From Haliotis rufescens (taxonomy: Eukaryota), in assembly GCF_023055435.1 (NCBI RefSeq), contig NW_025964223.1, forward strand, positions 26,474,001 to 26,538,000: a DNA stretch of 64,000 nt. Reading direction: 5' to 3'. Shown one piece after another: positions 1 through 64,000 of the stretch. Under the pieces are notes generated by a model that was given only the letters and a program-made list of their open reading frames with translations, searched no databases and was not told where the DNA came from. Both the position numbers and the translations under genes were made by a program. How positions within the stretch are numbered: the stretch's first letter is position 1; each line of letters opens with the position of its first letter.

Positions 1-630
1 CACATTCATGAAATACTAAACATCCCAAAAAGGGTTTGGGATATAGAATAGAAAGTGTCTGAATATGCAAGTTGTATGTGAATGACATTGTTTAAAAGGA
101 GCCTAATAAATACCCCAACTTTTCACGACAACTACAAGCTTAGGCTATGATGAACCTGGACCTGACACTAGTAACACATGTTCCTTGGTTGAGAAAGTCA
201 GTCAGTCAGTGTTATGGGTTGACGACAGAGTATCAAGAAATGTCTGGCTGCTTATACACATGTGTACACATTATGATGTCTGTATTCGCACTAAGTAATG
301 CTTGCTGCTCTCAAGGTATGTGCCAGAGCATGGAGGTGCTGGAAACATCAAACTACACTAGTTACAGTATGTTGTAGAAATCACTACTGTGCTAAAATGT
401 TGATGTGTGGTTCATGAACATTTTACTATTAGAGTTCTTTTATGCCTTGAAAACACTTAATCAGCTAAATACATTCATTCTTAATGGAATTCAAATCTAG
501 ACGTTGCAGAGTTTCCAATACATACTTGCATCTGGCACTTACTTCCCTCTCGCTGTGTGATGTGTGCGAGTGTGTAGCATGTGTTGTTGTTGACATCATC
601 GTTTAATTCCCATGCATCTCGTACTACCAG

Positions 631-717
631 TGCTAGGTCACCGACGATCGGGGTCACATGGCACCCCTGCCAACTTCGCCACAGCTGGCATCACCTTTAA
701 TCAGACAAACCAAGCAG
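631..717 (+). CDS. MAP3K7: MAP3K7/TAK1 internal exon, probable cassette exon (phase 1-1; LGHRRSGSHGTPANFATAGITFNQTNQA); alternative in-frame acceptor gives 637-717
   Basis: ctaccAG acceptor at 629-630 (second AG at 635-636) and CAG|gtgagg donor at 718. Open in phase 1 and joins 3779 in frame. GHRRSGSHG resembles GHRKTASFG of vertebrate TAK1 exon 12. Confidence 0.7.
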
Positions 718-1911
718 GTGAGGATACTGAAGCATTGATTGTCATGGTAGCAGGCTTGTCCAACAACATCTACGCTAGGAGATGATAGCACTCAAACCCC
801 CTCATACTGCAACACAGTGTTATTTATGCCCCTGTCCTGTGCCTTGTCAGACTACCTGCTCAGATCCCTTGAGAGTTCACAGCCCAAGCTGTTGGTTAGA
901 CCCCTCAAGCTTTGCGTCACCAGTCTTCTGGGAGTCTGGTTACGAGGTGAACTTTTTCCATCAGCGGATATTAGGTTGACCTTGAAACCTTTATTGAGAT
1001 AAATCACAGAGATGTTTCAGGACTGATTGTGCCATCAGTCACAACAAGGGCCTGGTGTATTTGTCCTACCTCAGTAGCCTAATAAACAAGTTGCTCGAGT
1101 AATTTTGACGAAACAACTTTAGGAGGTGAAAGGTTTCTCCAGTCCCATTAAATTTGATACAACAGATGTAAGATAATGGGGAACCTTTGACGGGTTGAAC
1201 ATTTGATTTTCCTTTTATGTACCTGTGTAAGGAAACACTGTTATGCTCTTATTTGGCATGCCACTTCTGTCAGTATACAGGCACTAACTATTCCTACTAA
1301 TACAGTCAGTAGAACACTGCCTACAAAGTAGTTCCTCAGTCCCTGTCAACCCACAGTCCTGACAGTGTTTTCAGTGCACAGTCTTGTTATTACCCTAAGT
1401 ATCTGTGTCCCTTTTGTTTATGCATGTGTTTGGCATGACGTTGCTGATATGTTATGATTGTGTTGGTCCTAGCGTACTGTATTTACTGTAGACTCAAACC
1501 ATCCAGTCATACAATTACAGAGATTCAAGCTGAACTTATATTAGTTTTGGGATCGTAATTTCCTCTCAAACTTCAGACACTTGTACTCATTTCAGAATGT
1601 GAAGGTTTAATTTTCGAAACTTTAGTGAAATTGTTAAAAATGAATGAAAAGTCTTTAGATAAGCCATAGCCTAAATTACAGCAGGTAAATATTAAAACAA
1701 ACAAGAGGATAATGCTGTATATATTCGTATGCTTTGTCACGTAAGTTTCAAAAGAATCCAGATTGCAATGGTTAAAACATACACGCAAAATATTTTAACA
1801 GTTTGTGAAATTAGGAGGTAAGCATTTGAACATGTTGAAGTAAGATTGTAGGAGAACTGTGATTTAATGTGTGTGATTTCCTCCTCTCTCTCCATGCTGC
1901 TGGGACTATAG

Positions 1912-1989
1912 CACTGGGAAGGTTTGGCTCATTTGATGCTCTCCTTCCTCCAGCTCGGCCACCAAAACCTAGTTTCTTGCTCTCTCAAG
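1912..1989 (+). CDS. Candidate alternative TAK1 exon (ALGRFGSFDALLPPARPPKPSFLLSQ)
   Basis: Pyrimidine tract then tAG, with AAG|gtatca donor; 78 nt, open and phase 1-1 compatible with neighbouring exons. No homology support. Confidence 0.4.
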
Positions 1990-3047
1990 GTATCAGTTGG
2001 TGCTGGCAATTTTTTATACTTCACTTTTGTCTCCTTTTTCATCACATTTTTTTTCAATGGATATATTAACATAAAGTTTAAATTGTAAACCATCTTGTTC
2101 AGTGATGATTATGACACACCTAGATTATGTAGTGCCGTGAAGGGGGGGTGGGGAGAGTACAGGTGATAGTTTCTATATGTCAAGTTATCATTGCAGGGGT
2201 GCAGGGGTAGCCTCACTGTTAAAGTCACACCTAAAACTTGGTGTCTCTCTGCAATGGTGCTGGAATATTTCTAAAAAGCATCATAAAATATTCTCACCAC
2301 AAATTAATTATGGGAAAGAAAGAGATTTGAATTTTCCACAGGGAAAATATATAGAATACGAAAAGTATGTGTTTACGGTCATCATTTTTGCATATTATGA
2401 AACAATTCATCACATAGTGTGAATGCTTGGTGGGGTATCATGCTTTGGACATACAGGACACTTTCAGCTGCATGCAATGTGGGCACGTCTTGCACTTCTC
2501 ACTCCTCAGTCTGTACCAAGGAGAAATTGACTTCTTGTTTTATCATTGGTGAATATTATTACGATATGTATCCATAATCATTTTCAAATCATATATTTTC
2601 AGTTTTGTTTATCATTCACTTGCGTTGCACACTTTTCCCTCCAGTTATGTACCTCAGCCAATCAGGTCCTCCAACATGGAGCTTGATGGACGTTCATGCT
2701 TAATCCTGTTCATTATATTGGTAATTGTTACTTGAATAACTTGAAAGTGTTTCGAACATAATGTCATAAATGGAATCCAATCGGTAAATATATTTTATGT
2801 AACTTTCAAATATCAGAGCTTACACTAAAGTTACTTGGGATGGAATATTCATCTCTTGTGAGATCCTGCACTGAAACAGTTTTTAATAGTTCCTAATGTA
2901 TAAGCAGTAAGTGTGGGTCTGTTAGATGTTAGGATGTTAGGACAGAATGTGAAAAGGAGCTGCTGGTTACAGAAGCTTAATGCTTGTGCTGTTATGGTGT
3001 ATGAAGTAGACATAAAAGTGTTAATCTCTCATACACTCTTGCTGAAG

Positions 3048-3308
3048 TGGTGGCATGAATGGCTTCTAAGGGGTCACAATTTGCTGTGCAGAGTTGCGTC
3101 CCTTGGGCACTCAAGAAGCCAATTTGGGTTCGAATCCCGATTCGCCACGATTTTTTCTAGGTTTGTCAGCACCATACCTATGCTCATGGGTTTCACCAAA
3201 GTGGTAAATTTCTGAGACCTGCATCACTTCAGGCTTTCCTCTCACATTAAGCTGACATGCCATGATATAACTGGAATACTGTTCAAAGTGGCGTTAAATC
3301 CAACTCAC
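3048..3308 (+). mobile_element. SINE family A, diverged head, with 15-bp TSD
   Basis: Body matches 49696/53800. acactcttg(c/t)tgaag at 3033-3047 and 3309-3323. Confidence 0.88.
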
Positions 3309-3778
3309 ACACTCTTGTTGAAGCCTCAGTAAACACCTTTCCATAAGCATAAAATCATGAGACAGATTGTCAGTTTGTGAAACTTTGCTCCAAGTCAAAA
3401 TAATTCAGTGATGCAACTGATAAATTATAATATTTCCAATGAAGCTGCAAGATTATAACATACTAAAGCTATTTATTTGCATGGCCCAAAGTGCAGAGTT
3501 TTATGTTGTATTGTGGTTGTCACAGGAGTGGCAGCTGTCATCACATGATTGGCATTTTCTGAACATAATTTCTCATTGTCTGTCTTCATCGGTCTACTGC
3601 ATGCTAGGCTGTATAACAACTTCACATGACAAATTTTTGCCTGCATGGATTGTAATAGTTATAGATCCTTGTGTCAGTTGACACCTTTCCCTTCCACGCT
3701 TACAAGTAACATTTCAAGTCCCTTCTCAACACTGAACATGATCCTTGATTATAATGAAACCCCCCACCTTCCACCCAG

Positions 3779-4030
3779 GCCGAGGACACCGAAGAATAGG
3801 ATCGGACGAGTACACACACATCACGGGGACATCCAGTGCATCCTCCACTCCCCGCACAGCCAGCCCCGCCCGTATGCCGGCCACAGGGGTGACCCACTGC
3901 AGCACCTACCCCGGCCAACTGAACCAGGTGGGGCAGAGCATGTCCCCACCCACACGCTCCATCTCACACCAGCCCCCGCAGAGCTCGTCATGGACGGCGT
4001 CAGAAACACCAGGGCAGATGCCTACATCAG
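3779..4030 (+). CDS. MAP3K7: MAP3K7/TAK1 exon, Ser/Thr/Pro-rich linker (RGHRRIGSDEYTHITGTSSASSTPRTASPARM...SSSWTASETPGQMPTS)
   Basis: GC-rich island with ccacccAG acceptor and CAG|gtactg donor; 252 nt, phase 1-1, in frame with 8743. Composition and W-T motif parallel the human TAK1 linker (RRRSIQD...SRSSSPSVRM...HPWTPDD). Confidence 0.8.
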
Positions 4031-6106
4031 GTACTGGAACTTTATCATGGTCATGTTTTGGTGACGGAGAGTCACAATGTTCTCCATTTTATGTGTCCTT
4101 GTCCCTCCGAGGGGTAGCTCTCTCATGTAGACTGACTCTTCCTTGATGATTGGTTGGTATTTAGAAGATGGGTCAATAATCAGAATTCACTTATTCATTT
4201 ATAACAAAAGCTGATTGGTTGTCAGTGTAACATGCAGACTATGTTCTGGAGGGGATCCAGTGGCCCAGTGGTCTAAGCTGCTCCTGAGCTGCTGGGATCA
4301 AGTGGTTGAGGGTTTGAATCTCACATTTCTGCCTCACTTGCACCACACTTGGGTCACCAAAGTAGCAGACTTCTATGATCTGTGCCACTTTGGGCGTTCC
4401 TTCTACATTAAGCTACATCAATGCAGTGATGAACTTTCTCACTCTTTAATGTCTGAAGCCAGTGATCTTCCTGCTGTATGGCAACTAGGATCTGTGCCCA
4501 CAGGCACTGGTTTATCTGCACCAGACCATTGTACCTTCCGGCCTTATAGTATAGTACTGTTACACCTCGTCTTAAATCATTAGTCAATAATGACACTTAT
4601 GACTGTAGTCATAACCTGGTATCTTTTCTAAATCCTCAGTCACAACTAAGTCCTCACTGGCATTCCCAGCACAACATTAAACACATGTACAGGACATCAC
4701 AATCAAGAAGAACATATCTACATACAATAACTAAGGATACATGATCATACATTCTACCCTTTGTCAGATGGAACAAACTGTCTGTTTACAAAGGGACATA
4801 ACTCTTGTAGCCCTTATTGCATACCACTAATAATATAGTAAACTTATAACAGTACTTTAAGTTGTAGTACTTTTCACTGTAATATTCCCACACTGAAATA
4901 GGCCAGTAAAATAATCAGGCAGAGTTCACTGTTTGAGATAGTCATAGGACATTGTGTTCTTCCTGTGTTGCCAGTACCTTCACTTGTCCATTGAGCACGA
5001 GAATACCTTTCTTCTGGAACGTGATCAGACTTACTACAAGTACAATGTTTGTTCATTTGGGATTAATTGACAAAGTTATTTATGATAGCAAATGAGCTTG
5101 TAAAGCAGTAAAAAGACTACAGAAATTTGATGATGTTCTGACATTTTCTTGTTCTTGACAAATACTGAGGTAAGTTCATTTTTAACTTTAACATTGTTGC
5201 ATCTTAAGTGCATGTTTGGGTACCTGACCACTCGCTACACCAACGTAGTTAAGGGACAAGCAGTCCCTCCTCATTTAAAGGAAAAAGGCATAATGATTTC
5301 ACCTATACAGTATTTAGGTGTGAGTGAAGGGCAAAATTGAAAAACTTTGAAACTAAAAACATTTGGAAAACCTTTTGGACAGGTGTAAGTCAGCATATGA
5401 CCCCCAACACTTTCCTGAGGCTGGTTGGAATCAGTAAAAGTCCTAGTCTGTTGGAGTTAATCCAGATATAGCAATATTTATCTCCTACTACTGCTAACTT
5501 CCTTTCCTTCAGATGTCTTGACATGTTTCATGTGTTATGACACACTGAGCAACAGCCTTGTCTGTCTCGACCTAGTGAAACGTCACAAAACATTGTGCTC
5601 TAAGATCATATAAACCGAGAATAGATAATTTGCATTGTGTATGGAATGCAAAATTGTGTTGCTTTGAATCATATAAAACTAATCCATTTGAAAAAGATGC
5701 CTGTTGCACATGACATGTCTTTTCTGGAAATAAATATTATACAATCCTAGTTCTCACTGTCCGGGGCTGACTTCCTTCACTCAAAGTTGTGTTGAAGAAT
5801 GAAACACCCTTCAATGCTGAGTGTAAGGCTTCAGAGTATGTGCAACAATATGACATTATTTAGTCCTCAGAGACCCAAGAATGAATATTTAATAATCCAT
5901 TCACTCACTTTCCACCCTCATCAGGTCCTGGAATACTCTAGGATTCCTATATAGAATTGTTTTTCTTAAACTTATACGTAACTGTATTTCGAAAACTTAA
6001 TGTTCGTCTAAACATCATTAGAGAAGTGAATTGTGCCATTTGTTGAATATTTTACGAGATACAAGGCACTCGTATTAAAACAACTATTCTCATATTACAG
6101 TAGGAG

Positions 6107-6858
6107 TTATTATCCCCTGCCATGAACTGGGGCAGAGGATATAGGAACGGAGTACATATGTCTGTCTGTCCATCTGTCCTTCCATCCATCTCTCATTTCA
6201 CTTCTCAAAGTGGACAAATTTTCTCAAAAACTATTTAAGTCATAGACATGAAATTTTACACTCTGATCTTACAGAGTTATGGCCCTTGGTCCATGTTATT
6301 TTACTTGGTGCATAGTGTGCGCAATGGGGACAAGTGTCCTCAGAAACTACTGAAGTTGCATAAATGAGAGTTTGCATGCTTATGTGAGAGATATTTGTCA
6401 AGACTGAGTTCTAAAATTGGTCACGTAAATTATGTTTTTACAGAGTTATGGTAATTTTACTTATCATGACTGAGTAAAGGAGCCTTTTGTGTGTATTACT
6501 TTCACATTGAATCATTTTTCTGATGACATAAAGCGGCCCAAGTTTTCTCTTCTTAAGGCTTTATGCGGCGGTCGGGTAGCCTTGTGGTTGAAGCATTCGC
6601 CCGTCACGCCGAAGACCCGGGTTCGATTCCCAACATTGGTACAATGTGTGAAGCCCATTTCTGGTGTTCCCCGCAGTGATATTGCTTGAATATTGCTAAA
6701 AGTAGCATAAAATCAAACTCACTCACTCACTCACTCACACTTCAGCCTATATAGGACTCTTATATATAGTCACTGTTTATATTCTCTACTATATGAACAA
6801 ACATAATTCTAATGTGCCCCGTGGCAGGGAATAGTGATAAGATAGTATTTTCTTGTTT
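6107..6858 (+). mobile_element. Non-autonomous Helentron-like (HINE/DINE-1/pearl-type) element with a nested SINE
   Basis: ttattatcccctgcc subterminal repeat with nearby inverse ggcagaggata, GTCT/GTCC microsatellite, cagagttatgg core repeats (6272, 6441), and 3' ggcagggaata followed by a short hairpin and T-run. Confidence 0.6.
6566..6738 (+). mobile_element. tRNA(Asp-like)-derived SINE family B
   Basis: gtagccttgtggttgaagcattcgcccGTCacgccgaagacccgggttcgattccc head; gatattgcttgaatattgctaaaag 3' end; (CACT)n tail. Confidence 0.9.
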
Positions 6859-7210
6859 GTCTGGTACAACTTTCATTCCACAAATTTCTCGTGCATTTTT
6901 TTTATACTTTTTATCAGCGAACATGTCTGTGAAAATCCATCGTCAGATTACAGACAGTTATAGGAAAGGTCCTTCTCATGTTAGTACTTACTGCGATAAG
7001 TCAGACTTCTGAACACAACGGTGGTTCTGCTGCAAGTTGGTATGTTATGTGTGTAAGCTTTGATTGGGAGCTCATTGAGGAAGCTTCGGGGCATGCTCAA
7101 CATTGAGAAGCATGGTAAAAGTTGCAAGAAGCTTCGAAGATGTTGAATTTTCTGAAAGCTTGGCATATACATGACAAAGTTTGGAATGATTCTGTTTACA
7201 TCATATGAGT

Positions 7211-7573
7211 TACTGTATTCACCGTAATAAGCACCCTGGGCTCAGAAAATGGAAATGGGGAGTGCTTATCAAAACAATACATGAAATAAAGTTTGTTTCA
7301 GAAATCGATCGGTAGTGAACAAGATGGGCTTCCATGGTTTAAACGTCACCAAAACTAAACTAAAATGTTTTTAGATAATAATATTGCACGGCAATTATAT
7401 ACATACCCCTTCTGCCCTGCTGTTTTCTGTAAAAAATATTTAATATACACAGGAAAATTCAGACTATCATGTAAATTTTCAGGTTTAGTTCTGGGCAATT
7501 GCTTACAGATTGGTCTAGAAGTTGGTCATGGGGAGCTTATTGGAGCAGAGTGTTTAATACAGTGAATACGGTA
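7211..7573. mobile_element. MITE with TA ends (Tc1/mariner-pogo type)
   Basis: Imperfect TIRs of about 28 bp: tactgtattcaccgtaataagcaccctg / cagagtgtttaatacagtgaatacggta. Confidence 0.85.
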
Positions 7574-7989
7574 GCTGATACTGGAATGGCTGTGACTTAA
7601 GTGACATATACACGGAGCTGTTCGGGACCATTAATGTGAATTGACTGAGGACTATGACACTGATGTGATGGCTGCTGTCCACTGTCTTGTCCTGGGCAAT
7701 CATTACACAGTGGCGTGGGAGGGGGTATGTCTGTTGAGAGAACTTGTTTGGTTATGACATTAACCTTCTGTGCATAACTCTTTCTCTCTGAGCTGCAGCC
7801 ATGAAAGTTGAACTCTGTCAGTGATTGCTAATTGCTTCTGTGTTTGTGTACTTCCAGTCACATTTTATGTATGTTTGAATGTGGAAACTTGAGTCTGTAA
7901 CATATTTTGTCATACTGTTTTACTGATAAAAATATTCAGCTAGAGTTGAGTCTCTGCAGAAATCCTTGTGTCTGTGTATTTGTGACACC

Positions 7990-8760
7990 TAACATAAACA
8001 CTTATGTTTATTTTTATTATGTATTTCCAGTATCACCTGATGTCAACATGATGTACTTCTATATTTAAAAATATATGTCATTGCTTTATTTCCTGTGGTA
8101 TCTGATGAAAAAAATGTTACACAAATGTGATTTTATTTTGTATACTCACTTAATGTCAACACAATGTACTAACATGCATTTTTATGCTGTGTTTCCAGTG
8201 TCACCTGATTTCAACATGATGTACTAACAACAAAATAAAAAGTTATTTTTTAAAGGAATTTCCAATATCACCTGATGTCAGCACAATGTACTAATATTGT
8301 TCTCGTACGTCAACATGATTTACAGACATGTATTTTTATGCCATGATTCCAGTGGCTGCTGACGTCAACATGATGTACTAACATATATTTTCATTGCTGT
8401 GGTTCCAGTGTCACCTGACGTCAACATGATGTACTAAGGTGTATTTTCATTGCTGTGTTTCCAGTATCACCTTACGTCAACAAGATGTACTAAAGTGTAT
8501 TTTCATTGCTTGTTTCCAGTATTACCTGACGTCAACACGATGTACTAATGTGTATTTTCATTGCTGTGTTTCCAGTATCACCTGACGTCAACAAGAAGTA
8601 CTTATGTGTATTTTCATCGCTGTGTTTCCAGTATCACCTGACGTCAACACGATGTACTAATGTGTATTTTCATTGCTGTGTTTCCAGTATCACCTGACGT
8701 CAACACGATGTACTAATGTGTATTTCATTGCTGTGTTTCCAGTGGCTCCTGATGTAAACA
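7990..8760 (+). repeat. 56-bp tandem repeat derived from the intron/exon junction of the TAK1 exon at 8743 (about 13 units, decaying toward the 5' end)
   Basis: Unit gtactaatgtgtattttcattgctgtgtttccAGtatcacctgacgtcaacacgat. CAG ends at 8352, 8408, 8464, 8519, 8575, 8631, 8687 and 8742 (spacing 55-56). Confidence 0.95.
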
Positions 8761-8813
8761 TCCCTGCCTCTGCTATGAACATGGTCTATCTATCTCTGGA
8801 CCACCAGTTACAG
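8743..8813 (+). CDS. MAP3K7: MAP3K7/TAK1 exon (VAPDVNIPASAMNMVYLSLDHQLQ)
   Basis: tttccAG acceptor and CAG|gtgaga donor. MVYLSLDHQLQ matches human TAK1 MAYLTLDHQLQ. Confidence 0.93.
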
Positions 8814-9965
8814 GTGAGATCAGACACCACTGGCAATCCATCAGTGGAGCGTTGGTTGAATACAACCCCCTCCGGCTTTGACCCAGACAAAATACCAGAG
8901 TTATGCCGGGTACTACTTCAATTTGATGTCTCCATGCATGTGCATGCACACCTTGCATGTGGGCTTCTGTCCTGGGTCAGTTTGGTTGGGTTTTTTGAAT
9001 GCACAAGTAAAATATTCAATTCAATAACTAATTAACTGGCAGAAAATTGCCTACTCACTTGAACAATCTGCTCCTCATTTAAAGCGTCCTTTTGAAAAGT
9101 GAAATATCTTTTGATAGCTTTCTTTATGTTGTCATAATTTGGGTGAGGAAAAACATGGGAGTCACTATCCCTGGATTCCTGTTGTACCTTGACATCCACT
9201 GAACATGGCTGAACATCACAGATTATGTTATGAAGAAAAGAAAATAGAAAAATAATAATTCTGCAGACAAAAAGAATGAAATCATATGCAAACTGGTGGT
9301 TGAGTTGGTTTGGGCAGAAACAACACATTTAAATTTTGTTTTGACAAGTTAAACGCGTTGTGTTTTAGCTAACGTTGTTCTGCCAACTTTTGTAGGAAGC
9401 CAAACATTTCTGATTTTCTGGAGTTCTTGACAAAATAGTTTTGGTTATTGAGGAATATTTTCTCCATGCATGTTATTTTTGCCTTACTTTTTACTCTATG
9501 ATTTATTTGATTGTAGTGATTATGGGGAAGGGATTTTGCAAAGCCTTGTTTCAAATTATTAGATTTCTTGTTCCATTTTTAACACATGTAGAAGTGAGAG
9601 TATGTTTGGTACATAAACGCATGGTACATCTATCATCTACCACATATGCATACAACTCTCCATGTTTGTTTGCCACACATTGTTTCTTTTATTAGAAAGA
9701 ACTTTTTTATCATTAGATCTCATTCCTTCCATGTACTTGGTCTTCCAGGTTCATTAACCATGTCAACAGTAGCATTGTTGCCATCTCTGTCTCATCATCA
9801 CTATGGCACTGCTTGCTTGTAATAAAGTCGTATTGCATGAGTAGTCAAGATGTATGATAATGAGCAACTGTTTCAAAAGTGTAGTATAAATTGTTGGATC
9901 TTAAACTCAAACTGATCTATTTCGAACTTGAGTAGTCAGACAACAAATTCCTCATGAAAATAAGA

Positions 9966-10277
9966 TTCCGTATTCGACGTAATAAGTGCCCAGGGTGCTC
10001 TCAAAATCATAAATAAGGGGACTCTCATTAGATTATTATTTTGCTGAAAAAAGAAAAGAAAATGTTTTCATACGACAGATATTTTTTCCAGAATTTATTT
10101 GCCCACATTTAAGGGTGCATATACCACATGAGTGTGTATTATACACGAATAAATAAGTCTTTTGCACATTGATCAATCGGAAGGGGTGCTAATTGGGATT
10201 GTTCAATAGCCAATATATTAGCAAATATCGCTGTGGGCGCTTATTAGAGTGGGGCGCTTATTGCGTCAAATACGGTA
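9966..10277. mobile_element. MITE with CCGTATT termini (same family as 15563)
   Basis: ccgtattcgacgtaataagtgccc / gggcgcttattgcgtcaaatacgg; internal sequence matches 15563-15883. Confidence 0.88.
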
Positions 10278-10667
10278 CACAAATTTCATCTTTATGTAAG
10301 TATTGTACAATTATTGTAAACATTAAGGGGTAATAAAGTTCTGATTGTTAATTTCTCAGAACCTTGATAGGGAGTATATTTTGACTGGGATTTGCTAATG
10401 TAGCTAAATATGGTGACTGAAGCTTCATCATAAAGCATAGCATCCTTCCATCCATGACAAGAAGGAAATGGAAATTATTTGAACAAATTTTGAATTTTCT
10501 GTGGTGTTGGTGTACTGGACCACGTCTCCCTGCTAGCAAGGCTACATGGGAAGTTTGTCCGCCCCAGTCCTTCATCGGTTGTAGACTAACATGGCAGCTG
10601 GAAGGGAATGTTACAAGCTCATACATCTGCATGTTATGCACAGTGTGATTGCCATTCATATGTTGTA

Positions 10668-10849
10668 CAGTCAACTCATGTTATCTCAGACTATGACAAC
10701 AGTTCCACCTTTCATGACCCCGCTCCCTGTGATCTCGATCACACTGTACAACAAACTCTCAGATTATCAGTCTACCCTTATTATATAGTTTTAAAAGGAT
10801 TCTAATCAGGATAATGGTATTAATTGAGAAATAGACCATGAGTTGACTG
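10668..10849. mobile_element. MITE with CAGTCAACTC termini and TA TSD (Tc1/mariner-pogo type)
   Basis: ta|cagtcaactcatg ... catgagttgactg|ta. Confidence 0.88.
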
Positions 10850-12610
10850 TACAGATCTATTCTGTGTATATTATTAATATGACCTGGTGACCATTAAGGG
10901 GATTATAGTAAACACTAAGCAGGAAGTTATCTAGGATTCCAATCTTAGTGCCCTAATTGGTGAAACAATCAGGATATTCTTCAAAATTAGATTTTTATTT
11001 TCTGTTTTTAATTTCGTAAATTCTGAGGTATGGGGACATTTCTTATTCAAATTGGTAATTTTTGCTGACATTTGCTGCAGACTTGGGGTCAAATATCTGC
11101 CTCTTTGCTTGTCCAGATAAATCCCTGTTAAGGCATATGCAAGGAAGGCACATTGTGACTCCCCTATATCTGAGCAGCTCTCCAAACAACAAACATTTAT
11201 CCTAAGTACGTAAAACATTAAAAGTGAAGCATTATTTGAACTGTGCTTGACTTGTCAATTTTCTTAAATGGTCACCAGGGCAGATCTTCATGTTCTGAAA
11301 ATGTCAATATTGATTATTATGAGATGATATATTCATGCTGCTAGTATTATTGATACAGGCTAAGGTGTAACATCATGAAAGGTTGAAGTACTAATGTATA
11401 TAATTTCAGATGTGGTGATGGATAAAAAGAAGGGAATGGGATCTTTACGTGTGTAAAGTGTGTAGTCATTACTAAGAAAATATACTGTAGATTGTTATTT
11501 AGACCATCTAGTAAAGTAAGCTGATGCCATTAACAAGATATGCCAGTCATAATAACACTTGCTATCATAGACCTATCTTCTTGATTTTCTAGGGAACACA
11601 GATAATTGAAGATCATTATTGCAGTTTGTCTTAATGTTGCCTCTTGCCTTTCAGATGAGCTCACATAGATGAGCTTGATAGAGCGATAGATAGTACCAGC
11701 ATCCTTTCATGACCGACTGTCACATGTAGATGCAGGGCTTGATTTAGCAATATGAAACATATAAAACATTTTATTGAAAAATGCATATTAATATTTATGT
11801 CAAAAAGTCTCAAATTTGTGTCTTACTTGTCCACACAACATCAATCTTTGAACACATTCATTACCTCTAAGCTTCATATACCATACTACATCAGTAATGC
11901 CTGTGTAATTTTTGTCATACTTTTGGGGGCTTGACGTCATCAAACTGTGGGCACTTCAAGATTATTTGTATATGTTTTAACTTTGATAAATTTATGGGAC
12001 AAGTGCAACCTGGTTTTGCATGTAATAAGATGAATGTGATTGGTGGTACTGACAGAGAAAATGGCGGTGAATCTGCACTTATCAATTCAGATTCTGATGT
12101 TGAAAACAAAATTGCAGATAAATCAGATCATGGTAAAAAAGTATAAAAACCCAAAATGTCTCCATTATTTTCTAGAAATTGGTTAGATTAGTATTTAGTT
12201 TTAATATGATTATTTTTTACATTGTTTCCATAAGATTAAACCTCCATTTTCATGTTCGGTGTTATGATGTTTGACTTTTATTTTATTGTATACCCCATTG
12301 GAAGGGTTACATGGCCCACCCATAACACATTCTAGATGAAAAACTGACTTAAGGTATTGGTACAAACACAAGTTTGAGTACAAATAATACTTAAGGTTCT
12401 TTCGCCTTGACCCATAGATCCATTTGTCACTGTCCACCATGTGTAGTTGTAGTTGTTACTGTCGCATCAAGTCATTTACATGGAACATGCATTTTCCCTT
12501 TCCTTTCCTATTTAAATGCAAAAGCGATTTTCATTTTGGTTCTTTTCTTAAATATATTTTATCTCTTTGTTGTTGTTGTGATTGGTAGATTTTCCTGTTT
12601 GAAGTTCCTT

Positions 12611-14572
12611 CTAGACACACTGTGGCTGTGTTATTTCCAGACACTATGTCTGTGTAAGTACCAGACACTATGGCTGTGTTAGTACCAGACGCTATGGCTG
12701 TGTTATTTCCAGACACTATGTCTGTGTTAGTACCAGACACTATGGCTGTGTTATTTCCAGACACTATGGCTGTGTTATTTCCAGACACTGTGGCTGTGTT
12801 ATTTCCAGACACTATGTCTGTGTTAGTACCAGACACTATGTCTGTGTTAGTACCAGACACTGTGGCTGTGTTATTTCCAGACACTATGGCTGTGTTATTT
12901 CCAGACACTATTGCTGTGTTATTTCCAGACACTGTGGCTGTGTTATTTCCAGACACTGTGGCTGTGTTATTTCCAGACACTATGGCTGTGTTATTTCCAG
13001 ACACTATGGCTGTGTAATTTCCAGACACTGTGGCTGTGTTATTTCCAGACACTATGGCTGTGTTATTTCCAGACACTATGGCTGTGTTATTTCCAGACAC
13101 TGTGGCTGTGTTATTTCCAGACACTATGTCTGTGTTAGTACCAGACACTATGTCTGTGTTAGTACCAGACACTGTGTCTGTGTTATTTCCAGACACTATG
13201 GCTGTGTTATTTCCAGACACTATGGCTGTGTTATTTCCAGACACTGTGGCTGTGTTATTTCCAGACACTATGTCTGTGTTAGTACCAGACACTGTGGCTG
13301 TGTTATTTCCAGACACACTGTGGCTGTGTTATTTCCAGACACACAGTGGCTGTGTTACTTCCAGATACACTGTGGCTTTATTTTTCTAGACACACTGTGG
13401 CTGTGTTATTTCTCGACACACTGTGGCTTTGTTATATCCAGACACACTATGGTCCAGACACACTGTGGCTGTGTTATTTCCAGACACTGTGGCTGTGTTA
13501 TTTCCAGACACACTATGGCTGTGTTATTTCCAGACACACTGTGGCTGTGTTATTTCCAGACACTGTGGCTGTGTTATTTCCAGACACTATGGCTGTGTTA
13601 TTTCCAGACACAATGTGGCTGTGTTATTTCCAGACACACTGTGGCTGTGTTTTTTCCAGACACACAATGGCTGTGTTATTTCCAGACACTTTGGCTCTGT
13701 GATTTCCAGACACACTGTGGCTGTGTTATTTCTAGATGCCTTTTGCCTGTGTTATTTCCAGACACATTATGGCTGGTTATTTCCAGATATTATGGCTGTG
13801 TTATTTCGAGACTCTATGGCTGTGGTATTTCGAGACACTATGGCTGTGGTATTTCCAGACACAATGGCTGTGTTATTTTCAGACACTGTGGCTGTGTTAG
13901 TACCAGACACTGTGGCTGTGTTATTTCCAGACACTATGGCTGTGTTATTTCCAGACACTGTGGCTGTGTTAGTACCAGACACTGTGGCTGTGTTATTTCC
14001 AGACACTGTGGCTGTGGTATTTCCAGACACTGTGGCTGTGTTAGTACCAGACACTGTGGCTGTGTTATTTCCAGACACTATGGCTGTGGTATTTCCAGAC
14101 ACAATGGCTGTGTTGTTTTCAGACACTGTGGCTGTGTTAGTACCAGACACTGTGGCTGTGTTATTTCCAGACACTGTGGCTGTGTTAGTACCAGACACTG
14201 TGGCTGTGTTAGTACCAGACTCTGTGGCTGTGTTAGTACCAGACACAATGGCTGTGTTAGTATCAGACACACTTTGGCTGTGTAATTTCCAGACACTATG
14301 GCTGTGTAATTTCCAGACACTATGGCTGTGTTATTTCCAGACACTATGGCTGTGTAATTTCCAGACACTATGGCTGTGTTATTTCCAGACACTATGGCTG
14401 TGTTATTTCCAGACACTATGGCTGTGTAATTTCCAGACACTATGGCTGTGTAATTTCCAGACACTATGGCTGTGTTATTTCCAGACACTGTGGCTGTGTT
14501 ATTTCCAGACACTATGGCTGTGTAATTTCCAGACACTATGGCTGTGTTATTTCCAGACACTATGGCTGTGTT
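12611..14572. repeat. 24-bp minisatellite, about 80 units (ccagacactatggctgtgttattt), with 26-bp variants in the centre
   Basis: Direct inspection; explains the MAVLFPDT, SGNNTAIV and LWLCYFQT ORFs. Confidence 0.98.
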
Positions 14573-14789
14573 AGGTATTACCTGTGTTATGTCAATGTAA
14601 TTATGATCAGTACTTGAGCAGTTTGAGCTGTTCATTGATGGCACATGATCAATGATTATATCCTAATTGATTCCCACCATTTGGTTTCTTTAAAGTATGA
14701 TATTGATGTAATGTTTTCAAAATGTATTTTACATATCTAAGCTATTTGTTCATGTATGTCATGGGAAGACTTGAGGAAAAAACAATTTG

Positions 14790-15243
14790 CTGATCAACAA
14801 AGTCATGTTTTAAGAAACCAATCCTTCCACAAACCCTACTGATCAACAGGTAAATATTAAGAAATCAATCCTTACACAAACCCTACTGATCAACAGGTAA
14901 ATATTAAGACATCAATCCTTACACAAACCCTACTGATCAACAGGTAAATATTAAGAAATCAATCCTTACACAAACCCTACTGATCAACAGGTAAATATTA
15001 AGACATCAATCCTTACACAAACCCTACTGATCAACAGGTAAATATTAAGAAATCAATCCTTACACAAACCCTACTGATCAACAGGTAAATATTAAGAAAT
15101 CAATCCTTACACAAACCCTACTGATCAACAGGTAAATATTAAGACATCAATCCTTACACAAACCCTACTGATCAACAGGTAAATATTAAGAAATCAATCC
15201 TTACACAAACCCTACTGATCAACAGGTAAATATTAAGACATCA
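14790..15243. repeat. 47-bp minisatellite, about 9 units (aaatcaatccttacacaaaccctactgatcaacaggtaaatattaag)
   Basis: ccctactgat recurs at 14881 and 14928, and at the same period onward. Confidence 0.97.
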
Positions 15244-15562
15244 AATCCTCTTTAGATGTCACCAGGACCTTTTGTTACATGAATGTTGATATAATAGTTT
15301 CAAATGTAAGACGTCCTGTGTTGATTAATGTGTGCCGTGCATCCAAATGAAAGTTTAGTAACTGGCCTACAGACCATGGACGACAGCCCCTGGGGTCCAG
15401 ACTGAACAAACAGCAGCTTCATGTCTATCCAGACCTGCAATACACACACCATACTTCATTTCTGGAAATTTCTGTTCAAGCCTTTTTGTCATACAACAGC
15501 TACATACACTCTTTCTTTGTCAGTGCTTATTCTGTCCCAGATTTGGACAGTTTATTTCATAC

Positions 15563-15883
15563 TACCGTATTCTACGTAATAAGCGCCCAGGGCGGTTTCA
15601 AAATTAGAAATAAGGGGCTCTTATTCGAATATAATTTGGTGAGTTGAAAGATTGTAAATTTCGTAGTTTATTCTTACAGCCTGAAATGATACAACACGAT
15701 AGATATATTTTTCCAGAATTTAATTGCCCGTAATTAAGGGTGCATATAACACACGAGTGTATTATACACGAATAAAGAAGTCTTGTGTACATTGATCAAT
15801 GGGATGGGGTGCTAATTGGGATTGTTCACCAGCCTATATATTAGCCATTATCATCGTGGGCGTTTATTACGTCAAATATGGTA
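15563..15883. mobile_element. MITE with CCGTATT termini and TA flanks
   Basis: taccgtattctacgtaataagcgccc / gggcgtttattacgtcaaatatggta. Confidence 0.88.
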
Positions 15884-16269
15884 CATGTAGATGTGAGCTT
15901 CACCTCAATATCAGACAAACGGAATATTTCCTTTTGAGAGTGATGAAATGCTTTAGTCAGACGAAGGTACTGTCAGTCTCATTACAATCAGATAATTTAC
16001 CCCGTAGTTGGTTTAAGCATGAAGAGATTCAAGGTTTGTATGGCATAGGAACTATTAATGTGGGGGCACAAACTTGGTATATGTGGGAACAGCAGGTTTG
16101 TATCACAAAGGTAATGTAAGCATTGGAGAATACAAGATTTGTATTAGCGACTGGTAATTTATTATTGGGTGATATTGGTTTTAGGATTGTATCGTATGTT
16201 GCTGTCGAGGAACTACATGAATGTACCTCACTGTACCTCACTATGTATATGACTGTGTTGTGTTTGCAG

Positions 16270-16329
16270 CCTCTGGCCCCATGTGTTGCTAACTCTGACT
16301 CTATGGCCATGTATGAACAACACTGCAAG
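16270..16329 (+). CDS. MAP3K7: MAP3K7/TAK1 exon (PLAPCVANSDSMAMYEQHCK)
   Basis: tttgcAG acceptor and AAG|gtagga donor; 60 nt, phase 0-0. Matches human [20 protein letters not shown]. Confidence 0.95.
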
Positions 16330-17642
16330 GTAGGACACTGATGCTTTTCTCTCATTGTACACTACCTTCCTCCATGTACCATTATGCTTCTTAGTCAGTG
16401 TCATGATTCACTCCATAGAATGTCCAGCCACTGACACTCTGCTGAGGAAGTAGCATGTTCCCAACTGAGTGCATATATATCTTCGTGTTATAGGTTTTCG
16501 AGCCCCTAAGAAGTATTTTTGATTACATGTCCAATAACAATACCCATACATTAAAATTAGGTCTTACCTTTGAGAACATTTATCACTGTTAGCACTTGGA
16601 TAGTCAAATGACCATGTCTTGATTTTATTGCGATAATGCCTCGTCGAGTGCGACGAGTCGATCAGGCACCATCTTGTTACCATCACCTGATTTTCAGCCC
16701 CTCCATGACAGTCAAGTTGAACATAGATGCACAACATGATCACATGACATTACACACAGGACGTTTACAAACAGCAGCTGATACATCATCGGTGCATACG
16801 ATTGTTCAGAAGCAAAATTATCATCAGATCAAGTTTGATTGAAATGTGCATTTGTGAAAAAGTATGTTTTGAGGTATGTTTTCATTACTGAATATCTTAC
16901 CTCATGTAGCTTAATATATAACATGACTTCAGGGGCAAGTGGCAAACACTTTGATGTGTTCAGTGGGCTCTGAACTGTCTCCTTTGATTACAGCATTAAC
17001 TGCGTGGTTACGTATTCTTTAGGGGCTTGAAAATAGGTGAAGCTCGTAAACATATCACATGGGCATATATACTACTAAAACAAGTTAATGCCTACCAGAT
17101 TCTGTCATATTACTATAGTTAATCGGTCATGGCAGTAGTATGAAAGAATCGGATGGACCTTAATTTATTTTGAGTAGCATATAGTGAATCCTTGTATCAG
17201 CTTTCATCACAGGGATGAGGAGAGCTTGGAGACCCCTAACTATCCATCAGGAGCAGCAATACAAGGCCTAGAATGTAAAGACCAAATATATCTTCCATGG
17301 GAACTGATTTTAAAGAATGTATGAATATGACCTGAATATATAGGGGAATGTGTTTACCCTCACAGTGGCAGCAAATAGACAAGGATGAAAACATTTATGA
17401 GTCCTTTTGAATACCAGGTTTGAAAACTGGCAATGAATTGATGGGAATGTTATTCCCTGATTCTTTTACCTCAGGCGTTCATTTGTTGGCTGGTTATCTA
17501 GCTGTCAAATGGTTAGGAAGCATGGATGATATATGGAGGAGTGGAGTGAATACATCATCACAAATGATAAGGGTGTTGATTGTTGGAGCTTTATCACTCC
17601 ATCAGTTGTATTTGTATGTACGTCATTGTGTTCACAGCAATT

Positions 17643-17890
17643 AGGCACGGGTGGCCCTATTGACGAAGGTGGTGCAGATGGCTGTGCAGGGTTGGTCCCC
17701 ACGTCATGCCAGACATCTATGATTTGGGGTTTAATTCCATGATTCACCCTGCTAATGTTTTTATGTTTGTCAGAGCCAAAAAGATGCTTGTTGGTATCAC
17801 CAAAATGGTAAAAGTCTAAGACCTGCATCACTTCAGGCTTTCCTCCCACATCAAGCTGAAACACTGTGATATGACTGAAATATTGTTTAG
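17643..17890 (+). mobile_element. SINE family A, degenerate copy
   Basis: ggcacgggtggcc head and tctaagacctgcatcacttcaggctttcctcccacat body. Confidence 0.8.
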
Positions 17891-18014
17891 AGCAGCAGCA
17901 GCAATATTGTTTGGCTTGGGATTTAATGGATCATCAGTCATTATCATATTAGGAATGACAAGTTTATGAACATATTTTATTGTTGTTGGTTTTGTCATAT
18001 TTTCCTTTTTCAGT

Positions 18015-18582
18015 GCCTTTGTAACCCACTTCGCCTAGGGATTGTTTGAGATTGTAAACCCTGACATTTGGGAGCATACCTTGGCCTCCTTGGTATGCTT
18101 CCCTCCTGTCAGGGTTTTTGAAGCGACTCATCACATAGATAATAAGAAAACATCAAGAGACCTTACAGTGAAACAATACAGGGTGTCGTGGTATAAAAGC
18201 TATTCAATCAAAGCGTGCGAGAGAAAAAACACGTTCAAGATGGACCAACTTGATTCATGACATGTAAAATTGAACAACTTTTCATCTTCTGCCCTGAGGT
18301 TGCAGTTTCGATTCCCATCATCCATAATGAAACCTCCATTTCTTATCTTCTATTTTAGAACATCGGACGTTTGAAACACAAATTTTTAAGTATAGAAGTT
18401 ATATTAACTCCTCATAGGAGAGTTTACAATGATTGTAACCCTTGTAGGAGGGTTTACATTCAATCATTGTAAGCCCTCAAAGGAGGGTTTACAATTATTG
18501 TAAACCAGACTGCAACGGATTACAATGCGCTGTATGGGAGAATTCAACCATTTCAAAAATCCCTCAAGGAGTTGCACAAACA
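18015..18582. mobile_element. Possible non-autonomous DNA element with internal ggagggtttaca repeats
   Basis: Weak inverted ends (agggattgtttgag / ttcaaaaatccct) and 3-4 short repeats at 18415-18525. Confidence 0.4.
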
Positions 18583-18627
18583 TGTGTGTTTATGAACATT
18601 CATAAGCAATTGGTCTTCAACCATGTA

Positions 18628-18790
18628 TGGTCGGTGTGGTAGCCTTGTGGTTAAACCGTTTGCTTGTCATGCCAAAGATCCGGGTTCAGTTCCTCACATG
18701 AGTCCAACATGTGAAGCCCATTTTCTGGTGTACTCTGCCATGATATTGCTGGAATATTGGTAAAAGTGACATAAAAGCATACTCACTCAT
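18628..18790 (+). mobile_element. SINE family B copy with 12-bp TSD
   Basis: Collinear with 6566. ttcaaccat(g/a)ta at 18616-18627 and 18791-18802. Confidence 0.9.
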
Positions 18791-19714
18791 TTCAACCATA
18801 TAAAGAGCCATCACTATTTTAATTTTTTAAAATTCTGTTCAGCAAATACACACATTGGCTAAAAGCAACAGACATTAAATGTAGTAGACAGGCATGGAAT
18901 TCCTGTCAAAGTTCTTCATGGTCACAAGTACTCTAGTTAGACTATAGTCTTCCCTTGAGATGTCGTAATGATACATACCAACCTGTGTGACATGAACTGT
19001 AAACTGATTGGATGATGTGCTCATGGTGTGGACCCCTTGCAATATTTTACTGTAGCTTGAAACACATTCACACCATTTGATAATGCTGAACATAGTAAGA
19101 CAGAGTTGTCTCCCTTTCACTGCTTCGGACACTGTCCTGTGCCAGTGTTAGTTTATGAGGTAACAAACTATCACACCTATAATGAAATGGATGTGGTGTC
19201 AAGCTTTGTTTGAAGACTCATCAACAAAGCTGTTGTTAGCGTAATGTGAAGCAAACAGCTGTTGATAGTGATTCCTCATTTAAAGCCTCAGTTCACAACT
19301 GCCCCAGTCAACAGGACTGGTTGGCGCACACAAGGCCACATGCTTTCAATCATGATTGTCACATGGGAAGTGATTTGACACACATTCTGAAGAGGTAGTC
19401 ATGAATAGGCATAAAGAAGTTGCAGCAATATCTTGAATTATGTTTTGTGTGCTCTTTTTGAGGAAAGTAGGGTAATGTTGAATTAATGAACAATGGGATG
19501 TTTTAAACATAAAGGTGTAGAGAATTTCTTTGTACTGTCATGCCATGGCAACTACGTCTGTTGTCAAAGTTCTCTGTGTTGTGTGAGATGTTTTGTAATA
19601 ATTTAATTCATTTCTCATAATTATGCCAATGGCAAAAATACATGTTCATATTAATTGGTCATCTTTCTTCTTGTCAGAACTTGGTATTTGTTGTGATTTG
19701 TTTTGTAAACAATA

Positions 19715-22460
19715 TATCAGGGTGTTCAGTATGCTTCAATGTCATGTCAGTATCAAGGTGTTCAGTATGCTTCAATGTTTTGTCAGTATCAAGGTGTTCA
19801 TTATGCTTCAATGTCATGTCAGTATCAAGGTGGTCTGTATGCTTCAATGTCATGTCAGTATCAAGGTGATCAGTATGATTTAATGTTATGTCAGTATTAT
19901 GGTGTTCAGTATGCTTCAATGCCAGGTCAGTAGCAAGGTGTTCTGTATGCTTCAATGTCAGGTCAGTATCAAGGTGGTCTGTATGCTTCAATGTCATGTC
20001 AGTATCAAGGTGTTCATTATGCTTCAATGTCATGTCAGTATCAAGGTGTTCAGAATGATTTAATGTTATGTCAGTATTATGGTGTTCAGTATGCTTCAAT
20101 GTCAGTTCAGTATCAAGGTGTTCAGTATGATTAAATGTTATGACAGTATCAAGGTGTTCAGTATGCTTCAATGTCAGGTCAGTATCAAGGTGTTCAGTAT
20201 GCTTCAATGTCAGTTCAGTATCAAGGTGTTCAGTATGATTTAATGTTATGTCAGTATCAAGGTGTTCAGTATTCTTCAATGTCATGTCAGTATCAAGGTG
20301 TTCAGTCTGCTTCAGTGCCAGGTCAGTATCAAGGTGTTCAGTATGCTTCAATGTCAGGTCAGTATCAAGGTGTTCAGTATTATTTAATGTTATGTCAGTA
20401 TCAAGGTGTTCAGTATGCTTCAATGTCAGCTCAGTATCAAGGTGTTCAGTCTGCTTCAATGTCATGTCAGTATCAAGGTGGTCTGTATGATTTAATGTTA
20501 TGACAGTATCAAGGTGTTCAGTATGCTTCAATGTCAGGTCAGTATCCAGGTGTTCAATCTGCTTCAATGTCAGGTCAGTATCAAGGTGTTCAGTATGCTT
20601 CAATGTCAGTTCAGTATCAAGGTGTTCAGTATGATTTATTGTTGTGTCAGTATCAAGGTGTTCAGTATGCTTCAATGTCAGTTCAGTATCAAGGTGTTCA
20701 GTATGATTTATTGTTGTGTCAGTATCAAGGTGTTCAGTATGCTTCAATGTCAGGTCAGTATCAAGATGTTCAGTATGCTTCAATGTCAGGTCAGTATCAA
20801 GGTGTTCAGTATGCTTCAATGTCAGTTCAGAATCAAGGTGTTCAGTCTGCTTCAATGCCAGTTCAGTATCAAGGTGTTCAGTATGATTTAATGTTATGTC
20901 AGTATTATGGTGTACAGTATGCTTCAATGTTATGTCAGTATTATGGTGATCAGTATGATTTAATGTTATGTCAGTATCAAGGAGTTTAGTATGCTTCAAT
21001 GTCAGTTCAGTATCAAGGTGTTCAGTCTGCTTCAATGTCAGTTCAGTATCAAGGTGTTCAGTATGCTTCAGTGCCTGGTCAGTATCAAGGTGTTCAGTAT
21101 GCTTCAATGTCAGGTCAGTATCAAGGTGTTCAGTATGCTTCAATGTCAGTTCAGAATCAAGGTGTTCAGTATGATTTAATGTTATGACAGTATCAAGGTG
21201 TTCAGTATGCTTCAATGTCAGCTCAGTATCAAGGTGTTCAGTCTGCTTCAATGTCAGGTCAGTATCAAGGTGTTCTGTATGATTTAATGTTATGACAGTA
21301 TCAAGGTGTTCAGTATGCTTCAATGTCAGGTCAGTATCCAGGTGTTCAGTCTGCTTCAATGTCAGGTCAGTATCAAGGTGTTCAGTATGATTTAATGTTA
21401 TGTCAGTATCAAGGTGTTCAGTATGCTTCAATGTCTGTTCAGTATCAAGGTGTTCAGTATGATTTATTGTTGTGTCAGTATCAAGGTGTTCAGTATGCTT
21501 CAATGTCAGGTCAGTATCAAGGTGTTCAGTATGCTTCAATGTCAGGTCAGTATCAAGGTGTTCAGTCTGCTTCAATGCCAGTTCAGTATCAAGGTGTTCA
21601 GTATGATTTAATGTTATGTCAGTATTATGGTGTACAGTATGCTTCAATGTTATGTCAGTATTATGGTGTTCAGTATGATTTAATGTTATGTCAGTATCAA
21701 GGTGTTTAGTATGCTTCAATGTCAGTTCAGTATCAAGGTGTTCAGTCTGCTTCAATGTCAGTTCAGTATCAAGGTGTTCAGTATGCTTCAATGTCAGGTC
21801 AGTATCAAGGTGTTCAGTATGCTTCAATGTCACGTCAGTATCAAGGTGTTCAGTCTGCTTCAATCCCAGGTCAGTATCAAGGTGTTCAGTATGATTTAAT
21901 GTCATGTCAGTATCAAGGTGTTCAGTCTGCTTCAATGCCAGGTCAGTATCAAGGTGGTCTGTATGCTTCAATGTCATATCAGTATGAAGATGTTCAGTAT
22001 TATTTAATGTTATGTCAGTATTATGGTTTTCAGTCTGCTTCAATGCCAGGTCAGTATCAAGGTGGTCTGTATGCTTCAATGTCATGTCAGTATGAAGATG
22101 TTCAGTATTATTTAATGTTATGTCAGTATCAAGGTATTCAGTCTGCTTCAATGTCAGTTCAGTATCAAGGTGTTCTGTATGATTTACTGTTATGACAGTA
22201 TCAAGGTGTTCAGTATGATTTAATGTTATGACAGTATCAAGGTGTTCTGTATGATTTAATGTTATGACAGTATCAAGGTGTTCAGTATGCTTCAATGTCA
22301 GGTCAGTACCAAAGTGTTCAGTATGATTTAATGCTATGTCAGTATTATGGTGTTCAGTATGATTTAATGTTATGTCAGTATCAAGGTGTTCAGTATGATT
22401 TAATGTTATGTCAGTATCAAGGTGTTCAGTATGATTTAATGTTATGTCAGTATTAAGGTG
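19715..22460. repeat. 36-bp minisatellite, about 76 units (cagtatcaaggtgttcagtatgcttcaatgtcaggt), with degenerate remnants to about 22745
   Basis: Direct inspection; source of the 873-aa minus-strand ORF. Confidence 0.98.
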
Positions 22461-23777
22461 CTGTGTTCTGCCGAGTCAGCAGCCTCGCAGGATTCTCGCA
22501 ATATGTTATCGATTGAGTATGATATTTACTTTCAGCGGGACATGTAGATGGGTGTATTTTATACAATTATATTATAAGGTGTTCGATATTAGTCATAGTC
22601 GTGTGGGTTTCAAGGTGTTCAGTATGATTTAGTATCCTATTGGTATCAAGGGGTTAGGTATGCTTCAATATCATGTCAGAATGTGTGCTTCAATGTCATT
22701 CCACATTCAAATGTGAATGCTTCATATTATTGTCAGTATCAATGTGCAACATTCAAAAGTCAGATATGCAAGTAAGATGAGAGTGTTTAAATTAAAATAA
22801 AATAAAAAACACTGGTCGTGATTAACAAAACCTAGTATCTCTCAGGTGAAAGACCTTTGAAGTTTGAGTGTGTTCTGACAAAGGCAGCACGGCTATTACA
22901 AGCATGGCTGGGTCTCTGGCTCTTGATGCACCTGGGTCCATGGTCTGCAAGGGGTTCTGGCTTTTCTATATCATGATCAATTTCATCTGGAATCCTGTGA
23001 AGGATGAAAAATAATTTGGTATGTCTTTCAGTCAGATGCTGACAATTTATTTCTTATCAAGAAAGAGCCCTTGTTATGCTGTAGAGCTGCACTGGTCGTA
23101 ACATCAGTCGACATTAAAGCTCATCGCCACCAGGTAAGCATGTGGCTCCTCCCTCCAAGCAGGACCACTGTGTCCTAAGATATGCCAGTGTGCAGAGCTT
23201 GGGGCCAAGGTAAACTATTGTAGCATTTGCCATCAGATGGGATCCTTGTTTTCAAATGCACAGATAAAGAGACTTTTTACAGGAATTTTGGACAATAACC
23301 AATAAAAAATCTGCCTTTATGAAATCCAGATGACACTTGGTATGTTGGCATGTGTGGATCCTATATTGGGCTGTTCTCATAGGTTAGATAGGCTGGTCTT
23401 CCAGGCTGAATCTCAGTCAATTCCCTTCCTGTTGAAGAAATGACATGTAATCAGACTATCTGGGATGTTTGTTTCCTGTAACCATGGTAACAGTGTCAAT
23501 GTACTGAAAGACTTCACAGAAGCAGGTTGGTTAGTTTGAGGCAACTCTTATTGAATGTATTAGTAGTTGTATTTGTACACCTTCACTTTTGAGAGGAATA
23601 TTCCTACATATTGTGTGGGGTCTTCACAGATTGCTTAACATAGTGATATCTCTGAAAAAATCATTTTTGATATGGTTTTGTAACTGAAAACTCAACATGG
23701 TTAAGATTGGAATATGAAAGATGAAGAATAGATCTCCAATATCTTAGGCTTCTCATCAACGCTTAGGAGGATTGAAT

Positions 23778-24330
23778 ATCTTCCTGAGGCAATGGCGTTA
23801 TCTGACTATAGAAGTCGAGTTTCCACCCTTGCCTAACTAGGCTGGAATTTTGTGGTTCGATCGTTGTGCCACCACAGGCTATTACAAGTTACGTCCCTTC
23901 TATGTCCCTTCTATTGACCAATCAGATTGCATCACTCACATCACTTGCATTTGCTTCAAACAAAATGGCGGCACCCAGTTAAGACAATTTGATCACTAAT
24001 CAAGATCTATATTGTAATAAGACGGGTCTTACCTCCCAAATTGCATCAAATCACTTGAGCATCTTGATTAAAAACATGAAAACATTTGGAAAATATCTGT
24101 CGAAGCCCCTTGGACGGTACCCATGTTTTGTAATTCCTGCAGTTGACAGAAATCTGCGTGTTGAAATCCATGTTGTTTATGAACTGGATGTCTAGTTCGT
24201 TACACGATTTTGATTGGACTATGCATACACTCGTTATTCCAGCCAAAATGTAACTCCAGTCTTCCAGTCTAGTCGGCATGGGTGGAACCTGGACTTTAAT
24301 AGTGAGTTAACTCCCTTGCCTCAGGAAGAT
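23778..24330 (+). mobile_element. Non-autonomous TIR element (ATCTTCCTGAGGCAA termini), copy 1
   Basis: atcttcctgaggcaa / ttgcctcaggaagat perfect 15-bp TIR; internal homology to 52103-52598. Confidence 0.9.
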
Positions 24331-24339
24331 GAGGATTAG

Positions 24340-24485
24340 ATGACCAAGCTTGTTGTCTTGGGGGATTGCTTGTCATCATGGCATAGTTTCTCGTTCCTGC
24401 TTTCAGACCCAGATCTGATTATTTACTGGCTGCTGCAATGTTGCAGGAATATGACTGCATCGTTAAACAACATTCACTCACTCAT
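24340..24485 (+). mobile_element. SINE-like family C, degenerate 3' part with CACT tail
   Basis: cagacccagatctgattatttac...ggaatat...cgttaaacaacattcactcactc. Confidence 0.6.
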
Positions 24486-25180
24486 TGATTTGTGAATATG
24501 TTGTTGATTGTGTCAGATCTATCGCAGGGAGTTATCCCAACTGGGTCTGCACAAGAAATCAATTATCTCATGGCTGCCAACGACTGCACCATGCCCACAT
24601 GGTGAGATACCCAAACAGCTTTAATTTACATAACTGTTTAGGCAGGGGCATAAAGAAGTTGGACTGTTGTTAAGGTTTGGGTGCTGTGATTTGCACTCTT
24701 GTAATGGATTATGCAAACAGAAACATGTTAGTTTGTGAATTACTGGGGTAAGCTGCATTGTGAATGAGATTGGGTGAACTGGCTTTCCTGCAGGATACAT
24801 GGAAATGGACCAGTTCAGATGGGTAGGATGTGGTTGTTGTTCTTCTCCTTTACACTCGGTTGTATCCAGTAAGGTTGAAATTTAGTAGTGCTTATGGTTA
24901 TCGGTTAATGTTTTCTTCAAGCAATTCACAGGATCCCCTGATGGCATTCTCAGGTAGAGATTGGTAGGGAGTCACTATTTAATAAATATTCTAATGAGCT
25001 TCAAGGGTAGAGGGGCTGCTGCACTGTAAGAACCCACTTTTTGATTTGGAACAGATAATCCTTTTACAAGTTGAGTGTTTTTTTAAGAGTCAAGATAAAT
25101 GTAACTGGTCTTATTGTGTCTTTGTGTGTGGATGTTGTAGATCATTGCTCATTATAGCAAACACTGGTTTGCCTGGCCGA

Positions 25181-25285
25181 GGCCCTGTCCCACAAAGCAG
25201 TCTTGGGGCCAAGATAACCGTAATGCCATACTTTGACACAGATTTATGACAGTTATGGCGCTAAGATCGCTTTTTGAAATGGGCC
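25181..25285. mobile_element. Miniature member (about 105 bp) of the same Harbinger-like family
   Basis: ggccctgtcccacaaagc ... taagatcgctttttgaaatgggcc. Confidence 0.75.
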
Positions 25286-27304
25286 AAGGAGAATTTACAA
25301 ACTACCATGATACCGGTAGAGTATTGCTGCTACAACATTCACTCACTTATACAGTTCACATGAGGAAGAGTGACGATGATTTCTTTCTGTGACATGCTGA
25401 TGAATATGTTGAAACTGCAGCAGTGGTATTTACAGCATAGAAGTATGAAAGATTGATGAATTATGGGTAATATGATAAAACCTTGATATTCCTACAGGTC
25501 TAATTAGGGTCCTCACACATACATCATTGTGCTTGTACTTACTTATCTTTTGAAGCCTACATGTCAAAATATTCTCACATACATGGTCACTGACAATGTT
25601 CCATTAACAAATCGTATCTCCTTTGCATGATGACTTTTTACAGTTAGATTTCAATTGAAACTTTACCAGCACTTTACTATAATTGATTTTAAAATTGATA
25701 TGTATCACTGCAGAAAAAAAGGAAGAAACCTTTCAAAATGTTGGTCCTAAAAAGTCTTGGTCGTGAAGCAGCAATTCATCTAACTTAGGGCAACGCAAGC
25801 TGAATCACTACATGATTGGTTTTAGAGCCCTGGCTCAGTTTTTTCAACAACAAAGTTCTGAATGTCTTTGTGAGTTCCTTTATCCCACAACTTCCAAACT
25901 GAAGCGATACATGATTGCCTATTGATTAGGTCCTTGCTTCCAGCAGTTTGTGGTAAAATGTCGCCGCGATTGCTAGATTTGTGGAAGTCGTGTCCAGAAC
26001 GTTGTCGTTGGTGATTTCCCTTGACCGCCGTCCATAGAGGGCAGAAGGAGGCTAACTGGCCCCTCAGCAGTCTCAGAACACCCTACAGTCAATTGTTGCT
26101 TCTACAAATTAGACATAAGGCCGCTTCCGATCCAACCCCCAGGCTACTGCTGGTCCTGTGGTAGGAAATAAATGTCTGTCGCGGAAATGCTGCTTACCGA
26201 AGCTGACGGACAGAAGGATGGACCATGAGCAGATACTGATACCATTGCTGTGTTCCTGGGTCTTTCTCCCGAACCAGGTCACCTGTTGTGTAAGGGCTGG
26301 TGGGGCTTTCTTCTGAGTTACTTGAAGTGTCCTGATGTATTGTTTCCTGTCTCATGTAGATTGATTTGTTCAGGTTTCTCAAGCTCATCTGGAGCAGTTT
26401 TGTCTGAAACTTAAGTTCTGTCATTCTTGTTAAGATTATGTGTCAGGTGGCCAATCTCATTTGACAGAACATTTAAATTAGATTATTTTTTAATTATTTT
26501 TTATTCATATCATGGATTATTAAATGTAATTTGTTAGGAGAGACTGCCTGAGATGATTGAAAGTTTGCAAATATAAGTGGAGACAATTTATAAATACTGA
26601 GTTTGATTAATGTTTGTGTGACCTTTGTGTTTAAATCTACATCATTAATTACATTGAAGTCAAACAGATTCTGTTTTTAATCCTTTATATTTAAAAAAAG
26701 TCATTATTGTTTAGTCTGCCACCAGATTAGTACCATAAGCTAAGAAAATACCGAAAGAGTTTTTTTTTATCACAGTTAGATAGATTTTGAATTTGATTTT
26801 GAGGATATAAAGGCAGCTGCAATATTACCTAAATTTGTAATTTAAGAAGATGTTTTTTTGCGATGTTCCAAGTCAGAGTCAGGTCTTCCAAGAGAATTTG
26901 CGAGGAGATCCAACAGAACCGAGCATCTTACCTTCCACTACTCAAGTGTGCTTTTTTAAAGAATCCCACCAGGTTACAGTGCTGGGGAGAACTGATGCTC
27001 ATGGTTGTGAAGTCAGTCAGTAGTTTATGTTTTAATGATGAGGATGTCTGTGCTTTCTGCACACTGCTATCAGAATAGAACTTTAGCCTGTTACGCATCT
27101 GCTCAGATCTATCTGTGTTCATGTCACTTGGGACTTTTTGTAATTGATGGAAAGTAAACCAGTATGCAGTCACTGACATAAAACATTGATAGGTGTTTTT
27201 TTCTGGTCTGCCCCTGATAGGACAGATTACTTATCACTTATATTTCCTCAGTTGGTTCAGGTGATGCTCACTCTGTCAAGAGAACCTACCTCCATTAACC
27301 AGTG

Positions 27305-27519
27305 TATTATGTTTCTATTCTATTATGATAAAAACCCTGGATTCATTTGCCAGTATAGCTCCTTTCCAGATGTGATGTCATAGTACGGACTTTCTCTCGC
27401 TCGTGTGAGTAATATGATTGGATGGCTATTTTAGCATCGTGACATTCTAATTAGGTCAAATGAAGCCATGGTGGCAAATCGACCCAGGGTATTTGTTATA
27501 AGAGAATGGAGATTTAATA
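27305..27519. mobile_element. MITE-like element with imperfect TIRs of about 36 bp
   Basis: tattatgtttctattctattatgataaaaaccctgg / ccagggtatttgttataagagaatggagatttaata. Confidence 0.7.
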
Positions 27520-27893
27520 CCCTGCAGAATCAAGGATGTGGCAAGATCTGTGATACTTGATTACACACTGAAAGACTGGGGTTACCAATTTCAACCAATC
27601 AAATACAGGCATACAAAACTAGGAATGACTAATGATAGATTAGCTTGGACAGACTTGCGTATTTTTGGAGGGTGTTATGCAGTAGTTATGCTTTGTAGAC
27701 ATTTAAAGAAATTTGATGTTTCACTTGATCTGCCTCATATGTTCAATAACTCTGGCATGGTAGCTTTAATAGTCGCTTATCAACTTGTTCCTCATTTAGT
27801 AAGTCTGGCTTGATTGTAGCTTGAATCAACATGGTCCACTTTTAGTAACACTTGCATTGTAGCTGGAGAAGTAGCCTGAATGAAGTCTGCTTT

Positions 27894-29480
27894 CAGTAAC
27901 TGTCATAGTAGCTTGGATCAACTTGGTCCCCTTGTGGTATCTGTCATAGTAGCTTGGATCAACTTGGTCCCCTTGTGGTAACTGTCATAGTAGGTTGGAT
28001 CAACTTGGTCCCCTTGTGGTAACTGTCATAGTAGGTTGGATCAACTTGGTCCCCTTGTGGTAACTGTCATAGTAGGTTGGATCAACTTGGTCCCCTTGCA
28101 GTAACTGTCATAGTAGTTTGGATCAACTTGGTCCCCTTGTGGTAACTGTCATAGTAGTTTGGATCAACTTGGTCCCCTTGTGGTAACTGTCACAGTAGTT
28201 TGGAACAACTTGGTCCCCTTGTGGTAACTGTCATAGTAGCTTGGATCAACTTGGTCCCCTTGTGGTAACTGTCATAGTAACTTGGATCAACTTGGTCCCC
28301 TTGTGGTAACTGTCATAGTAGTTTGGATCAACTTGGTCCCCTTGTGGTAACTGTCATAGTAGTTTGGATCAACTTGGTCCCCTTGTGGTAACTGTCATAG
28401 TAGTTTGGATCAACTTGGTCCCCTTGTGGTAACTGTCACAGTAGTTTGGATCAACTTGGTCCCCTTGTGGTAACTGTCATAGTAGCTTGGATCAACTTGG
28501 TCCCCTTGTGGTAACTGTCATAGTAGTTTGGATCAACTTGGCCCCCTTGTGGTAACTGTCATAGTAGTTTGGATCAACTTTGTCCCCTTGTGGTAACTGT
28601 CATAGTAGCTTGGATCAACTTGGTCCCCTTGTGGTAACTGTCATAGTAGTTTGGATCAACTTTGTACCCTTGCAGTAACTGTCATAGTAGCTTGGATCAA
28701 CTTGGTCCCCTTGTGGTAACTGTCATAGTAGTTTGGATCAACTTTGTACCCTTGCAGTAACTGTCATAGTAGCTTGGATCAACTTGGTCCCCTTGTGGTA
28801 ACTGTCATAGTAACTTGGATCAACTTGGTCCCCTTGTGGTAACTGTCATAGTAGTTTGGATCAACTTTGTACCCTTGCAGTAACTGTCATAGTAGCTTGG
28901 ATCAACTTGGTCCCCTTGTGGTAACTGTCATAGTAGCTTGTATTAACTTGGTTCCATTGTGGTAACTGTCATAGTAGCTTGGATCAACTTGGTCCCCTTG
29001 TGGTAACTGTCATAGTAGTTTGGATCAACTTGGTCCCCTTGTGGTAACTGTCATAGTAGTTTGGATCAACTTTGTACCCTTGCAGTAACTGTCATAGTAG
29101 CTTGGATCAACTTGGTCCCCTTGTGGTAACTGTCATAGTAGCTTGTATTAACTTGGTTCCATTGTGGTAACTGTCATAGTAGCTTGGATCAACTTGGTCC
29201 CCTTGTGGTAACTGTCATAGTAGTTTGGATCAACTTGGTCCCCTTGTGGTAACTGTCATAGTAGCTTGGATCAACTTGGTCCCCTTGTGGCAACTGTCAT
29301 AGTAGCTTGGATCAACTTGGTCCCCTTGTGGTAACTGTCATAGTAGCTTGGATCAACTTGGTCCCATTGTGGTAACTGTCATAGTAGCTTGTATCAACTT
29401 GGTCCCCTTGCAGTAACTGTCATAGTAGCTTGCATCAACTTTGTACCCTTGCAGTAACTGTCATAGTAGCTTGGATCAAC
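27894..29480. repeat. 41-bp minisatellite, about 38 units (gtaactgtcatagtagcttggatcaacttggtccccttgtg)
   Basis: aacttggtcc recurs at 27961 and 28002, and at the same period onward. Confidence 0.98.
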
Positions 29481-30789
29481 TCCAGCTTTCAGCAGTGTGA
29501 ATAAACATACTTTTACCTCTCCATTCCCTGATTGGAATTGATGAAATGTGAACGTTCACTGGAAGTCTTTAATTTGTAAGGTATTGATTTGCCCTAAAAT
29601 GTTCCAATGTCTGAGTTACAACCCTGGAAGAGTTGGTGTGTGTCTGGGCTGAAGGTAGCAGGGGCAGTTGGAAACAGTCAGCAGATGTTTCTCAATGAGT
29701 AATCCTGCGAAATCACAAGGAAACCCAAATGAAACCTGACAGGGATCGGCAACAAAGAACCTCCTATCTGTTGTAAATGGTTTTTACCTAATCCATCAAG
29801 TCTATCACTGCGGGAAGAGAGAGGCTACTGGTTTTCGTTTGTCTTCAACACTCATTTAACCTTGAAACTGGTTGTTGCTGTTGAACCCTTTTTTTAACCA
29901 ACATTTGTCGGCACTGTCTAGAGCTACAGAGTAAAAAACGGACTGTAATAGCAAAAATTATAGTAGTTCATCGACAAACAATTTGTTATTGGCCTCCAGC
30001 AAGAGCAGACTTTAAGCTATGGGTCTGTTGAGAATTGTTTTTCATGAAATTCAAGAATTGATGGATCATTGGAAAAACTGTCACTTGGGTTTACTTTCAA
30101 GGAAAGGGATTTTTGGCTGTTTTGATGAGCATGCTGTGGGATATATTGCCATGACCTGAGATTCACACTGTTAGGGTTCCTAATTGCCCAAAAATCTGCA
30201 CTTCTGGGATGCTACCAATCATTGTTGTGACAGCAACAGTATACACTGCAATATCCTGCATCATACTGATGTGCATCTCCCCTCAAAATGGTGGATTGTT
30301 TCTGATATTGGCTCTGAAATCTGACATCGAAGGAAAGAAAGTTATTTGTCAGCTTGCTGAAACTGAGAAGCTGAAACTGAAAATAAGATAACCTCTTCTC
30401 TTTATTCTTTTCCCACAAAAATCAGAATTGTTCTTTTCTCACTCAGATTTCCATAAACCTCATTTAAAGTTGAGATTGATTTGAAAGGTTTTATTCTGGT
30501 TGATAAAACGGTTAGCTATGCCCTGCCACTCAACATGCTCAAGACCATTCGAGTTGAGTATTTTGTATTCGAGAGATGAATTTGGCAGCTGTCAGTTGTC
30601 ATGCTGGTGTTCACAGTGCTGGGGAAAGGGGCACAATTTGCATACATCAGCTTATAAGCAGTGGATTACCGCAGCGACAAGTTATCAGATCCCTTTGGTA
30701 TAATGGAGCATTGAGTCCCAATTACTGAATTAGAACTTTGTCTTTCTTTGATTTGTAGGCAAACATTAGATGATGGATGTGACATTTCA

Positions 30790-31589
30790 CCCCAAAGTTA
30801 ACATTGGTACATGGGGTTGGAAACACTACACTTCATTAACACAGGCACCAGGGACCACATGCAACACTCCCCAAAGTAAACATTGGTACATGGGGTTGGA
30901 AACACTACACTTCATTAACACTGGCACCAGGGACCACATGCAACACTCCCCAAAGTTAACATTGGTACATGGGGTTGGAAACACTACACTTCATTAACAC
31001 AGGCACCAGGGACCACATGCAATACTCCCCAAAGTAAACATTGGTACATGGGGTTGGAAACACTACACTTCATTGACACAGGCACCAGGGACCACATGCA
31101 ACACTCCCCAAAGTTAACATTGGTACATGGGGTTGGAAACACTACACTTCATTAACACTGGCACCAGGGACCACATGCAACACTCCCCAAAGTTAACATT
31201 GGTACATGGGGTTGGAAACACTACACTTCATTGACACAGGCACCAGGGACCACATGCAACACTCCCCAAAGTTAACATTGGTACATGGGGTTGGAAACAC
31301 TACACTTCATTAACACTGGCACCAGGGACCACATGCAACACTCCCCAAAGTTAACATTGGTACATGGGGTTGGAAACACTACACTTCATTAACACAGGCA
31401 CCAGGGACCACATGCAACACTCCCCAAAGTTAACATTGGTACATGGGGTTGGAAACACTACACTTCATTAACACTGGCACCAGGGACCACATGCAACACT
31501 CCCCAAAGTTAACATTGGTACATGGGGTTGGAAACACTACACTTCATTGACACAGGCACCAGGGACCACATGCAACACTCCCCAAAGTT
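30790..31589. repeat. 79-bp tandem repeat, about 10 units
   Basis: Unit cccaaagttaacattggtacatggggttggaaacactacacttcattaacacaggcaccagggaccacatgcaacactc; ccaaag at 30792 and 30871. Confidence 0.97.
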
Positions 31590-31599
31590 GTATTGGCTT

Positions 31600-31930
31600 T
31601 GAGAATAGACACATCACACCTGAAAGTTAATTGGGGATAGGGAATATTAACCACACCTAAAAAATGTTTATTTGGTATAGAGAATTTTACACAAGACACT
31701 GAAAGGTTAATTTGGCATAGGCAATTTCATGTAAACATCAAAAAGTTAATTTTGCATAGAAAATTTTACAACATACCAGAAACTAAATTTGCTATAGGGA
31801 ATTTTACACTACATACCAAAAAGTTGATACCATAAGTTTTACACCACACGAAAAAGTTAATTTGGAACTGGGAATTTTACAAATTTACCAGAAAGTTCAT
31901 TTGGCATGCATAATTTTATATCACACACTA
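31600..31930. repeat. Degenerate tandem repeat, unit about 40 bp (aaaagttaatttggcataggaattttacaccacacc-like)
   Basis: Recurring aaagttaattt and aattttaca motifs directly after the 79-bp array; shares aaagtt with it. Confidence 0.7.
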
Positions 31931-32077
31931 AAACATTGATGAAATTAAACCTAGTAAAACATTATTTTGTAAAGGAATAAAGTTGGTAGGGTGCAAAACG
32001 AATAAATTCAAATTATTCATTTTTCGTTTGTCGTTTTAGTTTTTTAGCATTTACATTGGAACAAAGACACACTGCTG

Positions 32078-32455
32078 CTTGGAGGACCAGTGAAGCTGTC
32101 AATGGTATTCGTGGTGGCTGTATCTCAAGCTTTGTCCTAACAATGATGGGTCTTAGAGAAAGTATCACATGTCTTGGAGTACCAGTGAAGCTGTCATTGG
32201 TATTCATGGTGGCTGCATCTCAAGCTTAATCCTAAAAATGATGGGTCTTAGAGAAAGTATCACATGTCTTGGAGTACCAGTGAAGCTGTCATTGGTATTC
32301 TTGGTGGCTGCATCTCAAGCTTAATCCTAAAAATGATGGGTCTTAGAGAAAGTATCACATGTCTTGGAGTACCAGTGAAGCTATATATGGTATTCATGGT
32401 GACTGCATCTCAAACGTTGACCTAACATTTATGTCTTCAAGAAAGTATCATTTGT
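32078..32455. repeat. 95-bp tandem repeat, about 4 units
   Basis: accagtgaagct at 32086, 32181, 32276 and 32371. Confidence 0.95.
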
Positions 32456-32697
32456 CTTTTTTAAGCAAGGAATTAAAAAAAACCAGTTTGATAAGTAGGT
32501 CATCAGGGTCAGTAAAAAACTGGAATATTTTTTCGCAACATTTCTGAGTCCTAGGGTTATTGGATTGTAAACAAAAACCTTACTGTTATTAACAAAATCA
32601 TAAAGTAGACAAGAGGTCTCAGTTTTGTCCCTTCCTCCCATATGAAGCTGACATGCCATGATATAACTGGAATAGTTTTCAAAGCAGTGTTAAACTA

Positions 32698-32765
32698 ACT
32701 CACTCACTCACTCACTCACTCACTCACTCACTCACTCACTCACTCACTCACTCACTCACTCACTC
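32698..32765 (+). repeat. (CACT)n microsatellite, expanded tail of a 5'-truncated family-A SINE (about 32630-32765)
   Basis: About 17 CACT units preceded by cctcccatatgaagctgacatgccatgatataactggaata. Confidence 0.93.
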
Positions 32766-33447
32766 AGTTTTTGTTAGATGTTCTCAGGGATTTGTTGCAA
32801 ACCAATGATTGCATCCTGTGATGCATTTAAGGGAATCCTTGTTTTGCTGTGAATATATCAGGCAGGGATGATCAACCTTCAGGACGCCATGGCATCCTGT
32901 GAGTGCAGGAGTTTATTGAACATTGTTGCCCAGGCTCCCTGGTGTCTGAAAGGTGCCCTTTGCAAGCAACTGTCACACAGGGTCTCAGATAGTATTCACA
33001 CACAAGCTGCAAACTAATAAAGATATCACCGCACTTCCTCTGGCTGATGTTATCTTGTAGGATTGGTGGCAGCACTGCGCTCTCTGTCCCTGAGATACAC
33101 CGGTATGCAGTGTATAAAGTGTTTCTACCAACACGTCAGCTTCATAATGCAGTTATAATCAGCTATGGTGTTGGGTTGAGTGGAGACAATGGAATCTAAT
33201 TAGTCATGCAGTGTGTTTAATTTGTTACTTTCAGTGAATAAATTCATTATGCCAGTGCACATGGCTTAAAAACAGTTGTGGATTGTGTCACGGTGGTACG
33301 TTGGGGGTATCAGGCACTATTACTTTTAACACATTATAGATAAAATAATATTCTGTTTTATTAACCTTTAATTGAAGGGTTTTTTATGTAAAAACATTCT
33401 GAGGAACAGATTGTTTTTCATTTGTTGTACATTTTAGATTAGCAGCA

Positions 33448-33529
33448 AACAAAGCGATCTTAGCGCCATGTTAAAGTAGGGGAGTTGTGATCACTTTAGC
33501 ACTAAGATTGCTTTGAGGAACTGGGCCCC
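33448..33529. mobile_element. Miniature Harbinger-like MITE remnant
   Basis: acaaagcgatcttagcgc ... gcactaagattgctttgaggaactgggccc. Confidence 0.7.
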
Positions 33530-33749
33530 ATCAGGAGGTTGTAATGGGTCATCAATAATAGATGCATGATTTGGAGGTATGTTTTTGTGGAATGTTTGTG
33601 CAATGTATTTATTATTTCAGAATTGGCAGGGACTTTTCCCAACCCCCATGCCCCATTAGTAGTTGGAATGTGAGCCATTTCGGCTGCTTTGTGTGCAGTG
33701 GTGTGGCCTTCAGTGAACTTTGTAACCATATTCAGTGGAATATAGTAAT

Positions 33750-34015
33750 ACACTCACTCACTCACTCACTCTCACCGTTTGTCCGCCTGTCTGTATGTCT
33801 ACCCACCAACCCAATCATACTCCCTCATTCACTCACTCACTCACTCACACTCCGTCCTTCCGTCCATCCCTCAAACGCTTCCACAAACCCTACCTCCCTC
33901 TCTCACCAACCCACCAAACCTCACTCACTCACTCTCCATCCTTTCGTCCTTCCGTCCGCCCCTACCTCCTTCAAACCCTCCCTCCCAAACTCACTCACTC
34001 ACTCACTCACTCACA
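33750..34015 (+). repeat. Compound CACT/CCGT/CCCT low-complexity microsatellite
   Basis: Direct inspection; explains the HSLTHSL ORFs. Confidence 0.9.
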
Positions 34016-34821
34016 CCATCAAACTGACATCTCCATGTGTCATATGGAACTCATGAACATGCAATACAGATTAGTTCCTCCATATGTTTCAAATGATCAC
34101 CTCCCATAGTGTTCTGACACAAAGCAAATGGCGCTTAATGTAAGATACCATTCACCCAAGACATTCACAATGACTTAGGGGATCTCTAACATTTCTGGTC
34201 TCATAATGTACCAGCTCAAAACGTGGAACAATTTGTCTGCATTATGGTAGGGGCTAGCATTGTTACAGACATTACATTCTCAGGGGATGGCTCAAGTTTC
34301 ATCGACAATTGAATATGTCTTGTCATACATCAAATCACACTACATTGCACAGACTTAGACTGACTTGAATATTTCCAAATGTAAACCTGATGAATTCCCC
34401 AGTTTCTGACTGCTGTGAAGCTGACTGACCAGAGTGAAGTATGGACCTAGTGACTGATGAACCTCTCGGCAGTTGTGACATCACATTGGGCTTGTTTCTT
34501 CAACTGGTGGATGTGTAGCGTTGTAATCTCACATCAGTGGGGAAACCATCACTTCCAAAGTAATCAGTTTACCGGCGTGATGAACATGCTTGGGTTCTTT
34601 CATAAAGGACATAGTCGGTATTGGAAAACCAGAACTACTAAATTTTAGATGAAAACATTAGACATGTTCTGAAAGTTGTGGAAAGCATTCCTATAATTGA
34701 CAACTACTGTTTTTCTTTTGAAAGTTTAAAGTTAACATTAATTCTTCTGGCATGATTGAAAAAAGCAAGGAAGACTGATTTAGATGAGAAAGCATATGTA
34801 CAGTATGTTAATATGAACAAG

Positions 34822-35045
34822 TCGGTGATGACCCTGAATCTCCGGTCTATGCTTGTCGTAAGCGGCGACTAACAGGATAGGGTGGTCAGGCTTGCTGACT
34901 TGGCTGATGCATGTAACCAATTGCGTGGATCGATGCTCATGACATTAATCCCTGGATTGTCTGGTCTAGCCTCGATTATTTACAGACCGTCGTCATATAG
35001 TTGTAATATTGCTGAGTGCGGAGTAAAACAACAAACCAACCAAAC
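34822..35045 (+). mobile_element. SINE-like family C (core gcttgtcgtaagcggcgactaac; CAA-type tail)
   Basis: Multi-copy in the window; shares the aatattgctgagtgcgg...aaacaacaa 3' end. Confidence 0.82.
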
Positions 35046-36664
35046 AAGCAACTCGAAAATTTGATTATTACTGCATCACCAACCAAGCAACTTTAAATTT
35101 TGATTTTTACTGCATCATAAAGGGATAACATTATTTTTTCCTAACTTAACATTTCATTATAGAAATACAGAGTTATCTCTCTTTCCAATAGGAGCATCTG
35201 ATGTACAATCATGTTGATAAATGAAGCCAGGATTAAGATGGATACTTCAGGTTCAGAAAGTAGTGAAACCATCTGTCTGAATGCTGAAATCCCATGTTGC
35301 AGCAGGGACTCCTCCATGTGTACAATCTACATTACTCCGTCATCAGGATTCCTTAGTCTGGATATCTTCATTGTAAATGCTTCCATCCAGACGAACGGAT
35401 ATTCCTATTGGGTGATGTAGTGAGTCAGATGTTGGCTATCAAATGCAACAATGCTGTGCTGTGAAAGTACCCATATTGTCTGAAGAGCCAACTGCAGCAA
35501 GGATAGGATGGTGATATGACCTGGTTGATGGTGTGACATTGTGCCCCGACACTCTGTATCCTTGCTCATGCTATCAACCGCTTGTTGCCCAGCCAGTTCT
35601 AGTATTTCCTGTATTTACAGTCTGCTGTGGCACAGCTTGCATTATTGCAGTGTTAGGCAGCACTCAATAACTTTCGTTTGAAGCTTTTATAGTTCAGTGC
35701 TCTGTGTATTTTAGAGAACACTGCCTACTTAGGTTTGTTTAAATCCCTAGAGAAACAAACCTGACTGACACAGCTGATATCTATCATCTGAAGTATCCGT
35801 ACCTCATCCAAGATGGTAACAGATATTATTTTCGTCTGTAACTATGCAGAACGGTGTCAATTAAGGGAGAGTATACGATCCATAGTTCCTGTTTTCAGCT
35901 CCAGCTTTTATGTGGCATTGATGATTTTTGTCTTTGAAAGTTGAAGCCATGAAAGCATGATTTGTGTAGGACACATTGCAGAGTGGAGGGTGTAGTGTGT
36001 GAGTGGGTGAATCTTGTTTCATAATTCGGTCAGCAATATTGCAGCTTTGTAGTATTATGTTACTAGACTGCTTGTGATGATCATTGCCCCCCTTATGGCG
36101 TAGATTGTTGCTCATGCTGTCAACCACTGGTTTGTCAGATCTGGACTTCATTATCTACATTATTTAGACTGTAGATACATTGCTGAGCTGGCATTAAGGC
36201 CACACTTTCTTTTAAGTTTATGTTTTACAGATTTGTTCCAATCTAGGTCGAGCGAAATAAAATATAAAATAAATAGCTATGTCAATCATTTATCTATTTT
36301 AGTGAAAACCATTCTGCTGTGGAGTTAAAACTGCACCTGACTTCTTAAATCACTAATAGTGATGTAGACATGGAATTTATACACAACATTTTATATTGTA
36401 TTAGAGGGGCTATATTACTATTGGGAGACATAATAAAATCAATAGTTTTATTGTTTAATTTATTTCTTTTCCAGTTGTTTTTTGGCAGGGGCGGCAGTCC
36501 TGTGAAGTGAAAAATAAAAAATGTGTGGCCAAAATATAAATGAGCCTGATGGATTATTGAATATACTGATCTTATAAGTTGAATATTGTACATACATAAA
36601 TAAGAACTTCACAATAAAAGTTATTCATACATTTAAAAAATATATGGCATAACATAAAATGGAG

Positions 36665-36870
36665 GCACTTGTGGTCTTAGGCACTGTATTCAGAATTGCA
36701 TCCCTTAACTGTGCCAGGATCCACTGGTTGTGGGTTTGAATCCAAGATTATGATACTTTGTCTGTTGGCATCCACTAGTGCTCTTGCAATTGAGTACTTC
36801 TCATACCATGTCCCACTTTCCTCCCACATTAAGCTGGCACTTAATGTCAAATACTTTTCAAAGTACTGTT
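36665..36870 (+). mobile_element. SINE family A, highly degenerate copy
   Basis: cagaattgcatccctt...gtgggtttgaatcc...tttcctcccacattaagctg. Confidence 0.7.
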
Positions 36871-38285
36871 TAGTGACAGACCATATGCAAAATGATTTCA
36901 TTTCCTTGTACCTTTGAGTGATTTAACTAATAAAATAATGGCAATAAAATGGGTCCCCTTGCCCATCTTTGAGTAAATCGTTAAGAAATAAAATATTTTG
37001 AAAATTATACAAAATATATATATATATTTTTTATAATATTCTGCTTTATGGTAACTGAATTTTAACTGCCTCATATAAAAAGATTAATTGATGTTCATTT
37101 ACTAATCAATATGAATTTAACATATATTTTAAGAACAATAATCTTAAATTTGGTATTTAGTCATTTTTTCTTTGCTTTCAAATAAGAATAATTTGTGTCA
37201 TTTCAAAGATCTGTTTACCCCCACTGTCCTGGACTTGTGTACAGACAGGCAGCTAGATGTGTAAGACAAGAGTAGTGTGTAAGACACAGTAGCATGGAGG
37301 AGAGTGTAGTGGTGGTGTATGTCACTCCCACCATGCCCATGTTTCCGTGTGAGTTGTTGCCATCATACCATGGCATTGCAGCCAGCAGGGGAAGCCAAAC
37401 AGAAATGCTGGACAGATTAAGTCAAAAGCCTCATACATCATGGAACACTGCATTTCCCATCAGAACACAATTAGCTATGCGGAGGCCTGTTCCGGGGTCA
37501 TCATTGCTATGCTGTTTGGGATGTTAACATCCGTCTGCTAGATCTTGGATGAAAATTTGGAAAGGAGTTTGTCTTTCTGGGAGTAATATGCCTGTGGTGA
37601 ACAGCTGAAAAAAGGACTGAAGTAGCAACTACTGGTGTCCACTTTCACTCACTCACTCTGTTAGTGATGATGCATCATGGGACACCCAGGTGGTGGTGAA
37701 AGACGGGTTCATTCAGTAATGGAGGCCTAGTCGCCTGAGTTGACATACACTGGTTTATCAATATCCAGTTACAATACTAATTTAGGGGGGTTTCTTTTGT
37801 CAACAATTAATTCCTGGAGCCATCAATTCGTGTTTTATCCTCGGTTATGAATTCTATCACGTTCTTAGAATTACTAATTACAACAGTCAGTGCCTGATTT
37901 ACCTTTTTATTTTTGTTCTAATATCATTTTTTGTCATTCAGTAAGCTAGCTAATACAAAATTATAAGATATGAATATCTTGAAAGATGAATATCTCAAGA
38001 TTGGTTCACTGACATTTTTCCTTCATGGATGCTGAAAGAATTTCTTTTGCAAACAGTCATAGTTTCAAATTAGTCCATAATTTAGGACATAGGCAGATTG
38101 TTTTCAATTTATTTTAGTAATTTATAATGTGAAGTAGATTTTCCAATCAAAACTTGATCAAAGACAGTAAAAGAGTTCTGAAAATGTCCTCAGGCAAATA
38201 GATGAACAATTCTTGAAGCTGAAATGAAACTGTTGTACATATTATTATATATTTAATACAAAGATTGTCAACAACACACATGCTG

Positions 38286-39050
38286 TGAATCTCATGCCAG
38301 AAACTGTCTATCTGGTCACTCACTAACCTGTATTGGTGAATCTCATGCCAGAAACTGTCTATCTGGTCACTCACTAACCTGTATTGGTGAATCTCATGCC
38401 AGAAACTGTCTATCTGGTCACTCACTAACCTGTATTGGTGAATCTCATGCCAGAAACTGTCTATCTGGTCACTCACTAACCTGTATTGGTGAATCTCATG
38501 CCAGAAACTGTCTATCTGGTCACTCACTAACCTGTATTGGTGAATCTCATGCCAGAAACTGTCTATCTGGTCACTCACTAACCTGTATTGGTGAATCTCA
38601 TGCCAGAAACTGTCTATCTGGTCACTCACTAACCTGTATTGGTGAATCTCATGCCAGAAACTGTCTATCTGGTCACTCACTAACCTGTATTGGTGAATCT
38701 CATGCCAGAAACTGTCTATCTGGTCACTCACTAACCTGTATTGGTGAATCTCATGCCAGAAACTGTCTATCTGGTCACTCACTAACCTGTATTGGTGAAT
38801 CTCATGCCAGAAACTGTCTATCTGGTCACTCACTAACCTGTATTGGTGAATCTCATGCCAGAAACTGTCTATCTGGTCACTCACTAACCTGTATTGGTGA
38901 ATCTCATGCCAGAAACTGTCTATCTGGTCACTCACTAACCTGTATTGGTGAATCTCATGCCAGAAACTGTCTATCTGGTCACTCACTAACCTGTATTAGT
39001 GAATCTCATGCCAGAAACTGTCTATCTGGTCACTCACTAACCTGTATTAG
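38286..39050. repeat. Near-perfect 51-bp minisatellite, 15 units (gtgaatctcatgccagaaactgtctatctggtcactcactaacctgtattg)
   Basis: 17-aa period in ORF 38147..38986; the only variation seen is attg>atta in the last two units. Confidence 0.99.
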
Positions 39051-40474
39051 GTGGTATGAAATGAAGAAAATATCAATTCATTCAGTGTCCTCTTGCTCTT
39101 TATTCTAAACTAGGGAAATAAGCACACTGTAGATTATACCTTGCTAAACTGAATTTAGAACTGAATGTTCATATATTATGACACATTTGCATATAGAAAA
39201 GCACCAATTTTGAAGCTCTTTCTCCAATGTCTTTTAACTCTCTGAGTTGATGACTATTGTGTTTTCTTCCCAGAATGTATTGACACACACACTTGTAGTT
39301 GGGACTTGTACATGTCTTTGTTTCAAAATGCCTACTGACAATGATTGAGAAAGAAGTACTTTTCTGACAATATTAGTGTCTTTGGTGATTCTGCTGTCAA
39401 ATCACTGTTTAAATCAGAACTGGTTATTGTGATTTGACTAGTCAGAATCATTTTTTCCGAAGTCATGGTAGAGTGTTGTGTTAGACTAAGAAGAGTCACA
39501 AGATAGGCTTTCATGAATCTGTTGTGCTAGTTTTCAGGAATACATGTTTGTGGGATTTAGCTGGGAATTCAAGAGATTACATTTCATACAATGAAGTGGA
39601 CATGGGACTTGCTTCATGACATACGATGCAGGAGATTATAATGAAGAATATACTGGAAATAGTCTGTTATTACATTGTCCATGTAATTTGAAACATTGTT
39701 ATGAGAGTTGGAGAGTTTATGAGGTGGGGAATCATATGAATCTGTGTTGAGTACGCTGAAATGAAAAGGTGATGTTACAAAAATAGAAATCACATACTCT
39801 GGCACAAATAATATTAATTTCTAGAATACATATCTATGGGACTGAAGCAATTTATGGCATTGGATTTATTTCCTTCCATCACGATTGTTCATCCTCTTTG
39901 AAAATTGACATGGCTATTTGAAAAAGCCATGTTTGTGTTGTCCCAGCCCAAGGTGCTGGTGCTGATGCCAAGAGAGGCTTACATGAAGGAGACATTTGTC
40001 ATCACTAAAGCTGTCAGGCACCGTTTGAAACTTGTCATTTTTCATAGAGAGGGTTTTTTTCTGCAGAAAATATGTCTGAGTCTGGCTATTTTCTTAATCA
40101 TGTCTTGGCTGTTTTAAGTACAGTGTCCCTTGTCATAATCCTCATGTGATTGTTAAAGTTTAAGAGGTCATGGTATTAAGGTGCTGCTACTCAGCATCTA
40201 AAAGACTATTAAGCACCCCTTTGTTTCTAACCATGGCAGGGGTAGGCAACATGTACAGGGATGGAAATATATGAAAGTCTGCCATGGCATTTTTGCACAG
40301 GGCGCTCTCAAAGATATTAAAATTTAGACTTTTAGTGTGCCAACAAGAAGAATACTTTTCATTTGTCTTCTAACTTGGATATAAGCAAATGTAATTTAGA
40401 AAGATTGCCACCATCCTTTTCATTGTCATTGATGGCCCTTTCAATTTCTGAATTCCCAGGTAAATTTTGTAAAT

Positions 40475-40825
40475 GGTCCGTGGTCTAGTGGTAGAGAGTC
40501 CGCCCGGAGAGAGGAAAGTCGGGGGTATGATCCCTGGCCGCTTCATCCCAAGAGATGGTAAAAGATGGTACTTGTTGTTGCCCTGCTTTGTGATTGGCAC
40601 AGGAGGCTAAAACAAGGACTGGTGGGCTCCAGACTCAGTATACTGTGTCTGAGTGGGATATACATGTTAAACTGAGGCATGGTATGTCAGTGGGCTAGAA
40701 CTATAAAATTGGCATCAGTCCGGACTAGTACAAGCAGCCACACAAACACACACATGCATGCACATCACCATAATAGTGCAATAATCTTGGACACAATGTT
40801 AAACTCCATTTCACCTTACCTCATC
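40475..40825 (+). mobile_element. tRNA-derived SINE family D
   Basis: A box gtggtctagtggtagag, decayed B box, body aagatggtacttgttg...ggactggt...tcagtgggctagaactataaaa resembling common molluscan SINEs from memory, gttaaac end. Single copy in the window. Confidence 0.7.
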
Positions 40826-41418
40826 TTGTGGTTGTCATTATCCGAGTGGTTGCCCAGTCTACTAGTGCATGAGTCATTATTGCTGGATTCCTGTAGTACA
40901 CATCACATATGTGTTTGTTACAACATATGTACTGAGTGTGATCTTCAGGATGGGACATTGCCATTCTAATACAAGGAGTTTGAAACACTGATCCACCAAA
41001 TACTACTAGTCCACTGTTTTTTTATGTGATATAACCAGATACATGAAGAATACATTATAATGTTTCACTTGTGCCTGATTTAGATTAAACAAAACAGAAA
41101 TTGTTTTGTTCCCATAAAAGAGTGCCAGCAAAAGATCTAGGCCTATCTTGACTTGCTAATTACCAAAACGCATTAACTGAATGACATGGGACTGGTCTGC
41201 TTGTCAGGTGTTGTCGTTTTAAACTATTGACTACATATCCAGGTGAGCTACAGTGCCTTGGCATTGTTTGTTTGTTTAGTACAGTGTTGGAGCAAGGCTA
41301 GGCTCCCGTTGCCATCTTACTTCATGTTTTCTTTTCACTTTAGCCATTGTCTTACTGTCAATTGATCTTGAAAAGTGTTTCAGCAACTTTTCTGAACATT
41401 TGGTGTTGTTTTTTTCAG

Positions 41419-41474
41419 CTGGCTGAACAGTATGTACATGTGCAGGCAGAGATCGCCCTCCTCATCCAGAGAAA
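41419..41474 (+). CDS. MAP3K7: MAP3K7/TAK1 exon (LAEQYVHVQAEIALLIQR[K])
   Basis: tttttttcAG acceptor and AA|gtgagt donor; 56 nt, phase 0-2. Matches human MAQEYMKVQTEIALLLQRK. Too short for the ORF track. Confidence 0.93.
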
Positions 41475-43974
41475 GTGAGTACATTGTTTTTATTTGTGGA
41501 TTTTCATTCAACTTTTCACACAACAAAAACATTTCAACATCGTGGACACCTATCCGTCTACCACTTTCTTCATGAGTATGATAAGACACTGAAGACTTTG
41601 GGGGAACAAATTATTTATCTTTTGTATGTGAAAAAAAGATGGACTTCCCATGAGTCAAGACACATCTGCAATGTGTTATCAAGTAATTTGTGTATGGTCC
41701 GATACCTGTTCTTGTAAGAACACTGTGGTGTGTGTTTTAGGTAAATGTTCTTCAGTGTGTATTTTCATGGCTGCAAATTTACTAATTGCTGCACAGAATT
41801 CTCTCTGTCAACTTGTGGCTGGGAAAATCAGTCATGTTTTTAATTCTGTATGAAGATAAAGGGCATGGTGATTGCAACAGTAACCATATTGACTTGATAA
41901 AGGCCTTTTTTGGCAATGCCAGATTTTAGACTTGGTAAAACTTTTTAGAATCGTTTCACGATCTTTGAAAGTGTGCATATGACTGACAGCTGGAGGTTTT
42001 TCCTTTTAACACTTCCACATTGTGAGCCTGTAACCACATAAGAACCGGAGGTAGAACCAGCAAGTGTGAAAAAGGATTATTTAATAGAATTTTGCAAAGT
42101 GTTTGTTTTACTTTTGTGACATGATTAAGTATCTGACCTCTGCTGACATCTATCACTATAGATGGCCTAGCTCAGAGGGTTTTACTTCAAAAAGTTTAAG
42201 TTTGTCTTTTCCCACATTTTGGCCATCTCTGAACTTGGGGCACACATTACGTCAAAACAGTTTTCTGATTATTATTGTTTATTTTCATGACAATTTCTTG
42301 ACAATTTCTTAGCCAATTTATAGGTCAAAATTGTTTCCTTGTTGACCTCTGCTTTATCCTTTTATAGCATCAAGCTTGGTATTCTTTAGGTTCATTTGGT
42401 TTTGTGAATAACGGGGGGGTGAAATAGAAGATAGCTGGAGATTTCCAAACACTCCTAATCCCTGACACAATATTTCATGGAAAAAATACGAAACAATACA
42501 TTACTTGAGTACACAGTGCCTCAAAAGATAACGAGAATTATTCCACATTAATTAAGACTATATTAATAACAGAATAACAAGCCTAAGAAATCCTTTGAAG
42601 TTTTCCAAAACCAGCCTTTGATGTTAAATTTTCAAAATGGATTTCAAGGAAGAATTTGAGTTTAATAGAAGCTAAAATTATAGGTAGAGTTTAGACTACT
42701 AGTACATTGTTACAGGAATGTTTGAAAGTAAACATGATAAAAGTGTAATTTAATTGCAGACTTTCCTACTAAGTGAATAATCACAGCCTCTGATAAGGTA
42801 AACCCTTCCATGAGTATATATCTTGGTTTGGGCTTCTGATTTCAACTTGAACTTAATTGAGGCATAATCAGCCACCTCCAGCAGGGAATCCCTTAGCAAC
42901 ATGGCTTTGAAGTCTTCTTGAATGTTGGCTGATGTCAGGCTAACTTTACTGGTGATATGTGCTAGCTGCCAGTGCCTAATTAGATGTATGTGGTGGGGAG
43001 GCCTGTTTGTGATAGACACAACACTTTTAAGGTTCCTAAGTGTCTTCATATATCTTATGTTGCTGTAGATTGATAACAGTGCTCAAGGTGAACCGTTACT
43101 CGAGATGCCATGCAACACATCCTTCTGACAAGTTCAAGTTATGTTTTTGTACATGTGTTATTCAGTACCTGTATTGATTGCCAAGACAACGAGATGATGG
43201 AGGTTTTTGTTGACTGAATGTTATATGCATAACTATACACGGATTAAGTTGATAATTGTCGCCTTGACATTAATATGATTCTTTTACAATCACGACAAGA
43301 TCAGTTTGTTTCTCTGTTTTACGCATGAGCCTTCCCTAAGACATGCAACCTTGTACCTGGAATTGTGTTCACATTTTGAAATCCTTAATGTTTTGATGTA
43401 AATAAGACGTGAAGTATTTTAATGGACAGCAATCTTAAAATTATGATCCTATGTGTTTATATATTAATATTTTTATTTCTGTGTAATTGATCATCTTTCA
43501 ACACACCCCTTGACATGTAATATATGTCTGGTCTGACTTTCATGGTTAATATCAGAACTGCTTTTAGTAGACAGGAATCTCTGCATTTCACCCAAACAGA
43601 CTATGCTATTTTCCAACCCTTTGAACAAAGAAAAGAGAATATAAGGTAGTGTTGTATCTGAGTTGAAAATATCATTAAGACATTGTAGCCCAAGGAGGTT
43701 AAATCGTTTGTTGTATCAATTTCTGTCTGTCTCAAGCAGGGTTATAGTACGTCTTTGTTCCATGAAATGTTGAGGAAGAGAATGTACTTTTATTATGAAA
43801 ATGAATTAGAGAAGTGAAACAAATTAGGTGGGATAATTAGAGAAGAACTTTCAGGCTACCAGATAATATGTGGATTGCCTTTCCATTGTGAATTCTTTTA
43901 ATGATTCAACATTAATTCACAAGGGACTGTGAATCACAAATGTAGAGTTGTGAGTGGGTTATTTCATGTATGTA

Positions 43975-44841
43975 CTGTAGTCTTTATTCAAGTGTATTGT
44001 AGGCCGTAGGCCCATGATACAAACGGTAAAATGTACAGTGGAAGTTCGAGGATCACATTTATGTATTTTACAATGATTGTCTAAGATATATGGCTTTAAC
44101 AATAAACTAAGAAAGACTTTGTTCGGTTGCTCGATGGACAGATGACATTCGGATGTTGAACTTTTGCCTTGTTGGGAATTCATGATATTTTCTTGGTATA
44201 AATTCTGCCCTCAGAATCTGGTTACATTTGCATTTTAGAATAAAATGGTACTCATCTTCAACATAATTGTATTAACATGCTTTGCAAACTCGTTCCACTC
44301 TAGGTTCCGTTTTGTGTCTACCTGATTCGATCCAAAGATGATGGGAACTACACCATTATCTACCCAGAGCATGTCTAAATTTCTCTTGTGGTAACATACT
44401 AATATATATTTCCAGGCCAAATGTTTGCTTACACAATGAATAGTTATATGATTTTGAGCTTTCTGAAAGAGTTGCATGCCAGTCTTGTTCATATGAAGAT
44501 TTATATCTACATAGAAATTCATTTATAAACATGGGGATATTCGTAATACATTTGTGCTCGCACACAAGGCCAAAACCTGTAAGCTGAATAATACTTCTAA
44601 TTTTTGAAGCCCAATTAATTTTACCATTTTTGAATGCCTGAAGTTGCATGTTATAATTTTTTTTGACATATCATGAGTCTGGCATTTTCAAAATATTACA
44701 CCAGTATTTATAAGTATTTTATACACATAATATACAGCGGATAACGTCCACATTCACCTCTCACACCGTGATTTGAGGTTGAGTTTCCAACTCCTAAAAA
44801 CTGTTTACAAGCAATCATATGTACGCTCTCAATTTCAACAT
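43975..44841 (-). mobile_element. 5'-truncated, decayed non-LTR retrotransposon (ORF2 C-terminus, RTE-X/CR1-group like) with 29-bp TSD
   Basis: Minus-strand peptides GVGNSTSNHGVRGECGRYPL, NWASKIRSIIQLTGFG...QDWH...KQTFGLEIY...KFRHAL and ESGRH...CKAC...VEDEYHFILKC. AATAAA near the 3' end. Direct repeats at 43946-43974 and 44842-44870. Confidence 0.85.
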
Positions 44842-45164
44842 AGTTGTGAGTGGGTTATTCCATGTATGTATTAAAGGGCTACTTGCTATACAGAGCTGCA
44901 TCAAGGTCTTGGTTCGAACCATTCACATTGATCATGATGCCCGGTCTCTTATCATATCAGCATCATACCCATACTCTGGGGTTTCACCAGAAGCAGTAAG
45001 CACCATGACTTGTGTCAGTGTCGGGCTATCCCCCTACATCAATCTGACACACCCTGATGTTACTAGAGGCTGGTGAACGTGCTTAACCTCAACTCATTGA
45101 AAGACCTGATGGGTGATATTGTTTAATTCTGTTTACAACATTAGGGCAATGTTGAAAAATATGG

Positions 45165-45330
45165 ATTGTTTGTTGTTTAACACCAAACTCAGCAGTATTA
45201 TAGCTGTCCTGGCCAGACAGTCCAGTGATTGTCAACCAAAGTGACCACCTGATCCATTTAGTCACCCCTTACGGTAAGCATAGGTTACTGGGGACCTATA
45301 TTTTAATTAAGACTCCCAACAGGGTTCAAA
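45165..45330 (-). mobile_element. SINE-like family C copy, internally deleted
   Basis: Reverse complement of 34822 motifs: ctcagca...ccagacagtccagtgatt...ttagtcacc. Confidence 0.75.
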
Positions 45331-46374
45331 ATTATGGATGATCCTCAAGGTCATAAGATCATTTTAGTAACGTTAGGACTAAGGAGGTCTATAGATGAAG
45401 ATGGTATAACCTCAAGACCACACTTGAGGTATCTGCAGTACAAGAGAGTTGAAGAACAGATAGTTGTGTAGGAAGCATCGTCTAATCCTTCAACCGTAAC
45501 ATTGCCATGATGATTGCATTCGTTTTCTTGCACAGAATTGAAAGAAAACAGATGTGGGTCTGTAAATACGGAAATGGGTTCTTCCTTGTATGAAGGTGTA
45601 ATGCAAGGCGTTGAAACAAGAAAGAAATCCAGCCATTAAATTGCATGTTGTGCACAACTATCTTCGAGTACAGGACGTTTCCATTGACAAAAAGTCAATG
45701 TTGAAGAGTGAGGGTTGGAAAAGCCATCAGAAGTTTGGGGCCTAACACAAGGACCTGTACGAGGGCACAGGGAGGAATAATGGAACTGTAGAAAACATGG
45801 CAGTTTGCAAATGGAATGACTTAATTACACTGTGTCTTGAATATTCATGGTGAGGTAAACTGGTTTGACACTAATTGGAATATGTTTAGAGATTGAAGTG
45901 GATCAGTCCGTTTTGCTTTTCATCTCAATGTATTGCCTCATTTTGCATCTTAAGCAGGAGCCTCTGTAACAGAGTTGCAGTATTTAAATTTTGAATTTTG
46001 AATCTCACTATGCATATCTTCTTTCTTCTTCATTCCTATGATGAAATGTGCTTGAACCGTGTTTCCAGCTTCTAAAACAAAAACATTCACCTGAACACAC
46101 CCCAGCATCTCTAGGGTTCAATACATGCTCTCGTATATGGTAACCTGCCACACTTTGACCATGTACGTCTCTCTACCATCTCATTCTCGTCATTCAAACA
46201 TGTTTCCACATACGATCGAAGAAGAAAGAAGATATGTATAGTGTGGGATAGGATAAGTATATAAATAATTTTTTTTTACTAAAATGTCCAATTTTTTTCA
46301 TGAAACTAAAAAACAAAACATTATGAAAACTAAGAAGGAGGAAATCAATAAAGTTCCTTCATTCAGTGATCAAG

Positions 46375-47006
46375 GTAATTTGGGCAAGAATTTTAACTTA
46401 AGCTTCAGGTATATCCATAATCTAATATCACCATCAATAACCATCAGGATTTTGCCTCTTCCCCTCACTGATTTACTCACTTGAACTAGAAATAAAGGAG
46501 ACCAGTGAGATCACCTCATCTGTTTCATATTTAGATCTATGCATAAAGATTGGGAATGACAAAACACTCTCCACAAGACTGTATGACACGAGGGATGACT
46601 TCAATTTTCCAATAGTCAACTTTCCCATCATTTCCAGCAGTAGTCCTGCAGCTCCAGCCTTTGGTGTTTACATTTCACAACTTTTGAAATACAATCGGGC
46701 ATGCTCTTTCCACCAAGATTTCAAAGAGCGTCATACGACTCTTGCTCAGAAGTTGTATGATCAATGTTACAACATTCAAGGCGTCAGTGAAGCTTTCAAA
46801 AAGATACATGGTAGACATTCGGAGGACATTTCCAAATTTGATACATCAGTGACAAAAAATGATGTCTGATGCAATTCCCTATTTGACTTGTACATATGTT
46901 CTCATGTTTAGGAGAACTATTTACTTTCCTTTGCATGTGTTTGTGATGGGTGTCATCAGTGGGGCAGGATACGCTCACCTTTTTGTGAACAACTGGTGTC
47001 ATCACT
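46375..47006 (+). mobile_element. Penelope-like element fragment, decayed RT C-terminal half plus 3' motif
   Basis: FNLSFRYIHN (decayed YIDD), SYLDL, LYDTRDDFNFPIVNFP, PAFGVYISQL..Y.RACS and FKKIHGRH are characteristic of Penelope-like RT/thumb regions; frameshifts and stops present. Confidence 0.85.
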
Positions 47007-47149
47007 ATTTGATCTGAATTTTTTTTCATGCAGTTTGCTTGGAAGTGGCAATATGGTCATTCTGATGATGGACGTAATATCACACAAATACTAAAGCAGT
47101 GTCATTGGTTCCAATATCTTTATGGTAGACTGTAAATGGAAATATGCCC

Positions 47150-47400
47150 CTTGGTGATTACAGGTTTGAATTGGTCACCAGCAATCAATACTTGTCGAAT
47201 GTGGTGACTTTATGGATGGGGTGATCAGGCTCATTGACTTGTTTGATTGTGTGTCATCGTACCCCGATAGCGTGAATTCTTGCTCAGCATATCAATCACT
47301 GATTTCTCATATCCAGACTTGATTATTTACAAGCCACTGTTTAATGGCCTGAATATTGCTGAGCAATGTTGTTTGCAGTGTTAAACAGCAAACACACAAA
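47150..47400 (+). mobile_element. SINE-like family C copy
   Basis: ggggtgatcaggctcattgactt...gattatttaca...gaatattgctgag. Confidence 0.78.
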
Positions 47401-47678
47401 ACAATAAACATACTGTTCTTCTTTTTGATTTGCCCAATATCTGGGGTATACTGATTTATCCAGTTATTCACAACATGAAAAATCTGATTGTGGAACATTT
47501 TTCTATGTGTTTTATTACATACTTAAGTGTGAAAGACTGAGTTTTCTGAAGTTGAGAAAAGTGATATTATTATTGCTCTGAACATAACCCTTGATAAATT
47601 TTGTTTCGCAAAGGGCCATTTTTGTTTGCTTGACCAGCGTGTATTCTTTCCCTTCCCTGGCAGTCTCCTAGTTTCCAG

Positions 47679-48132
47679 GGCCCTGTTCCACAAAGCTATC
47701 GTAACTACAATCAATCTTAGAGACTTACGTCGATTCTAAAATTGTCTTAGCTAAAGTTTACAACCGTTCCACAAAGCGATCTTAGGGCGATTGTAACATT
47801 ACAAGTTCTTAAGTAGCCGATCTTAACAAAGATCGGAATCTTCAGCCATAAAGATACGAAATTTTCCCTTGGTCATGTTTAGCAGATGGCGCATTTCCTT
47901 GCACACCATAATAAAAGTCGCCATCTTTGTTGTTATGGTACAATATTTAAGATCGATTTTAGCAGCAATCCTAAGTTGGTCCGGAGCATTTTAGCATTTT
48001 GATCTTAACTTACAACTCTCTTAGTTAAGATTGCTTTGTGGAACGGGCGGCTTATCGTAACAAAAATTTAAGATCGCATACTTAGTGAGTTAAAATCAAC
48101 TTAGCCCTAAGATCGCTTTGTGGAACGTGGCC
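47679..48132. mobile_element. MITE, probably PIF/Harbinger type, with CAG TSD
   Basis: cag|ggccctgttccacaaagc ... gctttgtggaacgtggcc|cag; internal extra TIR copies. Confidence 0.85.
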
Positions 48133-48365
48133 CAGGAATATGTTTTGTTAAAATTGATTTTGTATATAATCATATCTATATGTATGATACAGAATTTGCG
48201 TGACCCTTAATATTTTTTTGAGACTACTTCTTTAGTGTCAAATACAAGGGGTGGTGAACCATCCCTGTGTATTACCATGGGTAGGGAGAATTTATGTTTC
48301 AAGGTTTTACATTTGTAATAAAATAATCTAGTTTTCCGGTAGACAACTACACAAACAGTATATAA

Positions 48366-48489
48366 TAAATGTGATATTCCATGTATCATGTTTCTCTCTA
48401 CGCCACTTGTGGAAATATCTCCTTTCCCCTCGTCACTTGACGAGCTAAAAATGATATTTTACTCGACACATGAAATATCCTCTATTTAT
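48366..48489. mobile_element. Short palindromic MITE-like remnant
   Basis: ataaatgtgatattccatgt / acatgaaatatcctctatttat, with an internal ctcgtca..tgacgag hairpin. Confidence 0.55.
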
Positions 48490-49695
48490 TCTCTAATATC
48501 AAGTGTTGTCAAGATTCCTTTGGGGGACATGATATTTTTTAGCTTGATATATATATGTTAGAGCCATCAGATTTCTCTCTTTTTGTAGAGACGAAAACTA
48601 TTAATCAAAACATTGACTTCTTGTGTCTGTATCAAATTAACACACAGAAGCGCTCTCTTTTTTTGGTCAGCATTGAATCACGGAAGGTACGTAGGAAGGA
48701 GGAAATATAAAAAATGTAGAAATTATTGATTGGAAATATTCTGTCCTGAATTACTGGCACCGGCATCTCAGATGTGTTGTGTGTATTGTCATGGACTTCC
48801 CTGCAGACATTTTCACAGACTGATATTCAGCCCAGCATACACCGGATGATGGTACAAGTGCCAAAATTAGAATTAAACAGAAATTGAATTCAGATTATAT
48901 TATCTATATGAAACTCATAACTTGCTTTGCAAAGGTCTCATGTACCTAATTAATTAATAACAGACCAATATAAAAAAGTATTACTACTTTGTTTCCATTT
49001 CTATTGCATGTGATGTTGAAATACAGAATATATGGCAATTTGCCTGCCATGGGCACTTTATTTGAGGTCCATGATGAAGACAAGGAGAGTATGTATGTGT
49101 TCTGAGAACAGAAGCATTAATAATGGTACCGGTGTTGGAATTACGGCTTGTAGTTGAACCTTTCAGATTTCTTAAGTTTTTCTCTTTTCTTGTAAGCAGC
49201 AGATTCGCTGCACTTTTATGCAGTGGGCGTAATTCAAAATTAACATATCGCTTTAATTTCCGCAAAATCAGTAAACATGCTGTCGTATCACTGGATTGTC
49301 TGGTCCACTATCACAAGTCAAACAAACACAATCACAAACACTGGGACAGGAAGGTCCTACTTGTAGAGCAGCACATGCTTTCCCTTTCACGAACACCTGG
49401 TGTCATTGATATTCAGTGATCCATTAATATACTTTTCACCACTCTTGAGTCTTTTACACCCAAAGGAATCTGTTTCGGGAGATGATAGAAACTGATTGTC
49501 CTCCAGCATTGATGTTTTTTTATGGTGTTTCATTGTCCTGAGCTTTTGTTCAAAGCCATTTTATTCATTTTGTCTCTGTAAAATCACAAGGCATGGGTGG
49601 CACAGTCTTCTGAATAACGGCAATTGCTGTGTAGAGTTGTGTCTCCTAATTATTGCAGGATCCTCACCAGATTTTCCCTTATTACTTATTCTTGA

Positions 49696-49977
49696 AGGGG
49701 CACGGGTGGCCCAGTTGTCTAAGGCGCCACAATTCGCTGTGCAGAGTTGCATCCCTTGGACAGGCCAGAAACCTATGATTGTGGGTTCGAATACTGGTTC
49801 GCCCCGATTATGTTTCTAGGTTTGTCAGCACCATACCCGTGCTCGTGGGTTTCACCGAAGTGGTAAACGTCTAAGACCTGCATCACTTGGGGCTTTCCTT
49901 CCACATTAAGCTGACACGCCGTGATATAACTGGAATACTGTTAAAAGTGGCGTTAAACCCAACTCACTCACTCACTC
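49696..49977 (+). mobile_element. SINE family A, full length, with 12-bp TSD
   Basis: Collinear with the 53800 copy. ACTTATTCTTGA at 49684-49695 and 49978-49989. Confidence 0.92.
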
Positions 49978-51027
49978 ACTTATTCTTGATCTGCCAGCAC
50001 CATACACATGCTGGTGGGGTTTATCAAAGTGGCAAACTTCGATGGCTTGAGGCACTTTGGACTTTCCCCCACATTAAGTTGATACACAGTCATAAACTGT
50101 GTTTGGCTGCTGAAAATTAACCTCATGATCATTATGAGGACAAGTTAGTTGAAAAATATTCATTTCCTTCGTCTTCATTTTTTGGTGTGAACATAAACCA
50201 AACATCTCAGGACATCATTCAATAAACAACTTGGTTTGGACCTTGATGGAGTTGTTATGGAGCAGTGCCAAGAGACTTGACAAAGAATTCAACAATTGGG
50301 GAATTTGTTAAGAATTCTGTCATAAAAAGTCACACATATGGTCATTGAATGCACTTAAAATGTAAAGAGACCTGGCAAAGAATTAAAGAATTTAAGAATT
50401 TATTTAAAATTCTGCCATAATAAATCACACATATGATCATTCAGTGCACTTGAAAGCCCCTTGTATTTCATGAAGGTCGGAGTGACATTCAACTTGGGCT
50501 AGATACATGATTGTCTTGGGGCTGGAAATATATCACACACTGAATGTGAAAAAACTCCCCACCAATTCCACTTTTTTTAAACAGAAAAAGGAGAAAAAAC
50601 CATTTCTGATACAACCGACAATTACAGCTGTGCAAACAAATAGTCTAAATTAGTGACTCCTTATCAGATGCTGTTGATGCTAGCCTGCGCCAACTCATGT
50701 AAAGTGTTCATAAATATTGAAGAGAGATTGTTTTTGTGCGGTTACTAAAATTGACATGTTTGTCTCTCTGAGCATGGTAATAATAAACCTTTTTCTGATG
50801 TGGATGACTTAGAGCTTGAGGAACTGTGAAACATGTATTTCCCTATTTTTATTGGATTTTTTTTGTTGCCTCTGCTGAGAGTAGAATGAGGTTACTTTTT
50901 ATCATCCTGAGATCCAGACAGGTGTTGTGGCATCTGAACCTTATGAAGTGCCTGGGTTGTAGACTGTACACCTTAAGTAAGGCAATCAATATACATGTAC
51001 CTTCATTTCTTTGATTTCTTAGGTGTA

Positions 51028-51188
51028 AGGGTAACCTTGTGGTTAAAGCATTGTAACATCAGGCACAAGTGCTGGGTTCGATTCACCAAATAGGTACAAT
51101 GTGTGAAGACCTTTCTTGCTATCCTTGGCTGTGATATGGCTTGAAAAATGCTAAAAGCATCAAAACTCATCACACTCATCTCATTCAT
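51028..51188 (+). mobile_element. SINE family B copy (diverged)
   Basis: ccttgtggttaaagcatt...gggttcgattc...ggtacaatgtgtgaag. Confidence 0.85.
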
Positions 51189-51791
51189 TTTTTACATTGC
51201 CAGTCAGGTTGAATGAATAATATATTGGCTAAATCTGATATTGTGTCCTTACCAAACTATTAGGACTTTATTGGGAACTGTTTGAACCATTGCATTCAAG
51301 TTTCTTTCATTAACAAAGCCAAGGAGTTTGTGTAAATATCCTGCAGTTTCCCCGACTGGTTTGGTTTGGAGGTTTGTACAAGTTCGAATTGGTTTTGATT
51401 TGAGTTTTGATAAAGCTTCTGATTCAAATCTTGCAAAGAATCATAAATCGCAAAGTCAAACTAAGGACATTAGCCAAATCAATTCCATCCTCTGAAGTCG
51501 GCAAGACTAGAGCTGGAATGCAGCCTTGATGCAGGGATTTGGGTGAAACCTTTGTGAAACTACTCTAACAAGGCATGAGGTTAAATTTAATCATTTAAAT
51601 GTTGTTTGAAGTCAAAGGAGATTAGACGTGTGTTGCAAAATAGCTTGAAGGATGCACATGATCTGTGAAGGGGATAAGAACCGTGGGAGAATTAATATTA
51701 ACTTGATTGGGGACTAGGACAAATGTCAACAGGAGAGGGGTTATTAGGCAGTTGAAACTGTTATTGTAGTGTTAGTGTGTTTGTTTTGCAG

Positions 51792-51891
51792 ACATGAGCT
51801 CATCAAAGAGTTCGAACAGGAGGAGAAGGAACAGCAGTCGGTGACGCGGTCGAAGATGGTGGAGGAGTTCACGCAACTGTCTTCGGAGAAT
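51792..51891 (+). CDS. MAP3K7: MAP3K7/TAK1 exon, coiled coil (HELIKEFEQEEKEQQSVTRSKMVEEFTQLSSEN)
   Basis: ttttgcAG acceptor and AAT|gtgagt donor; 100 nt, phase 2-0. Matches human [31 protein letters not shown]. Confidence 0.95.
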
Positions 51892-52102
51892 GTGAGTGTT
51901 GGTCTGTGCCTTCAGGAGTTGGTCATCAGTGAACCTGTGTTATGTTTCCATAATGTGACATTCAGACACACAACTAAAACCCGTGTTGTGTGACCCTATC
52001 TCATCATTACATGATACAATGATAACACTGTTGTTGATACATAGTTTGAATTATGGATATCAGTTTACATTACGTTTTACTGCATGAAATTTTGTTGTTC
52101 TG

Positions 52103-52598
52103 CCATCTTCCCGAGGCAAAGGAGTTAATTGACTCCAAAAGTCCAATTTTAACCCTTGCCAAACGAGGCTGGGATTTCTGGGCTCGATCGTAGTGCCACC
52201 AGTGGCTATTATGAGTTATGTCCCTCCTGTGTCCCTCCTCTTGACCAATTAGATATCACTCCACCTCTCATATCACTTGCATTTGCTTCAAACAAAATGG
52301 TAGCACCCAGTGAAGACGATCTGATCATTAATCAAAATCTGTATTGTGATAAAATGGGTCTTACTTCATGAAGTGCATCAAATTAGAAACATGAAAGGAT
52401 TTGGGAAATATCTGTTGACGCCGAGTTGGTGGAACACATGCTGTGCAAATCCTGCACCGGATGTTGATTTTGATACACGTTTTTGTATTGGACTATGGCA
52501 TAGATTCATTAGTCTAGCCAAAACAAAACTCCATAATTCCAGCCTAGGTGGAAACTGGACTTTAATAGTCTGTAAACTCCCTTGCCTACGGAAGATGG
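52103..52598 (+). mobile_element. Non-autonomous TIR element, copy 2
   Basis: ccatcttcccgaggcaa / ttgcctacggaagatgg; shares tcacttgcatttgcttcaaacaaaatgg with copy 1. Confidence 0.9.
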
Positions 52599-53799
52599 TT
52601 ATCTTCATGAAGACCATTAACTTCTTAATTTTTTATTAAGTTAATATTTGCAATTCTGTTTGATTAAAATGAAGTTTTATTTCATTTCATTGTTAAGGAG
52701 CAACCAACACAGTTTCTTGTACCACTTTAAAAAAAACACTTTCAAACATTTCTAGTGAACAAAAAGTATACAAGATGTTTTACTATTTTAGATGAGACAT
52801 GAAGAGGTGGTGACTTCATTTTTCTCACATCATTTGAGTTTAGATTGTTTGTATATGTTAACATCAAAAGTCCTTTCAATGACCCATACATATCTGAAAG
52901 TTTAAGTGCAATGTGTAATAGGCAAAAAACAGATTGTTTTCCTCCTCATTGAATTAAACATCACATGTGATTGATGGATATGTATGCCTGCCGAGTTGAT
53001 GGGAATCATGTTTTCTAACTTAGCTGTGCCCCAAGGTGTGAACTAGAACCACATGGTCCAGTAGATACATGAACAGAAATGGCCTGCATCATCATGGTAA
53101 AGCCATATACAATTGTAGGTCTGCTTCCATCTCCTTCATCAAAGACCATTAATTAGCTGGCAAGACAGAGGAAGTAGGTAAATTAGCACCAGTAGTCCTC
53201 AAGTCAATAAAGGTGTCTGCTCTGGCCAATCTGTGAACATCTTGAGCTCCAGTTGTTGAAATTGATATTCATGTGTTGGTGCGGCCATCCCTCATTGTAA
53301 CTGGGTCTGAACCAACACTCCCCCTCCCCCAAGACAAATTGTCACTTTGTAATTACCCGTTGTGGGGCCACTAATGAAGAAAGTTGGAAGATTAACTTGA
53401 GATTTTGCCCGACCTATCTATTGTGGTGATGATTTTGATTAGTTTCAGGCATGAATGTCTGTTTTCATTGAATTGACGAAATTTACAGCCTCCTTTACCA
53501 CTTAACCCTTAGACTGCTGAAGTACTTTGCAGTGTCATAAGGTGGAGAACAAGAGTTCATTAAAATAGTTCTCTTCTGGCGTTTTATGGAATTTCTTTTA
53601 AATTCCTAAGTTATGGGATGCTTCTCTATGAACCTGTATAATTTTTTCTTCATCCTACCATTTCTTAATTTTTAAAATTTGGATTATCTCATCAAAGTAT
53701 ACAATTGTTTACAATTTTGTGCTTTTGTTTCTTTTGCAACCATCCCTAATAATTGTTATATCTGTGAAAAATATCGTGCTTATGTCCTAAGACTTTTAA

Positions 53800-54092
53800 G
53801 GGGGCACGGGTGGCCCAGTCGTCCAAGGCTCTGTGATTCGCTGTGCAGAGTTGTGTCCCTTGGGCACGCCAGAAACCTGTGATTATGGGTTCGAATCCCA
53901 GTTCGCCCCGATTATGTTTCTAGGTTCGTCAGCACCATACCCATGCTTGTGGGTTCAGCGAAGTGGTAAACGTCAGAGACCTGCATCACTTCGGGCTTTC
54001 CTCCCACATTAAGCTGATATGCCATGATATAATTGGAATACTGTTAAAAGTGGTGTTAGGCCCAACTCACTCACTCACTCACTCACTCACTC
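53800..54092 (+). mobile_element. tRNA-derived SINE family A, full length, with 11-bp TSD
   Basis: A box GGTGGCCCAGTCGTCCAAGGC, B box GGGTTCGAATCCC, (CACT)n tail. AAGACTTTTAA duplicated at 53789-53799 and 54093-54103. Confidence 0.92.
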
Positions 54093-54339
54093 AAGACTTT
54101 TAAAATCAGGTACAGAATATCCACCTATTGTTTTTTTAAGAAATTTAACTATTCAATATGCATTTATTTATTTAAGAAAAAAAATATGAATATGATGGGA
54201 ATTTTATTTCCTGAAATGATCAAGTAAATTGTGTGTATCTTGAATTGGCTTTTGGACAAGAGATTGCAAATGTACCAGAAAACTAAAAAATAGTGTGCCA
54301 GGTAATTTTGTCCGTTCAGTTAGGCTTAGACTCTCCATC

Positions 54340-55655
54340 AATAGAGGTTACCAGATAGATGTTCTCTATCAATAGGTGTTACTTCATATGATGTGTTCTC
54401 TATCAATAGGTGTTACTAGGTAGGAGGTGTTCTCTATCAATAGGTGTTACTACATAGGAGGTGTTCTCTATCAATAGGTGTTACTACATAGGAGGTGTTC
54501 TCTATCAATAGGTGTTACTAGGTAGGAGGTGTTCTCTATCAATAGGTGTTACTAGGTAGGAGGTGTTCTCTATCAATAGGTGCTACTAGGTAGGAGGTGT
54601 TCTCTATCAATAGGTGTTACTACATAGGAGGTGTTCTCTATCAATAGTGTTACTAGGTACAAGGTGTTCTCTATCAATAGGTGTTACTAGGTACAAGGTG
54701 TTCTCTATCAATAGGTGTAACTAGGTAGGAGGTGTTCTCTATCAATAGGTGTTACTAGGTAGCAGGTGTTCGCTATCAATAGGTGTTACTAGGTACGGGG
54801 TGTTATCTATCAATAGGTGCTGTTAGGAAGGAGGTGTTCGCTATCAATAGGTGTTATTAGGTACGAGGTGTTAACTATCAATAGGTGCTGTTAGGAAGGA
54901 GGTGTTTGCTATCAATAGGTGTTACTAGGTACGAGGTGTTACCTATCAATAGGTGCTGTTAGGAAGGAGGTGTTCTCTATCAATAGGTGTTACTAGGTAC
55001 AAGGTGTTCTCTATCAATAGGTGTTACTACATAGGAGGTGTTCTCTATCAATAGGTGTTTCTAGGTAGCAGGTGTTATCTTTCAATAGGTGCTACTAGGT
55101 AGGAGGTGTTCTCTATCAATAGGTGTTACTAGGTAGGAGGTGTTTTCTATCAAATGGTGCTGTTAGGAAGGAGGTGTTCTCTATCAATAGGTGTTACTAG
55201 GTACAAGGTGTTCTCTATCAATAGGTGTTACTACATAGGAGGTGTTCTCTATCAATAGGTGTTACTACATAGGAGGTGTTATCTATCAATAGGTGCTATT
55301 AGGAAGGAGGTGTTATCTATCAATAGGCTCTATTAGGAAGGAGGTGTTATCTATGAATAGGTGCTATTAGGAAGGAGGTGTTATCTATCAATAGGTTCTA
55401 TTAGGAAGGAGGTGTTATCTATGAATAGGTGCTATTAGGAAGGAGGTGTTATCTATCAATAGGTGCTGTTAGGAAGGTGGTGTTATCTATCAATAGGTGC
55501 TGTTAGGAAGGAGGTGTTATCTATCAATAGGTGCTGTTAGGAAGGAGGTGTTCTTTATCAATAGGTGCTGTTAGGAAGGAGGTATTCTTTATCAATAGGT
55601 GTTACTAGGTACAAAGTGTTCTCTATCAATAGGTGCTGTTAGGAAGGAGGTGTTC
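54340..55655. repeat. 34-bp minisatellite, about 38 units (aggtgttctctatcaat + aggtgttactaggtagg)
   Basis: ggtgttctct at 54426 and 54460, and at the same period onward. Confidence 0.97.
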
Positions 55656-56955
55656 TCCTTAGTCTGCCCTCAGTAGTAACCATCTCATTTCTCTGAACAT
55701 CATCATTTTGGAGGCTTCTTTCCTTCTTAACTATTTGGTTTTTTTAGGAACAGTTCCTGTCATACATCTTGTCAGAAATATATCATACGCAATTAACAGT
55801 AAATAGATAACAGCTCAAGACACACAAACTGTTATGTATGTAAACATGTTGTAGTGCTTCTAGCTTGCCCAACACAAACAGCAGCGGCACACTGGTGTGA
55901 CAGAAAACAAAGAAAATGTTAGTGTACAGATAGCAGAAGCATTTATAATGGAATGTTTGCTGTGTCAACACTCCAGTGTAGCATGGAAGAAGTCTGAAGT
56001 ATATTAACATTTTCTGATTTGTTTTAGGAAAATAGTTTTCAAACAACAACATCTAAAACAAATCAATTCAGTAACGAATTGTGTTGAATCTTTCTTTTTG
56101 GGGAAAATTACAATGAAATTGTTGATTTGAAGTTTTTATGTGGTACTTTCTCCTAACATATGCATTCTGTTGAAAACAGTGGCAGCCTATTACATGCTGT
56201 GATTGTTGTGTTTATGTAAAATATTTTTGTTCTTTTAACAGACAAGAATTCTTTTTGGTCTATTTGTATGATGTAAAATGCGGGTGTATTACAAATGCAG
56301 GAAGGATGGTGTAATTCAAACTTTATATTGTCCATAGTTTAACAAACTCTTTTATTTTCTGATTTAATCAGTGGTAAATTACGTTCTCATGTCTTGGTGA
56401 TAACCTTTCATTCCTTGGGGGAATATGGTGTCATGATGTTTTCATTGTAACGTGAATGATGACAACTTAGATATCACCATAAGAATTTAATCAATGGCTG
56501 GGCTTGCTCGTTGTAAAAAGAAAAGCTGTCTTCAGCTTTAAATAATGGACTTTTCTCTCCAAAGGCCTTTTCCAACAACTTCACCTTTGTCGGCTGTTAT
56601 GCAATTATTATGTTTTTTCTCCTTCCTCAATCTTTTCAAGGAGAGAAAAGGATTTCCAAATGTTGCCAATATTTCAATTGACATTATTAAGTGACAAAAA
56701 TATTCCCTTGATAAAGTCATTTGATATTGAATTACCAATCCCTAAGTTTTTTTTGTTAATGTTGTTTCATTCTGAAGTAATAGTTACCATGAAGTCGGAG
56801 AACAATTTTTTTAATGTGTATAAGTTTAATGTAGTTGCTCATGTTTTCAGTCACTGGTTTGTGTTGTCCAGATTAATTTACAGGCTGCCTTGGTAGGAAT
56901 TAAAAAAACACGTGTTAAATGCTTTGAATGGAACCGAAATCCTCACTACAACTAA

Positions 56956-57123
56956 GGGGCGGTGGGGTATCCTAGTGGTGAAAGCATTTGCTAGTCATGC
57001 TGAAGACCTAGGTTCAATTCCCAACATGGGTACAATGTGTGAAGCCAATTTTGATGTCCCCAGCCGTGATATCACTGGAATATTGCTAAAAAAGCTTCAA
57101 CAAACCATATTCACTCACTCACT
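56956..57123 (+). mobile_element. SINE family B copy
   Basis: ggggcggtggggtatcctagtggtg...ggtacaatgtgtgaagcc...gaatattgctaaaa...cactcactcac. Confidence 0.88.
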
Positions 57124-57313
57124 TTTAAAAAATATGAAACCTCAACACCACAGAATATTCAGTCTCAATGATCTGCTAAACAGATTCTGTTGGTCATAAA
57201 AGGCAAGATAGCAATCTTAGTGCTACAACAAATGTATCTCTAGGGTAGAGTATGGTATTTTGGACAGAGTATAAAGTAGAGTGAATATTGTGACATTTCT
57301 GTTCCCTTTTCAG

Positions 57314-57403
57314 GAGAGTCTACTGGCTGCTCACAGAAGTCTAAAGCAACAAGTGGAAGAAATACGTCAAAATCAAGCCAGAAGATTTGTACCACCTACT
57401 TAG
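57314..57403 (+). CDS. MAP3K7: MAP3K7/TAK1 terminal coding exon (ESLLAAHRSLKQQVEEIRQNQARRFVPPT*)
   Basis: ccctttttcAG acceptor, phase 0, TAG at 57401-57403. Aligns with human [28 protein letters not shown]. Confidence 0.92.
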   Translation, partial: ESLLAAHRSLKQQVEEIRQNQARRFVPPT

Positions 57404-57431
57404 CTGCTCTAAGGATATGGAATGATCTTGC

Positions 57432-57450
57432 GTGTGTGTGTGTGTGTGTG
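57432..57450 (+). repeat. (GT)n microsatellite in the proximal 3' UTR
   Basis: About 9 GT units roughly 30 nt after the stop codon. Confidence 0.9.
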
Positions 57451-58393
57451 CTAACCTGCAGGAATATGCAGAAACAGAGAGTAACTTTAAAAGACTAGTG
57501 GTGGATGAATTGTTCATGCATTTGTTTGTTGTATGATGTTGAGAAAGTCAGCTGTAACTGACAGCTTTTTGAAGGCTGTTCCTGAGAGACAGTGCAGCCA
57601 TTTTGTAGAGCTACCTGTGTGCATGTTGTCACAGCAACCAGACAGTATGACAGTGTTGCCGACTGTAGATGATGACCTAACAGAAAACCTGACTCTTACA
57701 GTGGGAATTACATATACATAATGTTGTGTGATTTCCGCTTGATGTGATCTAAACTTTTTCGTGTTGAATGATGTCCTTTATTTCAAGACATTTGATATTT
57801 CCTGACAGCTTAGCTCCATGCCTACCTGATATCAACTCCCTCAAAATCAAATTTGTATAAAATATTAAAAAATATGAGAATTCTTACTATTATCTGTAGG
57901 CTTGTCTGTTTGTGACCATGACCACACTACCAGGCTTGAAGTTCATCTACCCGGGATGGTTAACATCTTCATCTTTCCTTGTTGTTGTCACTGTAGATCT
58001 TTGTAGGAATATCTTAATTTTGCACACAGATAGTATTTTGTCTTGAGAAATATCAGCAGAATGTTACAGGTAAATCGCTCTGATGTAATTTTATCACCCC
58101 CAGAGACAATGTTCTGTTTTGTGGATCATGTGACTGACACTTTGACACTAACTTCTTCATCTACAACCCAAATACTTTGTGATGCTAGGGCTGTAGTATG
58201 AAAGCACCCTAATGCCATATGTAGAAATAGTTTTACCTCATTCGAAGGACTTTTGATCTTTTGGATACTTTTGGAACAAAAAGGAAACATTGCTCAATGA
58301 CCAATGTACACTGGTATATACCACTTCACTTCAGTATGAGCATGTGTTTTACTGATAAAACACCATTAAGAGATCCTCAGCTTGATCCAAAAG

Positions 58394-58625
58394 TTGGTTT
58401 GCTTGTTGTTTGACCCCTCACTCAGCAATATTCCAGCTACATGACACTGGTCTGTAAATAATCGGGTCTGGACCAGACAGTCCAGTGATTGACATCATGA
58501 GCATCGATCCACACAATTGGGATATGATCAACCAAGTCACCGAGCCTGACCACCGGATCCTGTTAGTCGCCTTTAACGGCAAGCATGGGTTGCTGAAAAC
58601 CTGAAGACCTAATCTTCAGGGTGTC
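58394..58625 (-). mobile_element. SINE-like family C copy, antisense, in the putative 3' UTR
   Basis: ctcagcaatattccagcta...gtaaataatcg...gagcctgaccacc...ttagtcgcc. Confidence 0.85.
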
Positions 58626-59261
58626 ATCAAAAAGACCCATGTAGGAGATAAAACGTCCTAAGTAGGAGACCAATGTAGGAGATTAAAGACCTTTGTAGGA
58701 GTAGTCTTGAATGTATTATATAGGAGATAGAATGTCCTATGTAGGCATATATTTTTCTGAAGAGGAAATAAAAAGAAATTTCCATGTGGCACCAGGAAAC
58801 TTCTCTATTGTTGATGTTACTGTTGGTATAGAAGGATACATGGATATATTGGAATATTGTTATTTTTAATATGGCATCACATGAACTATCTTCTGATGGT
58901 ATGGAGTGCAAGGAATGATAAATCAAAGTCAAGGGGTCCTTGTCATACACCTGGAGATAAACATTACTTGATTAAAACACTAACACTGGTATGGACAAGT
59001 AATTAGCTGTCACTGTCAGATTACTTGACAAAGTGTTCTTGTTTTGGTTGGTCTTTGTCACGCTTTACCTTTGATGGTGCTACGCAAATCCTCAACAGGA
59101 CAGGTTTTACTGTCCACTGTAGGACATGGAGAAATGACCATTGCTGTACCAGAAGCTACCACATGAACTGTCTTTTAATATTCTTTGTTTTATCAAAGCA
59201 CATTCTTATTTTGCTTAATTGCAAAACATCATAGTGCTATGGTGATGTAAAATGAAATGTA

Positions 59262-59278
59262 AATAAATGTACAATAAA
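59262..59278 (+). terminator. Candidate polyadenylation signals for MAP3K7 (implies a 3' UTR of about 1.9 kb)
   Basis: Two AATAAA hexamers at 59262 and 59273 followed by GT/T-rich sequence. Other A(A/T)TAAA hexamers lie near 58680-58980, so the site is not unique. Confidence 0.45.
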
Positions 59279-59337
59279 TTACTTTTAGAATTGCTTGTAG
59301 TTGAGAAGTGTTTTTGAAGTTACTTATGGTTAGATGT

Positions 59338-59585
59338 TTTGTTTGTTGGTTTGTTTGTTTAACGCCGCACTCAGCAATTTTCCTGCTGTAGGATGGCGGT
59401 TTGTAAATAATCGAGTCTGGCCCAGACAATCCAGTGATTGACATCATGAGCATTGATCCATGCAGTTGGGATACAGTGACATGCATCTACCAAGTCAGCG
59501 AGCCTGACAACCCGATCCCTTTAGTCACCTTTTCTTGCAAGCATGGGTTGCTGAAGTTCTATTCTAACCCAAATCTTCATGGGGT
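59338..59585 (-). mobile_element. SINE-like family C copy, antisense
   Basis: Collinear with the 58394 copy. Confidence 0.85.
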
Positions 59586-61644
59586 TATGGTTAGATGTGT
59601 GTGGAAAGTCAACACTGTTGACTGTTCACCAATATCAGTATTCACTTATGTCTTACTACTTCAGCCCCACACTCCCACCTTGTCTGTGGGCCACTATCTC
59701 TTTTTCCCAAGGACCACATGCTGCCTTTCAGATGTTCATCATTAATCCATTAAGAAGTCATCCTACCAGATGGCTGTGATGCTGGAAGTCAATATGATTC
59801 AGCTGATGAAAAAGATAGAACCAAAGTCACATAATTTCTCCTTTGCTTGTTTTCGTTTTAAATTGATACTAATTTGACTGGGTGCAGGGATCATCAGCAC
59901 TGACAGCGATGCCATGCATGAATGTTGGTATTGTTTACAGTGTTCAGAGCAGATCATTTTGCACAGAAGTCCTTATTAAACAATGACAATGGCTGTCACA
60001 GCACTGACAAGCCAGGCACATGATCTGAATGTGTAAAACACAGACTGGATCAAGCATGCTATCAGCTTCAGCACAATCAGGTGGTGTCATGAAAGCTTCT
60101 TGTTTTGACTGAGTGGGAGACTATTGTCACAACATAAGTTGATACATATGGCCTCTACTCGAGGTGTTGACTTGACTAGTTCGTAAGGTGAAAACTCAGT
60201 GTAGCCATTTCATGGTTTATGTCTAATTGGGTTTTCATACATTAGCTCTGCACAAATATAGTTAACTGTGGTGATGGCTGGACTCAAATTCCTGTCTTCC
60301 AGTTAGTATTATGATCAATGCAGCTGGAGCATGGCTAGGGAACAGTCTGTACTAATGTGGCAAATGATACAGTACTTTAGCCAATATCATAATACATTCT
60401 TGCAATTTAAGATTCGATCAGCCATTTATGTCATTACACCTGCCCAGATAGGTAGTCCACAGTCAGTCTTCGGCTATAATCATTCCCGTATATGTTGTGA
60501 TGTATATTATATAGAGTTGTTAAAAAAATCAAATGATCGTCATTGAGAAACATACATGGCCGATACAATGGAACAGAATTGGATTGGGTGCATGATGCTA
60601 TAACGATGGCATGGCAGGAAGACCATGATGTGTTTGTCACTAAAGGTTGGAAATACTGAATTTCCTAGCTACATGAAACAGCGTGCTTTTGAAATGATAT
60701 CTGAAGTTGACGAGTCACGTTTGGTGGACATTGTGCACCGCTGGTAACACGAAGTATTGTTTATTGTCACGAGTGTACGTCTGAAGATCACATTTCAAAG
60801 TAAACTATAAGCTATACTCTTTAAGTTATTGGAACGTTGAAACTTAATTAAAAGAAGCCTCATATTACGTCTTTGGTAGATTGATTACTACAGGTATAAA
60901 CAGGTTGTTCCTGGCTCACTTACAGCAGACTCTGGTTTCACTCTCAGGATAGTCTCAGGTATCTTTTCATTCTACAATGATGAGTAAAAGTTGTCGACCA
61001 TATTCAAGTTACATCACCTGAAAGTAGTCGAGTCTGAGTCAGGCATGCATGTGGATGACAGCATTGTCAACGATCAACACCAAAAGGCTACAGTGGCGCA
61101 CAACGAACCAGCGGAGACATCGTGGCCACCCGATACACATTAGCCGCCTCTAACAACAAGAATGGAGTACTGGTGACCCTGGATTCCCGACGGGATTTCA
61201 CCTCATCTCATCCATAATTTCTTTAAGGGCATTACATATTTTTTTATGACGCTCTCCTAATATGTGTATTATTTTGTTATAGTATTTGGCAACCCTCCCT
61301 TGATTCCCTCTGACCCGCTCCCCCTATAATAAATGACCGGTCACACTTATGTCAGAAAGGACCGATATCTAATTCGGCAGAAGAGAGACAGGTCGGTAAC
61401 TTTAGTCTCTTTAATTGAGACGCACGATCAAGACTTTATATCTGCAGAGATAAGGAAACGACGGATTGCTAGGCCGTAAACACTGTTTTAACTGACATTG
61501 AGTGTAACGACGGGACGAGACATTGACGTGATGGTATTTTCAACATGAAGCGAATGCCCAAGCACTAGAACACCTTAATGGGAGTAACAAAATGGATAAT
61601 TAGATCTTTCTTTTTTTCATTACCCGTTTTATATCTTTTCCCTA

Positions 61645-61910
61645 GCGGGGGCCAGTCGTCCAAATCGTCACATTTCACTATACAGAGTTGCGTCTCTTAG
61701 GTGTGCCAGGAATGGATGTGGGTTCAAATCAAGATTCGCTCTGATTATGTTTCAAGTTAATCAGCACCATACCCGTGCTCGTTTCAACCATGTGGTAAAC
61801 GTCTTATACCTGCATGACTTCGGCCTTTCCTCTCGCATCAAGCTTGCATGCCCTGTTATAACTGGAATACTGTTCAAAGCGTCGTTAAACCGAACTCACT
61901 CACTCACTCA
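61645..61910 (+). mobile_element. SINE family A copy
   Basis: cagcaccatacccgtgctcg...acctgcat...tataactggaatactgttcaaag...(CACT)n. Confidence 0.88.
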
Positions 61911-62934
61911 CAAAAGTGAATGATATTAGTGGCAATAAATAGCACTGACCTTTCATATATCATAACTTTTTATAAATACATCATTGAAATTCTAAACTTA
62001 ACAAACACTTCTATCAACTTCAGTCACATTTTCCCGCGTTTGGGACGGCAAGTTACCACAGAAGATACTGAACTTACGGTCTTATAGGTGACCAAGGAGG
62101 ACCGAAATTCAGAAAGAATTACTGCCCTTTGTTTGGTGAAAATACTTCAGTAGAAGAATAAAGCGGACATGGTTAATGTAAAATGACGAGATTGTTTCCT
62201 CACAAAACACTCTGCTTGTAATTTTCTTCTCTTGACAGAGGTTGTTGCGCTTCTCCGAGACATATTAACACCAACTTGGAGTACACGGAGTGTTCCTGAC
62301 CCACCAGCCTAGACAATTACAGAGGCACTGCTTTCACGATAATCACTGACTCAATCCAGACTACTTTCAAATTAGATCTCATTTCATATGACATGGGCAA
62401 CCAACCTAACACAATGAGCCCCTCCAATCATGCTGAAAACTACGTTACCTAGTCCTTTTAAGTGATATGGCTTCCGTGAATAAGGGACTTCGCCTACCCA
62501 GGTTCAAAATGGCATAACCCGCTCGTTGTAATTGTCTCTTACTTTCACATGCATGTAAGTCGGTAATGAAAATTTGTTTGGCTCCTGTCTGTCTTTGAAA
62601 TGTTCAAATGTGTAATCAAGGTGGACGCGACCTTTCGCCGTCTACAACGGTCATTCGCACGCAAAACCCCGGGGGATAGGAAGGCTGGTCAGAATACGGA
62701 ATCACCAGGTCGGTACGTGGGGTGGAAGCCCTAATGAGAGGGGCGGATGTTGGGAGGACGATTAGACGCTCGTGGACCGCGACACAGAATCTAGTGAGCG
62801 TATTTGGTATACTTCATTTAACTCTCGTGTTTGTGATATAGCTTCTTGGACACTTGTAACCATATCTATTGAACCTTTATTGACTTGAGAGGCGTTGTAG
62901 TGTACGGTACAATTCATTCGTATGTAGTGTAGGT

Positions 62935-64000
62935 GTTTGTGTGCGTGAGTTTCTCTCTCTTCATTCTCTCCCTAGGTGTGTGGTAGTCTGTGTGCGTGAA
63001 TATTTCTCTCCACCCTCTCTGCCAAGGCGTGTCGTAGTCTGTGTGCGTGAATATCTCTCTACACCCTCTCTGTCAAGGTGTGTGCGTGAGTGTCTCTCTC
63101 TTCATTCTCTCTCTAAGTGTGTGGTAGTCTGTGTGCGTGAATATCTCTCTCCATCCTCTCTGTCAAGGTGCGTGGTAGTCTGTGTGCGTGAATATCTCTC
63201 TCCACCCGCTCTGTCAAGGTGCGTGGTAGTCTGTGTGCGTGAATATTTCTCTACACCCTCTCTGTCAAGGTGCGTGGTAGTCTGTGTGCGTGAATATCTC
63301 TCTCCACCCTCTCTGTCAAGGTGTGTGGTAGTCTGTGTGCGTAAATATCTCTCTCCACCCTCTCTGTCAAGGTGCGTGGTAGTCTGTGTGCGTGAATATC
63401 TCTCTCCACCCTCTCTGTCAAGGTGTGTGGTAGTCTGTGTGCGTAAATATCTCTCTCCACCCTCTCTGTCAAGGTGCGTGGTAGTCTGTGTGCGTGAATA
63501 TCTCTCTACACCCTCTCTGTCAAGGTGTGTGCGTGAGTGTCTCTCTCTTCATTCTCTCTCTAAGTGTGTGGTAGTCAGTGCGCGTGAGTTTCTCTCCCCA
63601 CCTTCTCTGTCAAGGTGCGTGGTAGTGTACGTGAATATCTTTCTCCATCCTCTCTGTCAAGGTGTGTGCGTGAGTGTCTCTCTCTTCATTCTCTCTCTAA
63701 GTGTGTGGTAGTCTGTGTGCGTGAGTTTCACCCTACACATTTTCTCTCTAAGTGCGTGGTAGTCTGTGTGCGTGAATATCTCTCTCCACCCTCACTGTCA
63801 AGGTGTGTGGTAGTCTGTGTGCGTGAATACCTCTCTCCACCCTCTCTGTCAAGGTGTGTGCGTGAGTGTCTCTCTCTTCATTCTCTCTCTAAGTGTGTGG
63901 TAGTCTGTGTGCGTGAATATCTCTCTCCACCCTCTCTGTCAAGGTGTGTGCGTGAGTTTCTCTCTCTTCATTCTCTCTCTAAGTGTGCGGTAGTCTGTGT
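62935..64000. repeat. 51-bp minisatellite with 39-bp deletion variants, running off the window end
   Basis: Unit gtgtgcgtgaatatctctctccaccctctctgtcaaggtgcgtggtagtct; 17-aa period in ORF 62941..63711. Confidence 0.97.

Follow-up and report, generated by a model that had tools for sequence, protein, structure and literature searches.

Analysis of 1.04 Mb of abalone DNA supports the conclusion, proposed in an earlier note on part of this genome, that the orientation of SINEs marks the transcribed strand of the sampled genes. The sample comprises 77 genes on both strands, with TAK1 itself, the duplicate haplotig loci L092 and L093 and SINE matches outside defined gene spans all left out. When four SINE families are pooled, 530 copies are sense and 122 antisense (~81% sense), so there is no antisense excess of the kind found in mammals. 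Each family leans the same way, with sense to antisense counts of 138:18 for family A, 121:31 for family B, 207:55 for family C and 64:18 for family E (88, 80, 79 and 78% sense, respectively). The bias is limited to genes, as exon-free flanks are approximately even at 40:41 and 19:27 (genes versus exon-free, Fisher p=2e-9), where exon-free denotes DNA in which no exon was recognised among coding-model candidates, 26 of which were picked for Pfam scanning, and is not annotated intergenic DNA. After de-duplication, 58 of the 70 copy-bearing genes lean sense and 11 antisense. Orientation also flips with the strand of the gene, going from 25 plus and 2 minus copies on the TAK1 side of its boundary with a GCFC gene to 7 plus and 34 minus copies in the minus-strand neighbours (p=3e-10), and the SINEs in the seven kinesin flanks whose host gene is identifiable follow the strand of that host (36:8).

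The window, by which we mean the whole stretch of 64,000 nucleotides of Haliotis rufescens analysed in detail (contig NW_025964223.1, positions 26,474,001 to 26,538,000), is mostly occupied by a plus-strand MAP3K7/TAK1-like gene whose last exon ends with the stop codon at 57403 and whose first exon lies ~24.6 kb upstream of the window. Its identity rests on a 100% match to the H. rufescens MAP3K7-like proteins P0002 and P0003, with exons placed by tblastn and their boundaries read in the sequence; a Pfam scan of the window ORFs gave nothing useful, and a strict splice-motif exon finder recovered one real exon and no more. The head-to-head neighbours of TAK1, which include the GCFC gene, are minus-strand genes located upstream. 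GTGAGT is the genuine donor of the exons at 41419-41474 and 51792-51891, confirming the two real uses of this motif reported earlier. An exact k-mer count found CACTCACT 63 times and AGTGAGTG 0 times, in agreement with the asymmetry first seen by eye, and ACTC runs of at least three units number 11 versus 0 for the opposite strand. The 63 matches form 15 loci, or 12 once a minisatellite with a 51-nt unit (38285-39053) and a cluster at 33751-34014 are collapsed (12:0, p=0.0005).

Profile HMMs call all seven family A copies on the plus strand, as previously claimed, and also place the five family B copies there, except the one at ~2205, which has no HMM call but aligns to the B tail on plus (Table 1). 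Family C does occur in both orientations across the window, but within the gene (1-57400) it stands at 7+:1- and so is not the unbiased control that the earlier note took it to be; three further minus copies (58413, 59360 and 60997) are all downstream of the stop codon. Weak HMM matches (~20 bits) at 25136, 49590 and 56835 may be spurious. Family E is a fourth SINE family that was overlooked at first reading.

Table 1. Gene, exon and repeat features located in the window.
Feature	Position	Strand	Evidence
MAP3K7/TAK1-like gene, 3' part	631-57403	+	protein match, tblastn
TAK1-like exons	~631-717 (alternative), 3779-4030, 8743-8813/~8908	+	tblastn
TAK1-like exons	~16270-16329, 41419-41474, 51792-51891, 57314-57403 (stop)	+	tblastn
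Family A SINE, short ACTC tail	3059-3314	+ (sense)	HMM
Family A SINE, old, tail lost	17644-17896	+ (sense)	HMM
Family A SINE, 5'-truncated, 18-unit ACTC tail	32624-32766	+	HMM
Family A SINE, old	36664-36870	+ (sense)	HMM
Family A SINE, young (2% from consensus), target-site duplication	49699-49980	+	HMM
Family A SINE, target-site duplication	53803-54093	+	HMM
Family A SINE past stop codon	61647-61911	+	HMM
Family B SINE, degraded	2205-2297	+	tail alignment, without HMM call
Family B SINE, putative tRNA head, ACTC tail	6567-6738	+	HMM
Family B SINE	18632-18790	+	HMM
Family B SINE, old	51028-51190	+	HMM
Family B SINE	56958-57123	+	HMM
Family C SINE, AAAC/AACC tail	34847-35047	+ (sense)	HMM
Family C, other sense pieces	24332, 35476, 36094, 47186	+	HMM
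Family C, internally deleted; within the gene, the one SINE of the window called as antisense	45162-45283	-	HMM
Family C copy, downstream of stop codon	58394-58597	-	HMM
Family C copies, downstream of stop codon	59339-59555, 60997-61165	- (both)	HMM
Family E SINE, MESC/Meta-like, internal CA microsatellite, CACCT tail	40477-40827	+ (sense)	HMM
Inverted-repeat MITE, two copies	23778-24331, 52105-52597		

The four families have different heads, bodies and end repeats, the 3' terminal tandem repeats being ACTC in A and B, AAAC/AACC in C and CACCT in E, and their tails are homologous to one another. Judged from these sequences, the families likely have one LINE-derived 3' end in common, and a search for a LINE body upstream of 46 tail-only matches found none. 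Target-site duplications in families A, B and C, which this test covered, have a mode of 13 nt among 149 copies and measure 12-14 nt in 89 of them. A/B-box-like motifs are visible by eye in the family A, B and E consensus sequences, searching the window against Rfam yielded no tRNA (E<=1), the family C head is not tRNA-like, and none of the four consensus sequences contains a poly(A) hexamer on either strand. Family E resembles the published Haliotis MESC/Meta SINE (HalSINE1), with which it shares, as compared by description, the internal (CA)n and the (CACCT)n terminus (PMC4758252). Family C, also compared by description, resembles LP-SINEs in its non-tRNA head, the LP-SINE head being ~70 nt long, LINE-derived and common to Nimb 5' UTRs (PMC4758252; PMC4824008; PMC11481361). 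Shared SINE tails have been tied to Nimb LINEs (PMC11481361), and term searches in PMC4758252 and PMC11481361 turned up no treatment of how the SINEs are oriented with respect to genes.

There is no clear age trend across divergence classes, with 31:8 at 0-2%, 98:41 at 4-8% and 178:24 at 14% or more. Nor is the bias confined to the vicinity of exons, as copies with no detected exon within 3 kb still stand at 68:25, and it is stronger near acceptors (83:9 within 150 nt versus 115:33 beyond 3 kb). Short introns (<1.5 kb) are more biased (225:30 versus 270:81, p=0.0004), an effect that is gone once the dynein genes are modelled (z=-0.97). Nested antisense genes blur the long-intron counts. The strongest bias is that of the dynein genes (218:29 versus 277:82 elsewhere, p=0.0006), whose 18 spans reach past the matched domain and perhaps, at a few ends, out of the gene. 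Soma-restricted genes stand at 6:3, a count without power that comes from only 25 kb and 9 copies, with the Cys-loop gene search having yielded mostly intronless genes. Total SINE density is 69.7 per 100 kb in introns versus 61.6 in exon-free DNA, the sense density in introns being 1.8 times and the antisense density 0.42 times the per-strand exon-free value. Additionally, an inverted-repeat MITE family in the same genes is unbiased (16:12) and is denser in genes at 22 versus 5.8 per 100 kb, figures that carry an ascertainment bias. HINE-like repeats and free (GTCY)n runs, neither of which uses the putative insertion machinery of the four families, are one-sided too (12:0 loci for the runs, whose raw (GTCY)3 count of 22:0 is inflated by one array).

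The cause put forward in the earlier note, that (ACTC)n tails in antisense are eliminated because they supply tandem GTGAGT donors, appears unlikely as the main one given that the bias does not depend on the tail. The CAA-type tails meant to serve as a control are about equally biased, with ACTC-tailed copies at 138:35 and AAAC/AACC-tailed copies at 98:32 (p=0.40; gene-level bootstrap of the difference, -7 to +14 points), and in long introns the two stand at 76:28 and 57:20 (p=1.0). The internal TGA|GTGAGT is weak, ranking in the 11th percentile when scored with an approximate donor matrix for the species (this and the acceptor matrix were built from approximate exon ends), and single GTGAGT motifs are more frequent on the gene sense strand (242 versus 194, real donors included). 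ACTC runs of at least 8 nt are kept in 35 antisense copies, and antisense survivors retain the donors in their tails (p=0.65) and show no shortage of upstream acceptors (p=0.69). In a contig comparison too dominated by SINE copies to show the TAK1 junctions or any use of a cryptic acceptor, none of the 18 loose ends listed, of 421, lay at the tail acceptor. What can be retained is a possible layer in short introns, where a GTGAGT or AGGTG tail may add a smaller antisense purge. ACTC-tailed copies in short introns stand at 53:5 versus 35:11 for AAAC-tailed ones (p=0.053), and below 1.5 kb families A, B and E together reach 140:12 versus 85:18 for family C in a post hoc comparison (p=0.028; interaction z=2.1). 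The bias is not limited to signal-bearing elements overall, such a limit being seen in the short-intron subset alone. In antisense the tail of family E scores as a strong donor (69th percentile), and arrays of at least 24 nt are more one-sided (34:4 versus 200:80, p=0.018), although this loses significance after clustering (23:3 versus 142:49, p=0.14).

The reading that we favour, while accepting that it may well be wrong, is that the LINE machinery by which the four families probably insert has a preference for one of the two strands of transcribed DNA, irrespective of the tail. For a sense copy to arise by target-primed reverse transcription, the first nick and priming must take place on the template strand of the gene. 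The machinery would nick or prime preferentially on the template strand of germline-transcribed genes, the four families with homologous tails would ride one putative LINE and thereby come to lie ~4:1 sense, and the donor-like tails would then add their smaller purge in short introns. Consistent with this are the like bias of families whose heads, bodies and end repeats differ but whose tails are homologous, their 12-14 nt duplications, the flat age profile, the persistence of bias far from exons, and the strength of the bias in dynein genes, which are strongly expressed in sperm precursors. A bolder version, somewhat doubtful in our estimate, is that a mollusc LINE machinery, probably of Nimb type, senses which way RNA polymerase II travels and starts its priming from the template strand of ordinary genes throughout the genome with no need of selection. 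Close behind the insertion reading, and about as doubtful, is general selection against antisense copies, in which insertion is symmetric and about three quarters of antisense copies are removed for a cause common to the four families. Candidate causes are the reverse-complemented common tail, which resembles a branch point plus acceptor, or base pairing between antisense pre-mRNA and abundant SINE RNA. The antisense deficit relative to exon-free DNA and the stronger bias near acceptors argue for selection, which is the accepted reading for mammals (PMC3088655, PMC3446317). The one-sided repeats that lie outside this LINE and its machinery suggest a strand-level filter and count against an insertion effect, as does the excess bias of short introns, which is seen for donor-tailed families only. 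The denser MITEs also imply that the genic baseline may be higher, in which case a purge fits the antisense density too. In mouse, equal bias of young and old copies was read as fast selection (PMC3446317), so a flat age profile does not discriminate. Against selection, total intronic SINE density is not reduced, the intron-length effect vanishes in the dynein model, the TTCCAG acceptor and the tail donors are not eroded in the antisense copies that survive, and the acceptors of the antisense tails score only moderately (15th-29th percentile), below those on the sense strand of families A and C (41st-52nd). MITEs whose cryptic splice sites score as high or higher are tolerated in either orientation, which again favours an effect at insertion.

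Other accounts fare worse. A passive target-site effect, in which the endonuclease prefers T-rich, G-poor sites that are commoner on the intron sense strand, is very improbable even though target duplications are T-rich and G-poor and introns are mildly T>A skewed (31.0 versus 29.1%), as site matrices predict 51-52% sense, or 56-57% with 70-nt flanks. Target-site composition is therefore largely refuted as the cause, explaining at most 57% sense. That the bias reflects a single gene by chance, local duplication or some regional influence such as replication direction is hardly credible; the window does hold a single gene, and adjacent exon-free copies agree slightly more than they differ (61:48), but the flip at the TAK1 boundary and the kinesin flanks track genes, and the sense lean across many genes refutes one-gene chance. 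Promoter collision is disfavoured: 5'-truncated family A copies are 58:6 under a loose definition, but young copies with an unambiguous truncation are scarce (A 8:2, B 7:2, C 6:5).

Intronic orientation bias is usually antisense, is read as selection and is known almost wholly from mammals. For example, SINE variants in mouse introns are 41.6% sense (PMC3446317), the human intronic values are 0.471 for SINEs and 0.392 for LINEs with MIR unbiased (PMC7797064), and dog SINEC_Cf is antisense-favoured (bioRxiv 2020.10.27.358119). Abalone SINEs resemble mammalian retroelements in that orientation depends on host transcription, but differ in the opposite sign and larger effect, and in involving a mollusc and four SINE families. 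Human antisense Alu elements are depleted 20-200 nt from exons via cryptic acceptors (PMC3088655), a sense excess that arises from a splice signal on the antisense strand and is an analogue of the donor-tail idea and the short-intron layer; in abalone, by contrast, the excess extends beyond 3 kb and no donor tail is needed. A similar sense excess is that of Leishmania SIDER retroposons, which are approximately four-fold in excess relative to transcription and whose sense copies have been tied to mRNA-level roles (PMC2689281). Unlike the abalone SINEs, SIDERs occupy 3' UTRs of polycistronic clusters, are reversed in spacers and are not intronic (PMC2689281). Among the papers listed by literature searches there was no report of this bias in molluscs, although non-mammal orientation counts in PMC2911107 may bear on it.

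A 4:1 sense bias in four high-copy families that is absent from MITEs in the same introns offers a natural setting in which to tell insertion preference from selection. Controls are built in, as the putatively LINE-derived tail carries two types of end repeat and the elements move by two different transposition chemistries. If strand choice does occur at insertion, SINE orientation would provide an annotation-free map of germline transcription units. With ~0.7 SINE copies per kb of intron, orientation marks the strand and extent of genes in abalone assemblies. For example, it flagged the minus-strand genes upstream of TAK1 ahead of their annotation.

The tail-repeat string CACTCACT occurs 63 times in the window and its opposite-orientation counterpart AGTGAGTG 0 times by exact count, confirming the one-sidedness seen by eye in the earlier note; the 63 matches form 12 independent loci, and ACTC runs of at least 3 units divide 11 to 0 between orientations. 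MAP3K7/TAK1-like proteins map to seven + strand exons running from 631 to a stop at 57403, with a 100% match to the H. rufescens proteins at exon 3779-4030. The kinase exons of this gene (TAK1) lie upstream of these, and GTGAGT is the donor of two exons in the window. Profile HMMs locate 22 + and 1 - SINE copies within TAK1, and 1 + and 3 - beyond its stop. Family C, which had been put forward as an unbiased control, is unfit for that role because it stands at 7:1 inside TAK1 (counts are sense:antisense to the host gene unless signs are given). As the window contains a single gene and 6.6 kb downstream of it, it is a sample of one. Two tandem arrays in the window repeat acceptor-like sequence: a minisatellite carries it eight times, reaching the real TAK1 acceptor at 8742, and in a 24-nt array the recurring acceptor-like end is on the sense strand.

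A broader sample of DNA between collinear exons, plus dynein-domain flanks, covers 1,044,464 bases and 77 genes on both strands, with gene strand set from exons of kinesin, myosin, dynein, PTP and PDE genes. A strict first pass gave 77:15 for family A, 80:22 for B and 118:38 for C; the whole 77-gene set gives 138:18, 121:31 and 207:55, together with 64:18 for a fourth family, E, which has a CACCT end. The excess is present in + genes and in - genes, each taken alone, and once neighbouring copies are collapsed a sense excess is seen in 58 of the 70 copy-bearing genes and an antisense excess in 11. The sense share is 88% in dynein, 82% in kinesin, 82% in PTP, 77% in myosin and 62% in PDE genes. 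The sense bias of abalone SINEs is real, genome-wide and gene-linked.

The orientation effect follows genes rather than region. Upstream of TAK1, SINEs over minus-strand genes with GCFC, caspase and SASRP1 domains stand at 7+:34-, versus 25+:2- across TAK1; at a lone + strand TIR-domain ORF in this region the orientation is not reversed. Twenty pooled kinesin 5' flanks give 75:60 and, with three excluded from the split as ambiguous, comprise seven with a recognisable host gene (36:8 along that gene) and ten without a recognised exon (40:41). The 107 kb downstream of TAK1, where no exons were recognised, gives 19:27. With a sense excess in genes of both strands and even orientation in exon-free DNA, the proposal that SINE orientation marks the transcribed strand stands. 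TAK1 is arranged head to head with a GCFC-domain (PAXBP1-like) gene at most a few kb away, and two duplicated caspase-domain ORFs follow the latter on the minus strand.

The cause proposed in the earlier note, purging of antisense ACTC tails as tandem GTGAGT cryptic donors, is not supported as the main one. ACTC-tailed copies stand at 138:35 versus 98:32 for AAAC/AACC-tailed copies (p=0.40; gene-level bootstrap of the difference, -7 to +14 points). GTGAGT ranks first among donor hexamers in an approximate species donor matrix, but in the TGA context supplied by the repeat it lies at the 11th percentile. Antisense survivors show neither weaker tail donors than sense copies (p=0.65) nor a shortage of upstream acceptors (p=0.69), and no sense-strand depletion of single GTGAGT was found in genes (242:194). 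What is left is at most a secondary layer, in a post hoc subset: in introns below 1.5 kb A, B and E combined give 140:12 versus 85:18 for C (p=0.028, interaction z=2.1), and beyond 1.5 kb the two are alike (163:51 and 107:30). Long ACTC arrays are 34:4, with an array-length effect that falls to p=0.14 once clustered. It is possible that the donor tail forms a second layer over a tail-independent base of about 3:1. ACTC arrays of at least 24 nt number 26 of 217 in the genic set versus 1 of 41 in the exon-free set, and tails in sense orientation may grow longer where the DNA is transcribed. One 5'-truncated family B copy near a TAK1 kinase exon has an AGTC rather than ACTC tail.

A choice of strand made at insertion would set a tail-independent sense bias alike in all four families. 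Their LINE-type tail is homologous, and target duplications of A, B and C measure about 13 nt and fall at sites rich in T and poor in G. Target-site composition itself was rejected as the cause, predicting merely 51-57% sense. By divergence class, the youngest copies stand at 31:8 and the oldest at 178:24, the bias being weaker at 4-8%; copies over 3 kb away from any detected exon give 68:25. The intron-length effect vanishes with dynein genes in the model. Erosion of the tail acceptor was looked for in antisense survivors and not found. SINE density per 100 kb is 56.7 sense and 13.0 antisense in introns, versus 30.8 per strand in exon-free DNA: one strand gains and the other loses, with the sum maintained.

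Taken together, the shared tail, the weak site prediction and the age, distance, acceptor and density data agree somewhat more closely with an orientation decided at insertion than with a purge; individual points are not decisive, and we hold insertion bias as the source tentatively, at a little short of even chances. Selection shared by the families, which would have to purge three quarters of antisense copies of four different sequences, is a close rival, held a little less likely. MITEs are likewise denser in genes, so the density pattern fits selection too, and fast selection would also be independent of age, according to the accessible part of PMC3446317. A mixture of insertion bias and shared selection is plausible. 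Two intact LRR-protein ORFs lie antisense within a kinesin intron of 36 kb, and such nested genes may dilute bias in long introns.

The abalone bias is sense-directed, whereas that of mammalian SINEs is opposite in sign. In the accessible portions of the sources, SINE variants are 41.6% sense in mouse (PMC3446317), human SINEs are 47.1% sense with MIR unbiased (PMC7797064), and antisense is favoured in dog (bioRxiv 2020.10.27.358119). The same partial texts report a sense excess of human Alu limited to 20-200 nt from exons (PMC3088655), a sense excess among clonal somatic L1 insertions in Rett neurons (PMC6478352), a four-fold sense excess of Leishmania SIDERs in gene clusters (PMC2689281) and antisense biases of some classes in non-mammals (PMC2911107). 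Papers on mollusc SINEs describe families and genic enrichment, and their available portions yielded no orientation analysis (PMC4758252, PMC11481361, PMC4824008); no report of mollusc SINE orientation bias was found in the literature searched, whose limited coverage makes this weak evidence. By text description, not alignment, family E is probably MESC/Meta and family C LP-SINE.

In the same genes six other abundant families, mostly with terminal inverted repeats, give 23:14, 14:17, 16:12, 26:44, 13:7 and 6:14, the smallest p (0.04) coming from a near-palindromic element, and seven smaller families are likewise even. Five small, mostly HINE-like families are wholly one-sided (13:0, 10:0, 6:0, 5:0 and 4:0), a partly circular result since they were chosen for apparent one-sidedness. 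Free (GTCY)n runs in genes likewise show one orientation throughout (12:0 across independent (GTCY)3 loci). HINE structure and T-rich targets have been described (PMC4067079, accessible part). One-sidedness of HINE/Helentron-like repeats and (GTCY)n could reflect a preference for T-rich targets, single-strand insertion, or selection acting on tandem ACAG or on poly(A) signals; for the HINE-like repeats, insertion bias and selection are both tenable readings. Intronic DIRS-like elements, with reverse transcriptase and tyrosine recombinase, are five sense and one antisense, too few for testing. A genome search gave about 150 matches to Cys-loop receptors, the majority being tandemly clustered genes that lack introns.

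Locations of repeats and gene features (L-numbers, sampled loci; G000:C445, the TAK1 contig)
Feature	Location	Setting
HINE/Helentron-like repeats and (GTCY)n runs	window 6160-6450, 33851-33957	also L-loci in dynein and kinesin introns
DIRS-like elements	L261, L222, L220, L233, L288, L198-L199	introns
TAK1/GCFC head-to-head site	G000:C445 (L296)	~24.6-27.5 kb upstream of window
Minisatellite, 56-nt unit	window 8307-8761	
24-nt array	window 12617-14573	
5'-truncated family B copy	L297:1989 region (G000:C445:26458018)	~40 nt behind TAK1 kinase-exon donor, sense
LRR-protein ORFs	L190:1388-2680 and 4736-5953	minus strand
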